From NCBI GenBank assembly GCA_010909165.1, contig MU008152.1, forward strand, positions 186,001 through 250,000: a DNA stretch of 64,000 bases, written 5' to 3'. Source of the DNA: Anthoceros angustus. Lineage: Eukaryota; Plantae; Anthocerotophyta. The notes beneath the pieces are model-generated. The model did no database searches and was not told the DNA's origin. It saw nothing but the letters and a program-made list of their open reading frames with translations. Position 1 is the stretch's first letter; every line of letters starts with the position of its first letter. Positions 1 through 64,000 of this stretch are shown piece after piece. The translations under genes were made by a program, and so were the position numbers.

Positions 1-965
1 CCTGCATGCCCTGATGCTCCAAAGCATTCAATGACCGGACACATTCACTCAAACGTCCTTGGTCGCACAGGCTGCTTACATCTGCAGGTGTCATCCACAA
101 GTCTGGCCTACCGACCCCCTTGCTTGAACTGCCAGAATGGTAATCAGCGGCATAGTTTCAGCGGGATGGTCTGCATCACCTGACCACAAAGTGAACGCTT
201 GCCCAGACTACGAGTGAAAAAAAAAGCCCCTTAAGCAAACTATCATCTGCAACACCCAGCAGTCAAACAGTTCCATTCAGGGTTTGGCCTACTTAAGACT
301 CACATGCCCATCAGGCTGCCTGCCACGCAGACACTGGCTTCTGACTCCGTCCCAAAGGTTGCAACCTGAAGATGTTTGCCCTCTTTCATAGCCTTTACGC
401 TGCTACGCAGGCAGAATGAAAATGTTGCCATTCCAGAACTCATGGATCATAAAAAGTTGCTGCTGAGGTGGGTGAGAAAATACCTGCCAGAACTCTCGAG
501 CTCACCTCCGTAATGAACGGAATGCAAGCTGGAAACCCTTTCCCAGTCAATCCACAAGCCATCACTTCTGGACATTTCCACAGAGCCCGTATAATTCTTG
601 TCTCCCTGTGGCGGTGACCAAAGATTAGCCTCACGCATGCCCACATCAGTGCCTGCTGAATTCAGTTGATAGAGCGACACTTTGTACCTTTCTCAACCTA
701 GGATAGCCCAAGAAAGCTTCCTGTCGGGAAACCTCATCTGCATTTCAGATGCGAGGTGTTAATCATTCAAAGACGTTAAAAGTGCAGGAAACGTAGAAGC
801 GGAATGAAGCTTGCTATTGTCACCTTCTTGTCCCTTTGTATTGCTCCGTAAGGTGGACAGACGCCTGAACCATTCCTCCATGATGATGTAGGGACTGAGA
901 TTGGACTTCATCAAAATGCGCACCTTCACCTTCATACGGCTCTCCAATGCTCCAATCCTGGACAT
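1..965 (-). CDS. Probable multi-exon gene of unknown function, 3' end runs off the window
   Basis: ATG at 965 opens MSRIGALESRMKVKVRILMKSNL...; several plausible GT/AG junctions (GAAG|GTGAC, GGAG|GTGAGC, GGCAT|GTGAGT); divergent from the exonuclease gene. Exon phases not resolved and no family recognised. Confidence 0.35.
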
Positions 966-1827
966 GAGCTACGAGATAGCTGAGAAAGACCTGCACCCTC
1001 CTCGTTTTCGTGAAACGAAATTTTTGGTTTCAACCGGAACTTTTGGTATCAACCGACTCTTTCGACGATTCCTTCAGCATTGGCAAACTTGAGTTTTCGT
1101 GGTGGAAACCCGACTGGCTGCGGTGTTTGTCTGGTATTTTATGACAGGACCGCGTGTCTGGTTGCCGGGGGTGGGAAATGAAGGCTCAAAGTGCGGTGGA
1201 GTACACTCCGTGTCTGGATGAGATACCAGCTACTGGGATACCCAGAATTTCATCGTTTCCTTTGAAATGGTCGGGGTGGATGGATTTTGAGCCAGTGTTG
1301 TGATGGTTGCCAGTCTGAAATTCAAATCTGGGACAACAAATATCTCAACTTCATTACATGCTAGGAAGCTTTGAAGAGTTGCCGTTGGCCGGACGATTTC
1401 CGCCAAACGAACAAAACATTCCCGGTCACCGGACTTTGAATCAAACGAAGCAAGGCCGCTCTTTTTTTGATTTAGACTGCTTTCACCAGGTTGTTACAGT
1501 TCGTACGCTGCGCTGACTTAATGCAATGACATCCTTGCTGAAGAAAGAAGCTTCCAATCGAACATCCATCGTCAAGGAAAGAATCACAGACACCGCCTCT
1601 AGATCAAACATCCATCGTCCACGAGGAATCACGACACCGTCGTCGATCTGTCGATTTCCGGCTCGAACGGTTTCGCTTTGGATGGTATCCAAGACATCCG
1701 ATTCGGGAAAGTACCCATAAAAAACTCGTGTTTTTTCGATTGAAGGAAAGGGACGAAAGGAAGCAAGGAGAGGCAGGAAAGGAAGGGAGGAAGGCATCGG
1801 TTGTTCGGCTGCGTCTGGAGGTAGAAA

Positions 1828-4258
1828 ATGGAAAATCTGAGCGAGATGGATGCCAGTCTGCCTGCAGGGGAGATGGCGAGCTACTGGCAGATGGAGTTCC
1901 CGGCGGAGGATATTTTGTTTGTGCAGTCTGCAGAATCTCCGAAATTCGAGCGCTTCATCGCAGCCTTGGAGGATGCCTGTATGGTAGGAATGGATGCCGA
2001 GTGGAAGCCGGTTCGAAGTCCCAAAGCCTCGCCTCGCGTGGCCGTGCTGCAGCTCTCGATCCGTGTCCGGAATAGTTGCGGAGAAGAGGGGAGCTGTGAA
2101 GGAAATCAGCTGCTGCATAGCCAAGTCCGGGGAAGCGGGGAGTTGGAACTAGCTCCGGATACTGGACAGGCCCAGGAAAGCTGCACCATATATCTGCTGG
2201 ACATGCTGGCTCTCCCGGCAGCTGCCTTCAGTGCACCCATGAAGCGGATGCTGTGCAGTCGGAACGTGTTGAAGCTAGGTTTTGGGTTCAAGCAAGATTT
2301 GCTGCACCTGGCCGCAACCTTCCCAGGACCGGATGCGCGCGGTTGTTTTGACAAGGTATTTCTGCGTGCTGGCTACTGAGTGCATCTTAGCTGTGCAGGA
2401 GGTTTGGTGGCTGATCTTAGAAGCCGGTGCTGTGTGAAGAGTAGCGGCATGAGAGTTCAAATCACTGAGGGCGTCTGGGCAGGTCGAGCCGTATGTGGAC
2501 ATTGGAACACTGTATCGGCAACTTCGAGGACGAAATTCACTGAGCCTAGCCAAGCCTGCGCGTGGATTATCGACTGGCAAGGAGTCTAGTTTGTCTGCGA
2601 TCTGTGAAGCCATTTTGGGGTTGCCCCTCTGCAAGGTATGTAAGAACAAGGGACGTTAAGCTGACTGTTTTGAGTTTTATTATGTGTCATGCTTTGACTC
2701 ATCAGCTTTTGTTTATGCAGGATGTACAATGTAGCAATTGGGAAATGAGACCATTGAGTCCGGAGCAAGTGGCTTATGCAGCCGCTGATGCCCATTGTCT
2801 TCATCTCATATTTGACTCTCTACAATTGGAAAGCCAAGCTTTCATCGAGGAAGGTCTCTGACATGGTCTCTGCTTGTTTTATCAAGCTTGCAGGATGAGA
2901 GGTGCATAACGTGTCAAACTGGTTTGTGTTTTCAGAAGGAAGAAGGATGGTTCGTGTCTCAGCTTCCGCCAGCAGTTTAGTTGGACTGGCAATGCTGCTC
3001 GAGGACGCAAATGACTACGTGACTGGAAACATCTTCAGGGCCAGACGGGGGTTGGCACAGGAGATGGTAGAGGAGGCACTCAATGCGTTTCTATCCGGAG
3101 ATTATGAAGCTCTCAGAAAACAATTTTCCCTGCCTAAGTATCTGGTGAGGATAGCTCAGAGGTTTGGAGAGCGGCTACTGGTTACAGAAGATGACAGTAA
3201 ACGGAAGCTGGGGCGTAGGAAACCAAGGAGCCGGCAAGCGCGAGATGCTGCAAGGAGATCGCCAGAGCATGAAGTGAGGCTGGAGTGGACCGGACCCCCA
3301 CCTTGGGATCTGTCAGTAGGTGGCAATGGTGTGCCAAAATTTCTGTGTGATGTCATGGTGAGTGTTTGAGAGATTACTGTGAATAGAACAGGCAGAACAG
3401 GCAGGCAGCTTCGTTATCAGTGCTCCATGGTTGTCGTGTGATTGTATGTCCTGAACGTGAAGGGCTGTGGTGCAGATAGAAGGTTTGGCACGGCATCTTC
3501 GATGTATGGGCATAGACACTGCCTACCCTCAGACCAAAAAGAGCGACCCCAGGTATGCTACAATTTTGTGTGGTCATTCCTGTTGTGCTTAGTAAGTCCC
3601 TGACAACTGGACCAACAGGCAGCTCGTGGAACAAGCTGAACGGGAGGGAAGAGTGTTGCTGACAAGAGACGTGAAGCTACTGAGGCGGCGTCTTATTCCC
3701 GACAACCTGACCTACCGGGTGAAGAACTCTGTGAAACAAGACCAGCTGCTGGAGGTATATGGGTGAAGAAGGCACTAGCCATTCACCAATTTCGTAGAAA
3801 GGCGAGACAAACATAGCTGACCATACTGGTGGTAATGCAGATCTTGACTTGCTTCAACATCTCTGTTACCCCTGACCAGCTTCTGTCAAGGTGCATCAAG
3901 TGCAATGGCACGTTTTCGCCTCAAGCGCTGAACGCCAGTGAAGCTGCGGCTGCAGCCCCTGATCATCAGCAGCCCCTTCCTAAATGCGTTTTGGAAGCAG
4001 ATCTCGAGTTTTGGCAGTGCTCTGCTTGTCGGCATGTCTTTTGGCAGGTAAAAACACGTTAAACCTTGTTCCTTCGCAAATCGACTGTATCCAAGACAAA
4101 CCCTTGTCTGCTTTGTGCTGCAACAGGGATCTCAGTTTGCTAGAGCCATGGAGCAGTTCACCACCATAGTCTGCCAAATCACTACTCGGATGCCGGGAGA
4201 TGATGTGCAGGAGCCCCCGGCCCTATCCGGTGAGGAATATCTGTACCTTGACATCTAG
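1828..4258 (+). CDS. DEDDy 3'-5' exonuclease fused to a Mut7-C (PIN-like + Zn ribbon) domain, mut-7/Nibbler/EXD3-like
   Basis: Spliced exons give ExoI VGMDAEWKP, ExoII LGFGFKQDL, ExoIII SNWEMRPLSPEQVAYAAADAHCL, then PKFLCDVM-IEGLARHLRCMGID, RVLLTRD, SRCIKCNG and FWQCSACRHVFW. Canonical GT-AG introns; stop TAG at 4256-4258. Confidence 0.9.
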
Positions 4259-4978
4259 AAGATGAAATAAGACATCTTGTACTATAGGGGCCTGATGACA
4301 GACCGAATGAGGACTATCCTTGCACTTTGTGCAATTTTGTACATATTCTTGGTCGGGCAATAGAAAGAACAGGCAACTCTTTCAACAGCAGCAGAGAGAG
4401 ACCACCATGAGAGCACATGTGTTATTGCAAGCCTTCGTCTTCTCCTGACCATCTGTCAGGATTGGAGGTGGTCTTACAAGTTCTCTTGGTTATCTCCAGC
4501 CTCAGAGCTCACCGTCCGCAATCGTGCTTCTTCGTAAAAAATCACACATCCTGAGGTGACAGAAACAAACATGGTGTTCGCTTCGAAGACTGTCCATCGT
4601 CTTGAAGACTGCAGAATCCCTGTCCATCCCGGTGTCCCAAAGGAAGACGATGTGGCACTTCCGATCGTACGAGCCAGCATTAACGGCCATCGGGTATCGA
4701 TTTGCAAGCGTCCTGTTATGACTGAGATGCGAAATCACAGGAATCTAACTCCCATGCCAGTTAATGGTTAGAACTAGAAAATAGAAACTGCTTGTATCTG
4801 TGTCGGCCCTCTGAAATGAAGGGCTCTTTTAGCTTTGTGGCAAACTTATTATTGAGGGAAAAGAATTATCAGAGTATAGAATAATCGTCTTGCACGCTGT
4901 TGCTCGTGGAACCGGATTCCTTTACTTCTGCTGCCCTCAGCTAAACCGTTGTGCGTCTGAAGCTGCGCACCGGCGAAC

Positions 4979-5861
<883 letters not shown>

Positions 5862-6061
5862 GAAGGAATCGGGTGGTCTGCAGTGGAACACCCAGAGCTG
5901 CCTACAAGGTTTTGTACCAATTACTGTATCCGGGAAAAACTATTGGTTGGAGAAAATTTGAGTCTCGAAAGTGTTTGCAAAGTGTACCATAATTGGTTAC
6001 GGTAGATTCTATCGAAATCAAACGGGGTATCATTCTCTGCCCATAGTACGAATTCTACGTA

Positions 6062-7307
6062 CAGTCAAACCCCTCTAATTGGGACCCCTATAAATGGGAA
6101 CCCCCTTTAAATGGGACGCCCGGGCTTACTCCCTTGAATGTGCTACATGCTAAATGGGAAACCCCTCTAATTTGTAAATGGGAACATGTCTCCCAAACAT
6201 TCAATGCAAGTACACCTCTGTAAAAGGGAAAATACATATTTAAAAAAATAAAAAATTGAGGAAATCGTCTTATCGAGATTAAACCATGAGTTATTGAGAT
6301 TATGGCAAGTTAAAGGCTATCGAGATTATATCATAAAACATAGACAGTCATCGAGATTGGGCCTATATACGTAGTAGTTCACACTATGCTTTGTGATCAA
6401 GCATTGTTCCTAGTACATAAGTTGTTTCATTTGTAAAAGTTGTCTTATGGTGTTGTAAGTTGTGTTATGGTGTTAAAGGCCAAAGAATAGCCAAAGAAAC
6501 GTGAAGGCTTGTGCAGAGAAGGCCAAAGAATAATCAAGAACGTCACGCAAGCATGCTACCCTAACAAAGCAACAAAAGAAAGAGGTTTGTGAATATTATG
6601 TCCAACACTCTTGCACACTTAAGGAGTTGACTAGATGGACAACAGAGAAGTTTTCAATAGCGACTTCTAAAAGTGCATTGTCTAGGATTGTGAATGACAA
6701 AGACAAATGGTTGGACCTCGCCATTCGATGTTGGATATCCAACGATGACAAATCAAGAGTATCTCGAACTTTGAGGAGGATGAAGGATTGGAGACTACGA
6801 TATTCCTACAGAGGACGAAATATGGCAAGCATTAATCCCTCACTTTGTCAATGAGCGGTGAGGAGAATGATACAACGCTGGAGACCATAGCGCCAAGACC
6901 GCGTCGACAAAGGATCGTAGATAATGCTATGAGGATAGTGAAGATGTTTTGGAAGAGATGCCACATAACACTCTTGATGCTTTGAAGTTGCATTCTCGGT
7001 TGGAAAAACATATTGCTAGTCATTGGATGAAAGTAACTCAAAGATCAATCAAGGATTGATGATTATTTTAACCGCAAACTAGAATTAGGTTGGCAGCTAT
7101 GTAGTATGAGGGAGCATTTTGGATTTTTGGATTGTTTTGGATTTTTTGGAAGCTTTTAAGCTCTTTCGAATTTTTGATTTAAAGGAATTTTTGATTTTTT
7201 AAATATTTTTATTTTCAAAAAAAAGGTGAAAATGCCTAATCGGGAACCCCTCTAAATGGGACGATTTTTGCTACTCCTAATTGTTCCCAATTAGAGGGGT
7301 CTGACTG
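6062..7307 (+). mobile_element. Non-autonomous pogo/Tigger-type (Tc1/mariner) DNA transposon, internally deleted
   Basis: TIR CAGTCARACCCCTCTAATTGGGA at both ends, flanked by TA at 6060-6061 and 7308-7309. Internal relic TLTKQQKKEVC...KELTRWTTEKFSIATSKSALSRIVNDKDKW resembles a CENP-B-type HTH; no catalytic domain seen. Confidence 0.85.
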
Positions 7308-7439
7308 TACCTCGTAACTGTGCACCGAACAATCCAGTCAACTCTCCAACTTGCACCAAACAACCCAATTAATTATTGGGGGGATAAAAATTTAAAACAA
7401 CCAACCTATATATCATTACAAGACTTCCGAGCGTTCGGA

Positions 7440-7945
7440 GGGGCGTTGCTAAAACCAAACCAGGGATAGGCAAAACCAAACCAGGTATACTCTTTCCCGT
7501 GTGTAGAGGGGATACTCTTTCCAGTGTCTAGAGGGGATACTCTTTCCAGTGTGTAGAGGGGATACTCTTTCCCAGGGATACTCTTTTGAATGTGTAGAGA
7601 GGATACTCTTTCGAATGTGTAGAGAGGATATTCTTTCGAACGTGTAGAGAGGATACTCTTTCGAGTGTGTAGAGGGGCGTTAGAGGGGATAATCTTTTGA
7701 GTGTATAGAAGGGCGTTACGAAAACCAAACTAGGGATGCGAAAACCGAACCAAGATACTCTTTCGACTGTGTAGAGGGGCATTGTGAAAACCGAACTAGG
7801 GAAACTCTTTCGAGTATGTAGAGGGGCGTTGCCAAAAACGAACCAAGGATACTCTTTCGAGTGTGGAGAAGGGCGTTGCGGAAACCAAACTAGAGATACT
7901 TCCAAGTGTGCGTGAGGGCCGTTGCGAAAACTGAACTAGGATGCC
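7440..7945. repeat. Minisatellite with nested ~24 bp and ~46 bp units
   Basis: Recurrent GTGTGTAGAGGGGATACTCTTT(C/T) units and longer AAAACCAAACTAGGGATACTCTTTCGAGTGTGTAGAGGGGCGTTGC units. Confidence 0.85.
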
Positions 7946-8027
7946 TTTATCCCTTTAGCATTCACACGAAGGAACATGACTTACCTCATGACAACAGGGG
8001 CCGACCATTTGAGCTTTTTTCTTTCAG

Positions 8028-8143
8028 TTTACTCATTTTTATGCTTGTTAGTTACTTTTACTCATTTTTATGCTTGTTAGTTATTTTTACTCATTTTTAT
8101 GCTTATTAATTACTTTTACTCATTTTTATGCTTGTTAGTTACT
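8028..8143. repeat. AT-rich ~29-30 bp tandem repeat, about 4 copies
   Basis: TTTACTCATTTTTATGCTTGTTAGTTACT repeated head-to-tail. Confidence 0.85.
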
Positions 8144-8933
8144 TTGTCGTTTTGTAGCTGTTATTTGAATTTTTGGTTTTTATTGTTTTTAAGATTTTTG
8201 TAAAATCAATTATGTCGACTGATTCTCCTAGGCTTATCATAGCTGCAAGAATGGGGTTGGCCTCCCCCTTTCTTGTACTGTTGCTTTCTTCCGGCAGAGA
8301 GTTTTCATCGCTCTGTAGAGGGCGTTGGCCAACTTAGTGTACAAAATGACAGCGAGCGCGGGAGAAGCAGCTTCTTCGACATCGGTGGTAAGTAGGCCTT
8401 TTCACAAACCTGACCACGAAACTTTTTCGGCGGTTGGTAGTTTGGAAATGCGTGATCGTGGAGGCTAATCCCCCTAGCATGGTGCCCTTCGTTGGGTTTT
8501 CCTCCCTTTGTTTTTGGGGTGGATGGGTCTTTTTTATAATAAAGTTTTCTTTTCCTCTATTCTCCTAGAATGTCTTGTTTTCTATGTATACCAAAACCAA
8601 CTCGGGCAGGGCACTTTCCATATGCATAAAGAAATGTGCGCGTGGTAAAAAAATACCTGATTTTGAGGACACATACCAGCATGAACCGAAAGGTCCTTAT
8701 GGTGTATTTTTTCTCAAGCGATATCACGATGGCTGATTGTTAAGGCCACTCCGTTGTTGGAGCTATGATGGGCATAGTAGCTACAATCCTGTCTACAGAT
8801 CATGCCGGCGCCCAAGTCATGCCCAAAGGCTACGTGCCTTGAAAATATACTTTGTGCTTCAATGAGTTTGTACGTGGGAAAGTTAATGAAGTAAATACAA
8901 TTTGAGCTTCTTAAGCAAGAGGTCTTGGGTTCA

Positions 8934-9741
8934 AGTAAATTTTTCCTAGTGTGTAGGGAATAGGTAATATAAGATAAATTTTTCCTAATGTTTAGGGAAT
9001 AGGTAATATGGATTGAAATGAGAGAGATTAAAGGTTCAAGTCTTCTTTTGAGGCGCTCGCCTGCCGGTGCCCTTTAAAGGTAAATTTTTCTAAGTGTTTA
9101 GGGAATAGGTAATATGGATTGAAATGAGAGAGATTAAGAGTTCAGGTCTTCTTTTGAGGCGCCCTTTAAAGGTAAATTTTTCCTAGAGTTTAGGGAATAG
9201 GTAATGTGAATTAAAATAGATTAAGGGTTTAGGTCTTCTTTTGTGCTGGCGCCCTTTAAAGGTAAATTTTTCTTAGTGTTTAGGGAATACGTAATATGGA
9301 TTGAAATAAGAGAGATTAAGGGTTCAAGTCTTCTTATGAGGCGTCGGCATGCCGACACCCTTTAAAGGTAATTTTTTCCTAGTGTTTAGGGAATAGGTAA
9401 TATGGATTGAAATGAGAGAGATTAAGGGTTCAAGTCTTCTTTTGAGGCGCTGGCATGTAGACGCGCTTTAAAGATAAATTTTTCGTAGTGTTTAGGGAAT
9501 AGGTAATATGGATTGAAATAAGAGAGATTAAGAGTTCAAGTCTTCTTTTGAGGCGCCGGTATGTAAGTGCCCTTTAAAGGTAAATTTATTGAAGTGTTTA
9601 GGGAATAGGTAATGTGAATTAAAATGAAAGAGATTAAGGGTTCAAGTCTTCTTTTAAGGCGCCGGCATGCCGGCGCCCTTTAAAGGTAAATTTTTCCTAG
9701 TGTTTAGGGAATAGGTAATATGGATTGAAATGAGAGAGATT
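8934..9741. repeat. ~120 bp tandem satellite, about 7 copies
   Basis: Unit AAGGTAAATTTTTCCTAGTGTTTAGGGAATAGGTAATATGGATTGAAATGAGAGAGATTAAGGGTTCAAGTCTTCTTTTGAGGCGCCGGCATGCCGGCGCCCTTT, with variants. Confidence 0.9.
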
Positions 9742-12507
9742 AAAATCCGAGATTACTAGTTCGAGTAATGCTTCTTTATTTTGGCCAACATAGTTTGTGT
9801 TGTAAAAGTGATAGATAATAGGTTCGGTTAAAATCCCTTATAGGATAAAGGTTTCATAAGTGCCTTAATCGGAACAGTGAAGAAAGACATGACACGACCA
9901 AGTTTCTTCCTTATTCTCGAGCTCACTGTAGGCCGTGACTATCTTTCTAAGCAGGTCATAGCAATTGAACACGTGTTTTGTGTGTTGGACACCATCTTTG
10001 TGAGCGATCAAGGCTGCGTCGTCATTAGAACTGTTAAAGGTGCTGTGTTCTTTCTCATTCTCTTGCGCAAGAAAGCGACACATGGCCTAATGTATGTAAG
10101 TCATAATGTGCATGGGTGCACGACAAGTAGTTGTAAGCCCTAGTGTTAATGCGAACGCATGCGCACCAGCGCTCACAGAAAACTTATCTAAGGACGTCGG
10201 CATGCCAACCTCCTTAAGAGGGAGCATAAGAGCATAAGATGGTAGCATATTAGCGCCTTCATTAGTATAACCCTAACCCTAGGGTTAGGGTTTAGGGTCT
10301 CAGCCTTTTTAACGAGCGTGCGGGTTAGGGTGCAATTATGTGGGTCGAGAGTTACATAGTGTTTTGTTGAACTTTGTGTTGTGCAAAGAGCGCCGACATG
10401 CGACTTCTGAATCCTTTCACGAGTAACGCCTTCAGGGCCGATTTTTGATTCGTCCATGACACCCTATTGTAAACATGTCGGAGGGGTTGGATACGGGCAC
10501 TAGTAAGCCGGCGCCAACCACCATACCTAGAAAGGTATTACTCTTACAAATGGAGTGAAATTGCAATCCGAAGAAATAGCACCTACCCCAAATAATCGAA
10601 GCATGCTTAAATATGCAATATAGTTACTGTCAAAATTTGCGCAAGAGGGTTTTTGAATTCCAGAAGCGGGTTCGTATATTCAGCCGCTTCAAATATTATC
10701 GTGTTTAGCATTCTGTTGTTATATACTGCATAATATTAATATCGATATGCAAGATAATGATGTTGACTGTGCCATGGACTTAATACCTCTACATGATCCT
10801 GAGTGCATTACAGTCCCAAGTGCAAGGGTTGTAGATGCAGTAAGGGAAAGTTTAAGGGACAAGCTAGCCCTCATTTTGTGGCAAGAGGACCACAACTTAG
10901 ATCCTAGCGAGTAGGTGAAATTTCTATTGCTTATCTCTCATTCCACACAAGTAAATAAACTAAGCTTCATACCATCTTGTTGCTATTGACAAGGGTCAAT
11001 AGCAATCATGTCATCTGGTGGGTCAAGAGTTGAGTTCACAACCATCATCCAAGCCTGCAATGGTTCGTACAAATCCTAGTTGAAGTCTACAGGCAATGTT
11101 TTATCCTTTCTGTCCAATGAAGACATTCACGAGTAATGCGGGTGATCACTTTGTATTCCATGCCGACTGTAATAAAAATTTTCTTCTATTATTGCCGTAA
11201 TAGCTCCCACTTGGATCTCCACTGATCTGGGGAAGCATTGGTATCATGCTTAACGCTGAAAGCTGCTCTTGAATCCCACCTAATAGTCGTAGACTTCATC
11301 TTCTCTTCATCTTTTCATCAAAAAAAAAAAGCAGAGAGTGATGGGGAGGCGAGGGGAGATTCTCAAGTGTTTCTTATGTTCTTCTATAGAAGGAAACTGT
11401 GAAATTTGACAGCACCAGCCAGCGGTGAGGGGCATAGACTCCAAGACTCGAGATTCCTCCATGCAATAGCGTTGGAGGCATCTCGAGCTCACATAATTAT
11501 TAAATAATAGATCTTAAAAATAATTATTATCAATAATAATTTTAATTAATAATTAAATCTACTTGCAAGCGTTGTACTATAAACTGTAAGCGCTTTTTGA
11601 AGTTCGTGTAAGTACAGATATAATTATATCTAGAAAAACGTATACAATAGACTGTAAATATAAACCCTCGAAACCTAAACCGAATTTGCTTCCTGTGGGG
11701 CTTTTCAAGGGTCCAGTATCATACCACTAGACCAAATCCCCGCACCGTCCATAAGGTGTGAATGCAAATTCCAAGGCAACACTCCTGAGGGTTTAGCCGG
11801 TAATTCCTAATGTGTGTCCAAATGGATTAGGCCAAATGGACACACATTTATAAGAGCATCGTTATTAAGCATCGTGCGTTTGGATCGGTACTTAGATGGG
11901 GTGCCTAAAGGGAATGGATGCCCTTGGTGCAAGTAGCTTAAGCACACCATGGTACAAGTTGTCAAGTACTAAGTCCCATGACGAAAATCCGTCCTTAGTG
12001 GACTTAAATAAAATTCTTCTTCTTCTTCTTCACTACTTTTACACTCGTGGCGGCAGATGGGAGCACTGGCACCTACAACTGTGGAACCAAATGGTCCAAC
12101 GGTCTCGTTATGGAATGGGGGAGGTGGGACATGGGTTCCACATATTTTCAAAAGGGTGCTATTGTTTACTTTGTGTAGAAGTGCAATAGCGGTATTATCG
12201 TGGTCACTCATTTTGATTTATCGTTTACAGTACTCAATTTTTTTACTTCATCGTTCCTAGGCTTTGTTGAAAAGCTTTCATCTAGCCTTTGTTGGAAGAC
12301 TATGGTCCACGAAAGAACAAACAAGTTTGCGATCGTTGTGAGAACCGTTGTTCCAAGAAACTAGCTAGCGAGTTGTTTGTTCGTTTTCACGAGAGGAAAA
12401 TATATATACATATATATATACACACGTCATGGATTCATTCAGACCGCCGGTCGAAGGTGTGTTTGACAGCACACAGCAGATCACATCATCACAATCCTGG
12501 TAGCCGA

Positions 12508-14554
12508 TCATTTCGTATGTTCGATACAGTAGCTCAACACCTTGTTTCCACCGGATAGGCCAAGAATGGGGAAGGCAGCGTAACCTTCTCCGACAAAGCC
12601 ACAGCCATTTGCAATCGACCAGCCGCCGTACACACTGGCGTCAGGTTCATCCGAGCGCCAAAGAAGCTCTCCGGAGCTGGCATCGAGAGCGTAGACAGAA
12701 CCATTTCGAACAGCAGATGTTGTGAAGAGCACATTGTTGGTGTAACTCACTGGGCCGTAGGCGTAACTGCCTGCAGGATCTGCGACAGACCACAGGATGG
12801 TGCCGTTCTCAGCTTCCAGGGCTACCCAGCCTCCGCTTGTAACCACTGTAGTGGAGGGCACCAATGTCCATGGCAGCTGCAGGTAGTTGGCGACATTGGT
12901 GAACACTCTGGCCCCGTCTGTGGCAGAGCCCCAGATGGCTCCACCGGCTGGTCCACCCGGCCCCACTACCTGCCAATTCATCCGGGTGAGGCGCCTCTGA
13001 TATCTAATTCCTATCGCTGCTGCCAAAGGTCACGGATCCTCACAGGGGAGCTGGCTTACCGTAGCCCACACCAGGGAACCGTCGTCGCGATCAAGAGCCC
13101 AGACTGTGCCGCTTTTCTGGCCTGCCACAGCGATGTCGCGTTTGCCCTTGTTGATGGAGAGAAGCATGGGCGCCTCTCCGAAATCGTAGTCTGTGCCAGG
13201 GCCCACTGGGCAGTTGGGATTCCCGGGCACCAAGCAAGCGAAGGTCCATGCGTTGTATCCTCCCAGAACTGTGCTCCACACTATGGCGCCGGTGTCGATG
13301 TTCAGGGCCAGCATGGCGTTGGCTCTGTTGTCGGGGGTGACACAGGGATCTGGAACCTGGAACAGCCAGGAGCAAAGAAGCGAGACAATGCACATAGTCA
13401 TAGGTGGTGGATCCATGGGTGAATGGAGAAAAAGGAAAGGAAGGAAGTCAGGGCCTGGCTGGGACAGCAGCACTCACTTCCGGCTTGGGGAGCTGCTGCT
13501 GGGCCTGCTCGCATGCTTCCACTTCCGGAGGAGCAGAGTAGAGGTTGCCGGTGGCTACGTAGACATAGCGGCGGGCCTCATCGATTGCGGGGCTGCTGCC
13601 CCACAGCGCTGCTCCGGAGTAGAGTCCGAACGAGCCGTTGTTGTTTGGAAGCATCAAGGTCTGCCATATCACGTCCCCCCTGGTGATTCTCAACTTCAGC
13701 AGGCTTCCGATGAAATTGCAGCAGTTTGGAGGCACAGCTGCAGTTTCTTGGAGGGAAGATGTGCCCACGTAATAGTACCTGCAAATGGATATGTTCATCA
13801 GGGATGAGACTGAAGTGGACAGATTATTGCAGCACCTGAGCTGGGAATTGGACGAAGAAAGGTTCATACTTTCCGTAGCACACTCCGGACATGGTGATCC
13901 TTGACAGAGGAGCCGTTTCCACCTCCTTCTGCCACACAACTTGGGCTGACGATCTCTTGAATGCCACAATCACTGCGGGTCCGTAAATGCCTACTATCAG
14001 GTACTTGCCACAAATGACGGGTGTGGTCCTGGAAACGGCCCTTGGAATCCCTGCACCTCCCCAACAGCGGTCAACGATCAGCCTGCAGACCACCAATTGC
14101 GGTGAATTGAGATGGTGAAAGCAGAAGAGACGATGACCTAGTGCTGTCGTCAAATTCACAGACCAAACAAGGGACCCGGAGCCTTCTGCAACTGCATACA
14201 AGTTCCCATCCCAGCTGGGAAAGTAGACAACTCCGTCGGCTACCGAGGGCGTAACTGAGACGTCTCCCAGAGTGTTAAACACCCATTTCAGCTCCAGCCG
14301 TGGCACTGTGGACGGATGGATTTTCTTTTCCTTCAACTGATTCCGCCAGTTGCGGATCCCGTTCCCATGATTCACCCACTGCCACTTGCAAATACATGAA
14401 TCTCAGACAGCAGGCTTTGCAAGATTGACACTTCTTCCAGAAATTCTGCATTCACCGTAATTACCTCAGCATGCTGTGCCGACTCCGAACGTGGGAGGCC
14501 CACGGTCCAAAATAATAAACAGGAGATCGTCAACACCTGAATTCTATAACCCAT
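12508..14554 (-). CDS. Secreted PQQ-type beta-propeller protein (polyvinyl-alcohol-dehydrogenase-like)
   Basis: Hydrophobic N-terminus; WVNHGNGIRNWR; repeated docking motifs VYFPSWDGNLYAV..GSLVW, ALNIDTGAIVW, GTVWALDRDDGSLVW, GGWVALEAENGTILW, GSVYALDASSGELLW; DYDFGEAPML. Multi-exon; TGA at 12508-12510. Confidence 0.85.
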
Positions 14555-14830
14555 TTTGATGGCCCAAGGACATGAGCACCTGGTTGGTCTGACCTAGTGC
14601 AGCGAGTTTGTGACACTTCACTGATAAATTGACTCGCAGGGTTGCTTGGTGATCGCAACCTTGCACGCCTTGGAAGTTTGCTGCTGGTGCTTGTAATGTG
14701 CGCGAAACGGTTCTACCTTGTCAGATTTTTTGAGAAAGGCAGGTAGGGTGTCTCCTTTCTTTAACGGCTGCTCTCTGAGTCCTGGGGACCGGCTACTAGC
14801 TAGCTATTTCCATGACCTTACATTCCAGAT

Positions 14831-14907
14831 CACACATGGGCTACCTGGTGTTGCGCAAAATATCCACATCACACACATGGGCTACCTGGTGTTGCGCAAA
14901 ATATCCA
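14831..14907. repeat. 36 bp direct repeat, 2 copies, upstream of the PQQ-like gene
   Basis: CACACATGGGCTACCTGGTGTTGCGCAAAATATCCA at 14831 and 14872. Confidence 0.8.
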
Positions 14908-15699
14908 GTCACTTGAAGCTCCACCTGAAGCTTCTCAATCTCCTCGTGTGAGGGGTCAACTATCTGCAAATCTGGGGATACTTTGATTGTCGTTATCCAA
15001 AGAGATATGTTGTTGTGGTGCCTGTAGTTTTTAATGTGCTAGGCCCGATTCTTTTTGAGTGAGGCAGACTATAAGAGGGAGCCCAAATGTAATCGTCACA
15101 AGACGAAACATGTGCTGGCAAGCACATGTCCGTGGTTGTGTTCCTTCATGTGTGGAGGCCTGAGCCTCCCGTCCTGACAGTGTTGCTGAGTCCAGAGGTT
15201 GATGCTGAATTACTAACCTGCAGGTCCCTACAAGCCTGTCTGAAATGTTCTGAATGTATGTGTAAAAGCCTGACTATGCTCTAAATGCGCATTGCCCCAT
15301 GTGCATGTGAGCCCCACTGCCTGGGCAGGATGGATTCACGCCATCATGCAAACAACTATGGGCAGGTATCTAGAGGAGCGATACCGCAGAACTACAGGTT
15401 ACATGAAGCGTTTCCTCCCATTTGCTTTAGTTTGTGGCCTGTTCATTCAAATTCAATTGTGGCCATTCAGGCAACACTGGAATAAATGGACTAGTCCTTA
15501 CACAACGACGCTTCACTTCATGGCAGGAACACGAACACACTTGGAACTGGGCTTTCAATGCTTTTCCTTTACTCCTTCGAAATTGGAGTCCGAAAATGTG
15601 CAAAGAGTTGCTATGTCCTGGACAGTGAGTGAATGATGGGCTGTTTAACGGAGAAGGCTAGACAAAGCCCGTGATATGTTGTGCAGCTCCCACTCCAGT

Positions 15700-16260
15700 T
15701 GATCCTGGCGAGTGGGAGACCAGGGCAAGGGCAAGCGAGCCATCACCATCCTTGAGGAAAACAGGAACAGCGGCTTCAGTTTAAAAAGCCCTTCGGTCCA
15801 TCCGGCTGCACCAAGGCATTTCTCCTAGAGTTGGAAAACAACCTCAGCATCAAGAAGCTGGTGTTGGATGAGTGGGATGGGGTTGGATGATGAGATGTTC
15901 CACGACTTGATGGAGTCTCTGGAACCTAACAACGAGAACGTTGTAGAGGATATTTCTATCAAGGAAACATGCTGGGAAACCGAAGGCAAAGCGAATGTTC
16001 TTATCCAGAATGTTCTCATCCGAAAATCCGAAACAGACGAAGACGAAGTAGTGACAAGCGAGCCTCGACCCGCGGCGGACACCCTCATCTTCCGGTTTCT
16101 CCGGTGCGGGGCAACAGCATCTTCCGGTCTCTCCGGTGGGCGCCGTGTGATGTATGAACAACGCCGGGTGTCCCAACGGATGATGACGTAACACTCTCGT
16201 ACGAGCGACCATTAATGGCCATCGGGTATTGATTTGCAAGCTAAGTTTCCATTTACCTTC
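15700..16260 (+). pseudogene. Possible degraded gene with RI-type LRR-like fragments
   Basis: Pieces KAFLLELENNLSIKKLVLDE and GLDDEMFHDLMESLEPNNENVVEDISI in different frames; the end is homologous to 4625-4710. Family not established. Confidence 0.2.
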
Positions 16261-16821
16261 AACGTCCTCCATGCATGCCGAAATAAACAGTGGCCTCAGG
16301 ACTTAGGAACGTTTTTTTGACACTGATGGTGAGTGCGAATGGCCGACCTCTTCACCCCACATCAAACGCAAACTGACTGGGTAGATATCCAGAAGGGTCT
16401 CGTCTTTTCGCATGCTGCAAGCCCAGGAGGGATGTGGAAGGAGAGGGTTGCATGAGAAGACTGCTGCAAGACAAGGGATATAAAGAGGATCCTGGAATCC
16501 AGATAAGACACAAAATTCATCTCGTCTTTGCAGCAGAAGAATGGCATCCACAGATCTCATATCTCCGACACACTGGAGAAGCTGCTTGGCACAACCGAGG
16601 CAGGCTATGTACCGAATGACAGGTTTCTGGAAGGTGCCTGCGTTACCAGAGAAAGAGCTGGCTATTTGTTTTGCCCTTATCAACACACCCCCAGGAACAC
16701 CCCATCTAATCTTGGAAAGAATCTACTGAACCAAGCATTCACACAATCCGTAGACCCTTCGGTCTCTGTCCACACATTTTGTGTAACCACTTGAAGGACA
16801 CTTTGCACACACTATCGTGAC

Positions 16822-18010
16822 TCAAATTTTATCCAAGAAATAGCTCTTCCCAGATACACTAGTTGGTACTTGTAAAAACTTGCAGGCAGCTCTGGGTGCT
16901 CGACTGCAAACCACCCTACTTTTACCTATGATTCCGTCTGCTCCCGAAGCCTTCTGCTGGTGCTGCGCACACTTACAGCACTGGCCGTGCTGCAGGACAA
17001 AGGCAAACAACCTTCCCGCAGTCTTCGCACTTCCAAATGCCTCTTCACCGGGAACTGCACAACATGATGGACTCCAGCTAAAGCAGGACACAGTCAGCCA
17101 GATTCCCAGCCCTAAGTAATGACCACCGAAAAATTGTAGCATACCTGCGTCTGGGGTCATTGTTTTTGGTCTGCGGGTAGGCCGTCTCCATGCCAATACA
17201 CCAAAGGTGCCATGCCAAATCTTCTACCTGCACAACAGCCCTTCCCGTTTATAACATACCAGCGTGCGATAACCATGGAGGAAGCTGCCAGTCTGTTCCC
17301 AAATTCTACACTGACCACACAGAAATCTCCCAGATAATCCCTACAAAATCGCTGAGAAAATTAGCCACACCATCGCCATCTACTGATATATCTCAGGAAA
17401 GCAGGTCTGATCTACTGCAGCCTCACCTCATCCTCACCGCACACTTACAGCACTGGCCGTGCTGCAGGACAAAGGCAAACAACCTTCCCGCAGTCTTCGC
17501 ACTTCCAAATGCCTCTTCACCGGGAACTGCACAACATGATGGACTCCAGCTAAAGCAGGACACAGTCAGCCAAATTCCCAGCCCTAAGTAATGACCACCG
17601 AAAAATTGTAGCATACCTGCGTCTGGGGTCGTTGTTTTTGGTCTGCGGGTAGGCCGTCTCCATGCCAATACACCAAAGGTGCCATGCCAAAGCTTCTACC
17701 TGCACAACAGCCCTTCCCGTTTATAACATACCAGCGTGCGATAACCATGGAGGAAGCTGCCAGTCTGTTCCCAAATTCTACCCTGACCACACAGAAATCT
17801 CCCAAATAATCCCTACAAAATCGCTGAGAAAATTAGCCACACCATCGCCATCTACTGATATATCTCAGGAAAGCAGGTCTGATCTACTGCAGCCTCACCT
17901 CATCCTCACGCGCTCCCTCTCAGCAATGCGCGCTTGGGCTCTCTGATCCCAGTTTTAGTTTGCAGCTGAGGAGCTGTCCTCACCAGATACGTAGGCAGGC
18001 AAAAATGGCC
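16822..18010 (-). pseudogene. Inverted, internally deleted duplicate joining exonuclease-gene and RPL37a fragments
   Basis: The reverse complement matches exonuclease ~3120-3590 (exon, intron, exon), then RPL37a ~5560-5680, then ~5775-5970 (intron end, last exon, 3' flank). Introns are retained; many substitutions and frameshifts. Confidence 0.85.
16966..17909. repeat. 472 bp near-identical tandem duplication inside the chimeric pseudogene
   Basis: CGCACACTTACAGCACTGG starts at 16966 and 17438; CATCCTCAC ends at 17437 and 17909; only a few SNPs. Confidence 0.9.
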
Positions 18011-18432
18011 ACAAAACGCGAATCATAATATTCAGCCAATCCTCTCAAGGTGAATTACTTCCCGGTCCGTTCAACAGTTACAAACGGGGCTGCACTGTCC
18101 CCAGGATGCTTCTGGGGCGGGTGACAAAATCTGGACAGGAGGCAGGGAAGCTGCAAGTGCTCTTGGGTGGTGGGCGCCACAAGTAGAGCAGGGGGCGGGC
18201 ACACGCGGTGTAAAATCGTCCTCTGTATCGGGACGCCTTTGCGGCCCGCCTCTTCAAGCCTTACCCGGCGCTCCTCTTCAAAGCCTGACGAGAGCAACGC
18301 AGACCACCCACAGTCCTGCTGCTCCTCTACAAGCGCCCTCAATCTTAGACCGCTGCTGTCAGCACCCAACCCGGTCCCCGACTGGAGCCCTCTCGAATGG
18401 CTTCTTCGGCTCTGGTAGACGCTGTCGGAACC

Positions 18433-20633
18433 ATGGCTGCTCTGCGCGCCCCTTCCGTACCTGCCTCGCCCGCCGGAACTGCAACCGCTACCGGCCTCCC
18501 CGCGCTCCGCCACGCTGCTGTCTCTGGCGGTAAGATTTGGTGCCTTTGAGCTGTGTTGGGTCGTGCCCGCTTGCAGGAATGGGATTCACCCGGCTTGTTT
18601 GCCTGATGCAGGTGTGTTCCCCGGCCAGCTCGCGGCGCCGTCCGGCCCCCGGACCAGAGCCCCTGCCCAAGTCTCCCTTGCGCCTCGAGCGAGCTTTGGG
18701 AGCGGAGATGGGCAAGGGATTCGAGCCCGAGCTGCGGAGATTGTGGCCAGCGTTGCGACTGCCCCCGCCCCGGTGTCGCCCTCCACTGATGGTGAGGCTG
18801 GCAGTTCCAGATTTCGGGCTTTCGGTCGCTGGGTGCTGCGGATTCTTGCTTGTTCCTGTTTTTGATGAGGTGGGTTTGTGTCTGTTGGGCTTGCAGAGGA
18901 GGTGGTGGATTTTGCCAAGCTGAATGAGGAGTTGGGTGAGGCGTCGCCTCTGGAGATCATGAGGCGAGCCCTGTTCCTGTTTGGGAACGACATTGCTATT
19001 GCCTTCAGGTTGGTTGCTGTGCCGGGGTGTGTCAGGTGGAGTGTTGGGTTTTGGCTGCTTTCCAGGTTGGGATGAGCCTTGCTGATCTGGGCGGCTGTCT
19101 TTTGCAGTGGAGCGGAAGATGTTGCTCTCATTGAGTATGCGCACCTCACTGGCCTGCCGTACCGGGTCTTCAGCCTGGAGACGGGCAGGCTGAACCCGGA
19201 AACGTATCGGTTTTTTGCGGAGGTGGAGAAGCACTACAACATCCACATCGAGTACATGTTCCCTGATGCCTCCGAGGTTGAGGCTCTGGTTAGGGCTAAG
19301 GGACTCTTCTCTTTCTACGAAGATGGTCATCAGGAGTGCTGTGCTGTGCGGAAAGTCCGGCCTTTGAAGCGGGCCTTGAAGGGCTTGAAGGCTTGGATCA
19401 CGGGCCAGCGGAAAGACCAGTCTCCAGGCACTCGAGCAAATGTGCCAGTCGTCCAGGTGAGTGTTCACTGGACTGCATTGCCTCGGTTTTCTGGTTTTCT
19501 GGTTGCTGTAATGGGGTGGCTGAACGGGTCTGCTATGTGGGGCAGGTGGATCCAGCCTTCGAGGGCTTGCAAGGTGGACCTGGGAGCCTTATCAAGTGGA
19601 ATCCTTTGACAAACGTGAAGGGCACGGATGTGTGGAGGTTCCTGAGGACCATGGAAGTGCCAGTGAACGAGTTGCATTCACGGGTGGGTGAAGTTTTCAT
19701 TCATGGCTGTTGTCTGGTTGCAGCAAAAGAATGGCAATGCAGTGCTGACGTTTCATCGCAGGGATTTGTGTCCATTGGATGTGAGCCATGCACAAGGGCT
19801 GTTCTTCCAGGCCAGCACGAGCGAGAAGGGCGGTGGTGGTGGGAAGATTCCAAAGCTAAAGAGTGTGGGCTTCACAAGGCAAGGACCGATAGCACAGTTG
19901 TTTGAGTTTGCAAAAGAGGAGGAAGGGGTGGGGGTGGGTGTCAGAACTGGGCAAAGGTTCTGCTTTGCCACGTTTGTAAGCCGCTACATCAATAGAAGTA
20001 TTAACCTTCCCTCCTTCAACCTGCAGGGCAATATCGAGAACGTGCCGGAGACTTCCAGCCCAGACGGCAATGGTGCTGTAGAACTCCTTGACCTTTTCAT
20101 CAATCCCAACGTGATAAAGTTTGACCGTGCTGGGATCGAGGAGGTTGCAAAAACAGAGAACCGGACAAGGCCAGGACTTGTGGTACTGTATGCGCCCTGG
20201 TGTCCCTACTCTCAGGTGTGCTGACTCTCTCCCAATTTTAAGGTTTACTTCCATGCCCTGTCCGTGTGCCCATGATGATACTAACTTCACTGTCATCTTG
20301 CAGGCTATGGAAGCATCCTTCAACCAAGTCGCCGATCGATTACAAGGATCCCGAGTGTTCGTAAGTGACTAGGCTTGACTCCCAAATTACCCTCGCAGAT
20401 CGTATTTCCTAGACCCCCCGCCTTGCGTTCCTAATTGTTCCCCTCTCCCGCTTTCGCAGGTTGGTAAGTTCAGAGCCGACGGGGAGCAAAAAGAGTTTGC
20501 AAAGGGGGAATTGCAGCTGCGCACCTTCCCAACCATCATCTTTTTCCCTAAGGGCAGCCGAAGAGCCATCAAGTACCCGTCCGAGCAACGAGACGTAGAG
20601 TCCTTGCTTGCTTTCGTGGAAGCCCTCCAATAG
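18433..20633 (+). CDS. APR: Plastid adenosine 5'-phosphosulfate reductase with C-terminal thioredoxin-like domain
   Basis: Ala/Pro-rich transit peptide, then [24 protein letters not shown], FeS ligands QECCAVRKV and [61 protein letters not shown]. Stop TAG at 20631-20633. Confidence 0.95.
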
Positions 20634-20733
20634 AGACATTTTTTATCATATTAAGAATTATTTCGCAAGTCCCTTGCAAAATTGGCAATGTATGCCCTCA
20701 GCCTCTTGTGAGAAGGCTGGTGACCAGCTCCTC

Positions 20734-20853
20734 CAAGGCTATCTACATGGCCACGACTGTAATTCAGCATTGCAAGCCTGTCTACATGGCCACGACTGTA
20801 GTTCAGCATTTCAAGGCTGTCTACATGGCCACGACTGTAGTTCAGCATTGCAA
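20734..20853. repeat. 39 bp tandem repeat x3 downstream of APR
   Basis: CAAGGCT(A/G)TCTACATGGCCACGACTGTA(A/G)TTCAGCATT(G/T) repeated three times. Confidence 0.85.
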
Positions 20854-20934
20854 TAGACAAGCGCATACAATGCAGTATCATGAGTCCTACCCTACTTCAG
20901 GTTTTCGAAGACGGGGTTTCCGGTCTCAAACCAT

Positions 20935-21365
20935 GTCAGAAAATTAGGGTTTGCAGTCAAGGATCCCTTCTCTTCCTTAGTGGACTGTACAAGGGCAAGA
21001 GGTTACTACTCTTTGTCCATAGCAACATTAATTCTGGAGGATGGGTTTTCCGGTCCTCAAGCCGTGTAGGAAACTTAGGGTCGCGGTCAGCGGCTGGCAG
21101 TTTCCGCAGTGCCGACGCGGGTCCCTTTTCCTTCCTTAGTGAACTGTGCAAGGGCAAGAGGTTAGACCAGCATTACGACTCTGTGTACATAGCAATATTA
21201 ATTTTGGAGGATGGGTTTTTCGGTCCTCGAACCGTGTCAGAAAATTAGGGTCGTGGTCAGGGTTGGCGATTTCCACAATGTCGACGCAGGTCCGTTTTCC
21301 TTCCTTAGTGGATTGTGCAAGGGCAAGAGGTTAGACCAGAATTATGACTCCCTGTAGCAATATTA
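20935..21365. repeat. ~160-170 bp degenerate tandem repeat, about 2.5 copies
   Basis: TCCTTAGTG.A.TGT.CAAGGGCAAGAGGTTA at ~20975, ~21132 and ~21302. Confidence 0.7.
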
Positions 21366-21949
21366 ATGTTCGACTTTAATTACTTGGACAGAGGAAACAA
21401 AACAACCCAAAATGACCGTCCTTCCCTTGCGGCGTCATGTCCAAAATGGAGAAATGGAGGAATGCGGCTTCCTTGATGCCACCCACACATGGATGCAAGG
21501 CCATGAATGGCACCGTGACTGCATGCCCACTCCCCGCTAGGCCAAAATCTCGCCACAAGGGTCTCCTAAAACTATAATTCGTCTGCCTCAATCCGCTTCA
21601 GATCTAGCTCATCCTCGCATCCCGGGTGCCTTCTCGCTTCCTCGAACCTCGAAGGGCCATCCTTCGAGTTGTTGGTCCCTGCAATTGACAACATGGAAAA
21701 ATATATGAGTGTCAAGCATAACTATGCAACGAGCCAGAGTGGAAATGTTGCTACTCATCCATTTTCCCGACAAGTGCTGCACTCATCAAGGCAAGAATAT
21801 CTTACCACTTGGCCCCATTCATCTTCCGATCGTGTTCCCTACATGTTACATACAGACATAGCTGAACATGACATAGGAGTTGAACATGACATAGGGAGTT
21901 GAACACATTTTACATTGAGCACACATCCAAAGAGAGCTGAAGAAAACAA

Positions 21950-22800
21950 GCTTCACACATGTATAAACTTGAGTTAAGTTAGGAACCAAAAGACAAGAGC
22001 TAAACGTGATATTTTACATTGAACATACATCCACTTTTGACATCATATTTCAAAATCAACTTCATACCTAAACTTGAGCCATAGACCAAAACTCCTTACG
22101 GTGTTGCCGCAAGTGGCTCGCTTCTTCGAATACTCAAGTAAAATATAATTGAAGCTCTCAATCTCCTCCGACTTTGTAGTGACTAGTGCACCTTCTCCAT
22201 CCTTCCCTGCCTTTCGAGGTTAGAATAATCCCACGTTCTTCTAGTACCAATGCACACCGTGCAAATGGTGTCTCCTAATGCTCATCCATCACAATCTTTG
22301 TGGGTTTGTTGCATTGTGGGCAATCATCAAGCTTGTCATCCACCACTCGCAACATTCGGACCAATTATATGCCATCATGAAATCGTATCTTGAGAACTTG
22401 AGACAATATCACCACCTTCACTCTCCTTAGAGCAAGCAACCATCGAACCGAAGGTTCAATATACTCAACCAAAAGACATGCAAGGTACACACAATCGCCA
22501 AATCGAAGACAAAAAGATGGATTGTGTTTCATGTAGCTCTACCACATATATACGCTGAATGTGTTCCAAAACTCGACCATTGATCCTAAACTCAATCTTA
22601 TGATCCTCTATTTAAAACATAGATTATTTTCATAATCTTTTAATCCTTTCAAGAAATCAAACTATCTTTCTTTTAAGTTTAATTAAATAAATAATATTTC
22701 TCATTTTTCTTAAACTCTCTAGTTTTCATCCCTCACGTAGTCATCCACAAGCTATTTCATAGTTGTGTCTCCACTTTGGATTACTCCATCCTTCATGTAC
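21950..22800 (-). mobile_element. Possible CACTA/EnSpm transposase relic (copied again at ~61700-62450)
   Basis: Fragment VVDDKLDDCPQCNKP at ~22300-22345 resembles the Cys-rich N-terminal part of TnpD; otherwise full of stops. Confidence 0.3.
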
Positions 22801-23199
22801 ACATAGCATAGATACGCGGTACGTAAAAAACGTAAAATGTTCATAGAATCTTACGACGTTCTTTTTGGGGATATCTATTTTGTGAAATGATATAACGACC
22901 CATAAAATACGTAAATAAACTAGTCAAATTTAATAATCAATAATTGTACTTGGCATAACGAGGAAACCCTACTCCTACTCAAAATTCCAACCGACAATGA
23001 CACCAAGGTCGAAGACATCATTCTGTAAGCCGTAGCCAAATCGTCGGTAGTAGTCTGCTTAACAGGTTGATCCATGAATCTACTTGAATTTGCTCTAAAT
23101 CACTTGGCCTCAAGCTCCTGCACTACCTTGTCGTCAAGGCCAAATGTCTATTGCAGCACATCCAACCTCGACGGGAAGTTGAAGAGAGCAGCAACTGCC

Positions 23200-24121
23200 T
23201 GTTGTACTCCGGGATTCTGACTGTCCACAGCTGCAATGGCCCAGGGTGGACCATAGCCCAAAGTTTCGGCCCATGACCCTGCCCGCATATTGCTTGATAT
23301 TTAGTCCCGCCCAAGGCCTTGGTCTTGAAAGCTGCACTCATTCCGCAAGTTCGCAATATCTTGTAGAAGAGACCCTTGAAGGACATGATGATGAGGAGGC
23401 GGAGCAACAACTTGGTTCTTTCACATACTCCTACTTACGATCGCACACTTCACTGTACTTCGGCGCCTGTCCACGGGTTGTGAAACCTCTGCCGCCCCCT
23501 CAAGCGGCCCATTACGGCTCCTTGACGGTTTCCCAATTCCCCGACCACCTGCATGCGGGCCAATCCATCAAGACGCCCGCCTGATCGTGTCATGCCATAG
23601 TCCTTACACATCGGGTAATTGCCAATTACAACCGAAGAGCATATAGATAAGCATGGTTGTTTAGGTAGTGAGCCTACTGTGATGAATAAGCGAATGCAGC
23701 TTATTCACAATTAGGGTTAGAAGAAGTGACAGGTCAGAAATCGCTGCACTCAGTCATGGACATGGGAGCGGGAACAAGATGAGTAGTCATGATGTGGATC
23801 TACATGCGCGGGAGCTTGGACCTGAAGATAAAAGCGCAGAGAGCAAGGCGAAGTGGTTGTTAGAGTCTTCTTTGTGCAAGCAGCTGGTTATGGTAGCCAC
23901 AATGAATCACTTCAACTTTTGAGACAATCTGAGTTTGCTGCTATGCTTGAGTGAACACTTGAAAGTGATCACTGGCATTGCTTGCTGTGATGATGAACTG
24001 CCAACCCCAAACGAGACTCAGCTGAGAATCGCATGTAGACTCGTGTTGTGATCCGATCCTTTGTTTTGTTTCGACCTACTTTTACTCTAACAACCACCTA
24101 TCGAGAGGGAGGCTAATTACG
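23200..24121 (+). repeat. Putative 5' LTR of the DNMT-carrying Gypsy
   Basis: Starts TGTTGTAC, ends ...GGGAGGCTAATTAC(G), followed by a PBS-like TGGTTGTTTCCGG and a leader before gag. No second LTR to confirm; the terminus is not a clean CA. Confidence 0.35.
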
Positions 24122-26450
24122 TGGTTGTTTCCGGTGGAGTTTGGCCGTGTTTCGCGAGGACGGCATTGCCGTTGACGCTTGATCACCTCGATCCTGGTTG
24201 CCCAGCGGCGGTGTCGAAATACGATTTGTTTCGAATCTTCTAGTCAGGTGCTTGGATCGACTGCTGGTTGCATGTTGGACTGAGGTTGATGTACTCTAGG
24301 GATTGAGCACTGGAGCTTACGGTGGCTTGACACTTCCTTGGAGAGAAGGCTGAATTGTCTGAAGGCCTATTGGCCGTTCTGGAGGCGATGGGCCGAATCT
24401 TGATCGGTGCTGTTGAATTAGGGCACAAGGTTGAGCTGCTCCTGTTTTTCAGAATTCTGACACTCGGCACACTTGGTGATGCATGTTGACGAGGGAGTGG
24501 GGGAATCTGCCTACCAGTTGAGATCGAGAGTGGTGCCTCGGCATACGACTGTCGCCGACGGAGGAATTTTCACAGACGAGCGACAATTGTTGTGAAGCCT
24601 GGGTTGCAAGCTATTGAGGCATGTACAGAGTCTCGGAAAGCTCACTTCGTAATCAGAGGGATTATGCGCTCAATTGGTGATCGGTTGGTCTCCATTCTCT
24701 GCTATTTTGCAAGAAGAAGAGGCAGCTAGGGGATCGCTAAGAGTCTAGTGGATCAAACGACATGGCCGAGCCGGTCATCGGCATCGAGGCGAGAAAAGTT
24801 CTCGCGCACTGCATACTCTTTGTGATTTCAAGCTTTACTTCAATTTTCTAACCAGCCGGGTCAAGTTCAAACATGGTGCAGCCTTTACAAATCGGTATAT
24901 GTTTGAGCAACTTCCGGGATACATGGCTGATAAAGCTTTGGATCTGTATGAGGCTCATTGTGAGAGATTGTTGAGTAGCACGCTTGCACCTAATCCGCCT
25001 TTCGCAAGCTTTGCGGTGGCGTATAGCTTTGCATGCTTCGCATTACACATCGGGTAATTGCCAATTACAATCAAGAGCATATAGATAAGCATGGTTGTTT
25101 AGTGAGTGATCGTGATGAATAAGCGAATGCGCTTATTCACAATTAGGGTTAGAAGAAGTGACAGTCGAATCGCGCACTCACCACATGGCGGAACAAGATG
25201 AGTAGTCATGATGTGGATCTGCATGCGCGGGAGCTTGGACCTGAAGATAAAAGCGCAGGAGAGCAAGGCAGTAAGTGGTTGTTAGAGTCTTCTTTGTGCA
25301 AGCAGCTGGTTATGGTAGCCACAATGAATCACTTCAACTTTTGAGACAATCTGAGTTTGCTGCTATGCTTGAGTGAACACTTGAAAGTGATCACTGGCAT
25401 TGCTTGCTGTGATGATGAACTGCCAACCCCAAACGAGACTCAGCTGAGAATCGCATTACAGAGACTCGTGTTGTGATCCGATCCTTTGTTTTGTTTCGAC
25501 CTACTTTTACTCTAACAACCACCTCGAGAGGGAGGCTAATTACGTGGTTTGTTTCCGGTGGAGTTTGTGTTTCATGTTTTATTGCCGGTTGACGCTGATC
25601 ACCTCGATCCTGCTGCCCAGGTCGAAATACGATTTGTTTCGAATCTTCTAGTCGTGCTTGGATCGACCCGGTTGCATGTTGGATCGAGGTTGATGTACTC
25701 TAGGGATTGAGCAATCGGAGCTTACGGCTTGACACTTCCTTGGAGAGAAGGCTGAATTGTCCAAGTTGGCCGCTTCCGAGGCGATGGGCGAATCTTGATC
25801 GGCTGGAATTAGCACAAGGTTGAGCCGCCTCTGCTTTTCGACACTCGACAGGCACACTTGGTGATGCATGTTGACGAGGGAGTGGGGGAATCTGCCTACC
25901 AGTTGAGATCGAGAGTGGTGCCTCGGCATACGACTGTCGCCGACGGAGGAATTTTCACAGACGAGCGACAATTGTTGTGAAGCCTGGGTTGCAAGCTATT
26001 GAGGCAAGGTACAGAGTCTGCAGGAAAGCTCACTTCTTCAGAATCTGTAGAGGGATTATGCGCTTCTGACTTGGTGACTGTCGGTTGGTCTCCATTCTCT
26101 GCTATTTTGCAAGAAGAAGAGGCAGTTGTGGACGACTGCGAAGAGTCTAGTGGATCAAACGACATGGCCGAGCCAGGGTCATCGGCATCGAGGGCAGAAA
26201 AGTTCTCGGGCAGACCTGGTACTCAGACTCTTTGTGATTTCAAGCTTTACTTCAATTTTCTAACCAGCCGGGTCAAGTTCAAACATGGTGCAGCCTTTAC
26301 AAATCGGTATATGTTTGAGCAACTTCCGGGATACATGGCTGATAAAGCTTTGGATCTGTATGAGGCTCATTGTGAGAGATTGTTGAGTAGCACGCTTGCA
26401 CCTAATCCTTTCTGAAGCTTTGCGGTGGTGTGGTGCACTTGCATGTTTCA
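23604..26450. repeat. ~1.44 kb tandem duplication (LTR end, leader, gag start) with scattered small indels
   Basis: TTACACATCGGGTAATTGCC at 23604 and 25043; the copies stay collinear to the gag N-terminus. Confidence 0.85.
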
Positions 26451-27244
26451 GCTGTCGCACATCGTCGGTATTGCTGGGACTATTTCTCCTACTACGGAAC
26501 CACCTACGGTGATTACCATGACGCCTCAAGAGAGGGCTGTGGCTACTGTGGGGATTGCTGAAGTTATGGAGGTGCCTGCATGTGTTAATCCTGTTGAGGA
26601 GTTCTTCATCATCTTGGAGAAAGCTTTTCCATTCAAGACACCTGAGAAGATAGCAGAGCTTGCTGCCTTCACTCGGAAGAAAGGAGAGACGGTTCCTGAT
26701 GAAGGCGTTACGGGAAGGGACAGGAATGCTTACGGATCAGGAGGCTGCACAGAAGTTTCTTAGTGCTTTGGAGACGAAGCCATTGTTCCAGTTTCAGTTG
26801 TTTACATCTTTAGTGGATAAATACGGGGACCAATATATGCTTGATCAAGTCTTCCAGGAAGCAGAACGGAAGAAACTGGCATTCTTAGCGTATGCTTATA
26901 AACATACTAAGTCTTATGCACATTACCAACATATGTTTGCTAGCAAGAGTGTTGTGCCTGCAGTTGGTACATCTAGCATAACTCATGTGTTGAAGCCTAA
27001 GCCTGCCAAGGCAGTTTCCACAGTCACTTTTTCACCCATCTGTAACCGCTGTGGGAGTACTGAGCATCTCTCGCCAGCGTGCAAGTGCTCCGTTGAGGCA
27101 CTTTATTGCACACATTGCCACAAGACGGGACATGTAGTTATCGTTTGTTTTCAGAAACATCTTGAACGTCGTTATCAAAAGCATGGAGGTGGAGAAGCCG
27201 AGGTTGCCACTTCCACCGCCAGCAGTGCACGGCCGCCTTCGTGA
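26164..27244 (+). pseudogene. Gypsy gag, frameshifted, with two CCHC zinc knuckles
   Basis: MAEPG...EKFSG...; FPFKTPEKIAELAAFTRKKGET; CNRCGSTEHLSPAC and CTHCHKTGHVVIVC both fit CX2CX4HX4C. Confidence 0.8.
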
Positions 27245-30200
27245 CTGCTAGTACGGAAGCAGCTCCCACTAAGAGCAAGCTTCGACGTGAGAAGGAGAAA
27301 CGCAAAATTGCGGCTGGTACTGAGAAGATGTCAGCACTTGAGACTGCCATGACGGCTCTCACTACTCAGATGAGTGTGTTGATGACAAGTTTGGCCTAAG
27401 GGCGCTTGAGCTAATATCCGCTCAGACGGTGAGGAAGAAGACTATGGAAGTCCTGGTGTGTGTAAGAGGGAAGATGCCGAGGCATCCGAGGTTGTCATCA
27501 GAGCGTAGCACACAAGCGGACAACGGTGTTGCCTGCCGCCACACGAATGCAGTGCCGTAGCGCGGATGCCACAATCTTTCGTTCCTTTGCCGCTAGGGAC
27601 AGCTGCTTCATTGAGAGGCGATCACCGCCACTTACAAACGAGCGAGGAACATAGCTCGCCAGGTGAGATGTTACACTTGGCTTCAACTGGGCGGAAGGGA
27701 GACCTTGTTCAAAAGCTGATTCACGCTCCATCATTCACATTGGATGAGTTGGGGGTGGGATTGACTCAGGTTCATTCCATGCTTCAAGACGTGTTGGCCC
27801 CACGGCTGGCTCTAGAGAAGTCGAGTCATGATGCTGTGATGCAGGCTAATGTGTTATCTTGTCAACCTCCAGAATCAACATGGGTTGACCAATTGACATC
27901 GGCCCAAGGGCTAATGGCCTCACAGTTGGCAAACATGTCAAAGGGGCATCCGATGGTACCTTTACCAATCAAGCTGATGTATGGTTAATCACACATTAGT
28001 GGATAATCGTGAAGGCCATGTCACTGTCAATGGAGTCGCTCCTAGAGTCGCTTCATAGACACAGGGCCCAACTCATCATAGGGCAAACATTGGTCGCTAG
28101 ATCAGCTCATGGGCTCGCTCTCAAGAGCTCAACCCGAATATTCAGATCGCAACTGTGGGGCCAGCAGAGGAGAAACAATTTATCCCGTAGTTGTTGCTTT
28201 TACGACCGGGTTCTCGCCGATGCCGCCACCATGGAGTACATTGTCTCGCTTCAGCCCACCACCATGACATTCTCGGGCGAGTTCATGTTTCTCCCGGTAT
28301 AGATAACTGGACAATAAAGCTTTATCTACCGACCGGCAGTGGAGGGCGCCCGCTGGCCTACATTCCTTGATCTTCATCACCGCACTGCTGATGCCCATAT
28401 GTTGATGACGGTGAGGCACGTTTCTGGATCGCGGTTTGCCTAAGGATGACAACCGGGTATCCTGGCTCTTTGAAGTGGAAGGCGAAGTGATCTCAAATGC
28501 TGTGGTCGCCGATGAAGCACTGAATGCCAGCTTTTCAGCTACAACCTGAGGTTTTGGAGCCTGATGCAACTTGGATGGATGCAGCTCGGGCTCATGTCAT
28601 TTTTGCCATGGAACAATTTCACAAGGGAGCAGGTGCTGACGATAGCACACTGCCGATTGTAGTTATGCATTCGGCATTGGAGCCACTTCACCAGCAAACA
28701 ATTACGTGGACTACCCCTTGTGATGGATGTGTGTTGGTGGAGCTTTTTGCAGGCATCTGTTCTGGATTGGAGGTAGCATTACGGCTACTTTATCAAAAGC
28801 ATGGAGGTGGAGAAGCCGAGGTTGTCACTTCCACTGCAGCCAGTGCTGCTGCGTCTTGAGACTCTAGCAGGCGGCTCCCACTAAGAGCAAGCCGGTGAGA
28901 AGGAGAACGCATAAAGGTGCGGTGGTCTTGAGAAGATGTCGACGCAGGGGCCATGTCGGCTCTCACTACTCGGATGAGTGTGTTGGCGCAAGTTTGGCGC
29001 TAAGCCGGTAGGCGATTGAGCTAATATCCTGTTCGGGACGGTGAGGAAGAAGACTGATCACACTGGTGTGTATGCGATGCTGAAGATGCCGAGGCATCCG
29101 AGGGTTCGTGGCCGTACACAGCGGACAACGGTGTTGCCCAAGCCGACTACAGTCTGCGTGGATGCCACAATCTTTCGTTCCTTTGCCGCAGGGGCTCATT
29201 GAGAGGCGATCACGCCACTTACAAATGAGCTGGAGGAACATAGCTCGAGCCCACGGAGATGTTACACTTGGCTTCAACCGTGGCGGAAGGAGACCTTGTT
29301 CAAAAATGATTCACGCTCCATTATTCACTTTGGATGAGCGGGGTGGGATTGACTCGAGTTCATTCCATGCTTCAAGACGTGTTGGCCCCACGGCTCTAGA
29401 GAAGTCAGTCATGATGTGATGCGGGCTAATGTGTTATCTTGTCAACCTCGTAATCAACATGGGTTGACCAATTGACATCGGCCCAAGGGCTAATGGCCTC
29501 GCGATTAACAAACATGTCAGGCATCCGATGGTACACCTACCAATCGGTTGCGGATCTTTGATTAATCACACATTAGTGGATAATCGTGAAGGCCATGTCG
29601 CTCAATGGAGTCGCTCCTAGAGTTACATTGGCAGGGGCCCAACACTCATCATAGGGCAAACATTGGTCGCTAGATGCAGCTCATGGGCTCGCTCTCAAGA
29701 GCTCAACTTTGGAATATCGCACACGGCGGGGCCGTTGAGCCGGTCTGAGGAGAAACAATTTATCCGTAGTTGTTGCTTCGGACCGGGTTACGCGATCTTG
29801 TCACCATGAGGTACATTGTCTCGTTCGCCACCATGACATTACGCCTCGGGCGAGTTCATGTTTCCTCCCGGGGTGGGCATAGATAAGCTGGCCAGAACGG
29901 GCTTTCTATCGGCGACCGGCAATGTGGAGGCGCCGCTGGCCTACATTCCTTGGATCTTCATCACCGCACTGGCATATCGGTTGATGACGGTGAGGCACGT
30001 TTCTGGATCGCGGTTTGCCTAAGGATGACAACCGTATCCGCTCTTTGAAGAGGAAGGCGGCACTCTCAAATCTGGTCGTGGGAAGCACCAATGCCCACAT
30101 TAACGAGGTTTTGAAGCTGCAACTTGGATGGATGCTCGGGCTCATGTCATTTTGCCATGGAACAATTTGGGAGTGCGGTCAGCGATAACTGCACTTGGGT

Positions 30201-30328
30201 TGTAGTTATGCATTCGGCATTGGAGCCACTTCACCAGCAAACAATTACGTGGACTACCCTTGTGATGGATGTGTGTTGGTGGAGCTTTTTGCAGGCATCT
30301 GTTCTGGGTTGGAGGTAGCATTACGGCT
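27172..30328. repeat. ~1.6 kb tandem duplication (gag end, protease, DNMT motif I)
   Basis: TTATCAAAAGCATGGAGGTGGAGAAGCCGAGG at 27172 and 28790; both copies end at GAGGTAGCATTACGGCT. Confidence 0.85.
27960..28330 (+). pseudogene. Retroviral-type aspartic protease relic
   Basis: TTC ATA GAC ACA GGG = FIDTG (DTG at 28058-28066); consensus of the two copies DTGAQ(P)LIIG; downstream EFMF...IDNWT. Confidence 0.7.
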
Positions 30329-32007
30329 TGGGCTGCCTATCAAAAAGTATATCTATCGTGATTGCCCTCATGCGGGCGATAGCCATCTTCCGCTACAACA
30401 GCAAGAATAATTTCCATCACTTGTCTCAGCGGCTGTGATGCTTTCACCGCTTTGCCTCAAGACATTTTGCTGGTTCAGCCTTGTCACATTCGCCAATTAG
30501 CACATGTGGACCTGGTAGTGGCCGGCTGGGAATGTCAGGGTTTTTCTAGAGCTGGTGGAGGAGCTGGTTTGCCACCTGTGAACCGGATCATGCACTTCAT
30601 TGGTTCAAGTGATGAGATGGATTCAGAATGCATATCCCAGGGCTCTTTATGTGTTCGAAAATACTCCAGCTCATTTTGACCGCGTTCAAGAGATATCGCT
30701 ATCGTGCGCCTTGTACTGGGCCTTTTGTTATGGACGCACGTTGGCGCTATGCTCATCGCTTGAGGAGTTATTGGACCAATTGGGCTCCTACGAAGGTTTC
30801 AACCGCGGCCTTGACATACACACGGCGAGATCCTCGCCTGGGCCAGGATGTGCTTGACCCCAAGCATGTCCCGCGCTGCAGGTGGTCTTGAGCGAGCTCC
30901 TTGGTTCCCTTCCAATCACGTGGGTGAGCCGCGGCCGACGCTGCTCACACCGGTTAGTTTTTCCGCATCCCATGCGATAGGGGAATGTGATCCGATCCAC
31001 AAGGCTGTTTGGTAGTAATGTATGCTAGCGGATAGGTAGAATAGAAGAAATGAATTATCAAGTGAATAAACATGAAAAACAAAAGGTATTTATAGTACAA
31101 CGTATTTAACCTAAATTGGTAGAGATATTTAACCCGAGATGGTTACTCATTTAACACTCCCACTTAACCTCGACGGGCTAAAGTAGAAAGCTAATTGAAA
31201 CTTATCCAGTAAACCCTAGATGACACGACGCTTCGGATTCCTGCTCCTCGGAGTAAGCCCCAACAGGATGGACGGCTTCGTTCCATGGTTCGCGCCCGCC
31301 ATTGTGCTGAAATCGCCTCCTCGCCTTCCTCATCGCACCATCATCATACGGCTTGGGCTGCCTATCAAAAAGTATATCTCTTGTATGTGATTGCCACATT
31401 GTGCGGCGCGCAGCCATCTTCCGCTCCTAGCAGTTAAATTTTCCATCACTCTTGTCTCGAATGCTTGCCGAGGATGCTTTCACCGCTTTGCCTCAAGACA
31501 TTTTCTTGGTTCACCTTGTCATTCGCCAATTAGCACATGTGGACTCGTGGGACATTTGGGAATGTCGAGTTTTCTAGGTGGTGGAAGCTGGTTTTAACAC
31601 CAGGCTGGTATTTACTTCATTGGTTCAAGTGATGAGATGGATTCAGAATGCATATCCCAGGGCTCTTTATGTGTTCGAAAATACTCCAGCTCATTTTGAC
31701 CAGCGATGTTCAAGTGATATCGCTATCGTGCCTTGGGCCTCCTTTTGTTATGGACGGTGCACAAGTTGGCAGCTATGCTCATCGTTTGAGGAGTTATTGG
31801 ACCAATTGGGCTCCTACAACAAGCAGCCTTGCGACACGGCGAGATCCTCGCCGATTGGCCAGGATGTGCTTGACCCCAAGCATGTCCCGCGGCCAGTGTG
31901 TGGCCCGGAGCGAGCTCCTTGGTTCCCTTCCAATCACGTGGGTGAGCCGCGTCGTACGTTGCCTACACTGGTTAGTTTTTCTGCATCCTATGCGTATAGG
32001 GGGAATG
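30195..32007 (+). pseudogene. DNMT3-like C5 cytosine methyltransferase, N-terminal part (motifs I-VIII), two overlapping copies
   Basis: VLVELFAGICSGLEVALRLGLPIKKYIY (motif I), VDLVVAGWECQGFSRAG (IV), VQVMRWIQNAYPRALYVFENT (VI), FVMDGAQVGSYAHRLRSYWTNWAP (VIII; compare DNMT3 AAHRARYFWGN). Motif I is also present at 28731-28766. Confidence 0.85.
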
Positions 32008-32390
32008 TGATCCGATCCACAAAGCATCGGTTGCTTGGTAGTAATGTATGCTAGCGGATAGGTAGAATAGAAGAAATGAATTATCAAGTGAATAAACATG
32101 AAAAACAAAAGGTATTTATAGTACAACGTATTTAACCTAAATTGGTAGAGATATTTAACCCGAGATGGTTACTCATTTAACACTCCCACTTAACCTCGAC
32201 GGGCTAAAGTAGAAAGCTAATTGAAACTTATCCAGTAAACCCTAGATGACACGACGCCCTTTGATTCCTCGCCCCTCGAGTAAGCCCCCGCCCAACAGGA
32301 TGGGCGGCTTGCTCCATGGTTCGCTACATGCATTGCGCTGAAATCGCTCTCCTCGCCTTCCTCATCGCACCATCAGTCATACAGCTTGTC
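30327..32390. repeat. ~1.02 kb tandem duplication (DNMT body, Copia 3' LTR, RNase H tail)
   Basis: CGGCTTGGGCTGCCTATCAAAAAGTATATC at ~30324 and ~31349; both copies carry the same LTR junction GGGAATG|TGATCC. Confidence 0.85.
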
Positions 32391-33003
32391 CTCAAGATGG
32401 TCAGGTCTGTGAGCATGGGGCTATCCAGCCAGAAGCGACCGAAGGGAGGCAAGACTCGAGGCCAGGAAGAAGGATCACAAGGCTCGAACAACTCCACAGC
32501 AACAAGGAAGACAACAACACAAGACAAAGGCGCTTATTAAATCTAAGAAGGGCGGTGCACGGCAGGGAGATTGGAGAAATTGCTGGAAGAAGCACAAGCT
32601 CGCACAACCCAGCTGAAAGAACAGGCCGAAGCAGGCGTGGAAATGAGAGAGGACGACAGGGAGCTAACGGCGGATGAGTGGGATCTGGGCGCACCAGTTT
32701 AATACATGCTTACCCAAAGATGGAGGCGTGACTCTAGAGGTAACACTGTCGACTTATTCTTAAGTTTCCATGTGCTAGGCTTGGATAGACGTGGGGCTTC
32801 ATCCTCTAAACATGTGGAAAATGGACAAATTGGTCTAACTTTGCTTGGCTCCAGCTGAAGCCATCTGAGTATGGGGGTGACTGACAAGCTAAAGTGCATG
32901 TCTCACGCGCTTGTGTGTAGGTATTATCATAAGAGGGAAACATGAGGCAAGACCACTAGGGATGTTGGAGGTACGCTAGGACTGCCACTCATGTAAGCCT
33001 AAG

Positions 33004-36000
33004 TTATGCAATAAAGTACTGTGAGAAATCCACAAGGCCCAGGCCTTCTACGTGTGCCTCATGCTTGTGTTTGGGCAAGGGTTTTGTGAGAATGTCAGCA
33101 ACATTGGAGTCTGTGTGTATATAGGTAGGCAGAACAATACCTCTGGATTTCACATCTCTAACATAATGATGCTGAATCTCGATGTGCTTGGTACGGGCGT
33201 GGAAGCGAGGGCGTTCAACAAGAGCAAGAGCAGACTGATTGTCGCAAAAAAGGATGGTAGGTTCTGGCTGTTCTGCGTGTGCTGAAGCCAGGAAAGCTCT
33301 CTCCCACTCCACCTCTTTGGCCGCATCAGTCAAGCACTTATATTCCGCCTCTGTGCTAGATAAAGCTATACTTGGTTGTTTTTTACAGCTCCAATTAACA
33401 GCAGCAGAGGACAGAAGAAAGGCATAAGTCGAAAGACTCTTGCAAGAATCGCCATCAGAGGCCCAGTCAGCATCAGCAAAACCATGCAAGGTAGGATGTG
33501 AGCCTCCTCGCTTGTAGCATAAGCCCAAATAGTGAGTACCTTTAAGGTAACGAAATACACGTTTAACCGCTGTCCAGTGATTTCTCCCAGGACACTCCAA
33601 GAATTGGGAAGAAGTATTCACGGCAAAGGTGATGTCTGGACGTGTCCAATTACTCACAAAAAGAAGGCTTCCCACAGCATGTCTGTAAGGAACATCCTGC
33701 ATATCGGCAATGTCCATGGCAGAGGTAGGGCTGTCCAGTTTTGAAAGTCGCACACCAGTTGCTCCAGGTGTGGCAGCAGGGTGAGCTGAATCCATGTTGA
33801 AGCGTTGCAGAATTTCAGAGATATATTTGTGTTGATGTATAATAATCATGCCCTTCTCTCTCACTCGCAGCACTTGAATCCCAAGGCAAAACTTCAGCTC
33901 ACCAACATCAGTCATCTCGAATTCATTGCGTAACATGGTTTGAACTTTGGCTAACAATTGTTTGTCGTTGGCTGCAAATATAGCATCGTCGACATACACA
34001 GCCAGCAGCACATAAGAGGAGCCATCATCATAGATGTAAACTGAGGGGTCAGCAGGACTCTGGCGAAAGCCAAGTGCACGCAGGCAAGTGTCTAGTCTAG
34101 CATTCCAGCGTTCTGCTGATTGTTTCAAACCATAAATGCACCTGATTAACTGGCAGACCCAATCCGGATGTGCAGGGTCCTCGTAGCCCTCGGGCTGCTC
34201 CATGTACAACTCTTCCTCCAAAACACCATGTAAGAATGCAGTTTTGACGTCCATTTGTTCAAGCTCCAGATCATGTTCAGCTGCTAAAGCAAGAATGAGA
34301 CGGATAGACTGGGATCTGACTACTGGAGAGAAGGTCTCCTGGAAGTCGAGGCCTGGAATTTGGGTGAACCCCCTAGCACACAAGCGAGCCTTATATCTAG
34401 CAATCTCCCCCTTAGAGTTAAGCTTGTGTTTAAAGACCCACTTACACGTAATGGGTCTACGGCCTTCAGGACGGGGAACCAACTTCCAGGTGCCATTCTG
34501 AATTAAACTATTGTATTCATCATGCACAGCATATTTCCATTTGTCCTGGTCTGGGCCTGAAAAGGCTTCCTTGAGTGTAACAGGTTTAGGAGGAATGACA
34601 GGCAGGGAGACAGAATGGATAGTGGGAGCAGATCACCACGGCTATCAATAGAAGTATATCCATTCGGAAGGCGGACACGTGTGGATCGACGAACAGGCTG
34701 ATGTGGATCAACTGCTGGGACAGGTAATGGCTCTCCTTCACCCGTAGAATCAGAATTTTGGGAAGAATGATCTATATCTGTGTGATCGGAATCTGTATCT
34801 GACTGATGATCTGGATGTGGAACAGGATCTGCAGCAGGTACGTCTACTTGTATGTCACCAGCTGGAGGTTCAGGATCAGGGACTGCTAATGGAATGGGGA
34901 TGGTTGGGCGGAGGTGTACCATAACAGCCGTGTGGTGGCAAGGAATAGCCGACAAGATTCCACTGGCCATCGGTAGTCAAATGTTCCTCTGTGAACATCA
35001 AAGGGCCTTCGTGTCGTTCAACCAGTATGTTGTCCCCTGTGACTGGTGGCTCCAATGTCTCTAGGAAAGTAACACTCCTTGCTACAGTTGGCTGTAAAGT
35101 ATCTGCATCAATAAGTTTATAGCCTTTGGCAATTTCGCTGTAGCCAACAAATACTAACCCCTTTGAGCGATTGTCGAGTTTACGCCTCTTCTCAACAGGT
35201 ATGTATGCAAAGGCTTTCGAGCCAAAAACGCGAAGATGAAGAATGCTTGGTTTGCGCTTCCAAAATCTCTCGAAAGGTGTACTATCTGGAACAGACTGTG
35301 ACGGAAGTCTGTTGAGTATATAGGTGGCTGTCACCACTGCTTCTGCCCAATATGGGGAAGGTAATCTTGACCACAAGAGCATTGATCTCGTCATGCCCAT
35401 TAATGTTTGATTCTTTCTCTCGGCAACCCCATTTTGCTGCTGCGTATATGGAACAATGAGCTGATGAATAATCCCTTGGCTGGTCAGGAACTCCGTGAAG
35501 GCATGACTGACAAATTCGCCACCATTGTCAGTCCTGAAGAGCTTGAGTAAACAACCGGTTTGACGCTGCACCATGGTCAACCAATCCTTGAAGATAGGAA
35601 ATGTATCACTCTTATGATGCATAGGGTATGTCCACGTATACCGGCTATAGTCGTCAGTTAACGTCAGATAATAGGATGCGCCTCCTAATGATTGAGTTTG
35701 TAGTCTGCCAGAGATGTCTGAGTGCACCAAGTCGAGGACTGATGTTGTCCTGTGTGCAGGTGCTCGTGGAAAAGGAGTCTCCCGTTGTTTAGCAAGAGTG
35801 CAAACTTCACAAATAGGCAACTCCTTGAAGCAACGTGGGAGAGGCTCCCGATAGCAATCCTGCTTAGAGGTATCAATCAATTTAGTTCTATTAGCATGGC
35901 CCAGGCGTGCATGCCACAGCCTGGCCTGCTGGACAGCTGTAAGGCTGCCAACTGTAGTAGAACATGCTTGCTGTCGACGGAGACAGAAAATATCTAGACG

Positions 36001-37365
36001 ATATAATTCTGAATCTACAAAAGCTTTGAAGATACATACAGCTGGAGCACTACATCTAGAGAAACAACAAGCGTCTTCTGAGACGGTAAGGACTAGATCC
36101 TTCATTTTCATCAATTTGCTGAGTGACATCAAGTTCTTAGCCATCTTTGGTACATACAGGACATCTGGGAGGACTAACACGCTATCATCGTGTAAGGGAA
36201 ACTTGCAGACTCCTCTACCAAGGATCTGAAGACTACTCCCTATGCTCTCATCACCTAAGTATACCTTTTCAGCGATTGCTGATAGTGTTAAACTAGTGAA
36301 GAGAGACGCATCCCGACAGATGTGGGCTGTTGCCCCTGAGTCCAAAAACCACCAATCCACCTCACTCGTCAAAGTGTTATTAAGACAAACAGTAAGAATC
36401 TTCACTACTGGCTTGCCTGAATTTGTGGATGTTGTTGAGGACTGTTTGTCCTGACTAACTTGATGTGTGGTTATATGTGCAGAGGGTCGAGAAGAAGCCC
36501 GTTGAGGCTCGCCAGCTTTCTTTTTCCGGCATTCTCGTGCCCAATGTCCTGGAGTACCACACCAATTGCATGTACCTTGTCGTTTCGGAGCAGAGGAAGA
36601 TGAACCAGTGTTGCCAGGTGTATAGAAACCGGGAACAACACGTTGATTCAGATTCCGCCCTCTGCCTCTGCCTCTGCCTCTGGTTGTAAAGAAAACCTTG
36701 TCAGTTTTGTTTGGCTTCTGCTGCCCTCTCATAAGGCGTGTTTGTTCTTCTTGGTAGAGGGCTGCCACAACATGCTCCAGAGAAGGTTGTTGAGCACCAG
36801 CGGGAAGAGCCTGGCCGGGAAGGGCAATAGGCATGTTCTGAAAGTGACAAGGTCCGATAACTGCGGTGGAGGTCGACTGCAATTGTGCCAGCACCGTGAC
36901 CGCCTGGGGGGCTCCTGCGTTGAGTTGAGATCGCAAGCGTCGAAATTTGCTGATATGATGTGAGACAGACTCACCATCTCTCATTCGCAAACTGCAGAGC
37001 TCAAAGCGAACTTGACAGAGGGTCATCATATTCTGAACCTTGTAAGTATTTGTCAATTGATCCCAAATATCTTTAGCCTTCACCAGGTATTCAGTTTGAG
37101 GAATAAGGTCAGCGTCCAAACCGTTGACCAAGAGAGCAATGGCAATGGAATTGAAACCATCCCACTTGTCCTTGTCAGCTTGAGTGAAACCTGAAGTAGT
37201 TCCTGCCGCACCAGGTACACCAGGATCCGGGTAGGAGCCATCAACAACACTCCAGACACCACGAGCTACCAAGGTAGTTTTCATGCGAACCTTCCAAATA
37301 TCAAATCTTGTCCCATTGAAGCGGTCTTTATCCTTTATGTCAGATGTGAATGAAGGAGTTGCCAT
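33004..37365 (-). CDS. Ty1/copia gag-pol (element B), nearly intact, two frameshifts in the IN-RT linker
   Basis: Gag FDIWKVRM; knuckle CNWCGTPGHWAREC; protease WFLDSGATAHI; integrase HARLGH/CEVC, HSDISG, TDNGGEF, QQNGVAERKN; RT MDVKTAFL, YVDD; RNase H ADWASD, FCDNQSA, ADILTKPL. ORFs 34876-37365, 34503-34970 and 33004-34527. Confidence 0.93.
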
Positions 37366-38769
37366 GGCAGGTGCAGGACAAGGGACTGCTACAGGGGGAG
37401 ATTTACATAGCTATTGTGGCTAATGTCAATTGAAAGGGAAGGTATGTGAAAACATGTATGTGTCGATTCATATCTAGAATAACTGTCTAAGATAACCTCA
37501 TAAAGGGTGCCCTAAAATCTAATTAGGAAAACCTATCTAAAAACGAAACGTGCCCTAAAACTAAAAGGGTGTTCGTGTGACACGCAGATGGCAGGGAAAA
37601 TAACCGCTAAACTGTCACTCAACAGCAAATCGGGTGCATAGCGCATAGAAAACATCTGATCTAATGGCAAAGGCGCCCAATTCAGCGTAATGTGACAAGC
37701 AGGACGCCAGACATCGACGCCAATCCAACGGTCCCCGCCACTAGCGGAACCAGAGAACAGGATCACAGGCAATGCTCATTGGCCCACCTCGCATCAACTT
37801 TATATCGTCGCGTAAATAGTTTAATCGTAGTCCGGATAGGCGATACACAATCACTAATATCTTTGTTACACTGATTCATTCCATGTTGCATTCGTTTCTC
37901 CATATCATGTAAAGCAGTGAGAAACAGGTCTTGTCTTGCAATCAATTGTGAGATACGAACATCCAATCTGCCGTAGTGATAGTTGATCAATTTCAACAGA
38001 GATTCGTTTGGGACATCGTCATCATTCTCTTCATCTGAAATTGGCTCATCTAAATTTAGAAATTTCTCCTTCAATTTAGAATTTTGCAGATTATCGTAAA
38101 TTGATGGAGCCCTTCGGGTTCTCAAATTTCTCTGCAAGTTATGGCCAGAATGATGATACGATGATTCTCCTTTGCAATCTCGCAATTGATTGCGATACTG
38201 TCTTCGTTCTTGTGCTAGCCTGCTCCAATGCGCGCGGATCTGGGTGCGATACTCATCGAGGTATTGACACCATGGCCCGTTGCGCCTTGGAGGAATCCAC
38301 TGCACTTCTCTCCGGTTGCGTGGAAACACTTCACGCGATGGAGGAGGTGAACAAGGTCTCCTAAGAAGTAGAGACGGCTCCTCGTCTCTAATTTTGAGGG
38401 TGTGAAAACGGGGGTTTGTTTTCGGAAAACCGTGTATTAGGCTCTTTTAAAATTCTACTTAAAATGATGTATGAAGAATGAAGAGTTTTCAAATGAAACC
38501 GCATTTCAAGGTTTGTTTACTAATTTTTCCTTTTTTCCTCTATACTATATGACCTACCCTTAAAAACACGCAAGATTTGAAGATAACACCGATGGGGTCT
38601 GTTTGCACATTTTCACACCACCAAGATTTCAATAAGCGCTCACATAAGCGCTCACATAATAAATAGGAAAGTGTTTAAGCCGCTCACATCGTAAATAGGA
38701 AAGTGGTGGAACGATTCAACAAATGAAACGACGACTCCGGACATCCGGCAGCGCGCACTGCTCCAGGAG

Positions 38770-41700
38770 TCAAAAGGGTTTTGATTTAAATATCCGGACA
38801 CACGGTGCAAGCGCCGACGCGTATGATGCCTGGTGCTTGAGCGAATCGCTTTTTAACGCCGTGGGACATGGCGCCGTCCGCCATTGGCCGTTGAATAGCA
38901 CGAATGTATTCACCCCATCGCCTCCGCGCCATCCAAAGTGCTTCGGCCCGCCGACAACCGGGTCTTGTTCGATGGGGTTTGGATGCAAAGCCATTCCGCT
39001 AATTGCACCATGCTCCACAACGCGGAGATTTGGAATGGCCGCCTCAAGGATTTGGTTCACCATCATGCGTGCACGACAATGTGCCGTCAGATATGGGTAA
39101 ACAAGGAATGAGTAAAAGGATCGCTACCGCAGGTGGTCATCCACCCGTTCGATTTACCAATCAGCCCGTTTGATTGTCAATGAGCAAATGTTTCAAAGAT
39201 CCCTCCGTGAAGAGTGCCAATGCTCAAACATGAATGCCGGAGGGCTAGCGGGCGGGGCCGCCGTCAGCAGGATAGCACCGACAGCCGGCAAAGACCGCTA
39301 TCCGTGTCGAGGTTGGTGTGCCGACATGTATGCCTCACTACAAGTCAAAGCACAAATCTGTTCTTCACGAGTCCAACAAGTAAAACGCAACTATGCTTGT
39401 CAATCGGGTCCTCCACGCACATCCCCACCAAACGATTCGGATGCTAGATATTGTTTTCGTCCACCCATGCGGTGGGGAGTCCACCGTGGATCATACTTCT
39501 CGGTCAACGACTCAATGGGAGCTCGCTTTCCCATCATCGTGCCCAAATGGCAGTGCCGCACCTGTGTCATCGTCCGCACGCGCCTCGCCCATGACGTCTC
39601 GCAGCTTTTCACCATCCGCCAATGCACCGCACACACATCTCCCACAACACCAAACATCGGGGCTCTATCACATCTCCGGATGTGGCTCTCTGCCGAATGC
39701 ACGCCGCTTGAGCCACAACCGCCTCACACCGCTGAGTTCACCATCGGCTCTTTGCTAAACGCCTTGGGTCCCGTGACAGCCTTGATCTCTCCCACCTCCT
39801 CCTCCTCGCTCGGCCAAAGGCCCAAATTATTCAGAGATCCATGAACCGAATCGCCTGGGATCCACGTCTATTGAAATGACATCGCCTGCACTTGATAGCC
39901 GCAACCATTCGACCTGAGCTCGCACACCGCCTAAGACCCACTCGCCTTCCATACGTATAGCTCAATGAGCTTCTTCAACAACTGATGGGCTTTTGATATG
40001 GGCATACCACCCTATCATCTGCCGTGTTATAACACGCCTTATGTTCCATCGCTTCTCAAAAGCAAGATGTCAACCCTTTCCATCTTTCATAAGCAGAAAG
40101 ACCGAGAGAGAAATGTTGCGCCGACAATCCCGCTTGAGGGCGCCCGTGGTGATGTAATCACCGCATCATACAACTTGTCCGCTCCTTTCACATTGGTTTT
40201 GTGCCGACGAATCGACACCTCCTTTACATGTTGCAAGCAATACATCCCGGACCATTGACATATCATCCGGCGAATGAAATACCACGATTCTAAATACCTC
40301 GACGCCAGATGCCCGAACCGCATGATGACGTTTTCAAACTCAAGGCGATTGAACGCGTGTCATACTCTCTCGAGTTAGCATCCAGACCAACCCTCTTGGC
40401 AAGTCCAAGCAACATAGCATACGGTGGGTTCCACAATGGGCCATCCTCACGATGTTCCCACATATTATGCCTACCTTCTGGATCTCCGGTGTCATCTCGA
40501 ATGTCTTTAACTTGTCGGGACTTATGGTCTCCAACAACTCGTTGCTCATCCTCCATTATTTTCCATGCTTTGGCCTTCATAACGTGTTCCTTGAAATTGT
40601 CGGGAGTGCACTCCACTCAAGACAAGCATTCGTCACGGCGCAAAAGGGCACCATCATAGACAAGAACATCGCGGCAAGTGAAGCAAGCCCAAAGCCACCA
40701 AGCTGCTCACACATGAAATGATCTCAAATGCACCGGCCACTGGAAATGCAAGACCAGGTGTCATCGACCATAGTTTTGAACGGCCGAAGTTGCCGATCCG
40801 CTCGACAAGATCGTATTGAGGGTAGCGCCCCTAACCGCTCAAAGGTCTCACAGTTCTTTGCAAGTGTGACGTGGATGAGGTTCAATTTTTGGCTTTCCAG
40901 CCACCCTTGCATTTGCCTCAAACTCATTTCTCCGCATGTAACCTTCATACATGCTTGTCAATCGGGTCCTCCACGCACATCCCCACCAAACGATTCGGAT
41001 GCTAGATATTGTTTCGCTGTCCATGCGCCGGGGGAGTCCACCGTGGATCATACTTCTCGGTCAACGACTCAATGGGAGCTCGCTCTTCCCCATCATCGTG
41101 CCCAAATGGCGAGCGCACCTGTGTCATCGCACGCGCCTCGCCCATGACGTCTCGCAGCTTTTCTCACCATCGCCAATGCACCGCACACACATCTCCCACA
41201 ACACCAAACATCGGGGCTCCATCACATCTCCGGATGTGGCTCTTGCCAATGCACGCCGCTTGAGCCACAAAATCGCCGCCACCGCCGCTGAGTTCACCAT
41301 CGGCTCTTTGCTAAACGCCTTGGGTCCCGTGCAGCCTTGATCTCTCCCACCTCCTCCTCCTCGCTCGGCCAGGCCCAAATTATTCATCAGATCCATGAAC
41401 CGAATCGCCTGGGATCCACGTCTATTGAAATGACATCGCGCCTGCACTTGATAGCGCAACCATTCGACCTGAGCTCGCACACCGCCTAAGACCCACTCGC
41501 CTTCCAGAGCTCAATGAGCTTCTTCAACAACTGATGGGCTTTTGATATGGGCATACCACCCTATCATCTGTGTTATAACACGACTTATGTTCCATCGCTT
41601 CTCAAAAGCAAGATGTCAACCCTTTCCATCTTTCATAGCAAGCAGACCGAGAGAAATGTTGCGGCCGACAATCCCGCTTGAGGGCGCTTGCCCCGTGGTG

Positions 41701-43250
41701 ATGTAATCACCGCATCATACAACTTGTCCGCTCCACGCTTGGTTTTGTGCGGCAAGCGAATCGACACCTCCTTTACATGTTGCAAGCAATACATCCGGAC
41801 CATTGACATATCATCCGCGAATGAAATACCACGATTCTAAATACCTCGACGTTGTGATGCCTCGAACCGCATGATGACGTTTTCAAACTCAAGGCGATGA
41901 ACGCGTGTCATACTCTCTCGAGTTAGCATCCACCCAACCCTCTTGGCAAGTCCGCAACATAGCATACATCGGGTTCCACAAGCCATCCTCACGATGTTCC
42001 CACATATTATGCCTACCTTCTGGATCTCCGTGTCATCTCGAATGTCTTTAACTTGTCGGGACTTGCGGTCTCCAACAACCGCCGTTGCTCATCCTCCATT
42101 ATTTTCCATGCTTTGGCCTTCATAACGTGTTCCTTGAAATTGTCGGGAGTGCACTCCACTCAAGACAAGCATTCGCCGCACAAAGGGCAAAGCACCACCG
42201 TTAGACAAGAACATCGCGGCAAGTGAAGCAAGCCCAAAGCCACCAAGCGCTCATACACATGAAATGATCTCAAATGCACCGTCGGTGTGGAACAGCGTGC
42301 AACTGACCATCGACCATAGTTTTGAACGCTGGCTGGAAGTTGCTGATCTGCTCGACAGTACTGTATTGAGGGTAGCGCTCCCTAACCTGCTCAAAGGTCT
42401 CACAGTTCAGGTTCTTTGCAAGTGTGACGTGGATGAGGTTCAATTTTTTGGCCTTCTCCAGCCACCCTTGCATTTGCCTCAAACTCATTTCTCCAGACAG
42501 AACCTTCATACATGCGTTGTCTTAAGGTTGTTGTTGCCCGCAGCAGAATGTTCGATACCCTGGAAACACTTCCACACTCTCACTGGCACATCCGCTTCTT
42601 TAACCTCAATGACCACAAGGTCTCTCACGTAGGTGTGTTCCGTGTCCTCCTCGTGGCCTTTGTCTGCTTTTTGCTAAGGGCTGCATCCACTGCTCCTGAA
42701 TCGCACATTCCCACTTCTCAAATATCTCGTCCACATACCTCCGGACTTCTTCATCAACTTTTGCCACACAAGAGTCCATGTTCTTGTCCACAAGCCCGTG
42801 ATACTGCACTTGGGGCCATGCTTTGTTGCATCCACTTTGGGATCCCCAGCGCCGCATACACATCCAGCCCGCCACGCCGCACTTCAAACCTTTCGATCTC
42901 CTAGATAGCAACTCACTTCTAATGTAACGACTCGGTCCATGAAAGTAAATGTCTTTCTTGCATCCGCGATCGTGTTGTGGTCCGAGCTACAATCCTCATC
43001 TCGTCCTCTGTGAGTCCAGCTAGGACATATGCATCCATCCACTTGTACTCTTCCTTCAAGGTGGGATGAGATGACGGACCTTGCCTCGAAAGAATGATTA
43101 CCCCCAAGACGAAAACTGTACACACCTTGGTCCACCTTCTCAACGCCGAAATTGCTTTTGTCAAGACACCGTGAAGGATCGACTATCACAACCATTGGAA
43201 GACACCACCACCCAGGATGTTTCATCTTTTGCATCAAAGCCTCCACCCAA
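38770..43250 (-). pseudogene. ParB-like domain fused to a beta-class amino (N6A/N4C) DNA methyltransferase, frameshifted
   Basis: LGGNHSFEAR...AGLTEDEMRIVA.DHN (43108-42960); KVGIICGNIVRM then YAMLLADLPRG (motif IV-like, 40391-40405; consensus of two copies); VVFHS..(W)HKTN; CPYQKPI.LLKKLIELY..EGEWVL..CASSG.MVAAIKCRR.VISIDVDP (motifs X-I-II, 40004-39860). Confidence 0.75.
39393..42512. repeat. ~1.56 kb tandem duplication of the amino-MTase region
   Basis: ATGCTTGTCAATCGGGTCCTCC at 39393 and 40951; the copies differ mostly by 1-3 nt indels. Confidence 0.9.
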
Positions 43251-46200
43251 GCGAGATCCGCTTCTCACCGCCTCACACAGCTTCCTCCGTGGTTTGCAAC
43301 ACTTGATTGGCAGCTTCAAAGTAGACTCCCAAACTCGTTTGATAGCAATACCGTCCCTTCTACGTCCCGCAGACCGCTCTTATTGCGAAGCCCGCCATCA
43401 TCGTAGCGACTGCTACCGTCCTTAGCTTTCTCCACAAACCCGGGCGGGTTCATCCTCCTCTTCTTCTTCGCTCTCCTCCACAATTGGCTTCCTTGTTTCC
43501 CTTTGATTTCTTGGCTTTCCCATTGTCATGTGCACCACCCCGAACTGCTTTGCCAACAAAAGCTCCTCCTCTTCCTTCCCTTGCGACTTCCCGACGATGG
43601 GGACTCGCTTGCACCCTTCTACGATCCAACACCCGCTAGACCTGTGAGCAATCACGGATGGGGAGAGAACCTCGAGATCGCCTTTCTTGCCGCCGCCAGC
43701 CTTCCTCTTCGTCTGCAGAGCCACCTTCGCATCCCGATCGCCTTCCGACTCGCAAAATACCATCCGGAAATGCCTCATTGTCCTCACGCCCCCGTGTCCT
43801 CGCCGCATCCGGGCTTCCTTCCCTTTGCCGCGGATGAGTTATGCGCATGGGGGTCACTAAGTCCGCCGGCTCCGCTCAAAACCCGGACGTCCGGCCGGTC
43901 GGGCACATCCGGGCATCACCAGCTCTGCAAGTGACACGAATGCGCCGGGCTCACCGCCATGACCTCTGCATTCTAAGCCAATCCCAAACATTTGCGTAAT
44001 CTTTATTCCTTGGATGCTTTCAAAGTGATTGGTTGTTTCAACCGTATGCACCGTGGGTTGTTTCCCAATATTTGCACCGTAGTAAGCATACCATCTTCTC
44101 CATTGCCGGGCTGCATCCTTGCAAATGCCCTTGTTGGTTGCTTCTCGATGGTAATTGCTTCGCGCGATGAACGGTGGGTTGCGCGCAGAGATGCATTTCA
44201 CTGCACGGTCCACATGCACCGCCACGCCATCGAGTATCCCGGCGGATGCACCCCGCCTGGCCATACCGGTGGCGACCAAGTCGACCGCTTTAGCTCCACT
44301 AACGGTTTGCCTCACTCCTTCTAAACAAATTTGGTGTATAACCTTGTGGAACACAATGTACCCATCATTGGCTCTCAACCGCAGCAGTTCCTCACGGACA
44401 CCTCCTACCGGCAAGACAGGTCAAAAGTCTTGATCGCAGATGAGTAGACGCGAACGACATTGGGGTCGTTTAAGCCGTGGTCTTTCGGTGCACAGGAAAA
44501 TTACGTACCCCTGGTCATTCTTCTCAACGAATCGTGAATGTAATCGCCCCGACATGAAGACTTTGAACTGGACCGTGGTGCACCCATAATGTACACATAC
44601 ACCAATTGGCCAGCAGGACGCGTACCCGTGTCTTGTCCGAGATGTCGAATCTGAGAGTGCTCCATAAACAACTTTCTCAACATATCGATTTCCGCCTTGT
44701 AAGGACTTTGAAACGATGCTGCTGGAGTTGATGTGGTGGGGCGGGGTCACCACCGCCGTGTTCTCGCATGCCGGGGTCGGTCTGGACTCGTGCTTCCATC
44801 CGGGCTCGCGAATCAACGGCCTTACGCCGCGTTTTTTGTCCGCCGCACTCCTTCTCCATCGAGCATTGTTCCGCTTCTTCTTTAGAGGGCCATCTGTACA
44901 AATTGAGCAAGCCGGTCAACGCTCAAGGGTCTATGAGCACCTAATCGGAATGCAATGGTGAATCAAGAGCAAGAAACAACCTCTCCACTGTCGACCCCGA
45001 TGTCCGGCAATGACACCAACTTCGTGATGTACCACCCCGCACCACACTCCTATGGTTCGCATGGACAACAATACTATGAGAATGTGCCTCTATACCCGCC
45101 AGATTTAATCCATTTTTGGCGCCAAATTCCTTCAAGAATAGACGATCGCATGATGGCTCATGGCAACTAGATCGCGACCATGTGGACTCGCATGAATCGA
45201 TACGGTCAAATTGCAAAGGTGGTGGGGCGGCATTTTGCCAAGTTTAGCCGGCCGTGGCTCAATCACAACAAGGAATACAAGATACTTCCACAATATTCTG
45301 GTTTTGCCAATAAAATCGCCGCCACTTGCATAACATCCGACGCCCCGATCATGGCAATCATTTGTGGCATTTAACGGTCTTCCCGCCATGAGTCAGAGCA
45401 AATCTCACATCCGTGTTTATCGACGTCATTGCGGTCCAAAGATCCGAGATATTTAGAAGTCACATCTTAGAAACCTCGACTCTATGTGTTCGACTCGAGC
45501 ACATTGCGACCATCATTGTTGGCTTGTCTCTGGTAGCACGCAATGGCTAACGACCTAAGCGTAGAGGAGGAGTTCTTTGATTTGGTAAACGACAGAATAG
45601 TTCCAGCTGATGCAGATCTCGGACATGTGTTTGAGTCCGAGATAGTGGACTTGGCGGCGGTGGCCTCGACAGACTTCCATGTCGACGACCTCGCACCGTG
45701 TCGATTCCATCTAGTAGACATTGCCGCTGCACCACCGAGTTGAACCCCGGACGTCCGGTGATGGCTTGCCCGCAGCACGGGAGGAACGTGAGTACATGGC
45801 CTTAGATGAAACGGACTGCGGGGTGATACATCGGACGTGGCCGATGGAGATTTGCTCTTGTTTGATCCTCGGATGGACACCAACGGGCCGCGGGATCAAG
45901 AAGAAATCGCGCCCATGTGGGACCGGGTGGCCGCGCCGGCCGCCATCCGGAGAGGCCTCGATATCCCACCGACGCAACTGGGCCCGACCCGCCTGCCTGT
46001 ACCCGGTTTGTTCAAGTCACCAGAGCGAAGAAATTGGCCAGATGCTCGATCCAAGTCCGCAAATGGGATTTCTCCGGCGCCCACTGGAGACAAGGTGGCG
46101 CCAACAACAAACCCATTTTGTGCGTCGCAGGAGTACTATCAACCTTGCGGCCACTGTGAACCACTCATGAGAACAGCACGGATTCTGAATCAGAGAGTAT

Positions 46201-46499
46201 TGCTGAGTCTCCGGATTGTGGTGAGATTGTGCATGAGATCGTGGATTTTGGATTGCAATATGCACTGGTGGGTCATGAAGGCACTAGTAGAGGAAGGACA
46301 CGGAGATCACATCTGGTACGCGACCCAATTGCACTGTTCGGAGATGTGAAATCACCTGACCACGGGTTACATTTGCCAGAAATGCTGCCTCCTGCTAATC
46401 CTAAGTCTAAAGGGCTGGAGTTGTATTCGTGGCGGTGTGTGTTCCACCAAGAACCGCAGCAAGAGTTGTCGGATCACGCTCGAAGCACCGTGAATCGGA

Positions 46500-47800
46500 C
46501 GGCCATGTGCGGACTCGAGAAGGCTGGCTGCGAAAAAGTGCTTAGGCCGGTGAAGGCAAACTCAAGTCGATCCGTGTGTCCTTTTTTCCATGACGCAAGG
46601 GAGCAGGAACAAGATTTACAAGACCTTATTGATATGGTGGAGGACGAGGAAACGGTGGTGGACGGATGGGTGAACAAGGTACCACATGGGAAGGTTCCGA
46701 TATGTGAGCATTCTCACGGTGTTCGTGATTGGAGCATCATGGTACGGAATGCTCAAACCCGAGTACAAAAGGGAACCAGTGTAGAGGCAAGGCTTGGAAG
46801 AATCCCAACTTCATATGGTCTACAAGTCGTGATGTGGATGGATACCTTTTCAAAGGAAATGTGGAGAGACTACCCAGAGAAGTATTCAATGCCTCGATAC
46901 ATTCACAAAGGAGGAGATTTTCATAGAGTATGCTGCAACAAAAGCTAGAACAATTACCACACATGTATGTTACAATATTTCGTAAGTGTGGATACGCCAC
47001 TTTCGGTCGGTGAAGATTCCACGATGCAACTGCTTTTCAATATGTCGTGAGAAACGAAGCGAAAATAAAAATGCGAACGATAGAGCAAGGTGAAGGCATC
47101 CATCTTAGATATGTGGTTAAACAACGGATGTCCGGTGATTGGCAGCTGTCTTTATGGGCAACCCAAAGCCCGTTTTAGGGTTTTGTACAAATATTTGCTC
47201 TTCCCGGTCCCAAGGAACGCTTTGCCTTGACCTGGACTTGTACTCATGGTGCGCCTGCCTTGTATGTGCGCATAACCGAGAGCTCCTTAATTACCACCGC
47301 GATCAACAATGTAAGGAGCGGGCGAAGATGGCGAAGCATCGCGTGTATGGCTCAACCGACCAAGTACATTGGAATGGCGATAGATGGTATGGATCAAAAA
47401 CCGAGTTGCCTCATTTCCGTAGAGTGCCCAAGGATGTCGACATCGCAGCCCTTGTCTCGCTCATGTGCTTGGGGTTTTGGTGTTTAGCAAATACATGCGG
47501 ACTTCGTACCTAAGCTTCCCCAATATTCTAATGATGATCCTAACGGGACAATAGTTGGTCCAAAGATGTTATTGGGAAGGCCACTTGCCTAAAATAAAAT
47601 TGTATAAGAATCAAGAGGTGTTGGCGTAAAGATGTTAGTGTCCAAGGGTATTTTCAAGAAGGTTAAAGTGGGCTTTTAATTGTTGGCTATACCCATGATC
47701 GATTGATCAAATGTTCTCCTGCTGAGCTGAGGCTTGCCTTGAGCGATACTCCATCGCAGAGAGCGATACTCCATCACCGAAGGAAGGAAGCCGACTTCAA
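46500..47800 (+). pseudogene. DDE-type transposase relic
   Basis: QPTKYIGMAIDGMDQ (47383-47397), then LPHFRRVPKD, and GIFKKVKVGF..VG.TH...DQMFS (~47647-47718), preceded by a Cys/His-rich region. Confidence 0.6.
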
Positions 47801-50800
47801 GAAATATCCGTGGCCACCGGTGGTCCCTCAGAATATCTGCCGCACAATCACGCTTTCAACATCGCTTTAAGATAACTCGAGAAGAGTTGCCTAGTCACAG
47901 TATGTTACGGTTGAGGTGCAAGCATTTTCCACCGCACCGGACCCCGATGGTGGTGTGCACTGCTATGGATGGAGTACGAGAGGGAGATTGTGGCAGCGTG
48001 AGCTGGTGCCATTGCATGTGAGGGCGAAAGGCAAAGGGCAAAAGGAACATGCAGACCGCCTCGCAGTGCCGGGAGTGGAGGACAATAGGCGCTTAAAACG
48101 TCGATGTTTTTAATGATCAACAACTCACAGGGAAGCTCGGGAGGAGCAACTAGCAATAGCGGTGTGGTAGCCTCGTGCTCTCCTCCACGGAAACCGATGG
48201 ACATGGTATAATAGAGGAGAGCAGCACCCACAACAACCAAGATCCAGATGAAGTGGTAGTAGATGCATTAGCAAGACGATATTCGGACAAGAGCGAGATT
48301 TACAGTGCACACAGATCATCGCTAGACGACAACGTCTCGCAAAGACAGAGGGTCTATTGCGTAGATTGAAGCAGCATGATGCTTACAGACAGCGGATGAC
48401 CCGAGGGCCGTCCTTCGGGCCGGGTAAGGTTGTGTTGACCATGATGGTGTTGAACTGATAGCACAAGTGCATTGGTGGCGATCAAAACCAAAATGCACTG
48501 GACGGAAGGTACTGGAAGAGTGGGTGCCATGCACCCCAACAAAGAAGCCGGAGGAAAGGGAGACGGAACCCTTTGAAGAGGCATGTGCAACCCATCAATC
48601 TAATGGAGACAACAATTATGGGTTATGATTTTGAGCTAACGAGGAACAGGACTTTGAGCAAAGACACAATGGAAATGTTGAAGAGAAAGATCTTTGAGCT
48701 TCGAGCGAGCCAAGTGAGGAATCGCTTTGCTTCCTCCGCTTGATACCGCAGAAGTGGTGACGAACGGATTGATTCCGGCGATCTCGACAATGTTGAATCT
48801 TGATGCATCCGTTGATTATTTGGTGGACTTGCTTGAAGGTGTGGACTCGTGAGGAGCCGATCGCAACCCACCTAGGATTCTAAATTTTGAGGTTGGCCAG
48901 ATAGAATCATGAAGTCTCGCATGCCGACTTAGCAAGGATGTAACCAAAGGTTTTTGTCCGGGTTGCACCGACGTGCGGGTCACGTTGATGCCGGACCGGA
49001 TGTCCAGGTTGTTTGTTGGTTCTCAATGTATGGAAGGCATGATTCTGCTCACCAGATAGCTTGTTTGGCGCTTGATGGGAACGGGGAACCCCGATCGGTT
49101 GAACGGGGAAACCCCGATCGTGGTTCGGGCTTCAAGGCTTGGATGCGAGGGAGCGGTGTGAAGGAGGTTGATTAAACCCCAAACCGGCGGTGTTCGCCCC
49201 TTACTCTCCTACTCCAATTACTTCCCATGTTCGCCCACCTTTACGGTTTATGCTTGAGTGTGGATGCTGTTGCCTCCGCAGCGCCGCTCACTGGAGGTGA
49301 GGCGTTGCGGGTAATAAATCCAGGGAAGGGGCTTGTTCGCGCGACGCGCGTTGGGTCGACAAGAAGACGACCGTGGTGCAAGGCACGCTTTTCCGCAATC
49401 CGTGAGTGCATGGGAGTTGCACACATGGCATGTTGCCTTTTCCTCCACTCGCTCGCCCCTGCACTGACCAGTTGGCCATCCTAGTTGCTATTGCAGCTGA
49501 ACCGATGCGGGGTTATGGCGAGGTGCCGAGCCCACTATCACCGCATGCAATCGAGGAACCGTGCGCGCCATCGTGCTTTTCGTGTGTTGGTGTTCGTGCG
49601 CAGAGGTTGCACCGTGAATAATGAGGACGAGGAGTGGTTGATACGCCCCCCCGTGATCAAGCGGACATCCAGCAAAGAGGGCCGGGAGGAGGTCCTCGAC
49701 GCAGTGCGGCGTGGCCGGCAAGAGGGAGGAATCCTCCTGCCTGAGGAAACCTCGCTGTGTGGCACCTGCCATCCCGAACGCCGCTTGGTTTCAAGGGGAG
49801 GTGGGATCCGAGTTCTTGCGCGAGCCTGAGGGGAGTGGACACCTCCTGAGAACCCCGAGATGAGGAACCGCGAGATATCTCTCGTGTCCCATGGCTGGGA
49901 GGAGCCGACGGCAAGAGGAGCCTTCGCAGCCAGCCCTACTCGCAGTTGAAGGCTGAAAATCGGAGCTTTCCTGTGAGGAGAAGGAGGTCAAGATGCGTGT
50001 GGTCTCGCGAGGCGGCGAGAGGGAGCTGGCCTTGTGATGGCGGGGCGCCGCCAAAGCATCGGCAAGTGGAAGGAGCTTCCGTGAAGACCGCGGTGATAAC
50101 GCCACATGTGCATGCGTTTTTCCTCCTCCGGATGCCTTTGTATGCGCGCCAGCTTGGTCTTGTGCATGATGAGTCAAAGTGCATTGGTGTATGCATCGTG
50201 TTCGTGACGGGAGGTGTACAACAGAGATTAGGATTTTGACAAGTTTTGGGTAGGCACATGAGACATTTTAAAGCTTTCCTTTGTTCACATAGGAACTTTC
50301 TTAGTTATGTGGGACTGAGTTGAGGGTGAGCTCAAGGAGCTCCATGGACGTTATGTTCACGCTGATTGTGTGTGTGTGAGGTTAGGCTTGGGATGTTTGG
50401 ATCACCATGCATTCGATACTTGTCTGTCTTCGTCCATTAGACGCTTGCTTATCGATGCATGCGAGATGCGGAACGCGCTTACCAAGTGGATAAGTAAGTC
50501 TTTCGAAGGCAAGAGGAGGGTCGTGCCGGACGTCCGGCCACGGCAGCTACCGGAAACGGATATTACTTGCTCCTCATGCTTTCTATTCCATACGATTCCG
50601 AAAAGTGTGGATATGTTGGTTTGAAATTACTAGGATATTTATACTGAAATTCGAGCCTGCCTTGGAACACGATTTTTCTAAATAGCATTGGCGGTATGTT
50701 TGCCTAACCGATGTATAAAATAGCCTTCATCATTATTGTTGGTCAAGGGCGGGTTTGGAACGAGGCATATATTGATTACTAACGGTACAAATGTGTCGAT

Positions 50801-51327
50801 TAAAATAAATTGCCCGATGTGGCTGGATTTTAAAAAACAAATAAAAAGGCTTTTTCAACCGGTTCAATCCCAAGGAGCGAAGGTGGTCCATTGGCATGAG
50901 GAACCAAGAAAGGTGCTTTTCACAAAGGTGGGCCCATCAAGAGTGTGTTTGGGTCTTGTTTGGGTGCAAACCCTTAAAAGAGGGTTTGCTTTTCATTTTA
51001 GAGGTCAAGCTGGCTAAACGACTCGGGTCTCTAAAAAGTGGAGCGCCTCATTTACTTGTGAGAGACCTTGTTGGTGCACGTGGATTCTTCCTCGCGAGTA
51101 CTTGCATCAGACAAGGATCAAGAGAGATGCATCGTGCTCGATACTATGATCCGATCCACAAAGCATCACAAGCTTGCTTGGTAGTAATGTATGCCAAGCG
51201 ATAGGTAGAATAGAAGAAATGAATTATCAAGTGAATAAACATGAAAACAAAAGGTATTTATAGTACAACGATTTAACCTAAATTGGTAGAGATATTAACC
51301 CGAGATGGTTACTCATTTAATGTAATG

Positions 51328-51500
51328 GTCCAAGTTTGTTATTCAAATTACGTATACTCACCGTTGGGAGGAGCCGCCCATCGCAGTAGCGTGAGCGCAT
51401 CATGGGGTTTTCAACTCATGCCATCATATCATGTCGCTAGAGTTTTCGTTTTTCCGAACGTTGTAGGTCATTGCTGGGCGAAGCTATGGACTTGTTTGCT
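51328..51500 (+). pseudogene. DNMT3-like methyltransferase, C-terminal part (motifs IX-X)
   Basis: GPSLL...HRWEEP...RERIMGF (51390-51410) and ERCRSLLGEAMDLF (to ~51497); directly follows the Copia A LTR and TSD. Confidence 0.8.
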
Positions 51501-51829
51501 CACCGTTAGTGAGCATTTGTCTCATGTTTCAAGTCTTGGCTCCGACCGAAGTTTTGTGGCATGGCGCTATCAGGAGCCTTCCTAACCGCCATCCGTGATG
51601 CGTGACACTTCTGCCTTTTCCCTTGCCAAGATCTGTACTTTTCACCATGTACCGGGAGGGGGACATGCAAGATGGAAATCCAAGCTCGCTATGGGTCGAT
51701 GTCACGATGTCACGATCCTTTGTTCGCACAACTTCACCGATCGCCTCTTCTATTGAGACTCTTCCGAGTATGGGTCCGGGTTAGCTGACCAATGGGGACG
51801 CAACGAATGATACCCGGGTTGTTGGTTCG

Positions 51830-52250
51830 CATCACTGTGACCGCTTTTGCTTTTTCGATGAAAGAGCTTTGAACTCGCAATGTTATGCGCCGTGACATTC
51901 CTTTGATCTCTTCTGAGCCTATCTATCTAAGAGACGCAGATTGTACGCAAGTAAGTCCCTGTAATCGGGCTATTGTGGATGTCACTGCCAGAACCGAGAG
52001 GTATGCGGACTTTGACCACGTGGTCCCGGAGTATCAGGATAAGTCCGGACCCCGCTCCGGATCAAAACGGGATAAGTACGCCAAGCAAGGTAACTTAGAA
52101 GTTGAGCGTGAGTTAGACAGTATACGCCACGTGGATGGTACCGGTAGACGGGCATGCACTGTGCAGACCGTAGCATTGCCGGGCGTTATAAGGTGTATTC
52201 ACGCCCGCTGCATCGCTGCACAGAAGGCCGAGTAGGCGAAGCTGCAAGGC
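51830..52250 (+). pseudogene. Gypsy reverse transcriptase N-terminal relic following the DNMT domain
   Basis: AFAFSMKEL, IPLISSEPIY / KRRRL, RAIVD, QGN; heavily garbled and truncated. Confidence 0.5.
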
Positions 52251-55146
52251 AGAGTAAGCCATGCAGACTCTAATAGTTAGGATAAGAGCCGCTCCGGGAA
52301 GTGCTATTCCGACGAGAGAAGCGAGGAGGTCATTCTTCCAACAACTTCAAGCGGGCGAAGCCAAGATTCTCCTCACGCCTGCATAACTCGGCCTCCTCGG
52401 GCTGTCTTTTGATCATCCCAAGATCCTTCCTTCAAGCCGCTCGACTGGCGAGTGAAGCAACCGACACCGCGATCGAGGAGCGGGAGATTGTGGAGCTCAC
52501 GCCAGAACGGACAAGGGAGTTTGGGGATGGGACCCAAGAAGCGGTGAGGTGTCGGAGCCATGGCGCTTGGTGGAGCGCAACATCGCCACCAAGCGCTACC
52601 CGACTTTGGTCCGTGGGCCGGAGGAGGCGGGAGTTGCGGGCGAATGGCACCGGACATTTTCGGTGCCTGACCTTCGGCTGGCCACCCTAGTCCGGAGTAC
52701 GCCGAAGATGCTGGCGCTGCCAACAAGGAGGTCCGATCCAAGAACTCGGGAGGACTCCTAGAGGTGGACCGGAGGTCCCGAGGGCGTATAACCGCCAGCA
52801 GAAGAAATTGGGGCGAGTTCCGCAAAGCCTCAAGGCAAGAGGAAGATAGAGGCGTAAGGCGGTTGCTGTGGACGCAACGAACAACCAACGGCCGGCGATG
52901 GATTTGCCTGGACAGAGGGTGAGAGCAAGGCTGTGATCATTGTCGCCCATCAACATGCTCACCAAGGTAGATCACCTTGGTGACACCCATCGTGTTCCCG
53001 CATAGAAGGGAAAGAGGGTGATTGGGGAGGATCATCTTCGCCGGTCAATCGTGAAGAAGCCGAGGTGCGAGAAGCCACCACCGCTCTGCCGTATCGCTGC
53101 TTTTGATTCATGTGGGCACGCTAACCTCCTCAAGGAGGGTGAAAGAGGAACAGCACTGGAAGGGCTAGCCGCCTAATGGGAGGGAGGAAGAGCAGGAGGC
53201 GAGGCCCACCGAGTAAGAGGGTCCGGGAGGAGGACGATCGAGGGAATTTGCATCATCCCTGAGCGACCTCGCCACCTAGGGAAGTGTGGAGGACATTCCC
53301 GCCTCTCCTCCCCGGTGCCCCCACCGAGCAACAAGAAGTGGAGGCACACAGGATGGGAGTTGGCGGCTCCAGCCCACTACCAGCCAACCCAACAACGACG
53401 CCGCCGAGCCCGCTGGCTGCTGAACCAAGAGGCGAAGATCGCCCGCCCCGCAACACCTGTGAGCCAGATTTTGCCTCGCCACCTGAGTGGCAAGAAGCGG
53501 AGGAGGTAGTACCAAGGGCGGAAAGGGACGCTGCCCAAGGAGCGGGAGGCCACTGCGCAGCCTCACCCGAGCTCTGCCCTGCCTCTCGACCGGGAGAGGG
53601 AAAAGGGCCAGCCCCTGACCCTTCACCACCTCCAAGCCTTGAGAAAAAAGGGAGCACCAAGAGGGCCAAGGAAGGTGAGGTCTGAACCTCAAGACTCGTG
53701 ACCCATGACTTAATAGGTCCCAGAGCCCAGCCTGACTCGCCCGGATCAGCATGGTCTTGACGGACCAGAGATGCCCGCGCCTGGGACTTTCTGGCATATC
53801 TCCCGGGCCGGAAGAAACGCGCTGAAGTTTTAGCCACCAACATGGACGATAAGCTTTGGGGGCCTCATGACAGAGAGAAGACCCAAGAAGTAGAGGCCAC
53901 CCGAGAAGGATGGTGGAACTCAAGGGCAGGAGGCGGCCCTGTGAGGCGTTGCATGGAGTCCCTTGCTTGAATCGAGGAGGGAAAACGCTGGAGGCGGAGC
54001 GAGATCCTGGACGGTCCAAAGAAGACCGATCCAAGATCCTTCAACCGGTGCATCATGAAGAGTGCGCAGAGGCCCAAGACCGGCTGAAGACCTCTGCAAA
54101 CGGAGGCATGTAAGGAGGCGAGGAGGGTCAGGGCGGCGAGAACGCGACCGGCCCTCGGCGGACTCACCACCAAGCCGGGCGAGTGTGAAGGCGGGCGCGA
54201 GGCGGAGGCTGGGCGGCGACGACCGGATCACTACCGACATGATCGAACCGGTGGAGAGAAGTAGCCTGCTAACCTCAAGGCCAACAGTGGCGGCGGAGGG
54301 CGCGGCGAGCCGCAAGGAGAGATGGAGGTCAAGACCCGAGAAATAGGGGACTCCTGTGCGCTTGGAAGAAGTGGAGGAGCGGGCGCAGGAGCCGGAGGAC
54401 AAGAAGGACACTGAGCCGCAACCCGTGACGCGAAAGCAAGGGATTCTCGGGAGAATCCAAGACTTCGAGGAGATAGAGCGCCCCGCTTGAAGACGGAGGA
54501 GAACAAAGGCGTCCAAGGAGTTCACGCCGCAAGGTCAAGTGAGAGCCGGAGGCCGTGAGTTTGACGGGATACCGCCCGCCTGGAGAAGGAAGTGACTCCG
54601 GAAAGGATGAACGGAGGGATGAGAGCGGAGGAGGAGCAGGCCGCTGTCCGATTGCGAGAAGTGGGGGAGCTCCATGGCCAAGAACTGGTCGGAAACGACG
54701 AAGGGAGGAGGAGCACAGCAACAAAGCAGCTGCGGAGGTGTCGGAGGCCGCCTTGGCGGCATCAAGGGAGTCCGCCCGGCCACGATTGGCAAGCCGGGCG
54801 CGAGACGGGCCAAGAGCCGGGACAACACGCCCACCGCCGAGCACCTCCGGGAGGAGGGAGTACGGTGCCCGGCCCATGTGGAGGAGGCAATTCAACAAGT
54901 CGACTGACTTTGCCTACTACCACGCTGGGAGCTTCTCAAGGCACCGGAGGTGTCGCGCCACCGCAGTGGACTAATTCCTGACGGCGAGGAGCGAGGAGGA
55001 AGGACCCGAGATAGCCTACCACGGAACCTTAGGAGCGCTTGACTTATTTACAGCGGCGGGCGAGTGGGAGCAGCAGGAGGAGCAGACATAGGAAAGGCCT
55101 CTGCCTAAGGTAAGCATCTGCACCCCACCACGGACGGGAGGGGGCC

Positions 55147-55859
55147 TGAGGGGTGAGAAGGGACGACTGGCAACCGAACAATGGAGGACTGGGGTGAACC
55201 AGAGAATCCAAAGGGGAAACCCAGTAGCTGTGAGTCCTGACTTTGTCCGGACTCAGGCCGACCCCGAGGTCCGCCCGAAGAAAGTCCGGACCTGAGGTCT
55301 AGACCTGACGAGAACGGACCCCGAGGTCCGGGACTCAGAGAGAAGACCGACCCAGAGGTCCGAAGCTAGGTCGAGGTGACCACCCCGAGGTCCTGACTCG
55401 TGAGGTGAGGAGGAGCCCGACTGGCGGGAGAGCAACTGGGCCGTGGCCCCATCTGGGGACCCACTCGGGCTGGGTGGGAGGAAGACGCCATGACCGTCAT
55501 GGCCGCCGAGAATCGCCGACGCATAGCCCAACCCCGTGACGAAGGGAAAAGGTCCCGCGGATCATCCGATTGCGCGCCGCAAACGCCGAACGGGAATTGG
55601 CTACCAAAGGCCGAGGCGAATCAGCGCAATTTCGCCCCCATCACCGACGCGAGATAGGGGAATAAGGGAAATAGTAGGCGGCCGATTAGGCACACCGAGC
55701 TGGCCAACGCCCCATTAGGTAATAAAGACGCCGACTTCTATGAGTATAAGAGGGCCGAGGCTGCTCTAAGGCAAAGTATCTTTCTTTGGTGTTGATGCCG
55801 CTGCCTTCTTGGCAGCCCCGGCGCGTGCCTTCTTGTTGCTTAACGTGAGTCCCGAGTCA
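55147..55859 (+). repeat. Possible LTR of another (Tat-like?) retroelement
   Basis: Preceded by purine tract GGGAGGGGGCC; starts TG, ends CA; internal GACCCCGAGGTCC sub-repeats at 55260-55395; TATA-like TATAAG at ~55745. No partner LTR. Confidence 0.35.
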
Positions 55860-56169
55860 TCGAAAGGTGCCGACAGCCTCCGAGAGACCGATCAAGGTCC
55901 CGGTGACCGACCCTAACGGTGGTGGTGTGGAAGAGCAACTAGGGACCTTGCTCTGCCCGCAGCAGGCCCAGCCTGGACGGACCGAACGCGGTGAGCCGGA
56001 GGGACTCCGGAGGGCGCAGGTGAGCCGGAGGGAGAGGCCCGGCAGAGACGGGAGGAGGTCCCGACCGCAGCCACCCGCTGCTTTCAAGGACGATGAGTGT
56101 AGTGGGAGAGTGGTGAGAGGAACGGACCAGAGGGACGAGTGATCAACTTGAACGACACGGACGCGAACG

Positions 56170-58900
56170 GGTCCTTAAATGTTTGGCTGCACCAAGCTCG
56201 CTCGGTGAACGCTATGGTAGTTAGGCGAAACGATGAATGTGTGTGATGAGACCGAACGTTACTAAGTGAGGTGAGAAACGATTATTGAAACGTGGCAACG
56301 GAGCCTATCATTCTCTTGGGAGTGACCCCTTACTACAACGACACGGATTGTTGGCGCGCCATCGCCGCAAAGTCGCACTACAATGAGGCTGGTCTCATAC
56401 GGCCTTCTACATCCGACGGCGGCACCATGCTTTTGCCACCAAAGAAGAAATTTAGGGTCTCGGGCGGAGAAGGAGTGCGTGACTATCGGCCCATTAACGT
56501 CACATCGCCAAGACCGTTATCCCGGCATGCCCGCTTTAAGAACCGCTCACCAAATATGGACAATGGGCCCGACATATTTTCTGTTACCGACGGCTAAGCG
56601 GTTCAACTGTCTCCTGGCTACAAGAGGATATCAAGAAGATGTGATTTCACTTGCCTCAAATACCGTGGGAAAGGCCGCTATGCCTCGTCCAATGCGACGT
56701 ACCAAAGATTTTCCAATTTATTACACAAGGTATTGTCCGGCAAGCAGTTTACATCTACTCATATATCGATAATGTGTTGGCAGCATAAGTAAGGATTTTG
56801 AGTTACCCAGTGCACTTGGAAGACCACTGAAAGGTTGCAAAAGCTCCTATGATGGCTACACCCAGCCAAATGTGAACTAGAAATGGACATCGAGCATATT
56901 TGTATTATCGCATTGTTCCTAAATTTGCATTAGTGCCCCTGCGCCAAGGCTCATATACCGTGCCATTCCGAGGTAATGACCTACTAATTTGTCTTCTTTA
57001 CGCGCCAGACAGGGATTTGCAGTGTACTATTATTGGTAGTCATATACAAGATTTCAGAAGTATCAAGTAAGTTTTCGAATCAATTGTTGCGCAATATGTG
57101 ACATAGGATCTGGGATGCAGGCCCCGCCAAAAGGCATTCGAGATATAAAGACAAAACTTATGCATCTACCGCGCTTATGGCAACGACCGATTACTCTTGT
57201 AACAAGGTTTCTTTAGTTCTTCACTTACCGGGAGTCGAAAATGAATTTCGGCTTGAGTGTTAGTTACTCGTAGACAGATGCAGCTATGAACGAAAGCACA
57301 GACATGCTTCCACGCAGTTAAGAACAATCGAGTCGAGTCTAACTATCTCACGCCCAGGAGGGAGAGTGTTTAATGCAGCTTGGGGGTCTGGCTATTTTAG
57401 GCCGCACTTCTATGGTGCGCTTTATATTGGTTATAGATCATCGCCCACTCAAGTGTCCTCGATGACGCAATACTTTGAGTGGTAAGGTGGCTTATGGGCT
57501 TATGACGCAAGATTACGACTTTGAAGTGGCGGCACCGGCCTGAAGTTGTCATCGATCGCCGACTGTCACGCCATCCCATGGCCAGCGCCAGGATCCTCAC
57601 GTAGGCTAGGCAAGACCATTAGAAGATGATGTGGTGCTACATCTCGTTGCGTACCCATGTTGGTCGCACTTAGAGATCAAGACCACACATGCTACTATTC
57701 GCCGGCGCCCAAGTCGGGATATCACGGAAGATGAGGCAATCCATGCTTCATCGTGCTTGCGGTGCATCGGGCTGTATCTCACCGGTTGTCCTATTGATTG
57801 GCAAGACCGCATCAAGCACCGTGCTTCAGTACATCTTGGCGGGATGGATATCTCTGTGAGAAAATTAGTCTCTGGAGCTTCAGGCCGCTTTGGTGCCACC
57901 TCCTCGGGGATCGGGTAGCCTTAGTCATGCGAGCTCACCGATTTAGACGTCATTTGGCATCAAGCGGACTGTCTGATACATACGCTCATTGTACCTTCAT
58001 TTCCATTGGTACGTGCAGCATGTATAAAGCGGCTGGGTGCGAGATGTGGTTGTTGAGGAAGTTACTTTATGCACGCCTAAAGAGTGATTGGATCAAGGCT
58101 TGCCAAAAGGCTATTATGGGCTATCGCATGAGTAAATACTGCTTTGGCGGCACATTTTCACCATGTACTCTACATCATCCAAGTAGGTCAAACAAAACAA
58201 AGGATTGGATCACAACACGAGTCTCCTCAGAATGCGATTCTCGCACCGGTGAGTCGTTTTGGGGTTGGCGCTCATCGCCACAAAGAAGCAACGCGCTGAT
58301 CACTTTCAAGTGTTCACTCCAAACTGACAAAACTTAGATTGTCTCAAAAGTTGATGTGATTCATTGTAAGCTACCATATCCGACTGCTCAGCGCAAAGAA
58401 GACTCTAACAATCACCTACCACTTTGCTCTCCTGCACTTTTATCTTCGTGTCGAGCTCCGGCCATGCATCCACAGATCCCATCATCACCTGAGCACTCAT
58501 CTTGTTCCGCTGGCCCACGTCCATGGACTGAAAGTGCAGCTGATTTCGACTATCGCCGTCTTCTAACTCTAATTGTGAATAAAATGCAAACCGCTTATTC
58601 ATCACAAAAGATGACTCACTACCTCAAACAACCATGCTTGTCTATATGCTCTTGATTCCAGCAGTAACTTGGCACCGACTCAAGGGTGTAAGGATCATGG
58701 CATGTGGTGTCGTGAAAAACAACCAGCTGACCAAAACTCTCACCTCTACACTCTTGTCATACAACAGTTCTGCAGGAATACTATCATGCTAGTTCAACTT
58801 GTCACACTCCAACTAGGTCTTCAGCAATTCACATAAAATGGAGCCCACCGTTGATGACGGCATCTCAATAGAAAAGCAAATCTACATCATCAGCCCCAAA
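56170..58900 (+). mobile_element. Degenerate Ty3/gypsy RT-RNase H-integrase
   Basis: EAGLIRPSTS, LPPKKK, DYRPIN, NATYQR, YIDNV, LHPAKC; RNase H ESNY..EGECL, YFRPHFYG, ILVIDHRPLK; integrase HFGIKRT, IMGYR.S. Confidence 0.8.
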
Positions 58901-58969
58901 GATTGAGTCCGGCATTGTGCCCCGACTAGGGCCGACCTGTTGATTATACTAGAATTTTGGTGCTACCAA

Positions 58970-59878
58970 AGAAGCGGTAGCAAGCCTGTCACGCTGATCG
59001 AGGACAATACCACAGCCCTTCCGGCATCATCGTGAGAGGGTAGGCAGTAAAATAAATTGGAATCCGCTTATGTTGCAACTTCTCCTTGCAATCCGTCTGA
59101 ACTGGTCATCTATCGTTAACCCCAAAATTTAACATAGGCATCACTTAAAAGCGGGATCCGGTTTGGGTAATACCACAATTGTGGAATCTAGATTTGGCAA
59201 ATGGCATGAAGTGCGCCCAGTGGTCAGTGTGATCTTTCAGATGCGCCCACATCCTTACCACAGAAGCACTAGATACTACCACTATCAGTATTTCCTTGAT
59301 GCATGACACATAGCCCGGTTAGGCCAATGACGTCTCCAATGTATCGGTTGTCATCATTTGCCGCAGATACACATAATCTCCCACATGAAATTTGCGTAGC
59401 TTGGGCGACAAGTACCACTAAGGTGTAAGCATAGCGAAGCGAATCCTATCTTGGCGTCAATTCGAGATTGGCCATGGCCATGGTCATAGCTCACGGAAAT
59501 AAGCGACACGTTAAGCACGACTCACCTTAGCCCACCTAGCGATTGGGATTGTCCAGGTCTCTACCACATGTTGCATATCCTTAGCAGCAACCAGCAGTGG
59601 CAGCTGGATCACGTCCAAAAGCAGTAAAATATTGAGATACCCGACATTGAGCTCCATTTTATGTGTGGGTGGTTGTTGGGCTGAGTGTGCTTTGACCCAG
59701 ACTAGCACATGATAGTATTCCTGCGAGAATTGTTGTAGCAAAGAGTGTAGAGGTAGAGAGTTTTGATAGGCTGGTTGTTTTTCACGACAATCGTCGCTTG
59801 CCCCACTACATCCCGACCTTGCGGGACTAGCCCCACGTTCACACACGAGACTTCCTCGAGTGGTTCTAGGGTTCGAGG
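58970..59878 (-). pseudogene. Inverted Gypsy integrase C-terminus with PHD finger (second copy 62551-63458)
   Basis: FGRDP, AMANL, RKFHVGDYVYLRQ (59396-59359), KDH...CHLPNLD, and CN.GF...YCL..PLTMMPEGLWYCP (59027-59001). Confidence 0.7.
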
Positions 59879-62550
59879 CGGACAAAGCCATGACTGGCAG
59901 TCATATGCTCCTTGGTGTCCCTACCCTCGGTGTTGACTCCTCCCAATGTATAAGAGCTTTACTTCCATGCCCTGTCCAGGTGTGCCCATTCCTCACAGTG
60001 ACACTAACTTCTACGCGTCATCTACGCAGTGGCTATGGAAGCATCCTTCAACCAAGTCGCTGATTGATTACAAGGATCCCAAGTGTTAACGTGTAAGTGA
60101 CTAGGCTTGACCCCAAATGACCCTCGCGGTTCGTGGATCCTAGACCCCCCCCTCCTCCGCCTTGCGTTCCTCAATTGTTCCCTCTCCCGCTTTCGCGGTT
60201 TGTTGTAAGTTCGGGAGCCGACAGGGGAGCAAAAAGAGCGTTACAAAGGGGAATTGCACAGCTGCGCACCTTCCCAACCATCATCTTCTTCCCGAAGGGC
60301 AGTTTTTAAGAGCCATCAAGGCACCTGTCCGACCGTCCAGGAGCAATGAACGTAGGAAACTCCTTTAGCTTGCTTTCGTGGAAGCCTCCAACAGAGACAT
60401 TTTTGTATCATATTAAGAATTGTTTCTGCAAGTCCCTTGCAAAATTGGCATGTATGCCACCGCAGCTCCTTGTGAGAAGGCCAGACCAGCCCTCCAAGGC
60501 TATCTGTAGCGCTGTCATACGTAGCCCACGATTGTTTCTGTCTACATGGCCACATGGTAAAGGCTGTCTACATGCAATAGATAGGCAGCATTGCATACGT
60601 GCATGCCAATGCAGTGTCATGAGTCCTCATTTCGCTTTACATTTGTAAGTTTATCCTAAACCATGCTGATGGGTTTTGAAGTCAAGGATCCTCAAGTGGA
60701 CCGTGCGGGGAAGAGGTTGGGGTTGCAATCCCGAGGGCCGTGTAGGAGTTTAAACTTAGGGTCGCGGTCATGGCCGAGTTTGCACGGATCCCTTTTCCTT
60801 CCTTAGTGGGTAACTGTGCAGGCAAGATATAGACCAGCATTACGGACTCTCTGTGTATAACAACATTAATTACGGAGGATGGGTTTTTTCGGTCCTCAAG
60901 CCGTGTCGAAAATTAGGGTCGACTGTGATCGGGGTATGGCGGATTTAAGCAATGTCGGCCCGCATGGTCCGTTTCCTTCCTTAGTAGATAGTGTGCAAAA
61001 GGAAAAGAGGTTAGACCAACATTATGACTCCTGTAGCAATATTAATTGTTCGACTTTAATTTACTTGGACAGAGGAAACAAAACAACCCAAATGACCGTC
61101 CTTCCTTGCGCGCTTGCATGTCCAAATGGAGAAATGGAGGAATGCGCTTCCTTGATGCCACCCACACATGGATGCAAGGCCATGAATGGCACCGTGACTG
61201 CATGCCCACTCCCCTGAGGCCAAAATCTCGCCACAAGGGTCTCCTAAAACTATAATTCGTCTGCCTCAATCCGCCAGATCTAGCTCATCCTCGCATCCCA
61301 GGTGCCTTCGCTCGAACCTCGAAGGGCCATCCTTCGAGTTGTTGGTCCCTGCAATTGACAACATGGAAAAATATGAGTGTCAAGCATAACTATGCAACGA
61401 GCCGAGTGCTACTCATCCATTTTCCGACAAGTGCTGCTACTCAAGGCAAGAATATCTTACCACTTGGCCCCATTCATCTTCCCCACGCCTGCTTCCTACA
61501 CATGTTACATGTACATAGCTGAACATGACATAGGAGTTGAACATGACATAGGAGTTGAACACATTTTACATTGAGCACATCTAAAGAGAGCTGAAGAAAA
61601 CAAGCTTCACACATGTATAAACTTGAGTTAAGTTAGGAACCAAAAGACAAGAGCTAAACGTGATATTTTACATTGAACATACATCCACTTTTGACATCAT
61701 ATTTCAAAATCAACTTCATACCTAAACTTGAGCCAGAGACCAAAACTCCTTACGGTGTTGCCGTCGCAAGTGGCTCTGCTCTTTCTGGAATACTCTGAAG
61801 TAAAATATAATTGAAGCTCTCAATCTCCTCCGACTTTGTAGTGACTAGTGCACCTTCTCCATCCTTCCCGTCTTCGAGGTTAGAATAATCCCACGTTCTT
61901 CTAGTACCAATGCACACTGTGCAAATGGTGTCTCCGAATGCTCATCCATCACAATCTTTGTGGGTTTGTTGCATTGTGGGCAATCATCAAGCTTGTCATC
62001 CACCATCTGACAACATTCGGACCAATTATATGCCATCATGAAATCGTATCTTGAGAACTTGAGACAATATCACCACCTTCACTCTCCTTAGAGCAGCAAC
62101 CATCAAATCAAGGTTCAATATACTCAACCAAAGACATGCAAGGTACACACAACTGCCCAACCGAAGACAAAAAGATGGATTGTGTTTCATGTAGCTCTAC
62201 CACATATATACGCTGAACGTGTTCCAAAACTCGACCATTGATCCTAAACTCAATCTTATGATCCTCTATTTAAAACATAGATTATTTTCATAATCTTTTA
62301 ATCCTTTCAAGAAATCAAACTATCTTTCTTTTAAGTTTAAATAAATAATATTTCTCATTTTTCTTAAACTCTCTAGTTTTCATCCCTCACGTAGTCATCC
62401 ACAAGCTATTTCATAGTTGTGTCTCCACTTTGGATTACTCCATCCTTCATGTACATATAGCATAGATACGCTGCAAAAAGCGTTCATAGAATGTTCATAG
62501 AATCTTTGCTCTTTTGGGGATATCTATTTTGTGAAATGATATAACGACCC
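59879..62550 (+). pseudogene. Truncated APR copy (last three exons, introns and ~2.2 kb of downstream flank; source 20162-22901)
   Basis: Collinear with the APR thioredoxin-domain exons (GCTATGGAAGCATCCTTCAACCAAGTCG, CCCAACCATCATC); indels and CG->TG/CA changes; ends at ATAACGACCC as at 22892-22901. Confidence 0.88.
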
Positions 62551-63458
62551 AGAAGCGGTAGCAAGCCTGTCACGCTGATCGAGGACAATACCACAGCCCT
62601 TCCGGCATCATCGTGAGAGGGTAGGCAGTAAAATAAATTGGAATCCGCTTATGTTGCAACTTCTCCTTGCAATCCGTCTGAACTGGTCATCTATCGTTAA
62701 CCCCAAAATTTAACATAGGCATCACTTAAAAGCGGGATCCGGTTTGGGTAATACCACAATTGTGGAATCTAGATTTGGCAAATGGCATGAAGTGCGCCCA
62801 GTGGTCAGTGTGATCTTTCAGATGCGCCCACATCCTTACCACAGAAGCACTAGATACTACCACTATCAGTATTTCCTTGATGCATGACACATAGCCCGGT
62901 TAGGCCAATGACGTCTCCAATGTATCGGTTGTCATCATTTGCCGCAGATACACATAATCTCCCACATGAAATTTGCGTAGCTTGGGCGACAAGTACCACT
63001 AAGGTGTAAGCATAGCGAAGCGAATCCTATCTTGGCGTCAATTCGAGATTGGCCATGGCCATGGTCATAGCTCACGGAAATAAGCGACACGTTAAGCACG
63101 ACTCACCTTAGCCCACCTAGCGATTGGGATTGTCCAGGTCTCTACCACATGTTGCATATCCTTAGCAGCAACCAGCAGTGGCAGCTGGATCACGTCCAAA
63201 AGCAGTAAAATATTGAGATACCCGACATTGAGCTCCATTTTATGTGTGGGTGGTTGTTGGGCTGAGTGTGCTTTGACCCAGACTAGCACATGATAGTATT
63301 CCTGCGAGAATTGTTGTATGACAAGAGTGTAGAGGTGAGAGTTTTGATAGGCTGGTTGTTTTTCACGACAATCGTCCTTTGCCCACTACATCCTGACCTT
63401 GCGGGACTAGCCCCACGTTCACACACGAGACTTCCTCGAGTGGTTCTAGGGTTCGAGG

Positions 63459-64000
63459 CGGACAAAGCCATGACTGGCAGTCATATGCTCCTTGGTGTCC
63501 CTACCCTCAGGGGTGTTGACTCCCTCCCAATGTATAAGAGCTTTACTTCCATGCCCTGTCCAGGTGTGCCCATTCCTCACAGTGACACTAACTTCTACGC
63601 GTCATCTACGCAGTGGCTATGGAAGCATCCTTCAACCAAGTCGCTGATTGATTACAAGGATCCCAAGTGTTAACGTGTAAGTGACTAGGCTTGACCCCAA
63701 ATGACCCTCGCGGTTCGTGGATCCTAGACCCCCCCCTCCTCCGCCTTGCGTTCCTCAATTGTTCCCTCTCCCGCTTTCGCGGTTTGTTGTAAGTTCGGGA
63801 GCCGACAGGGGAGCAAAAAGAGCGTTACAAAGGGGAATTGCACAGCTGCGCACCTTCCCAACCATCATCTTCTTCCCGAAGGGCAGTTTTTAAGAGCCAT
63901 CAAGGCACCTGTCCGACCGTCCAGGAGCAATGAACGTAGGAAACTCCTTTAGCTTGCTTTCGTGGAAGCCTCCAACAGAGACATTTTTGTATCATATTAA
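63459..64000 (+). pseudogene. Second truncated APR 3' copy
   Basis: Near-identical to the copy starting at 59879. Confidence 0.88.

Follow-up and report, generated by a model that had tools for sequence, protein, structure and literature searches.

A dead Ty3/gypsy-type retrotransposon in the Anthoceros angustus genome that very probably belongs to the methyltransferase-carrying KnitGypsy-Dnmt3 family

Cytosine methylation is the main weapon of the host against transposons, which makes a transposon with a de novo methyltransferase of its own a paradox that deserves explanation. To our knowledge, methyltransferase-carrying retrotransposons have been documented so far only in dinoflagellates and one charophyte alga. 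The locus analyzed here, within a 64-kb stretch of Anthoceros angustus DNA (the window), raises the question of whether such an element also entered this genome and what is left of it. We conclude that the locus is very probably a nested, rearranged and dead copy of a Ty3/gypsy-type LTR element of the KnitGypsy-Dnmt3 family, with a DNMT3-type cytosine-5 DNA methyltransferase placed in pol between protease and reverse transcriptase (RT). The copy itself is a fossil and contributes presence and architecture only. The charophyte family, in turn, occurs widely in the land plants' sister lineage (Closterium, Spirogloea); among land plants it is present in Marchantia at the least, and probably in a second bryophyte, the one studied here. 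Since Marchantia and Closterium are laboratory organisms, it becomes tractable to ask whether the elements methylate themselves and whether that shields them from host silencing or tames them; a further question is what effect on activity the conserved replacement of Pro by Glu in the catalytic loop might have.

On the + strand, the window carries in order a Gag bearing a pair of CCHC knuckles, a DTG site disrupted by a frameshift, the C5-methyltransferase motifs I, IV, VI, VIII, IX and X in their canonical order, and weak RT and RNase H remnants (Table 1). All motifs quoted by the first-pass annotation, which had read them as lying on one strand and in order, were located on this strand where it had placed them, namely ELFAGICSG (28740 and 30282), GWECQGFS (30524), FENT (~30660 and ~31680), AHRLRSYWTN (30751 and 31777), ERIMGF (51393) and LLGEAMD (51471). 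They are unpermuted, downstream of Gag and protease and upstream of RT, which agrees with its proposal of a C5 methyltransferase embedded in the pol of a Ty3/gypsy element. Of the span that it gave (26164-52250), the Gag ATG at the left end holds, but the right end falls too early, with RT and RNase H remnants resuming at 56.4-57.5 kb. The copy had also been called broken, and stops, frame changes, duplications and nested insertions are indeed seen: the copy has taken up two large insertions (19 kb and 4.4 kb) and a shorter insert of 186 nt, three of its blocks are duplicated in tandem, and its reading frame is broken many times, so that it makes no enzyme. A continuous Gag-Pol frame through the methyltransferase is present in two relatives (L001 and L008) and absent from the window copy, which has stops and frame changes throughout.

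Table 1. Features of the locus, in window positions.
Feature	Position	Strand	Evidence
Tandem block A: LTR-like 470-nt repeat (~23610-24080), leader, duplicate Gag start	23604-25019	+	90% identical to 25043-26428
Tandem block A': candidate 5' terminal repeat (~25046-25510), leader, Gag N-terminus	25043-26428	+	Alignment to block A
Gag, ATG at 26164, two frame changes	26164-27241	+	Gag/PR profile of relatives
Tandem block B: Gag tail, protease remnant, methyltransferase start (motif I 28722-28784)	27172-28786	+	82% identical to 28790-30328
Putative aspartic protease active site	27990-28101	+	Position and DTG tripeptide only
Tandem block B': second Gag tail, protease and motif I	28790-30328	+	Alignment to block B
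Methyltransferase copy 2: motifs I, IV (GWECQGFS), VI (FENT), VIII (AHRLRSYWTN), target-recognition region	30264-30982	+	Family profile, alignment to relatives
Profile match	30264-30365	+	Profile positions 8-41, E 1.9e-9
Profile match	30437-30571	+	Profile positions 71-115, E 4.6e-14
Profile match	30748-30876	+	Profile positions 184-227, E 2.7e-7
Methyltransferase copy 3 (tandem block C' 31347-32388)	31434-32000	+	Family profile positions 58-263
Profile match	31711-31878	+	Profile positions 164-222, E 2.6e-11
Profile match	31857-32000	+	Profile positions 216-263, E 3.1e-13
Nested 19-kb block, parting target-recognition region from motifs IX/X	32181-51146		Flanking repeats
Near-intact Copia inside the 19-kb block, beside other repeats	33004-37365	-	Copia domains
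AT-rich insert (31% GC), 186 nt, within methyltransferase between target-recognition region and motif IX	51182-51367	+	TTGG-flanked
Methyltransferase C-terminus: WEEPP (51365), motif IX ERIMGF (51393-51410), motif X LLGEAMD (51471-51491)	51365-51500	+	Motifs and profile
RT N-terminal remnant (..DIPLISSEP..)	51801-51977	+	Seven Closterium relatives match
4.4-kb insertion in RT, GC 60%, purine-rich on + strand	51978-56357		Split P0098 alignment
RT core remnant, final YIDNVLAA replacing YxDD	56358-56779	+	Collinear P0098, P0097, P0100, P0102, P0107 matches
RNase H remnant	57360-57528	+	Matches of P0017, L008 ORF2, P0098, P0100, P0103, P0108, P0111 within RNase H domains

At the 5' side, the 470-nt LTR-like repeat heads both block A and block A', and alignment places a third, inverted copy at 58181-58690. 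No direct 3' partner of this repeat was found within the 64-kb window, so the repeat of block A' is only a candidate LTR and the ends of the element are undefined. The Gag that follows has two C-x2-C-x4-H-x4-C knuckles (27041-27082 and 27107-27148), to which Pfam zf-CCHC responds weakly (E 0.098). A Gag/PR profile built from seven relatives (Closterium, Klebsormidium, Marchantia) matches 26587-26691 (E 5.5e-6) and 26699-27211 (E 2e-11), and on these profile matches we consider the window Gag to be homologous to that of the methyltransferase-carrying elements of the same three genera. The DTG protease of the first-pass annotation fares less evenly, since the tripeptide is present in a plausible context (28058-28066, in a site with an internal frameshift, followed by LIIGQTLVAR at 28072-28101 with a second copy at 29645-29674), but profile and tblastn searches of the window for protease homology gave scores no better than shuffled controls.

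Evidence for the methyltransferase comes chiefly from a profile of the family, based on 19 intact relatives and searched against both strands of the 64 kb. It matches the window pieces collinearly and nowhere else on either strand, and the five collinear matches, covering profile positions 8-263, sum to ~140 bits, a result that is far beyond chance. The motif I of block B is matched as well (profile positions 8-28, E 0.0017). Reading copy 2 requires at least four frame changes; copy 3 shares 92% amino-acid identity with it over 97 columns, and blocks C and C' are 86% identical as DNA. The C-terminal piece carries one frameshift and one TAG stop, and its motifs IX and X are matched collinearly (profile positions 286-296 and 305-319), although alone they are not significant (E 1.4-1.7). 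When PF00145 was applied, as the first-pass annotation had proposed, 13 of the 19 intact relatives passed, but no single window piece reached the threshold of 22 bits, the best scoring 12.1 (E 0.13); the frame breaks leave the pieces short.

Three inserts interrupt this coding region. At the nested 19-kb block, the sequences 32008-32180 and 30998-31154 recur at 51147-51320 with 94% identity, and this 174-nt flanking duplication is unlike a simple target-site duplication. The Copia inside the block has intact frames of 829 and 507 codons; the best match of its ORF is a sequence-archive contig at 47% identity, and its best named matches are angiosperm and liverwort proteins ~30% identical to it. 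The left part of the 186-nt insert is also found in methyltransferase copies 2 and 3, and the whole is missing in Marchantia and Closterium, whose domains run on uninterrupted at that place; sequence inspection found no in-frame GT-AG pair in it. The 4.4-kb insertion is delimited by a relative (P0098) that aligns to 51843-51977 with its residues 263-304 and to 56358-56498 with its residues 304-353. Left of it, the sequence that the first-pass annotation had taken for the start of a gypsy RT aligns with residues that in the relatives follow the methyltransferase and precede the RT core (E 1e-4 to 9e-3 in a 1.6-kb target), which places that start at 51801-51977, though weakly when the whole window is searched (E 0.016). 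Right of it, the RT core and RNase H region gives 14 matches at E<=0.01, compared with 0-1 in reversed or shuffled controls. The best RNase H match has an E of 8.6e-5, and we assign this remnant with moderate confidence because weaker opposite-strand matches lie at the same place. Pfam and family HMMs run on the single RT and RNase H pieces found nothing, and for integrase only matches at E 0.3-0.5 were obtained, near 57.9-58.2 kb.

To which class of cytosine methyltransferase does the domain belong? Against PDB, the family profile ranks DNMT3A (1.4e-27) and DNMT3B (8e-25) ahead of DRM (5e-12), M.HhaI (7e-8) and DNMT2 (2e-5), and DNMT1 is not among the matches listed. For the closest relative, an AlphaFold model (pLDDT 95.5) has DNMT3A/3B/3C as its best matches (TM 0.69/0.77), and the best 50 Foldseek matches of this model are all DNMT3A/B/C. 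Although these comparisons were run on relatives 40-50% identical to the window's pieces, they favor the DNMT3 likeness noticed in the first pass, and we assign the family enzyme to the DNMT3 type, closer to DNMT3 than to DRM, DNMT1, DNMT2 or bacterial enzymes. The family and the catalytic domains of DNMT3A/3B/3C are alike in fold and motif order, in a similarity that extends through motif VIII to the first part of the target-recognition region, and in the close spacing of motifs IX and X, whereas identity is only ~20% and most of the family has Glu-Cys in motif IV where DNMT3 has Pro-Cys. DRM2, by contrast, is circularly permuted and matches profile positions 8-137 only (E 5e-12). Pfam found no PWWP or ADD companion domains in the relatives' polyproteins, some of which carry instead a PHD finger on the integrase.

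The Pro-Cys dipeptide of motif IV is near-universal among C5 methyltransferases. In the window, motif IV reads W-E-C-Q in both copies, which keeps the Cys and lacks the dipeptide, and 26 of the 32 family proteins have W-E-C (Glu-Cys) here. The occurrence of W-E-C-Q across most of the family may be a new feature. The catalytic Cys, the Glu of motif VI (ENV), the Arg-x-Arg of motif VIII and a DNMT3-like target-recognition stretch vary little or not at all in the family. That proteins with no more than 35-45% identity have kept the Cys, the Glu, the Arg-x-Arg and motif I, which binds SAM, argues for selection on an enzymatic role.

In intact members, the methyltransferase would be translated within Gag-Pol, as in a young Closterium copy with a 1231-codon Gag-RT frame. 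It could then travel with the replication complex and methylate the element's own new cDNA or the integration site, and the outcome might be either a host-like methylation state of the copy or damping of its own expression. By analogy, the only functional support for this self-methylation idea is the DIRS-borne SymbioDIRS-Dnmt3, which methylates CG de novo in yeast (PMC5890265). A broader scenario would have the DNMT3-type gypsy lineage continue through charophyte algae to bryophytes, with Marchantia and the present genome as its hosts there, its enzyme working with a Glu-Cys loop and its domain changing place in pol, first lying after protease and ahead of RT and later after RNase H and ahead of a PHD-bearing integrase; taken as a whole, we regard this sequence-based scenario as doubtful. 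An active enzyme would mean that land plants harbor a working de novo methyltransferase that is encoded by a transposon and has unusual active-site chemistry.

Other readings of the locus differ in how much of this account they would change. Compatible with the main explanation, and possible if somewhat doubtful, is that the apparent decay arose largely through errors of assembly or base calling, in a repeat that is heavily methylated, and that the real element is far more intact. This would account for breaks in frame at intervals of 100-150 nt as well as for the tandem blocks A/A', B/B' and C/C'. The tandem copies are also patchy: segments of 55-70% identity alternate with perfectly matching runs as long as 229 bases, and indels of 1-8 nt are numerous; their differences are 2-3 times commoner at CG and CHG than at CHH; and transitions equal transversions even at CG (98:106), unlike natural deamination, although indel-rich misaligned patches likewise drive this ratio towards 1. 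An unrelated transposon at 39393-42521 shows block duplication of the same kind. Nevertheless, the Copia of the same nested block keeps both of its long frames, and the members of a 1.45-kb repeat pair show just 0.8% difference, indicating that the assembly is not generally noisy; moreover, 1 kb is tandemly duplicated within the Marchantia locus too, which comes from a separate assembly. That the methyltransferase is instead a host DNMT3-type pseudogene, or a separate insertion among unrelated gypsy fragments, is highly improbable. Such an origin could draw on the heavy nesting of repeats in the region, on the lack of statistical support for a protease between Gag and methyltransferase, and on the AT-rich insert, which could be read as an intron but for its TTGG on both flanks and its lack of an in-frame GT-AG. 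However, the Gag tail, DTG site and motif I were duplicated as a single unit in block B, the Gag homology is specifically to the methyltransferase-carrying family, the domain falls inside a retrotransposon-borne clade in the tree, all domains share one frame in the relatives, and PWWP, ADD and other host DNMT3 companion domains were not seen.

A different doubt concerns the intact members, whose domain might not write 5mC in DNA at all and might act on a shifted substrate (RNA, ssDNA or the RNA:DNA hybrid of reverse transcription) or serve as a non-catalytic DNA or SAM binder. The prevalence of W-E-C over Pro-Cys is in line with this, and RNA methylation was raised by de Mendoza et al. for a LINE-borne enzyme (PMC5890265). 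In one yeast assay the Klebsormidium domain gave no methylation, a result that its authors called inconclusive, but human DNMT3B failed in the same assay (PMC5890265), and the Klebsormidium protein tested has a canonical F-P-C, so its negative result is uninformative on W-E-C. Together with the near-invariant catalytic residues and target-recognition stretch, and with the superposition of a relative's model on DNA-bound DNMT3A/3B, this leaves such a change of role unlikely.

How this element compares with known systems follows from its family. The Klebsormidium and dinoflagellate precedent named in the first pass is correct (de Mendoza et al. 2018, Nat Commun 9:1341, PMC5890265), and the element is not of a new kind: it belongs to the same family as KnitGypsy-Dnmt3, the Ty3/gypsy-type element of Klebsormidium nitens with a DNMT3-like domain, and K. 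nitens KFL_013780020 is a member by the family profile (E 1e-47 to a Closterium relative) with an RT-RH-INT gene following it. As in the window, KnitGypsy-Dnmt3 has an unpermuted DNMT3-like domain in Gag-Pol between protease and RT and a CCHC knuckle in Gag. Its terminal repeats have a split A...B-A-B arrangement, and the same kind is found in Closterium and Marchantia relatives (L001, L006, L009). In contrast, the window copy is dead, carries the 186-nt insert in its domain and has undefined ends; its domain is ~40% identical to other aligned family members, lies on a tree branch other than that of KnitGypsy-Dnmt3, and has W-E-C in motif IV where K. nitens has F-P-C.

Intact relatives with paired LTRs, a search for which the first-pass annotation had suggested, were found in Closterium. 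The NIES-68 locus has Gag-PR-DNMT-RT-RH-INT in one frame between 545-nt repeats that are 95% identical, and at the NIES-54 locus the repeats are 353 nt long and 99.4% identical, with one frame of 1231 codons extending from Gag to within RT. Some of the Closterium copies are young, with 99.4% identity between repeats and a single stop among 2,036 codons, and the elements of NIES-53/54/65/67/68 share with the window homologous Gag and methyltransferase, domain order and W-E-C-Q. The Marchantia polymorpha locus MARPO_0020s0163 (GCA_003032435.1, KZ772692.1) is a full-length but decayed Gag-PR-DNMT-RT-RH-INT element with A...B-A-B repeats. Like the window copy, it is frame-broken and internally duplicated in tandem (1 kb), with homologous Gag and methyltransferase in the same domain order, whereas its motif IV is W-P-C and in the tree it groups with Spirogloea rather than with the window. 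No nucleotide similarity was found between the window and the Marchantia and Closterium elements. These elements appear to be unpublished family members lying unremarked in public assemblies, and the presence of the family in an embryophyte can already be read from the public M. polymorpha gene model and locus.

The closest methyltransferase relatives of the window belong to RT-RNaseH-DNMT-INT-PHD elements known from metagenome and EukProt proteins only (P0108, P0110, P0111, P0113, P0014, P0017, P0020; locus L010), to which the window is sister in the tree (support 96/92), with 50% identity to P0110 and 61% to L010 over the target-recognition region. W-E-C-Q and an F-x-G-x-C variant of motif I are common to both, but in these elements the methyltransferase stands between RNase H and a PHD-ending integrase, and in the window after Gag/PR and before RT; this second placement of the same clade may also be a new feature. 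Finally, SymbioDIRS-Dnmt3 and SymbioLINE-Dnmt of Symbiodinium are retrotransposon-borne cytosine methyltransferases that their authors regard as independent acquisitions (PMC5890265), and by their description they stand apart from the Ty3/gypsy element of the window, belonging to other retrotransposon classes (DIRS with a tyrosine recombinase, and LINE).

Every motif that the first-pass annotation had quoted for a Ty3/gypsy retrotransposon with an embedded cytosine methyltransferase was found on the + strand at the position claimed for it, the methyltransferase (DNMT) motifs being distributed over three partial copies, with motifs IX and X further downstream (see table). A Pfam search with ten single window pieces gave a best PF00145 E value of only 0.13, because the frame-broken pieces are too short for Pfam. 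When 1.84 billion proteins were scanned with HMMER for matches to one 158-residue window piece, 25 relatives were identified, and a second search seeded with one relative added 33 more. When a family profile of 19 intact methyltransferase domains was run on all six frames of the 64-kb window, it matched this locus only, in collinear pieces, the best with an E value of 4.6e-14; the second partial copy alone summed to ~140 bits. The target-recognition peptide of the window, used as a metagenome query, returned one locus, L010, of the RNaseH-DNMT-integrase (INT) type. In addition, a Gag/protease (PR) profile built from the relatives matched the window Gag (E value 2e-11). Since family profiles match both Gag and methyltransferase, the capsid gene and the methyltransferase represent one retrotransposon family. 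The putative retropepsin is supported by position only, its homology scores in the window not rising above those of controls.

Judged from the relatives' profile and from an AlphaFold model of P0110, the closest intact relative of the window domain, the methyltransferase is of the DNMT3 type. Against solved structures, the family profile gave 1.4e-27 for DNMT3A and about 1e-24 for DNMT3B, compared to 5e-12 for DRM (limited to the half left collinear by permutation), 7e-8 for M.HhaI and about 2e-5 for DNMT2; DNMT1 was absent among the listed structure matches. The order of the methyltransferase motifs is unpermuted, and the top 50 structural matches of the P0110 model (residues 1-324, pLDDT 95.5) were all DNMT3A/B/C, with TM 0.69/0.77.

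Features of the window, in window coordinates.
Feature	Position	Strand	Remarks
3'-5' exonuclease-like exon	1825-2376		
SNORD36 box C/D snoRNA	5376-5455		Rfam 49.8 bits
Beta-propeller gene, PQQ-like	12511-14402	-	by eye
Tandem block duplication, unrelated element	16966-17913		
APS reductase exons	19076-20221		thioredoxin-type C-terminus
Partial copy of 1.45-kb repeat region	20162-22902		
Tandem pair A/A'	23604-25019 / 25043-26428		
Gag	ATG at 26164	+	two C-x2-C-x4-H-x4-C knuckles, 27041-27082 and 27107-27148
Tandem pair B/B'	27172-28786 / 28790-30328		
Putative retropepsin DTG	28058	+	plausible context; frameshift within site
Methyltransferase, first partial copy	28722-28784	+	motif I alone
Methyltransferase, second partial copy	30264-30982	+	motifs I to VIII and target-recognition region
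Tandem pair C/C'	30322-31355 / 31347-32388		
Methyltransferase, third partial copy	31434-32000	+	upstream of motif IV through target-recognition region
19-kb block	32181-51146		
Nested Copia	33004-37365	-	
Tandem block duplication, unrelated element	39393-42521		
Methyltransferase motifs IX and X	51393-51491	+	
Insertion in RT remnant	51978-56357		
RT-core remnant	56358-56779		weak; tblastn
RNase H remnant	57360-57528		weak; tblastn
LTR-like repeat, inverted copy	58181-58690		
1.45-kb direct repeat pair	58970-60416 / 62551-64000		

The window copy is a fossil and does nothing. Three consecutive stretches (A/A', B/B' and C/C') are tandemly doubled at 82-90% identity, and the methyltransferase is split by a 19-kb block whose borders carry a 174-nt duplication in place of a short target-site duplication. 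Within this block lies a near-intact Copia, its gag-protease-integrase frame 829 codons long and its reverse transcriptase (RT) frame 507 codons; the closest database match to this Copia is 47% identical and the best named matches (angiosperm, liverwort) are ~30% identical. Pfam identified nothing on ten ORFs of the nested 38-50 kb block (five within 38770-43250 and five over 43.4-49.8 kb). A 186-nt AT-rich insert between the target-recognition region and motif IX is unlikely to be a spliceosomal intron, given that it has no in-frame GT-AG, is flanked by TTGG and is missing from the relatives. The end of the element, placed at 52250 in the first-pass annotation, was set too early, since weak RT-core and RNase H remnants lie beyond it. 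Residues 263-304 of one Closterium protein map to 51843-51977 and residues 304-353 to 56358-56498, indicating that the 4.4 kb between them is a further insertion; this insertion interrupts the RT remnant, has a GC content of ~60% and a strong purine excess on the + strand, and yielded neither tandem repeats nor Pfam domains. The remnant region gave 14 tblastn matches at E<=0.01 versus 0-1 in reversed or block-shuffled controls. Family HMMs (RT N-terminus; RT-RNaseH-INT) gave nothing significant on stop-delimited window pieces, and Pfam found no match on pieces from 56.3-58.3 kb.

Assembly errors linked to methylated cytosines could account for much of the apparent decay, frame breaks and block duplications included, an explanation that we consider rather unlikely. 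Divergence between the tandem copies is patchy, perfect matches over at most 229 nt alternating with stretches of 55-70% identity, and small indels are numerous; CG/CHG positions differ 2-3 times as often as CHH positions, and transitions roughly equal transversions even at CG, unlike the signature of natural deamination, all of which would fit such errors. However, the nested Copia keeps its long frames intact, which speaks against a generally noisy assembly, and the 1.45-kb direct repeats of the window differ at 0.8% only. For the block duplications themselves, two origins come into question: noise of the assembly at methylated cytosines, or a duplication/conversion process of an unusual kind. 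Unrelated elements of the window also contain tandemly doubled blocks of 0.5-1.6 kb. The 1.45-kb direct repeats (99.2% identity, spacing 2.1 kb) may represent a segmental duplication or the repeats of another element; a partial copy of this region (82-92% identical) begins inside or beside the last APS reductase exon. By eye, the host genes of the window, the APS reductase exons for example, appear plant-like.

Whether the methyltransferase is part of the element, and not a host gene or a separate insertion, is answered by the relatives, since in two Closterium strains it shares a reading frame with protease and RT. In NIES-68, Gag(CCHC)-PR-DNMT-RT-RNaseH-INT occupies one reading frame with four stops, flanked by 545-nt direct repeats (95% identical), and the NIES-54 copy (353-nt repeats, 99.4% identity) has a 1231-codon frame that extends from Gag across the methyltransferase and on into RT, followed by a single TGA and 805 codons. 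Klebsormidium nitens KFL_013780020 (zf-CCHC, protease, DNA_methylase), with an RT-RNaseH-INT gene after it, is also a member, and its locus corresponds to KnitGypsy-Dnmt3, the element described by de Mendoza et al. 2018 (PMC5890265). The observation made in the first-pass annotation is confirmed, and its interpretation stands in part: the window copy is a dead element of an already known type. A Spirogloea protein fragment is a further member. The Marchantia polymorpha gene model MARPO_0020s0163, which adjoins a fatty-acid desaturase gene on a nuclear scaffold of 1.9 Mb, is contained in an 11.7-kb, frame-broken Gag-PR-DNMT-RT-RNaseH-INT element that has an internal tandem duplication of 1,001 nt (L006 13269-15269). 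By itself, this Marchantia locus places the family within embryophytes. No nucleotide similarity was detected between the window and the relatives' loci examined. No paper describing such elements in any land plant, Marchantia included, or in Closterium emerged from our literature search, and a 2025 paper merely restates that retrotransposons "in streptophytes and dinoflagellates" harbour DNMT3 members. The occurrence of the family in land plants appears to be undescribed.

Examination of the termini identified an A ... B-A-B arrangement in Marchantia (L006 7222-18921) and at two Closterium loci (L001 9441-17082; L009 3985-12112), in which a repeat B of 106-123 nt lies directly 5' of the 3' repeat and recurs directly 3' of the same repeat. 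These elements encode a DDE integrase, and split repeats have likewise been described for the Klebsormidium element as "DIRS-like repeats" (PMC5890265). Blocks A and A' of the window each open with an LTR-like repeat of 470 nt, of which an inverted copy lies downstream; no 3' terminal repeat was found within the window, and a search for a tRNA-Met primer-binding site gave nothing above chance. A single in-frame TGA separates methyltransferase and RT in Klebsormidium (L007 4894-4896) and Closterium NIES-68 (L001 13436-13438). Programmed read-through as a family feature was rejected because the young NIES-54 copy has no TGA there, its sole stop being inside RT.

Motif IV reads G-W-E-C-Q, with Glu in place of the canonical Pro, in the window (30524 and the 31500s), as it does in 26 of the 32 family proteins (P0010, P0091, P0100, P0108 and P0110 among them); only four, one of them from Marchantia, have W-P-C, and the Klebsormidium protein has F-P-C. 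Across proteins sharing 35-45% identity, the catalytic Cys, the Glu of motif VI, Arg-x-Arg and further positions do not vary, which argues that the motif IV Glu is a selected variant rather than decay. Following de Mendoza et al., the enzyme of intact members would be made within Gag-Pol and would methylate new cDNA or the integration site. Such self-methylation, although the likeliest reading for intact members, is somewhat doubtful. The only experimental support is CG methylation in yeast by an unrelated, DIRS-borne Symbiodinium enzyme (PMC5890265). The Klebsormidium domain produced no methylation in yeast, a result its authors called inconclusive because human DNMT3B failed too (PMC5890265); that intact members have a shifted substrate or a non-catalytic role strikes us as improbable.

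Members of this one methyltransferase clade are found at two different sites within pol. In Closterium, Klebsormidium, Marchantia and the window, the domain follows PR and precedes RT; in a second arrangement, RT-RNaseH-DNMT-INT-PHD, so far confined to metagenome and EukProt proteins (P0108, P0110, P0111, P0113, P0014, P0017 and P0020; L010 247-2273), it is placed after RNase H and ahead of an integrase with a PHD finger. This dual position and the Glu-Cys catalytic loop, both apparently undescribed, may be new features of the family. In an unrooted maximum-likelihood tree, whose window rows carry gaps or X at each break and were neither repaired nor replaced by a consensus, the domain of the window groups as sister to the RT-RNaseH-DNMT-INT-PHD proteins (support 96/92) and not to Marchantia. 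Nevertheless, despite this sister relationship, the window copy differs from that group in its order, which is PR-DNMT-RT.
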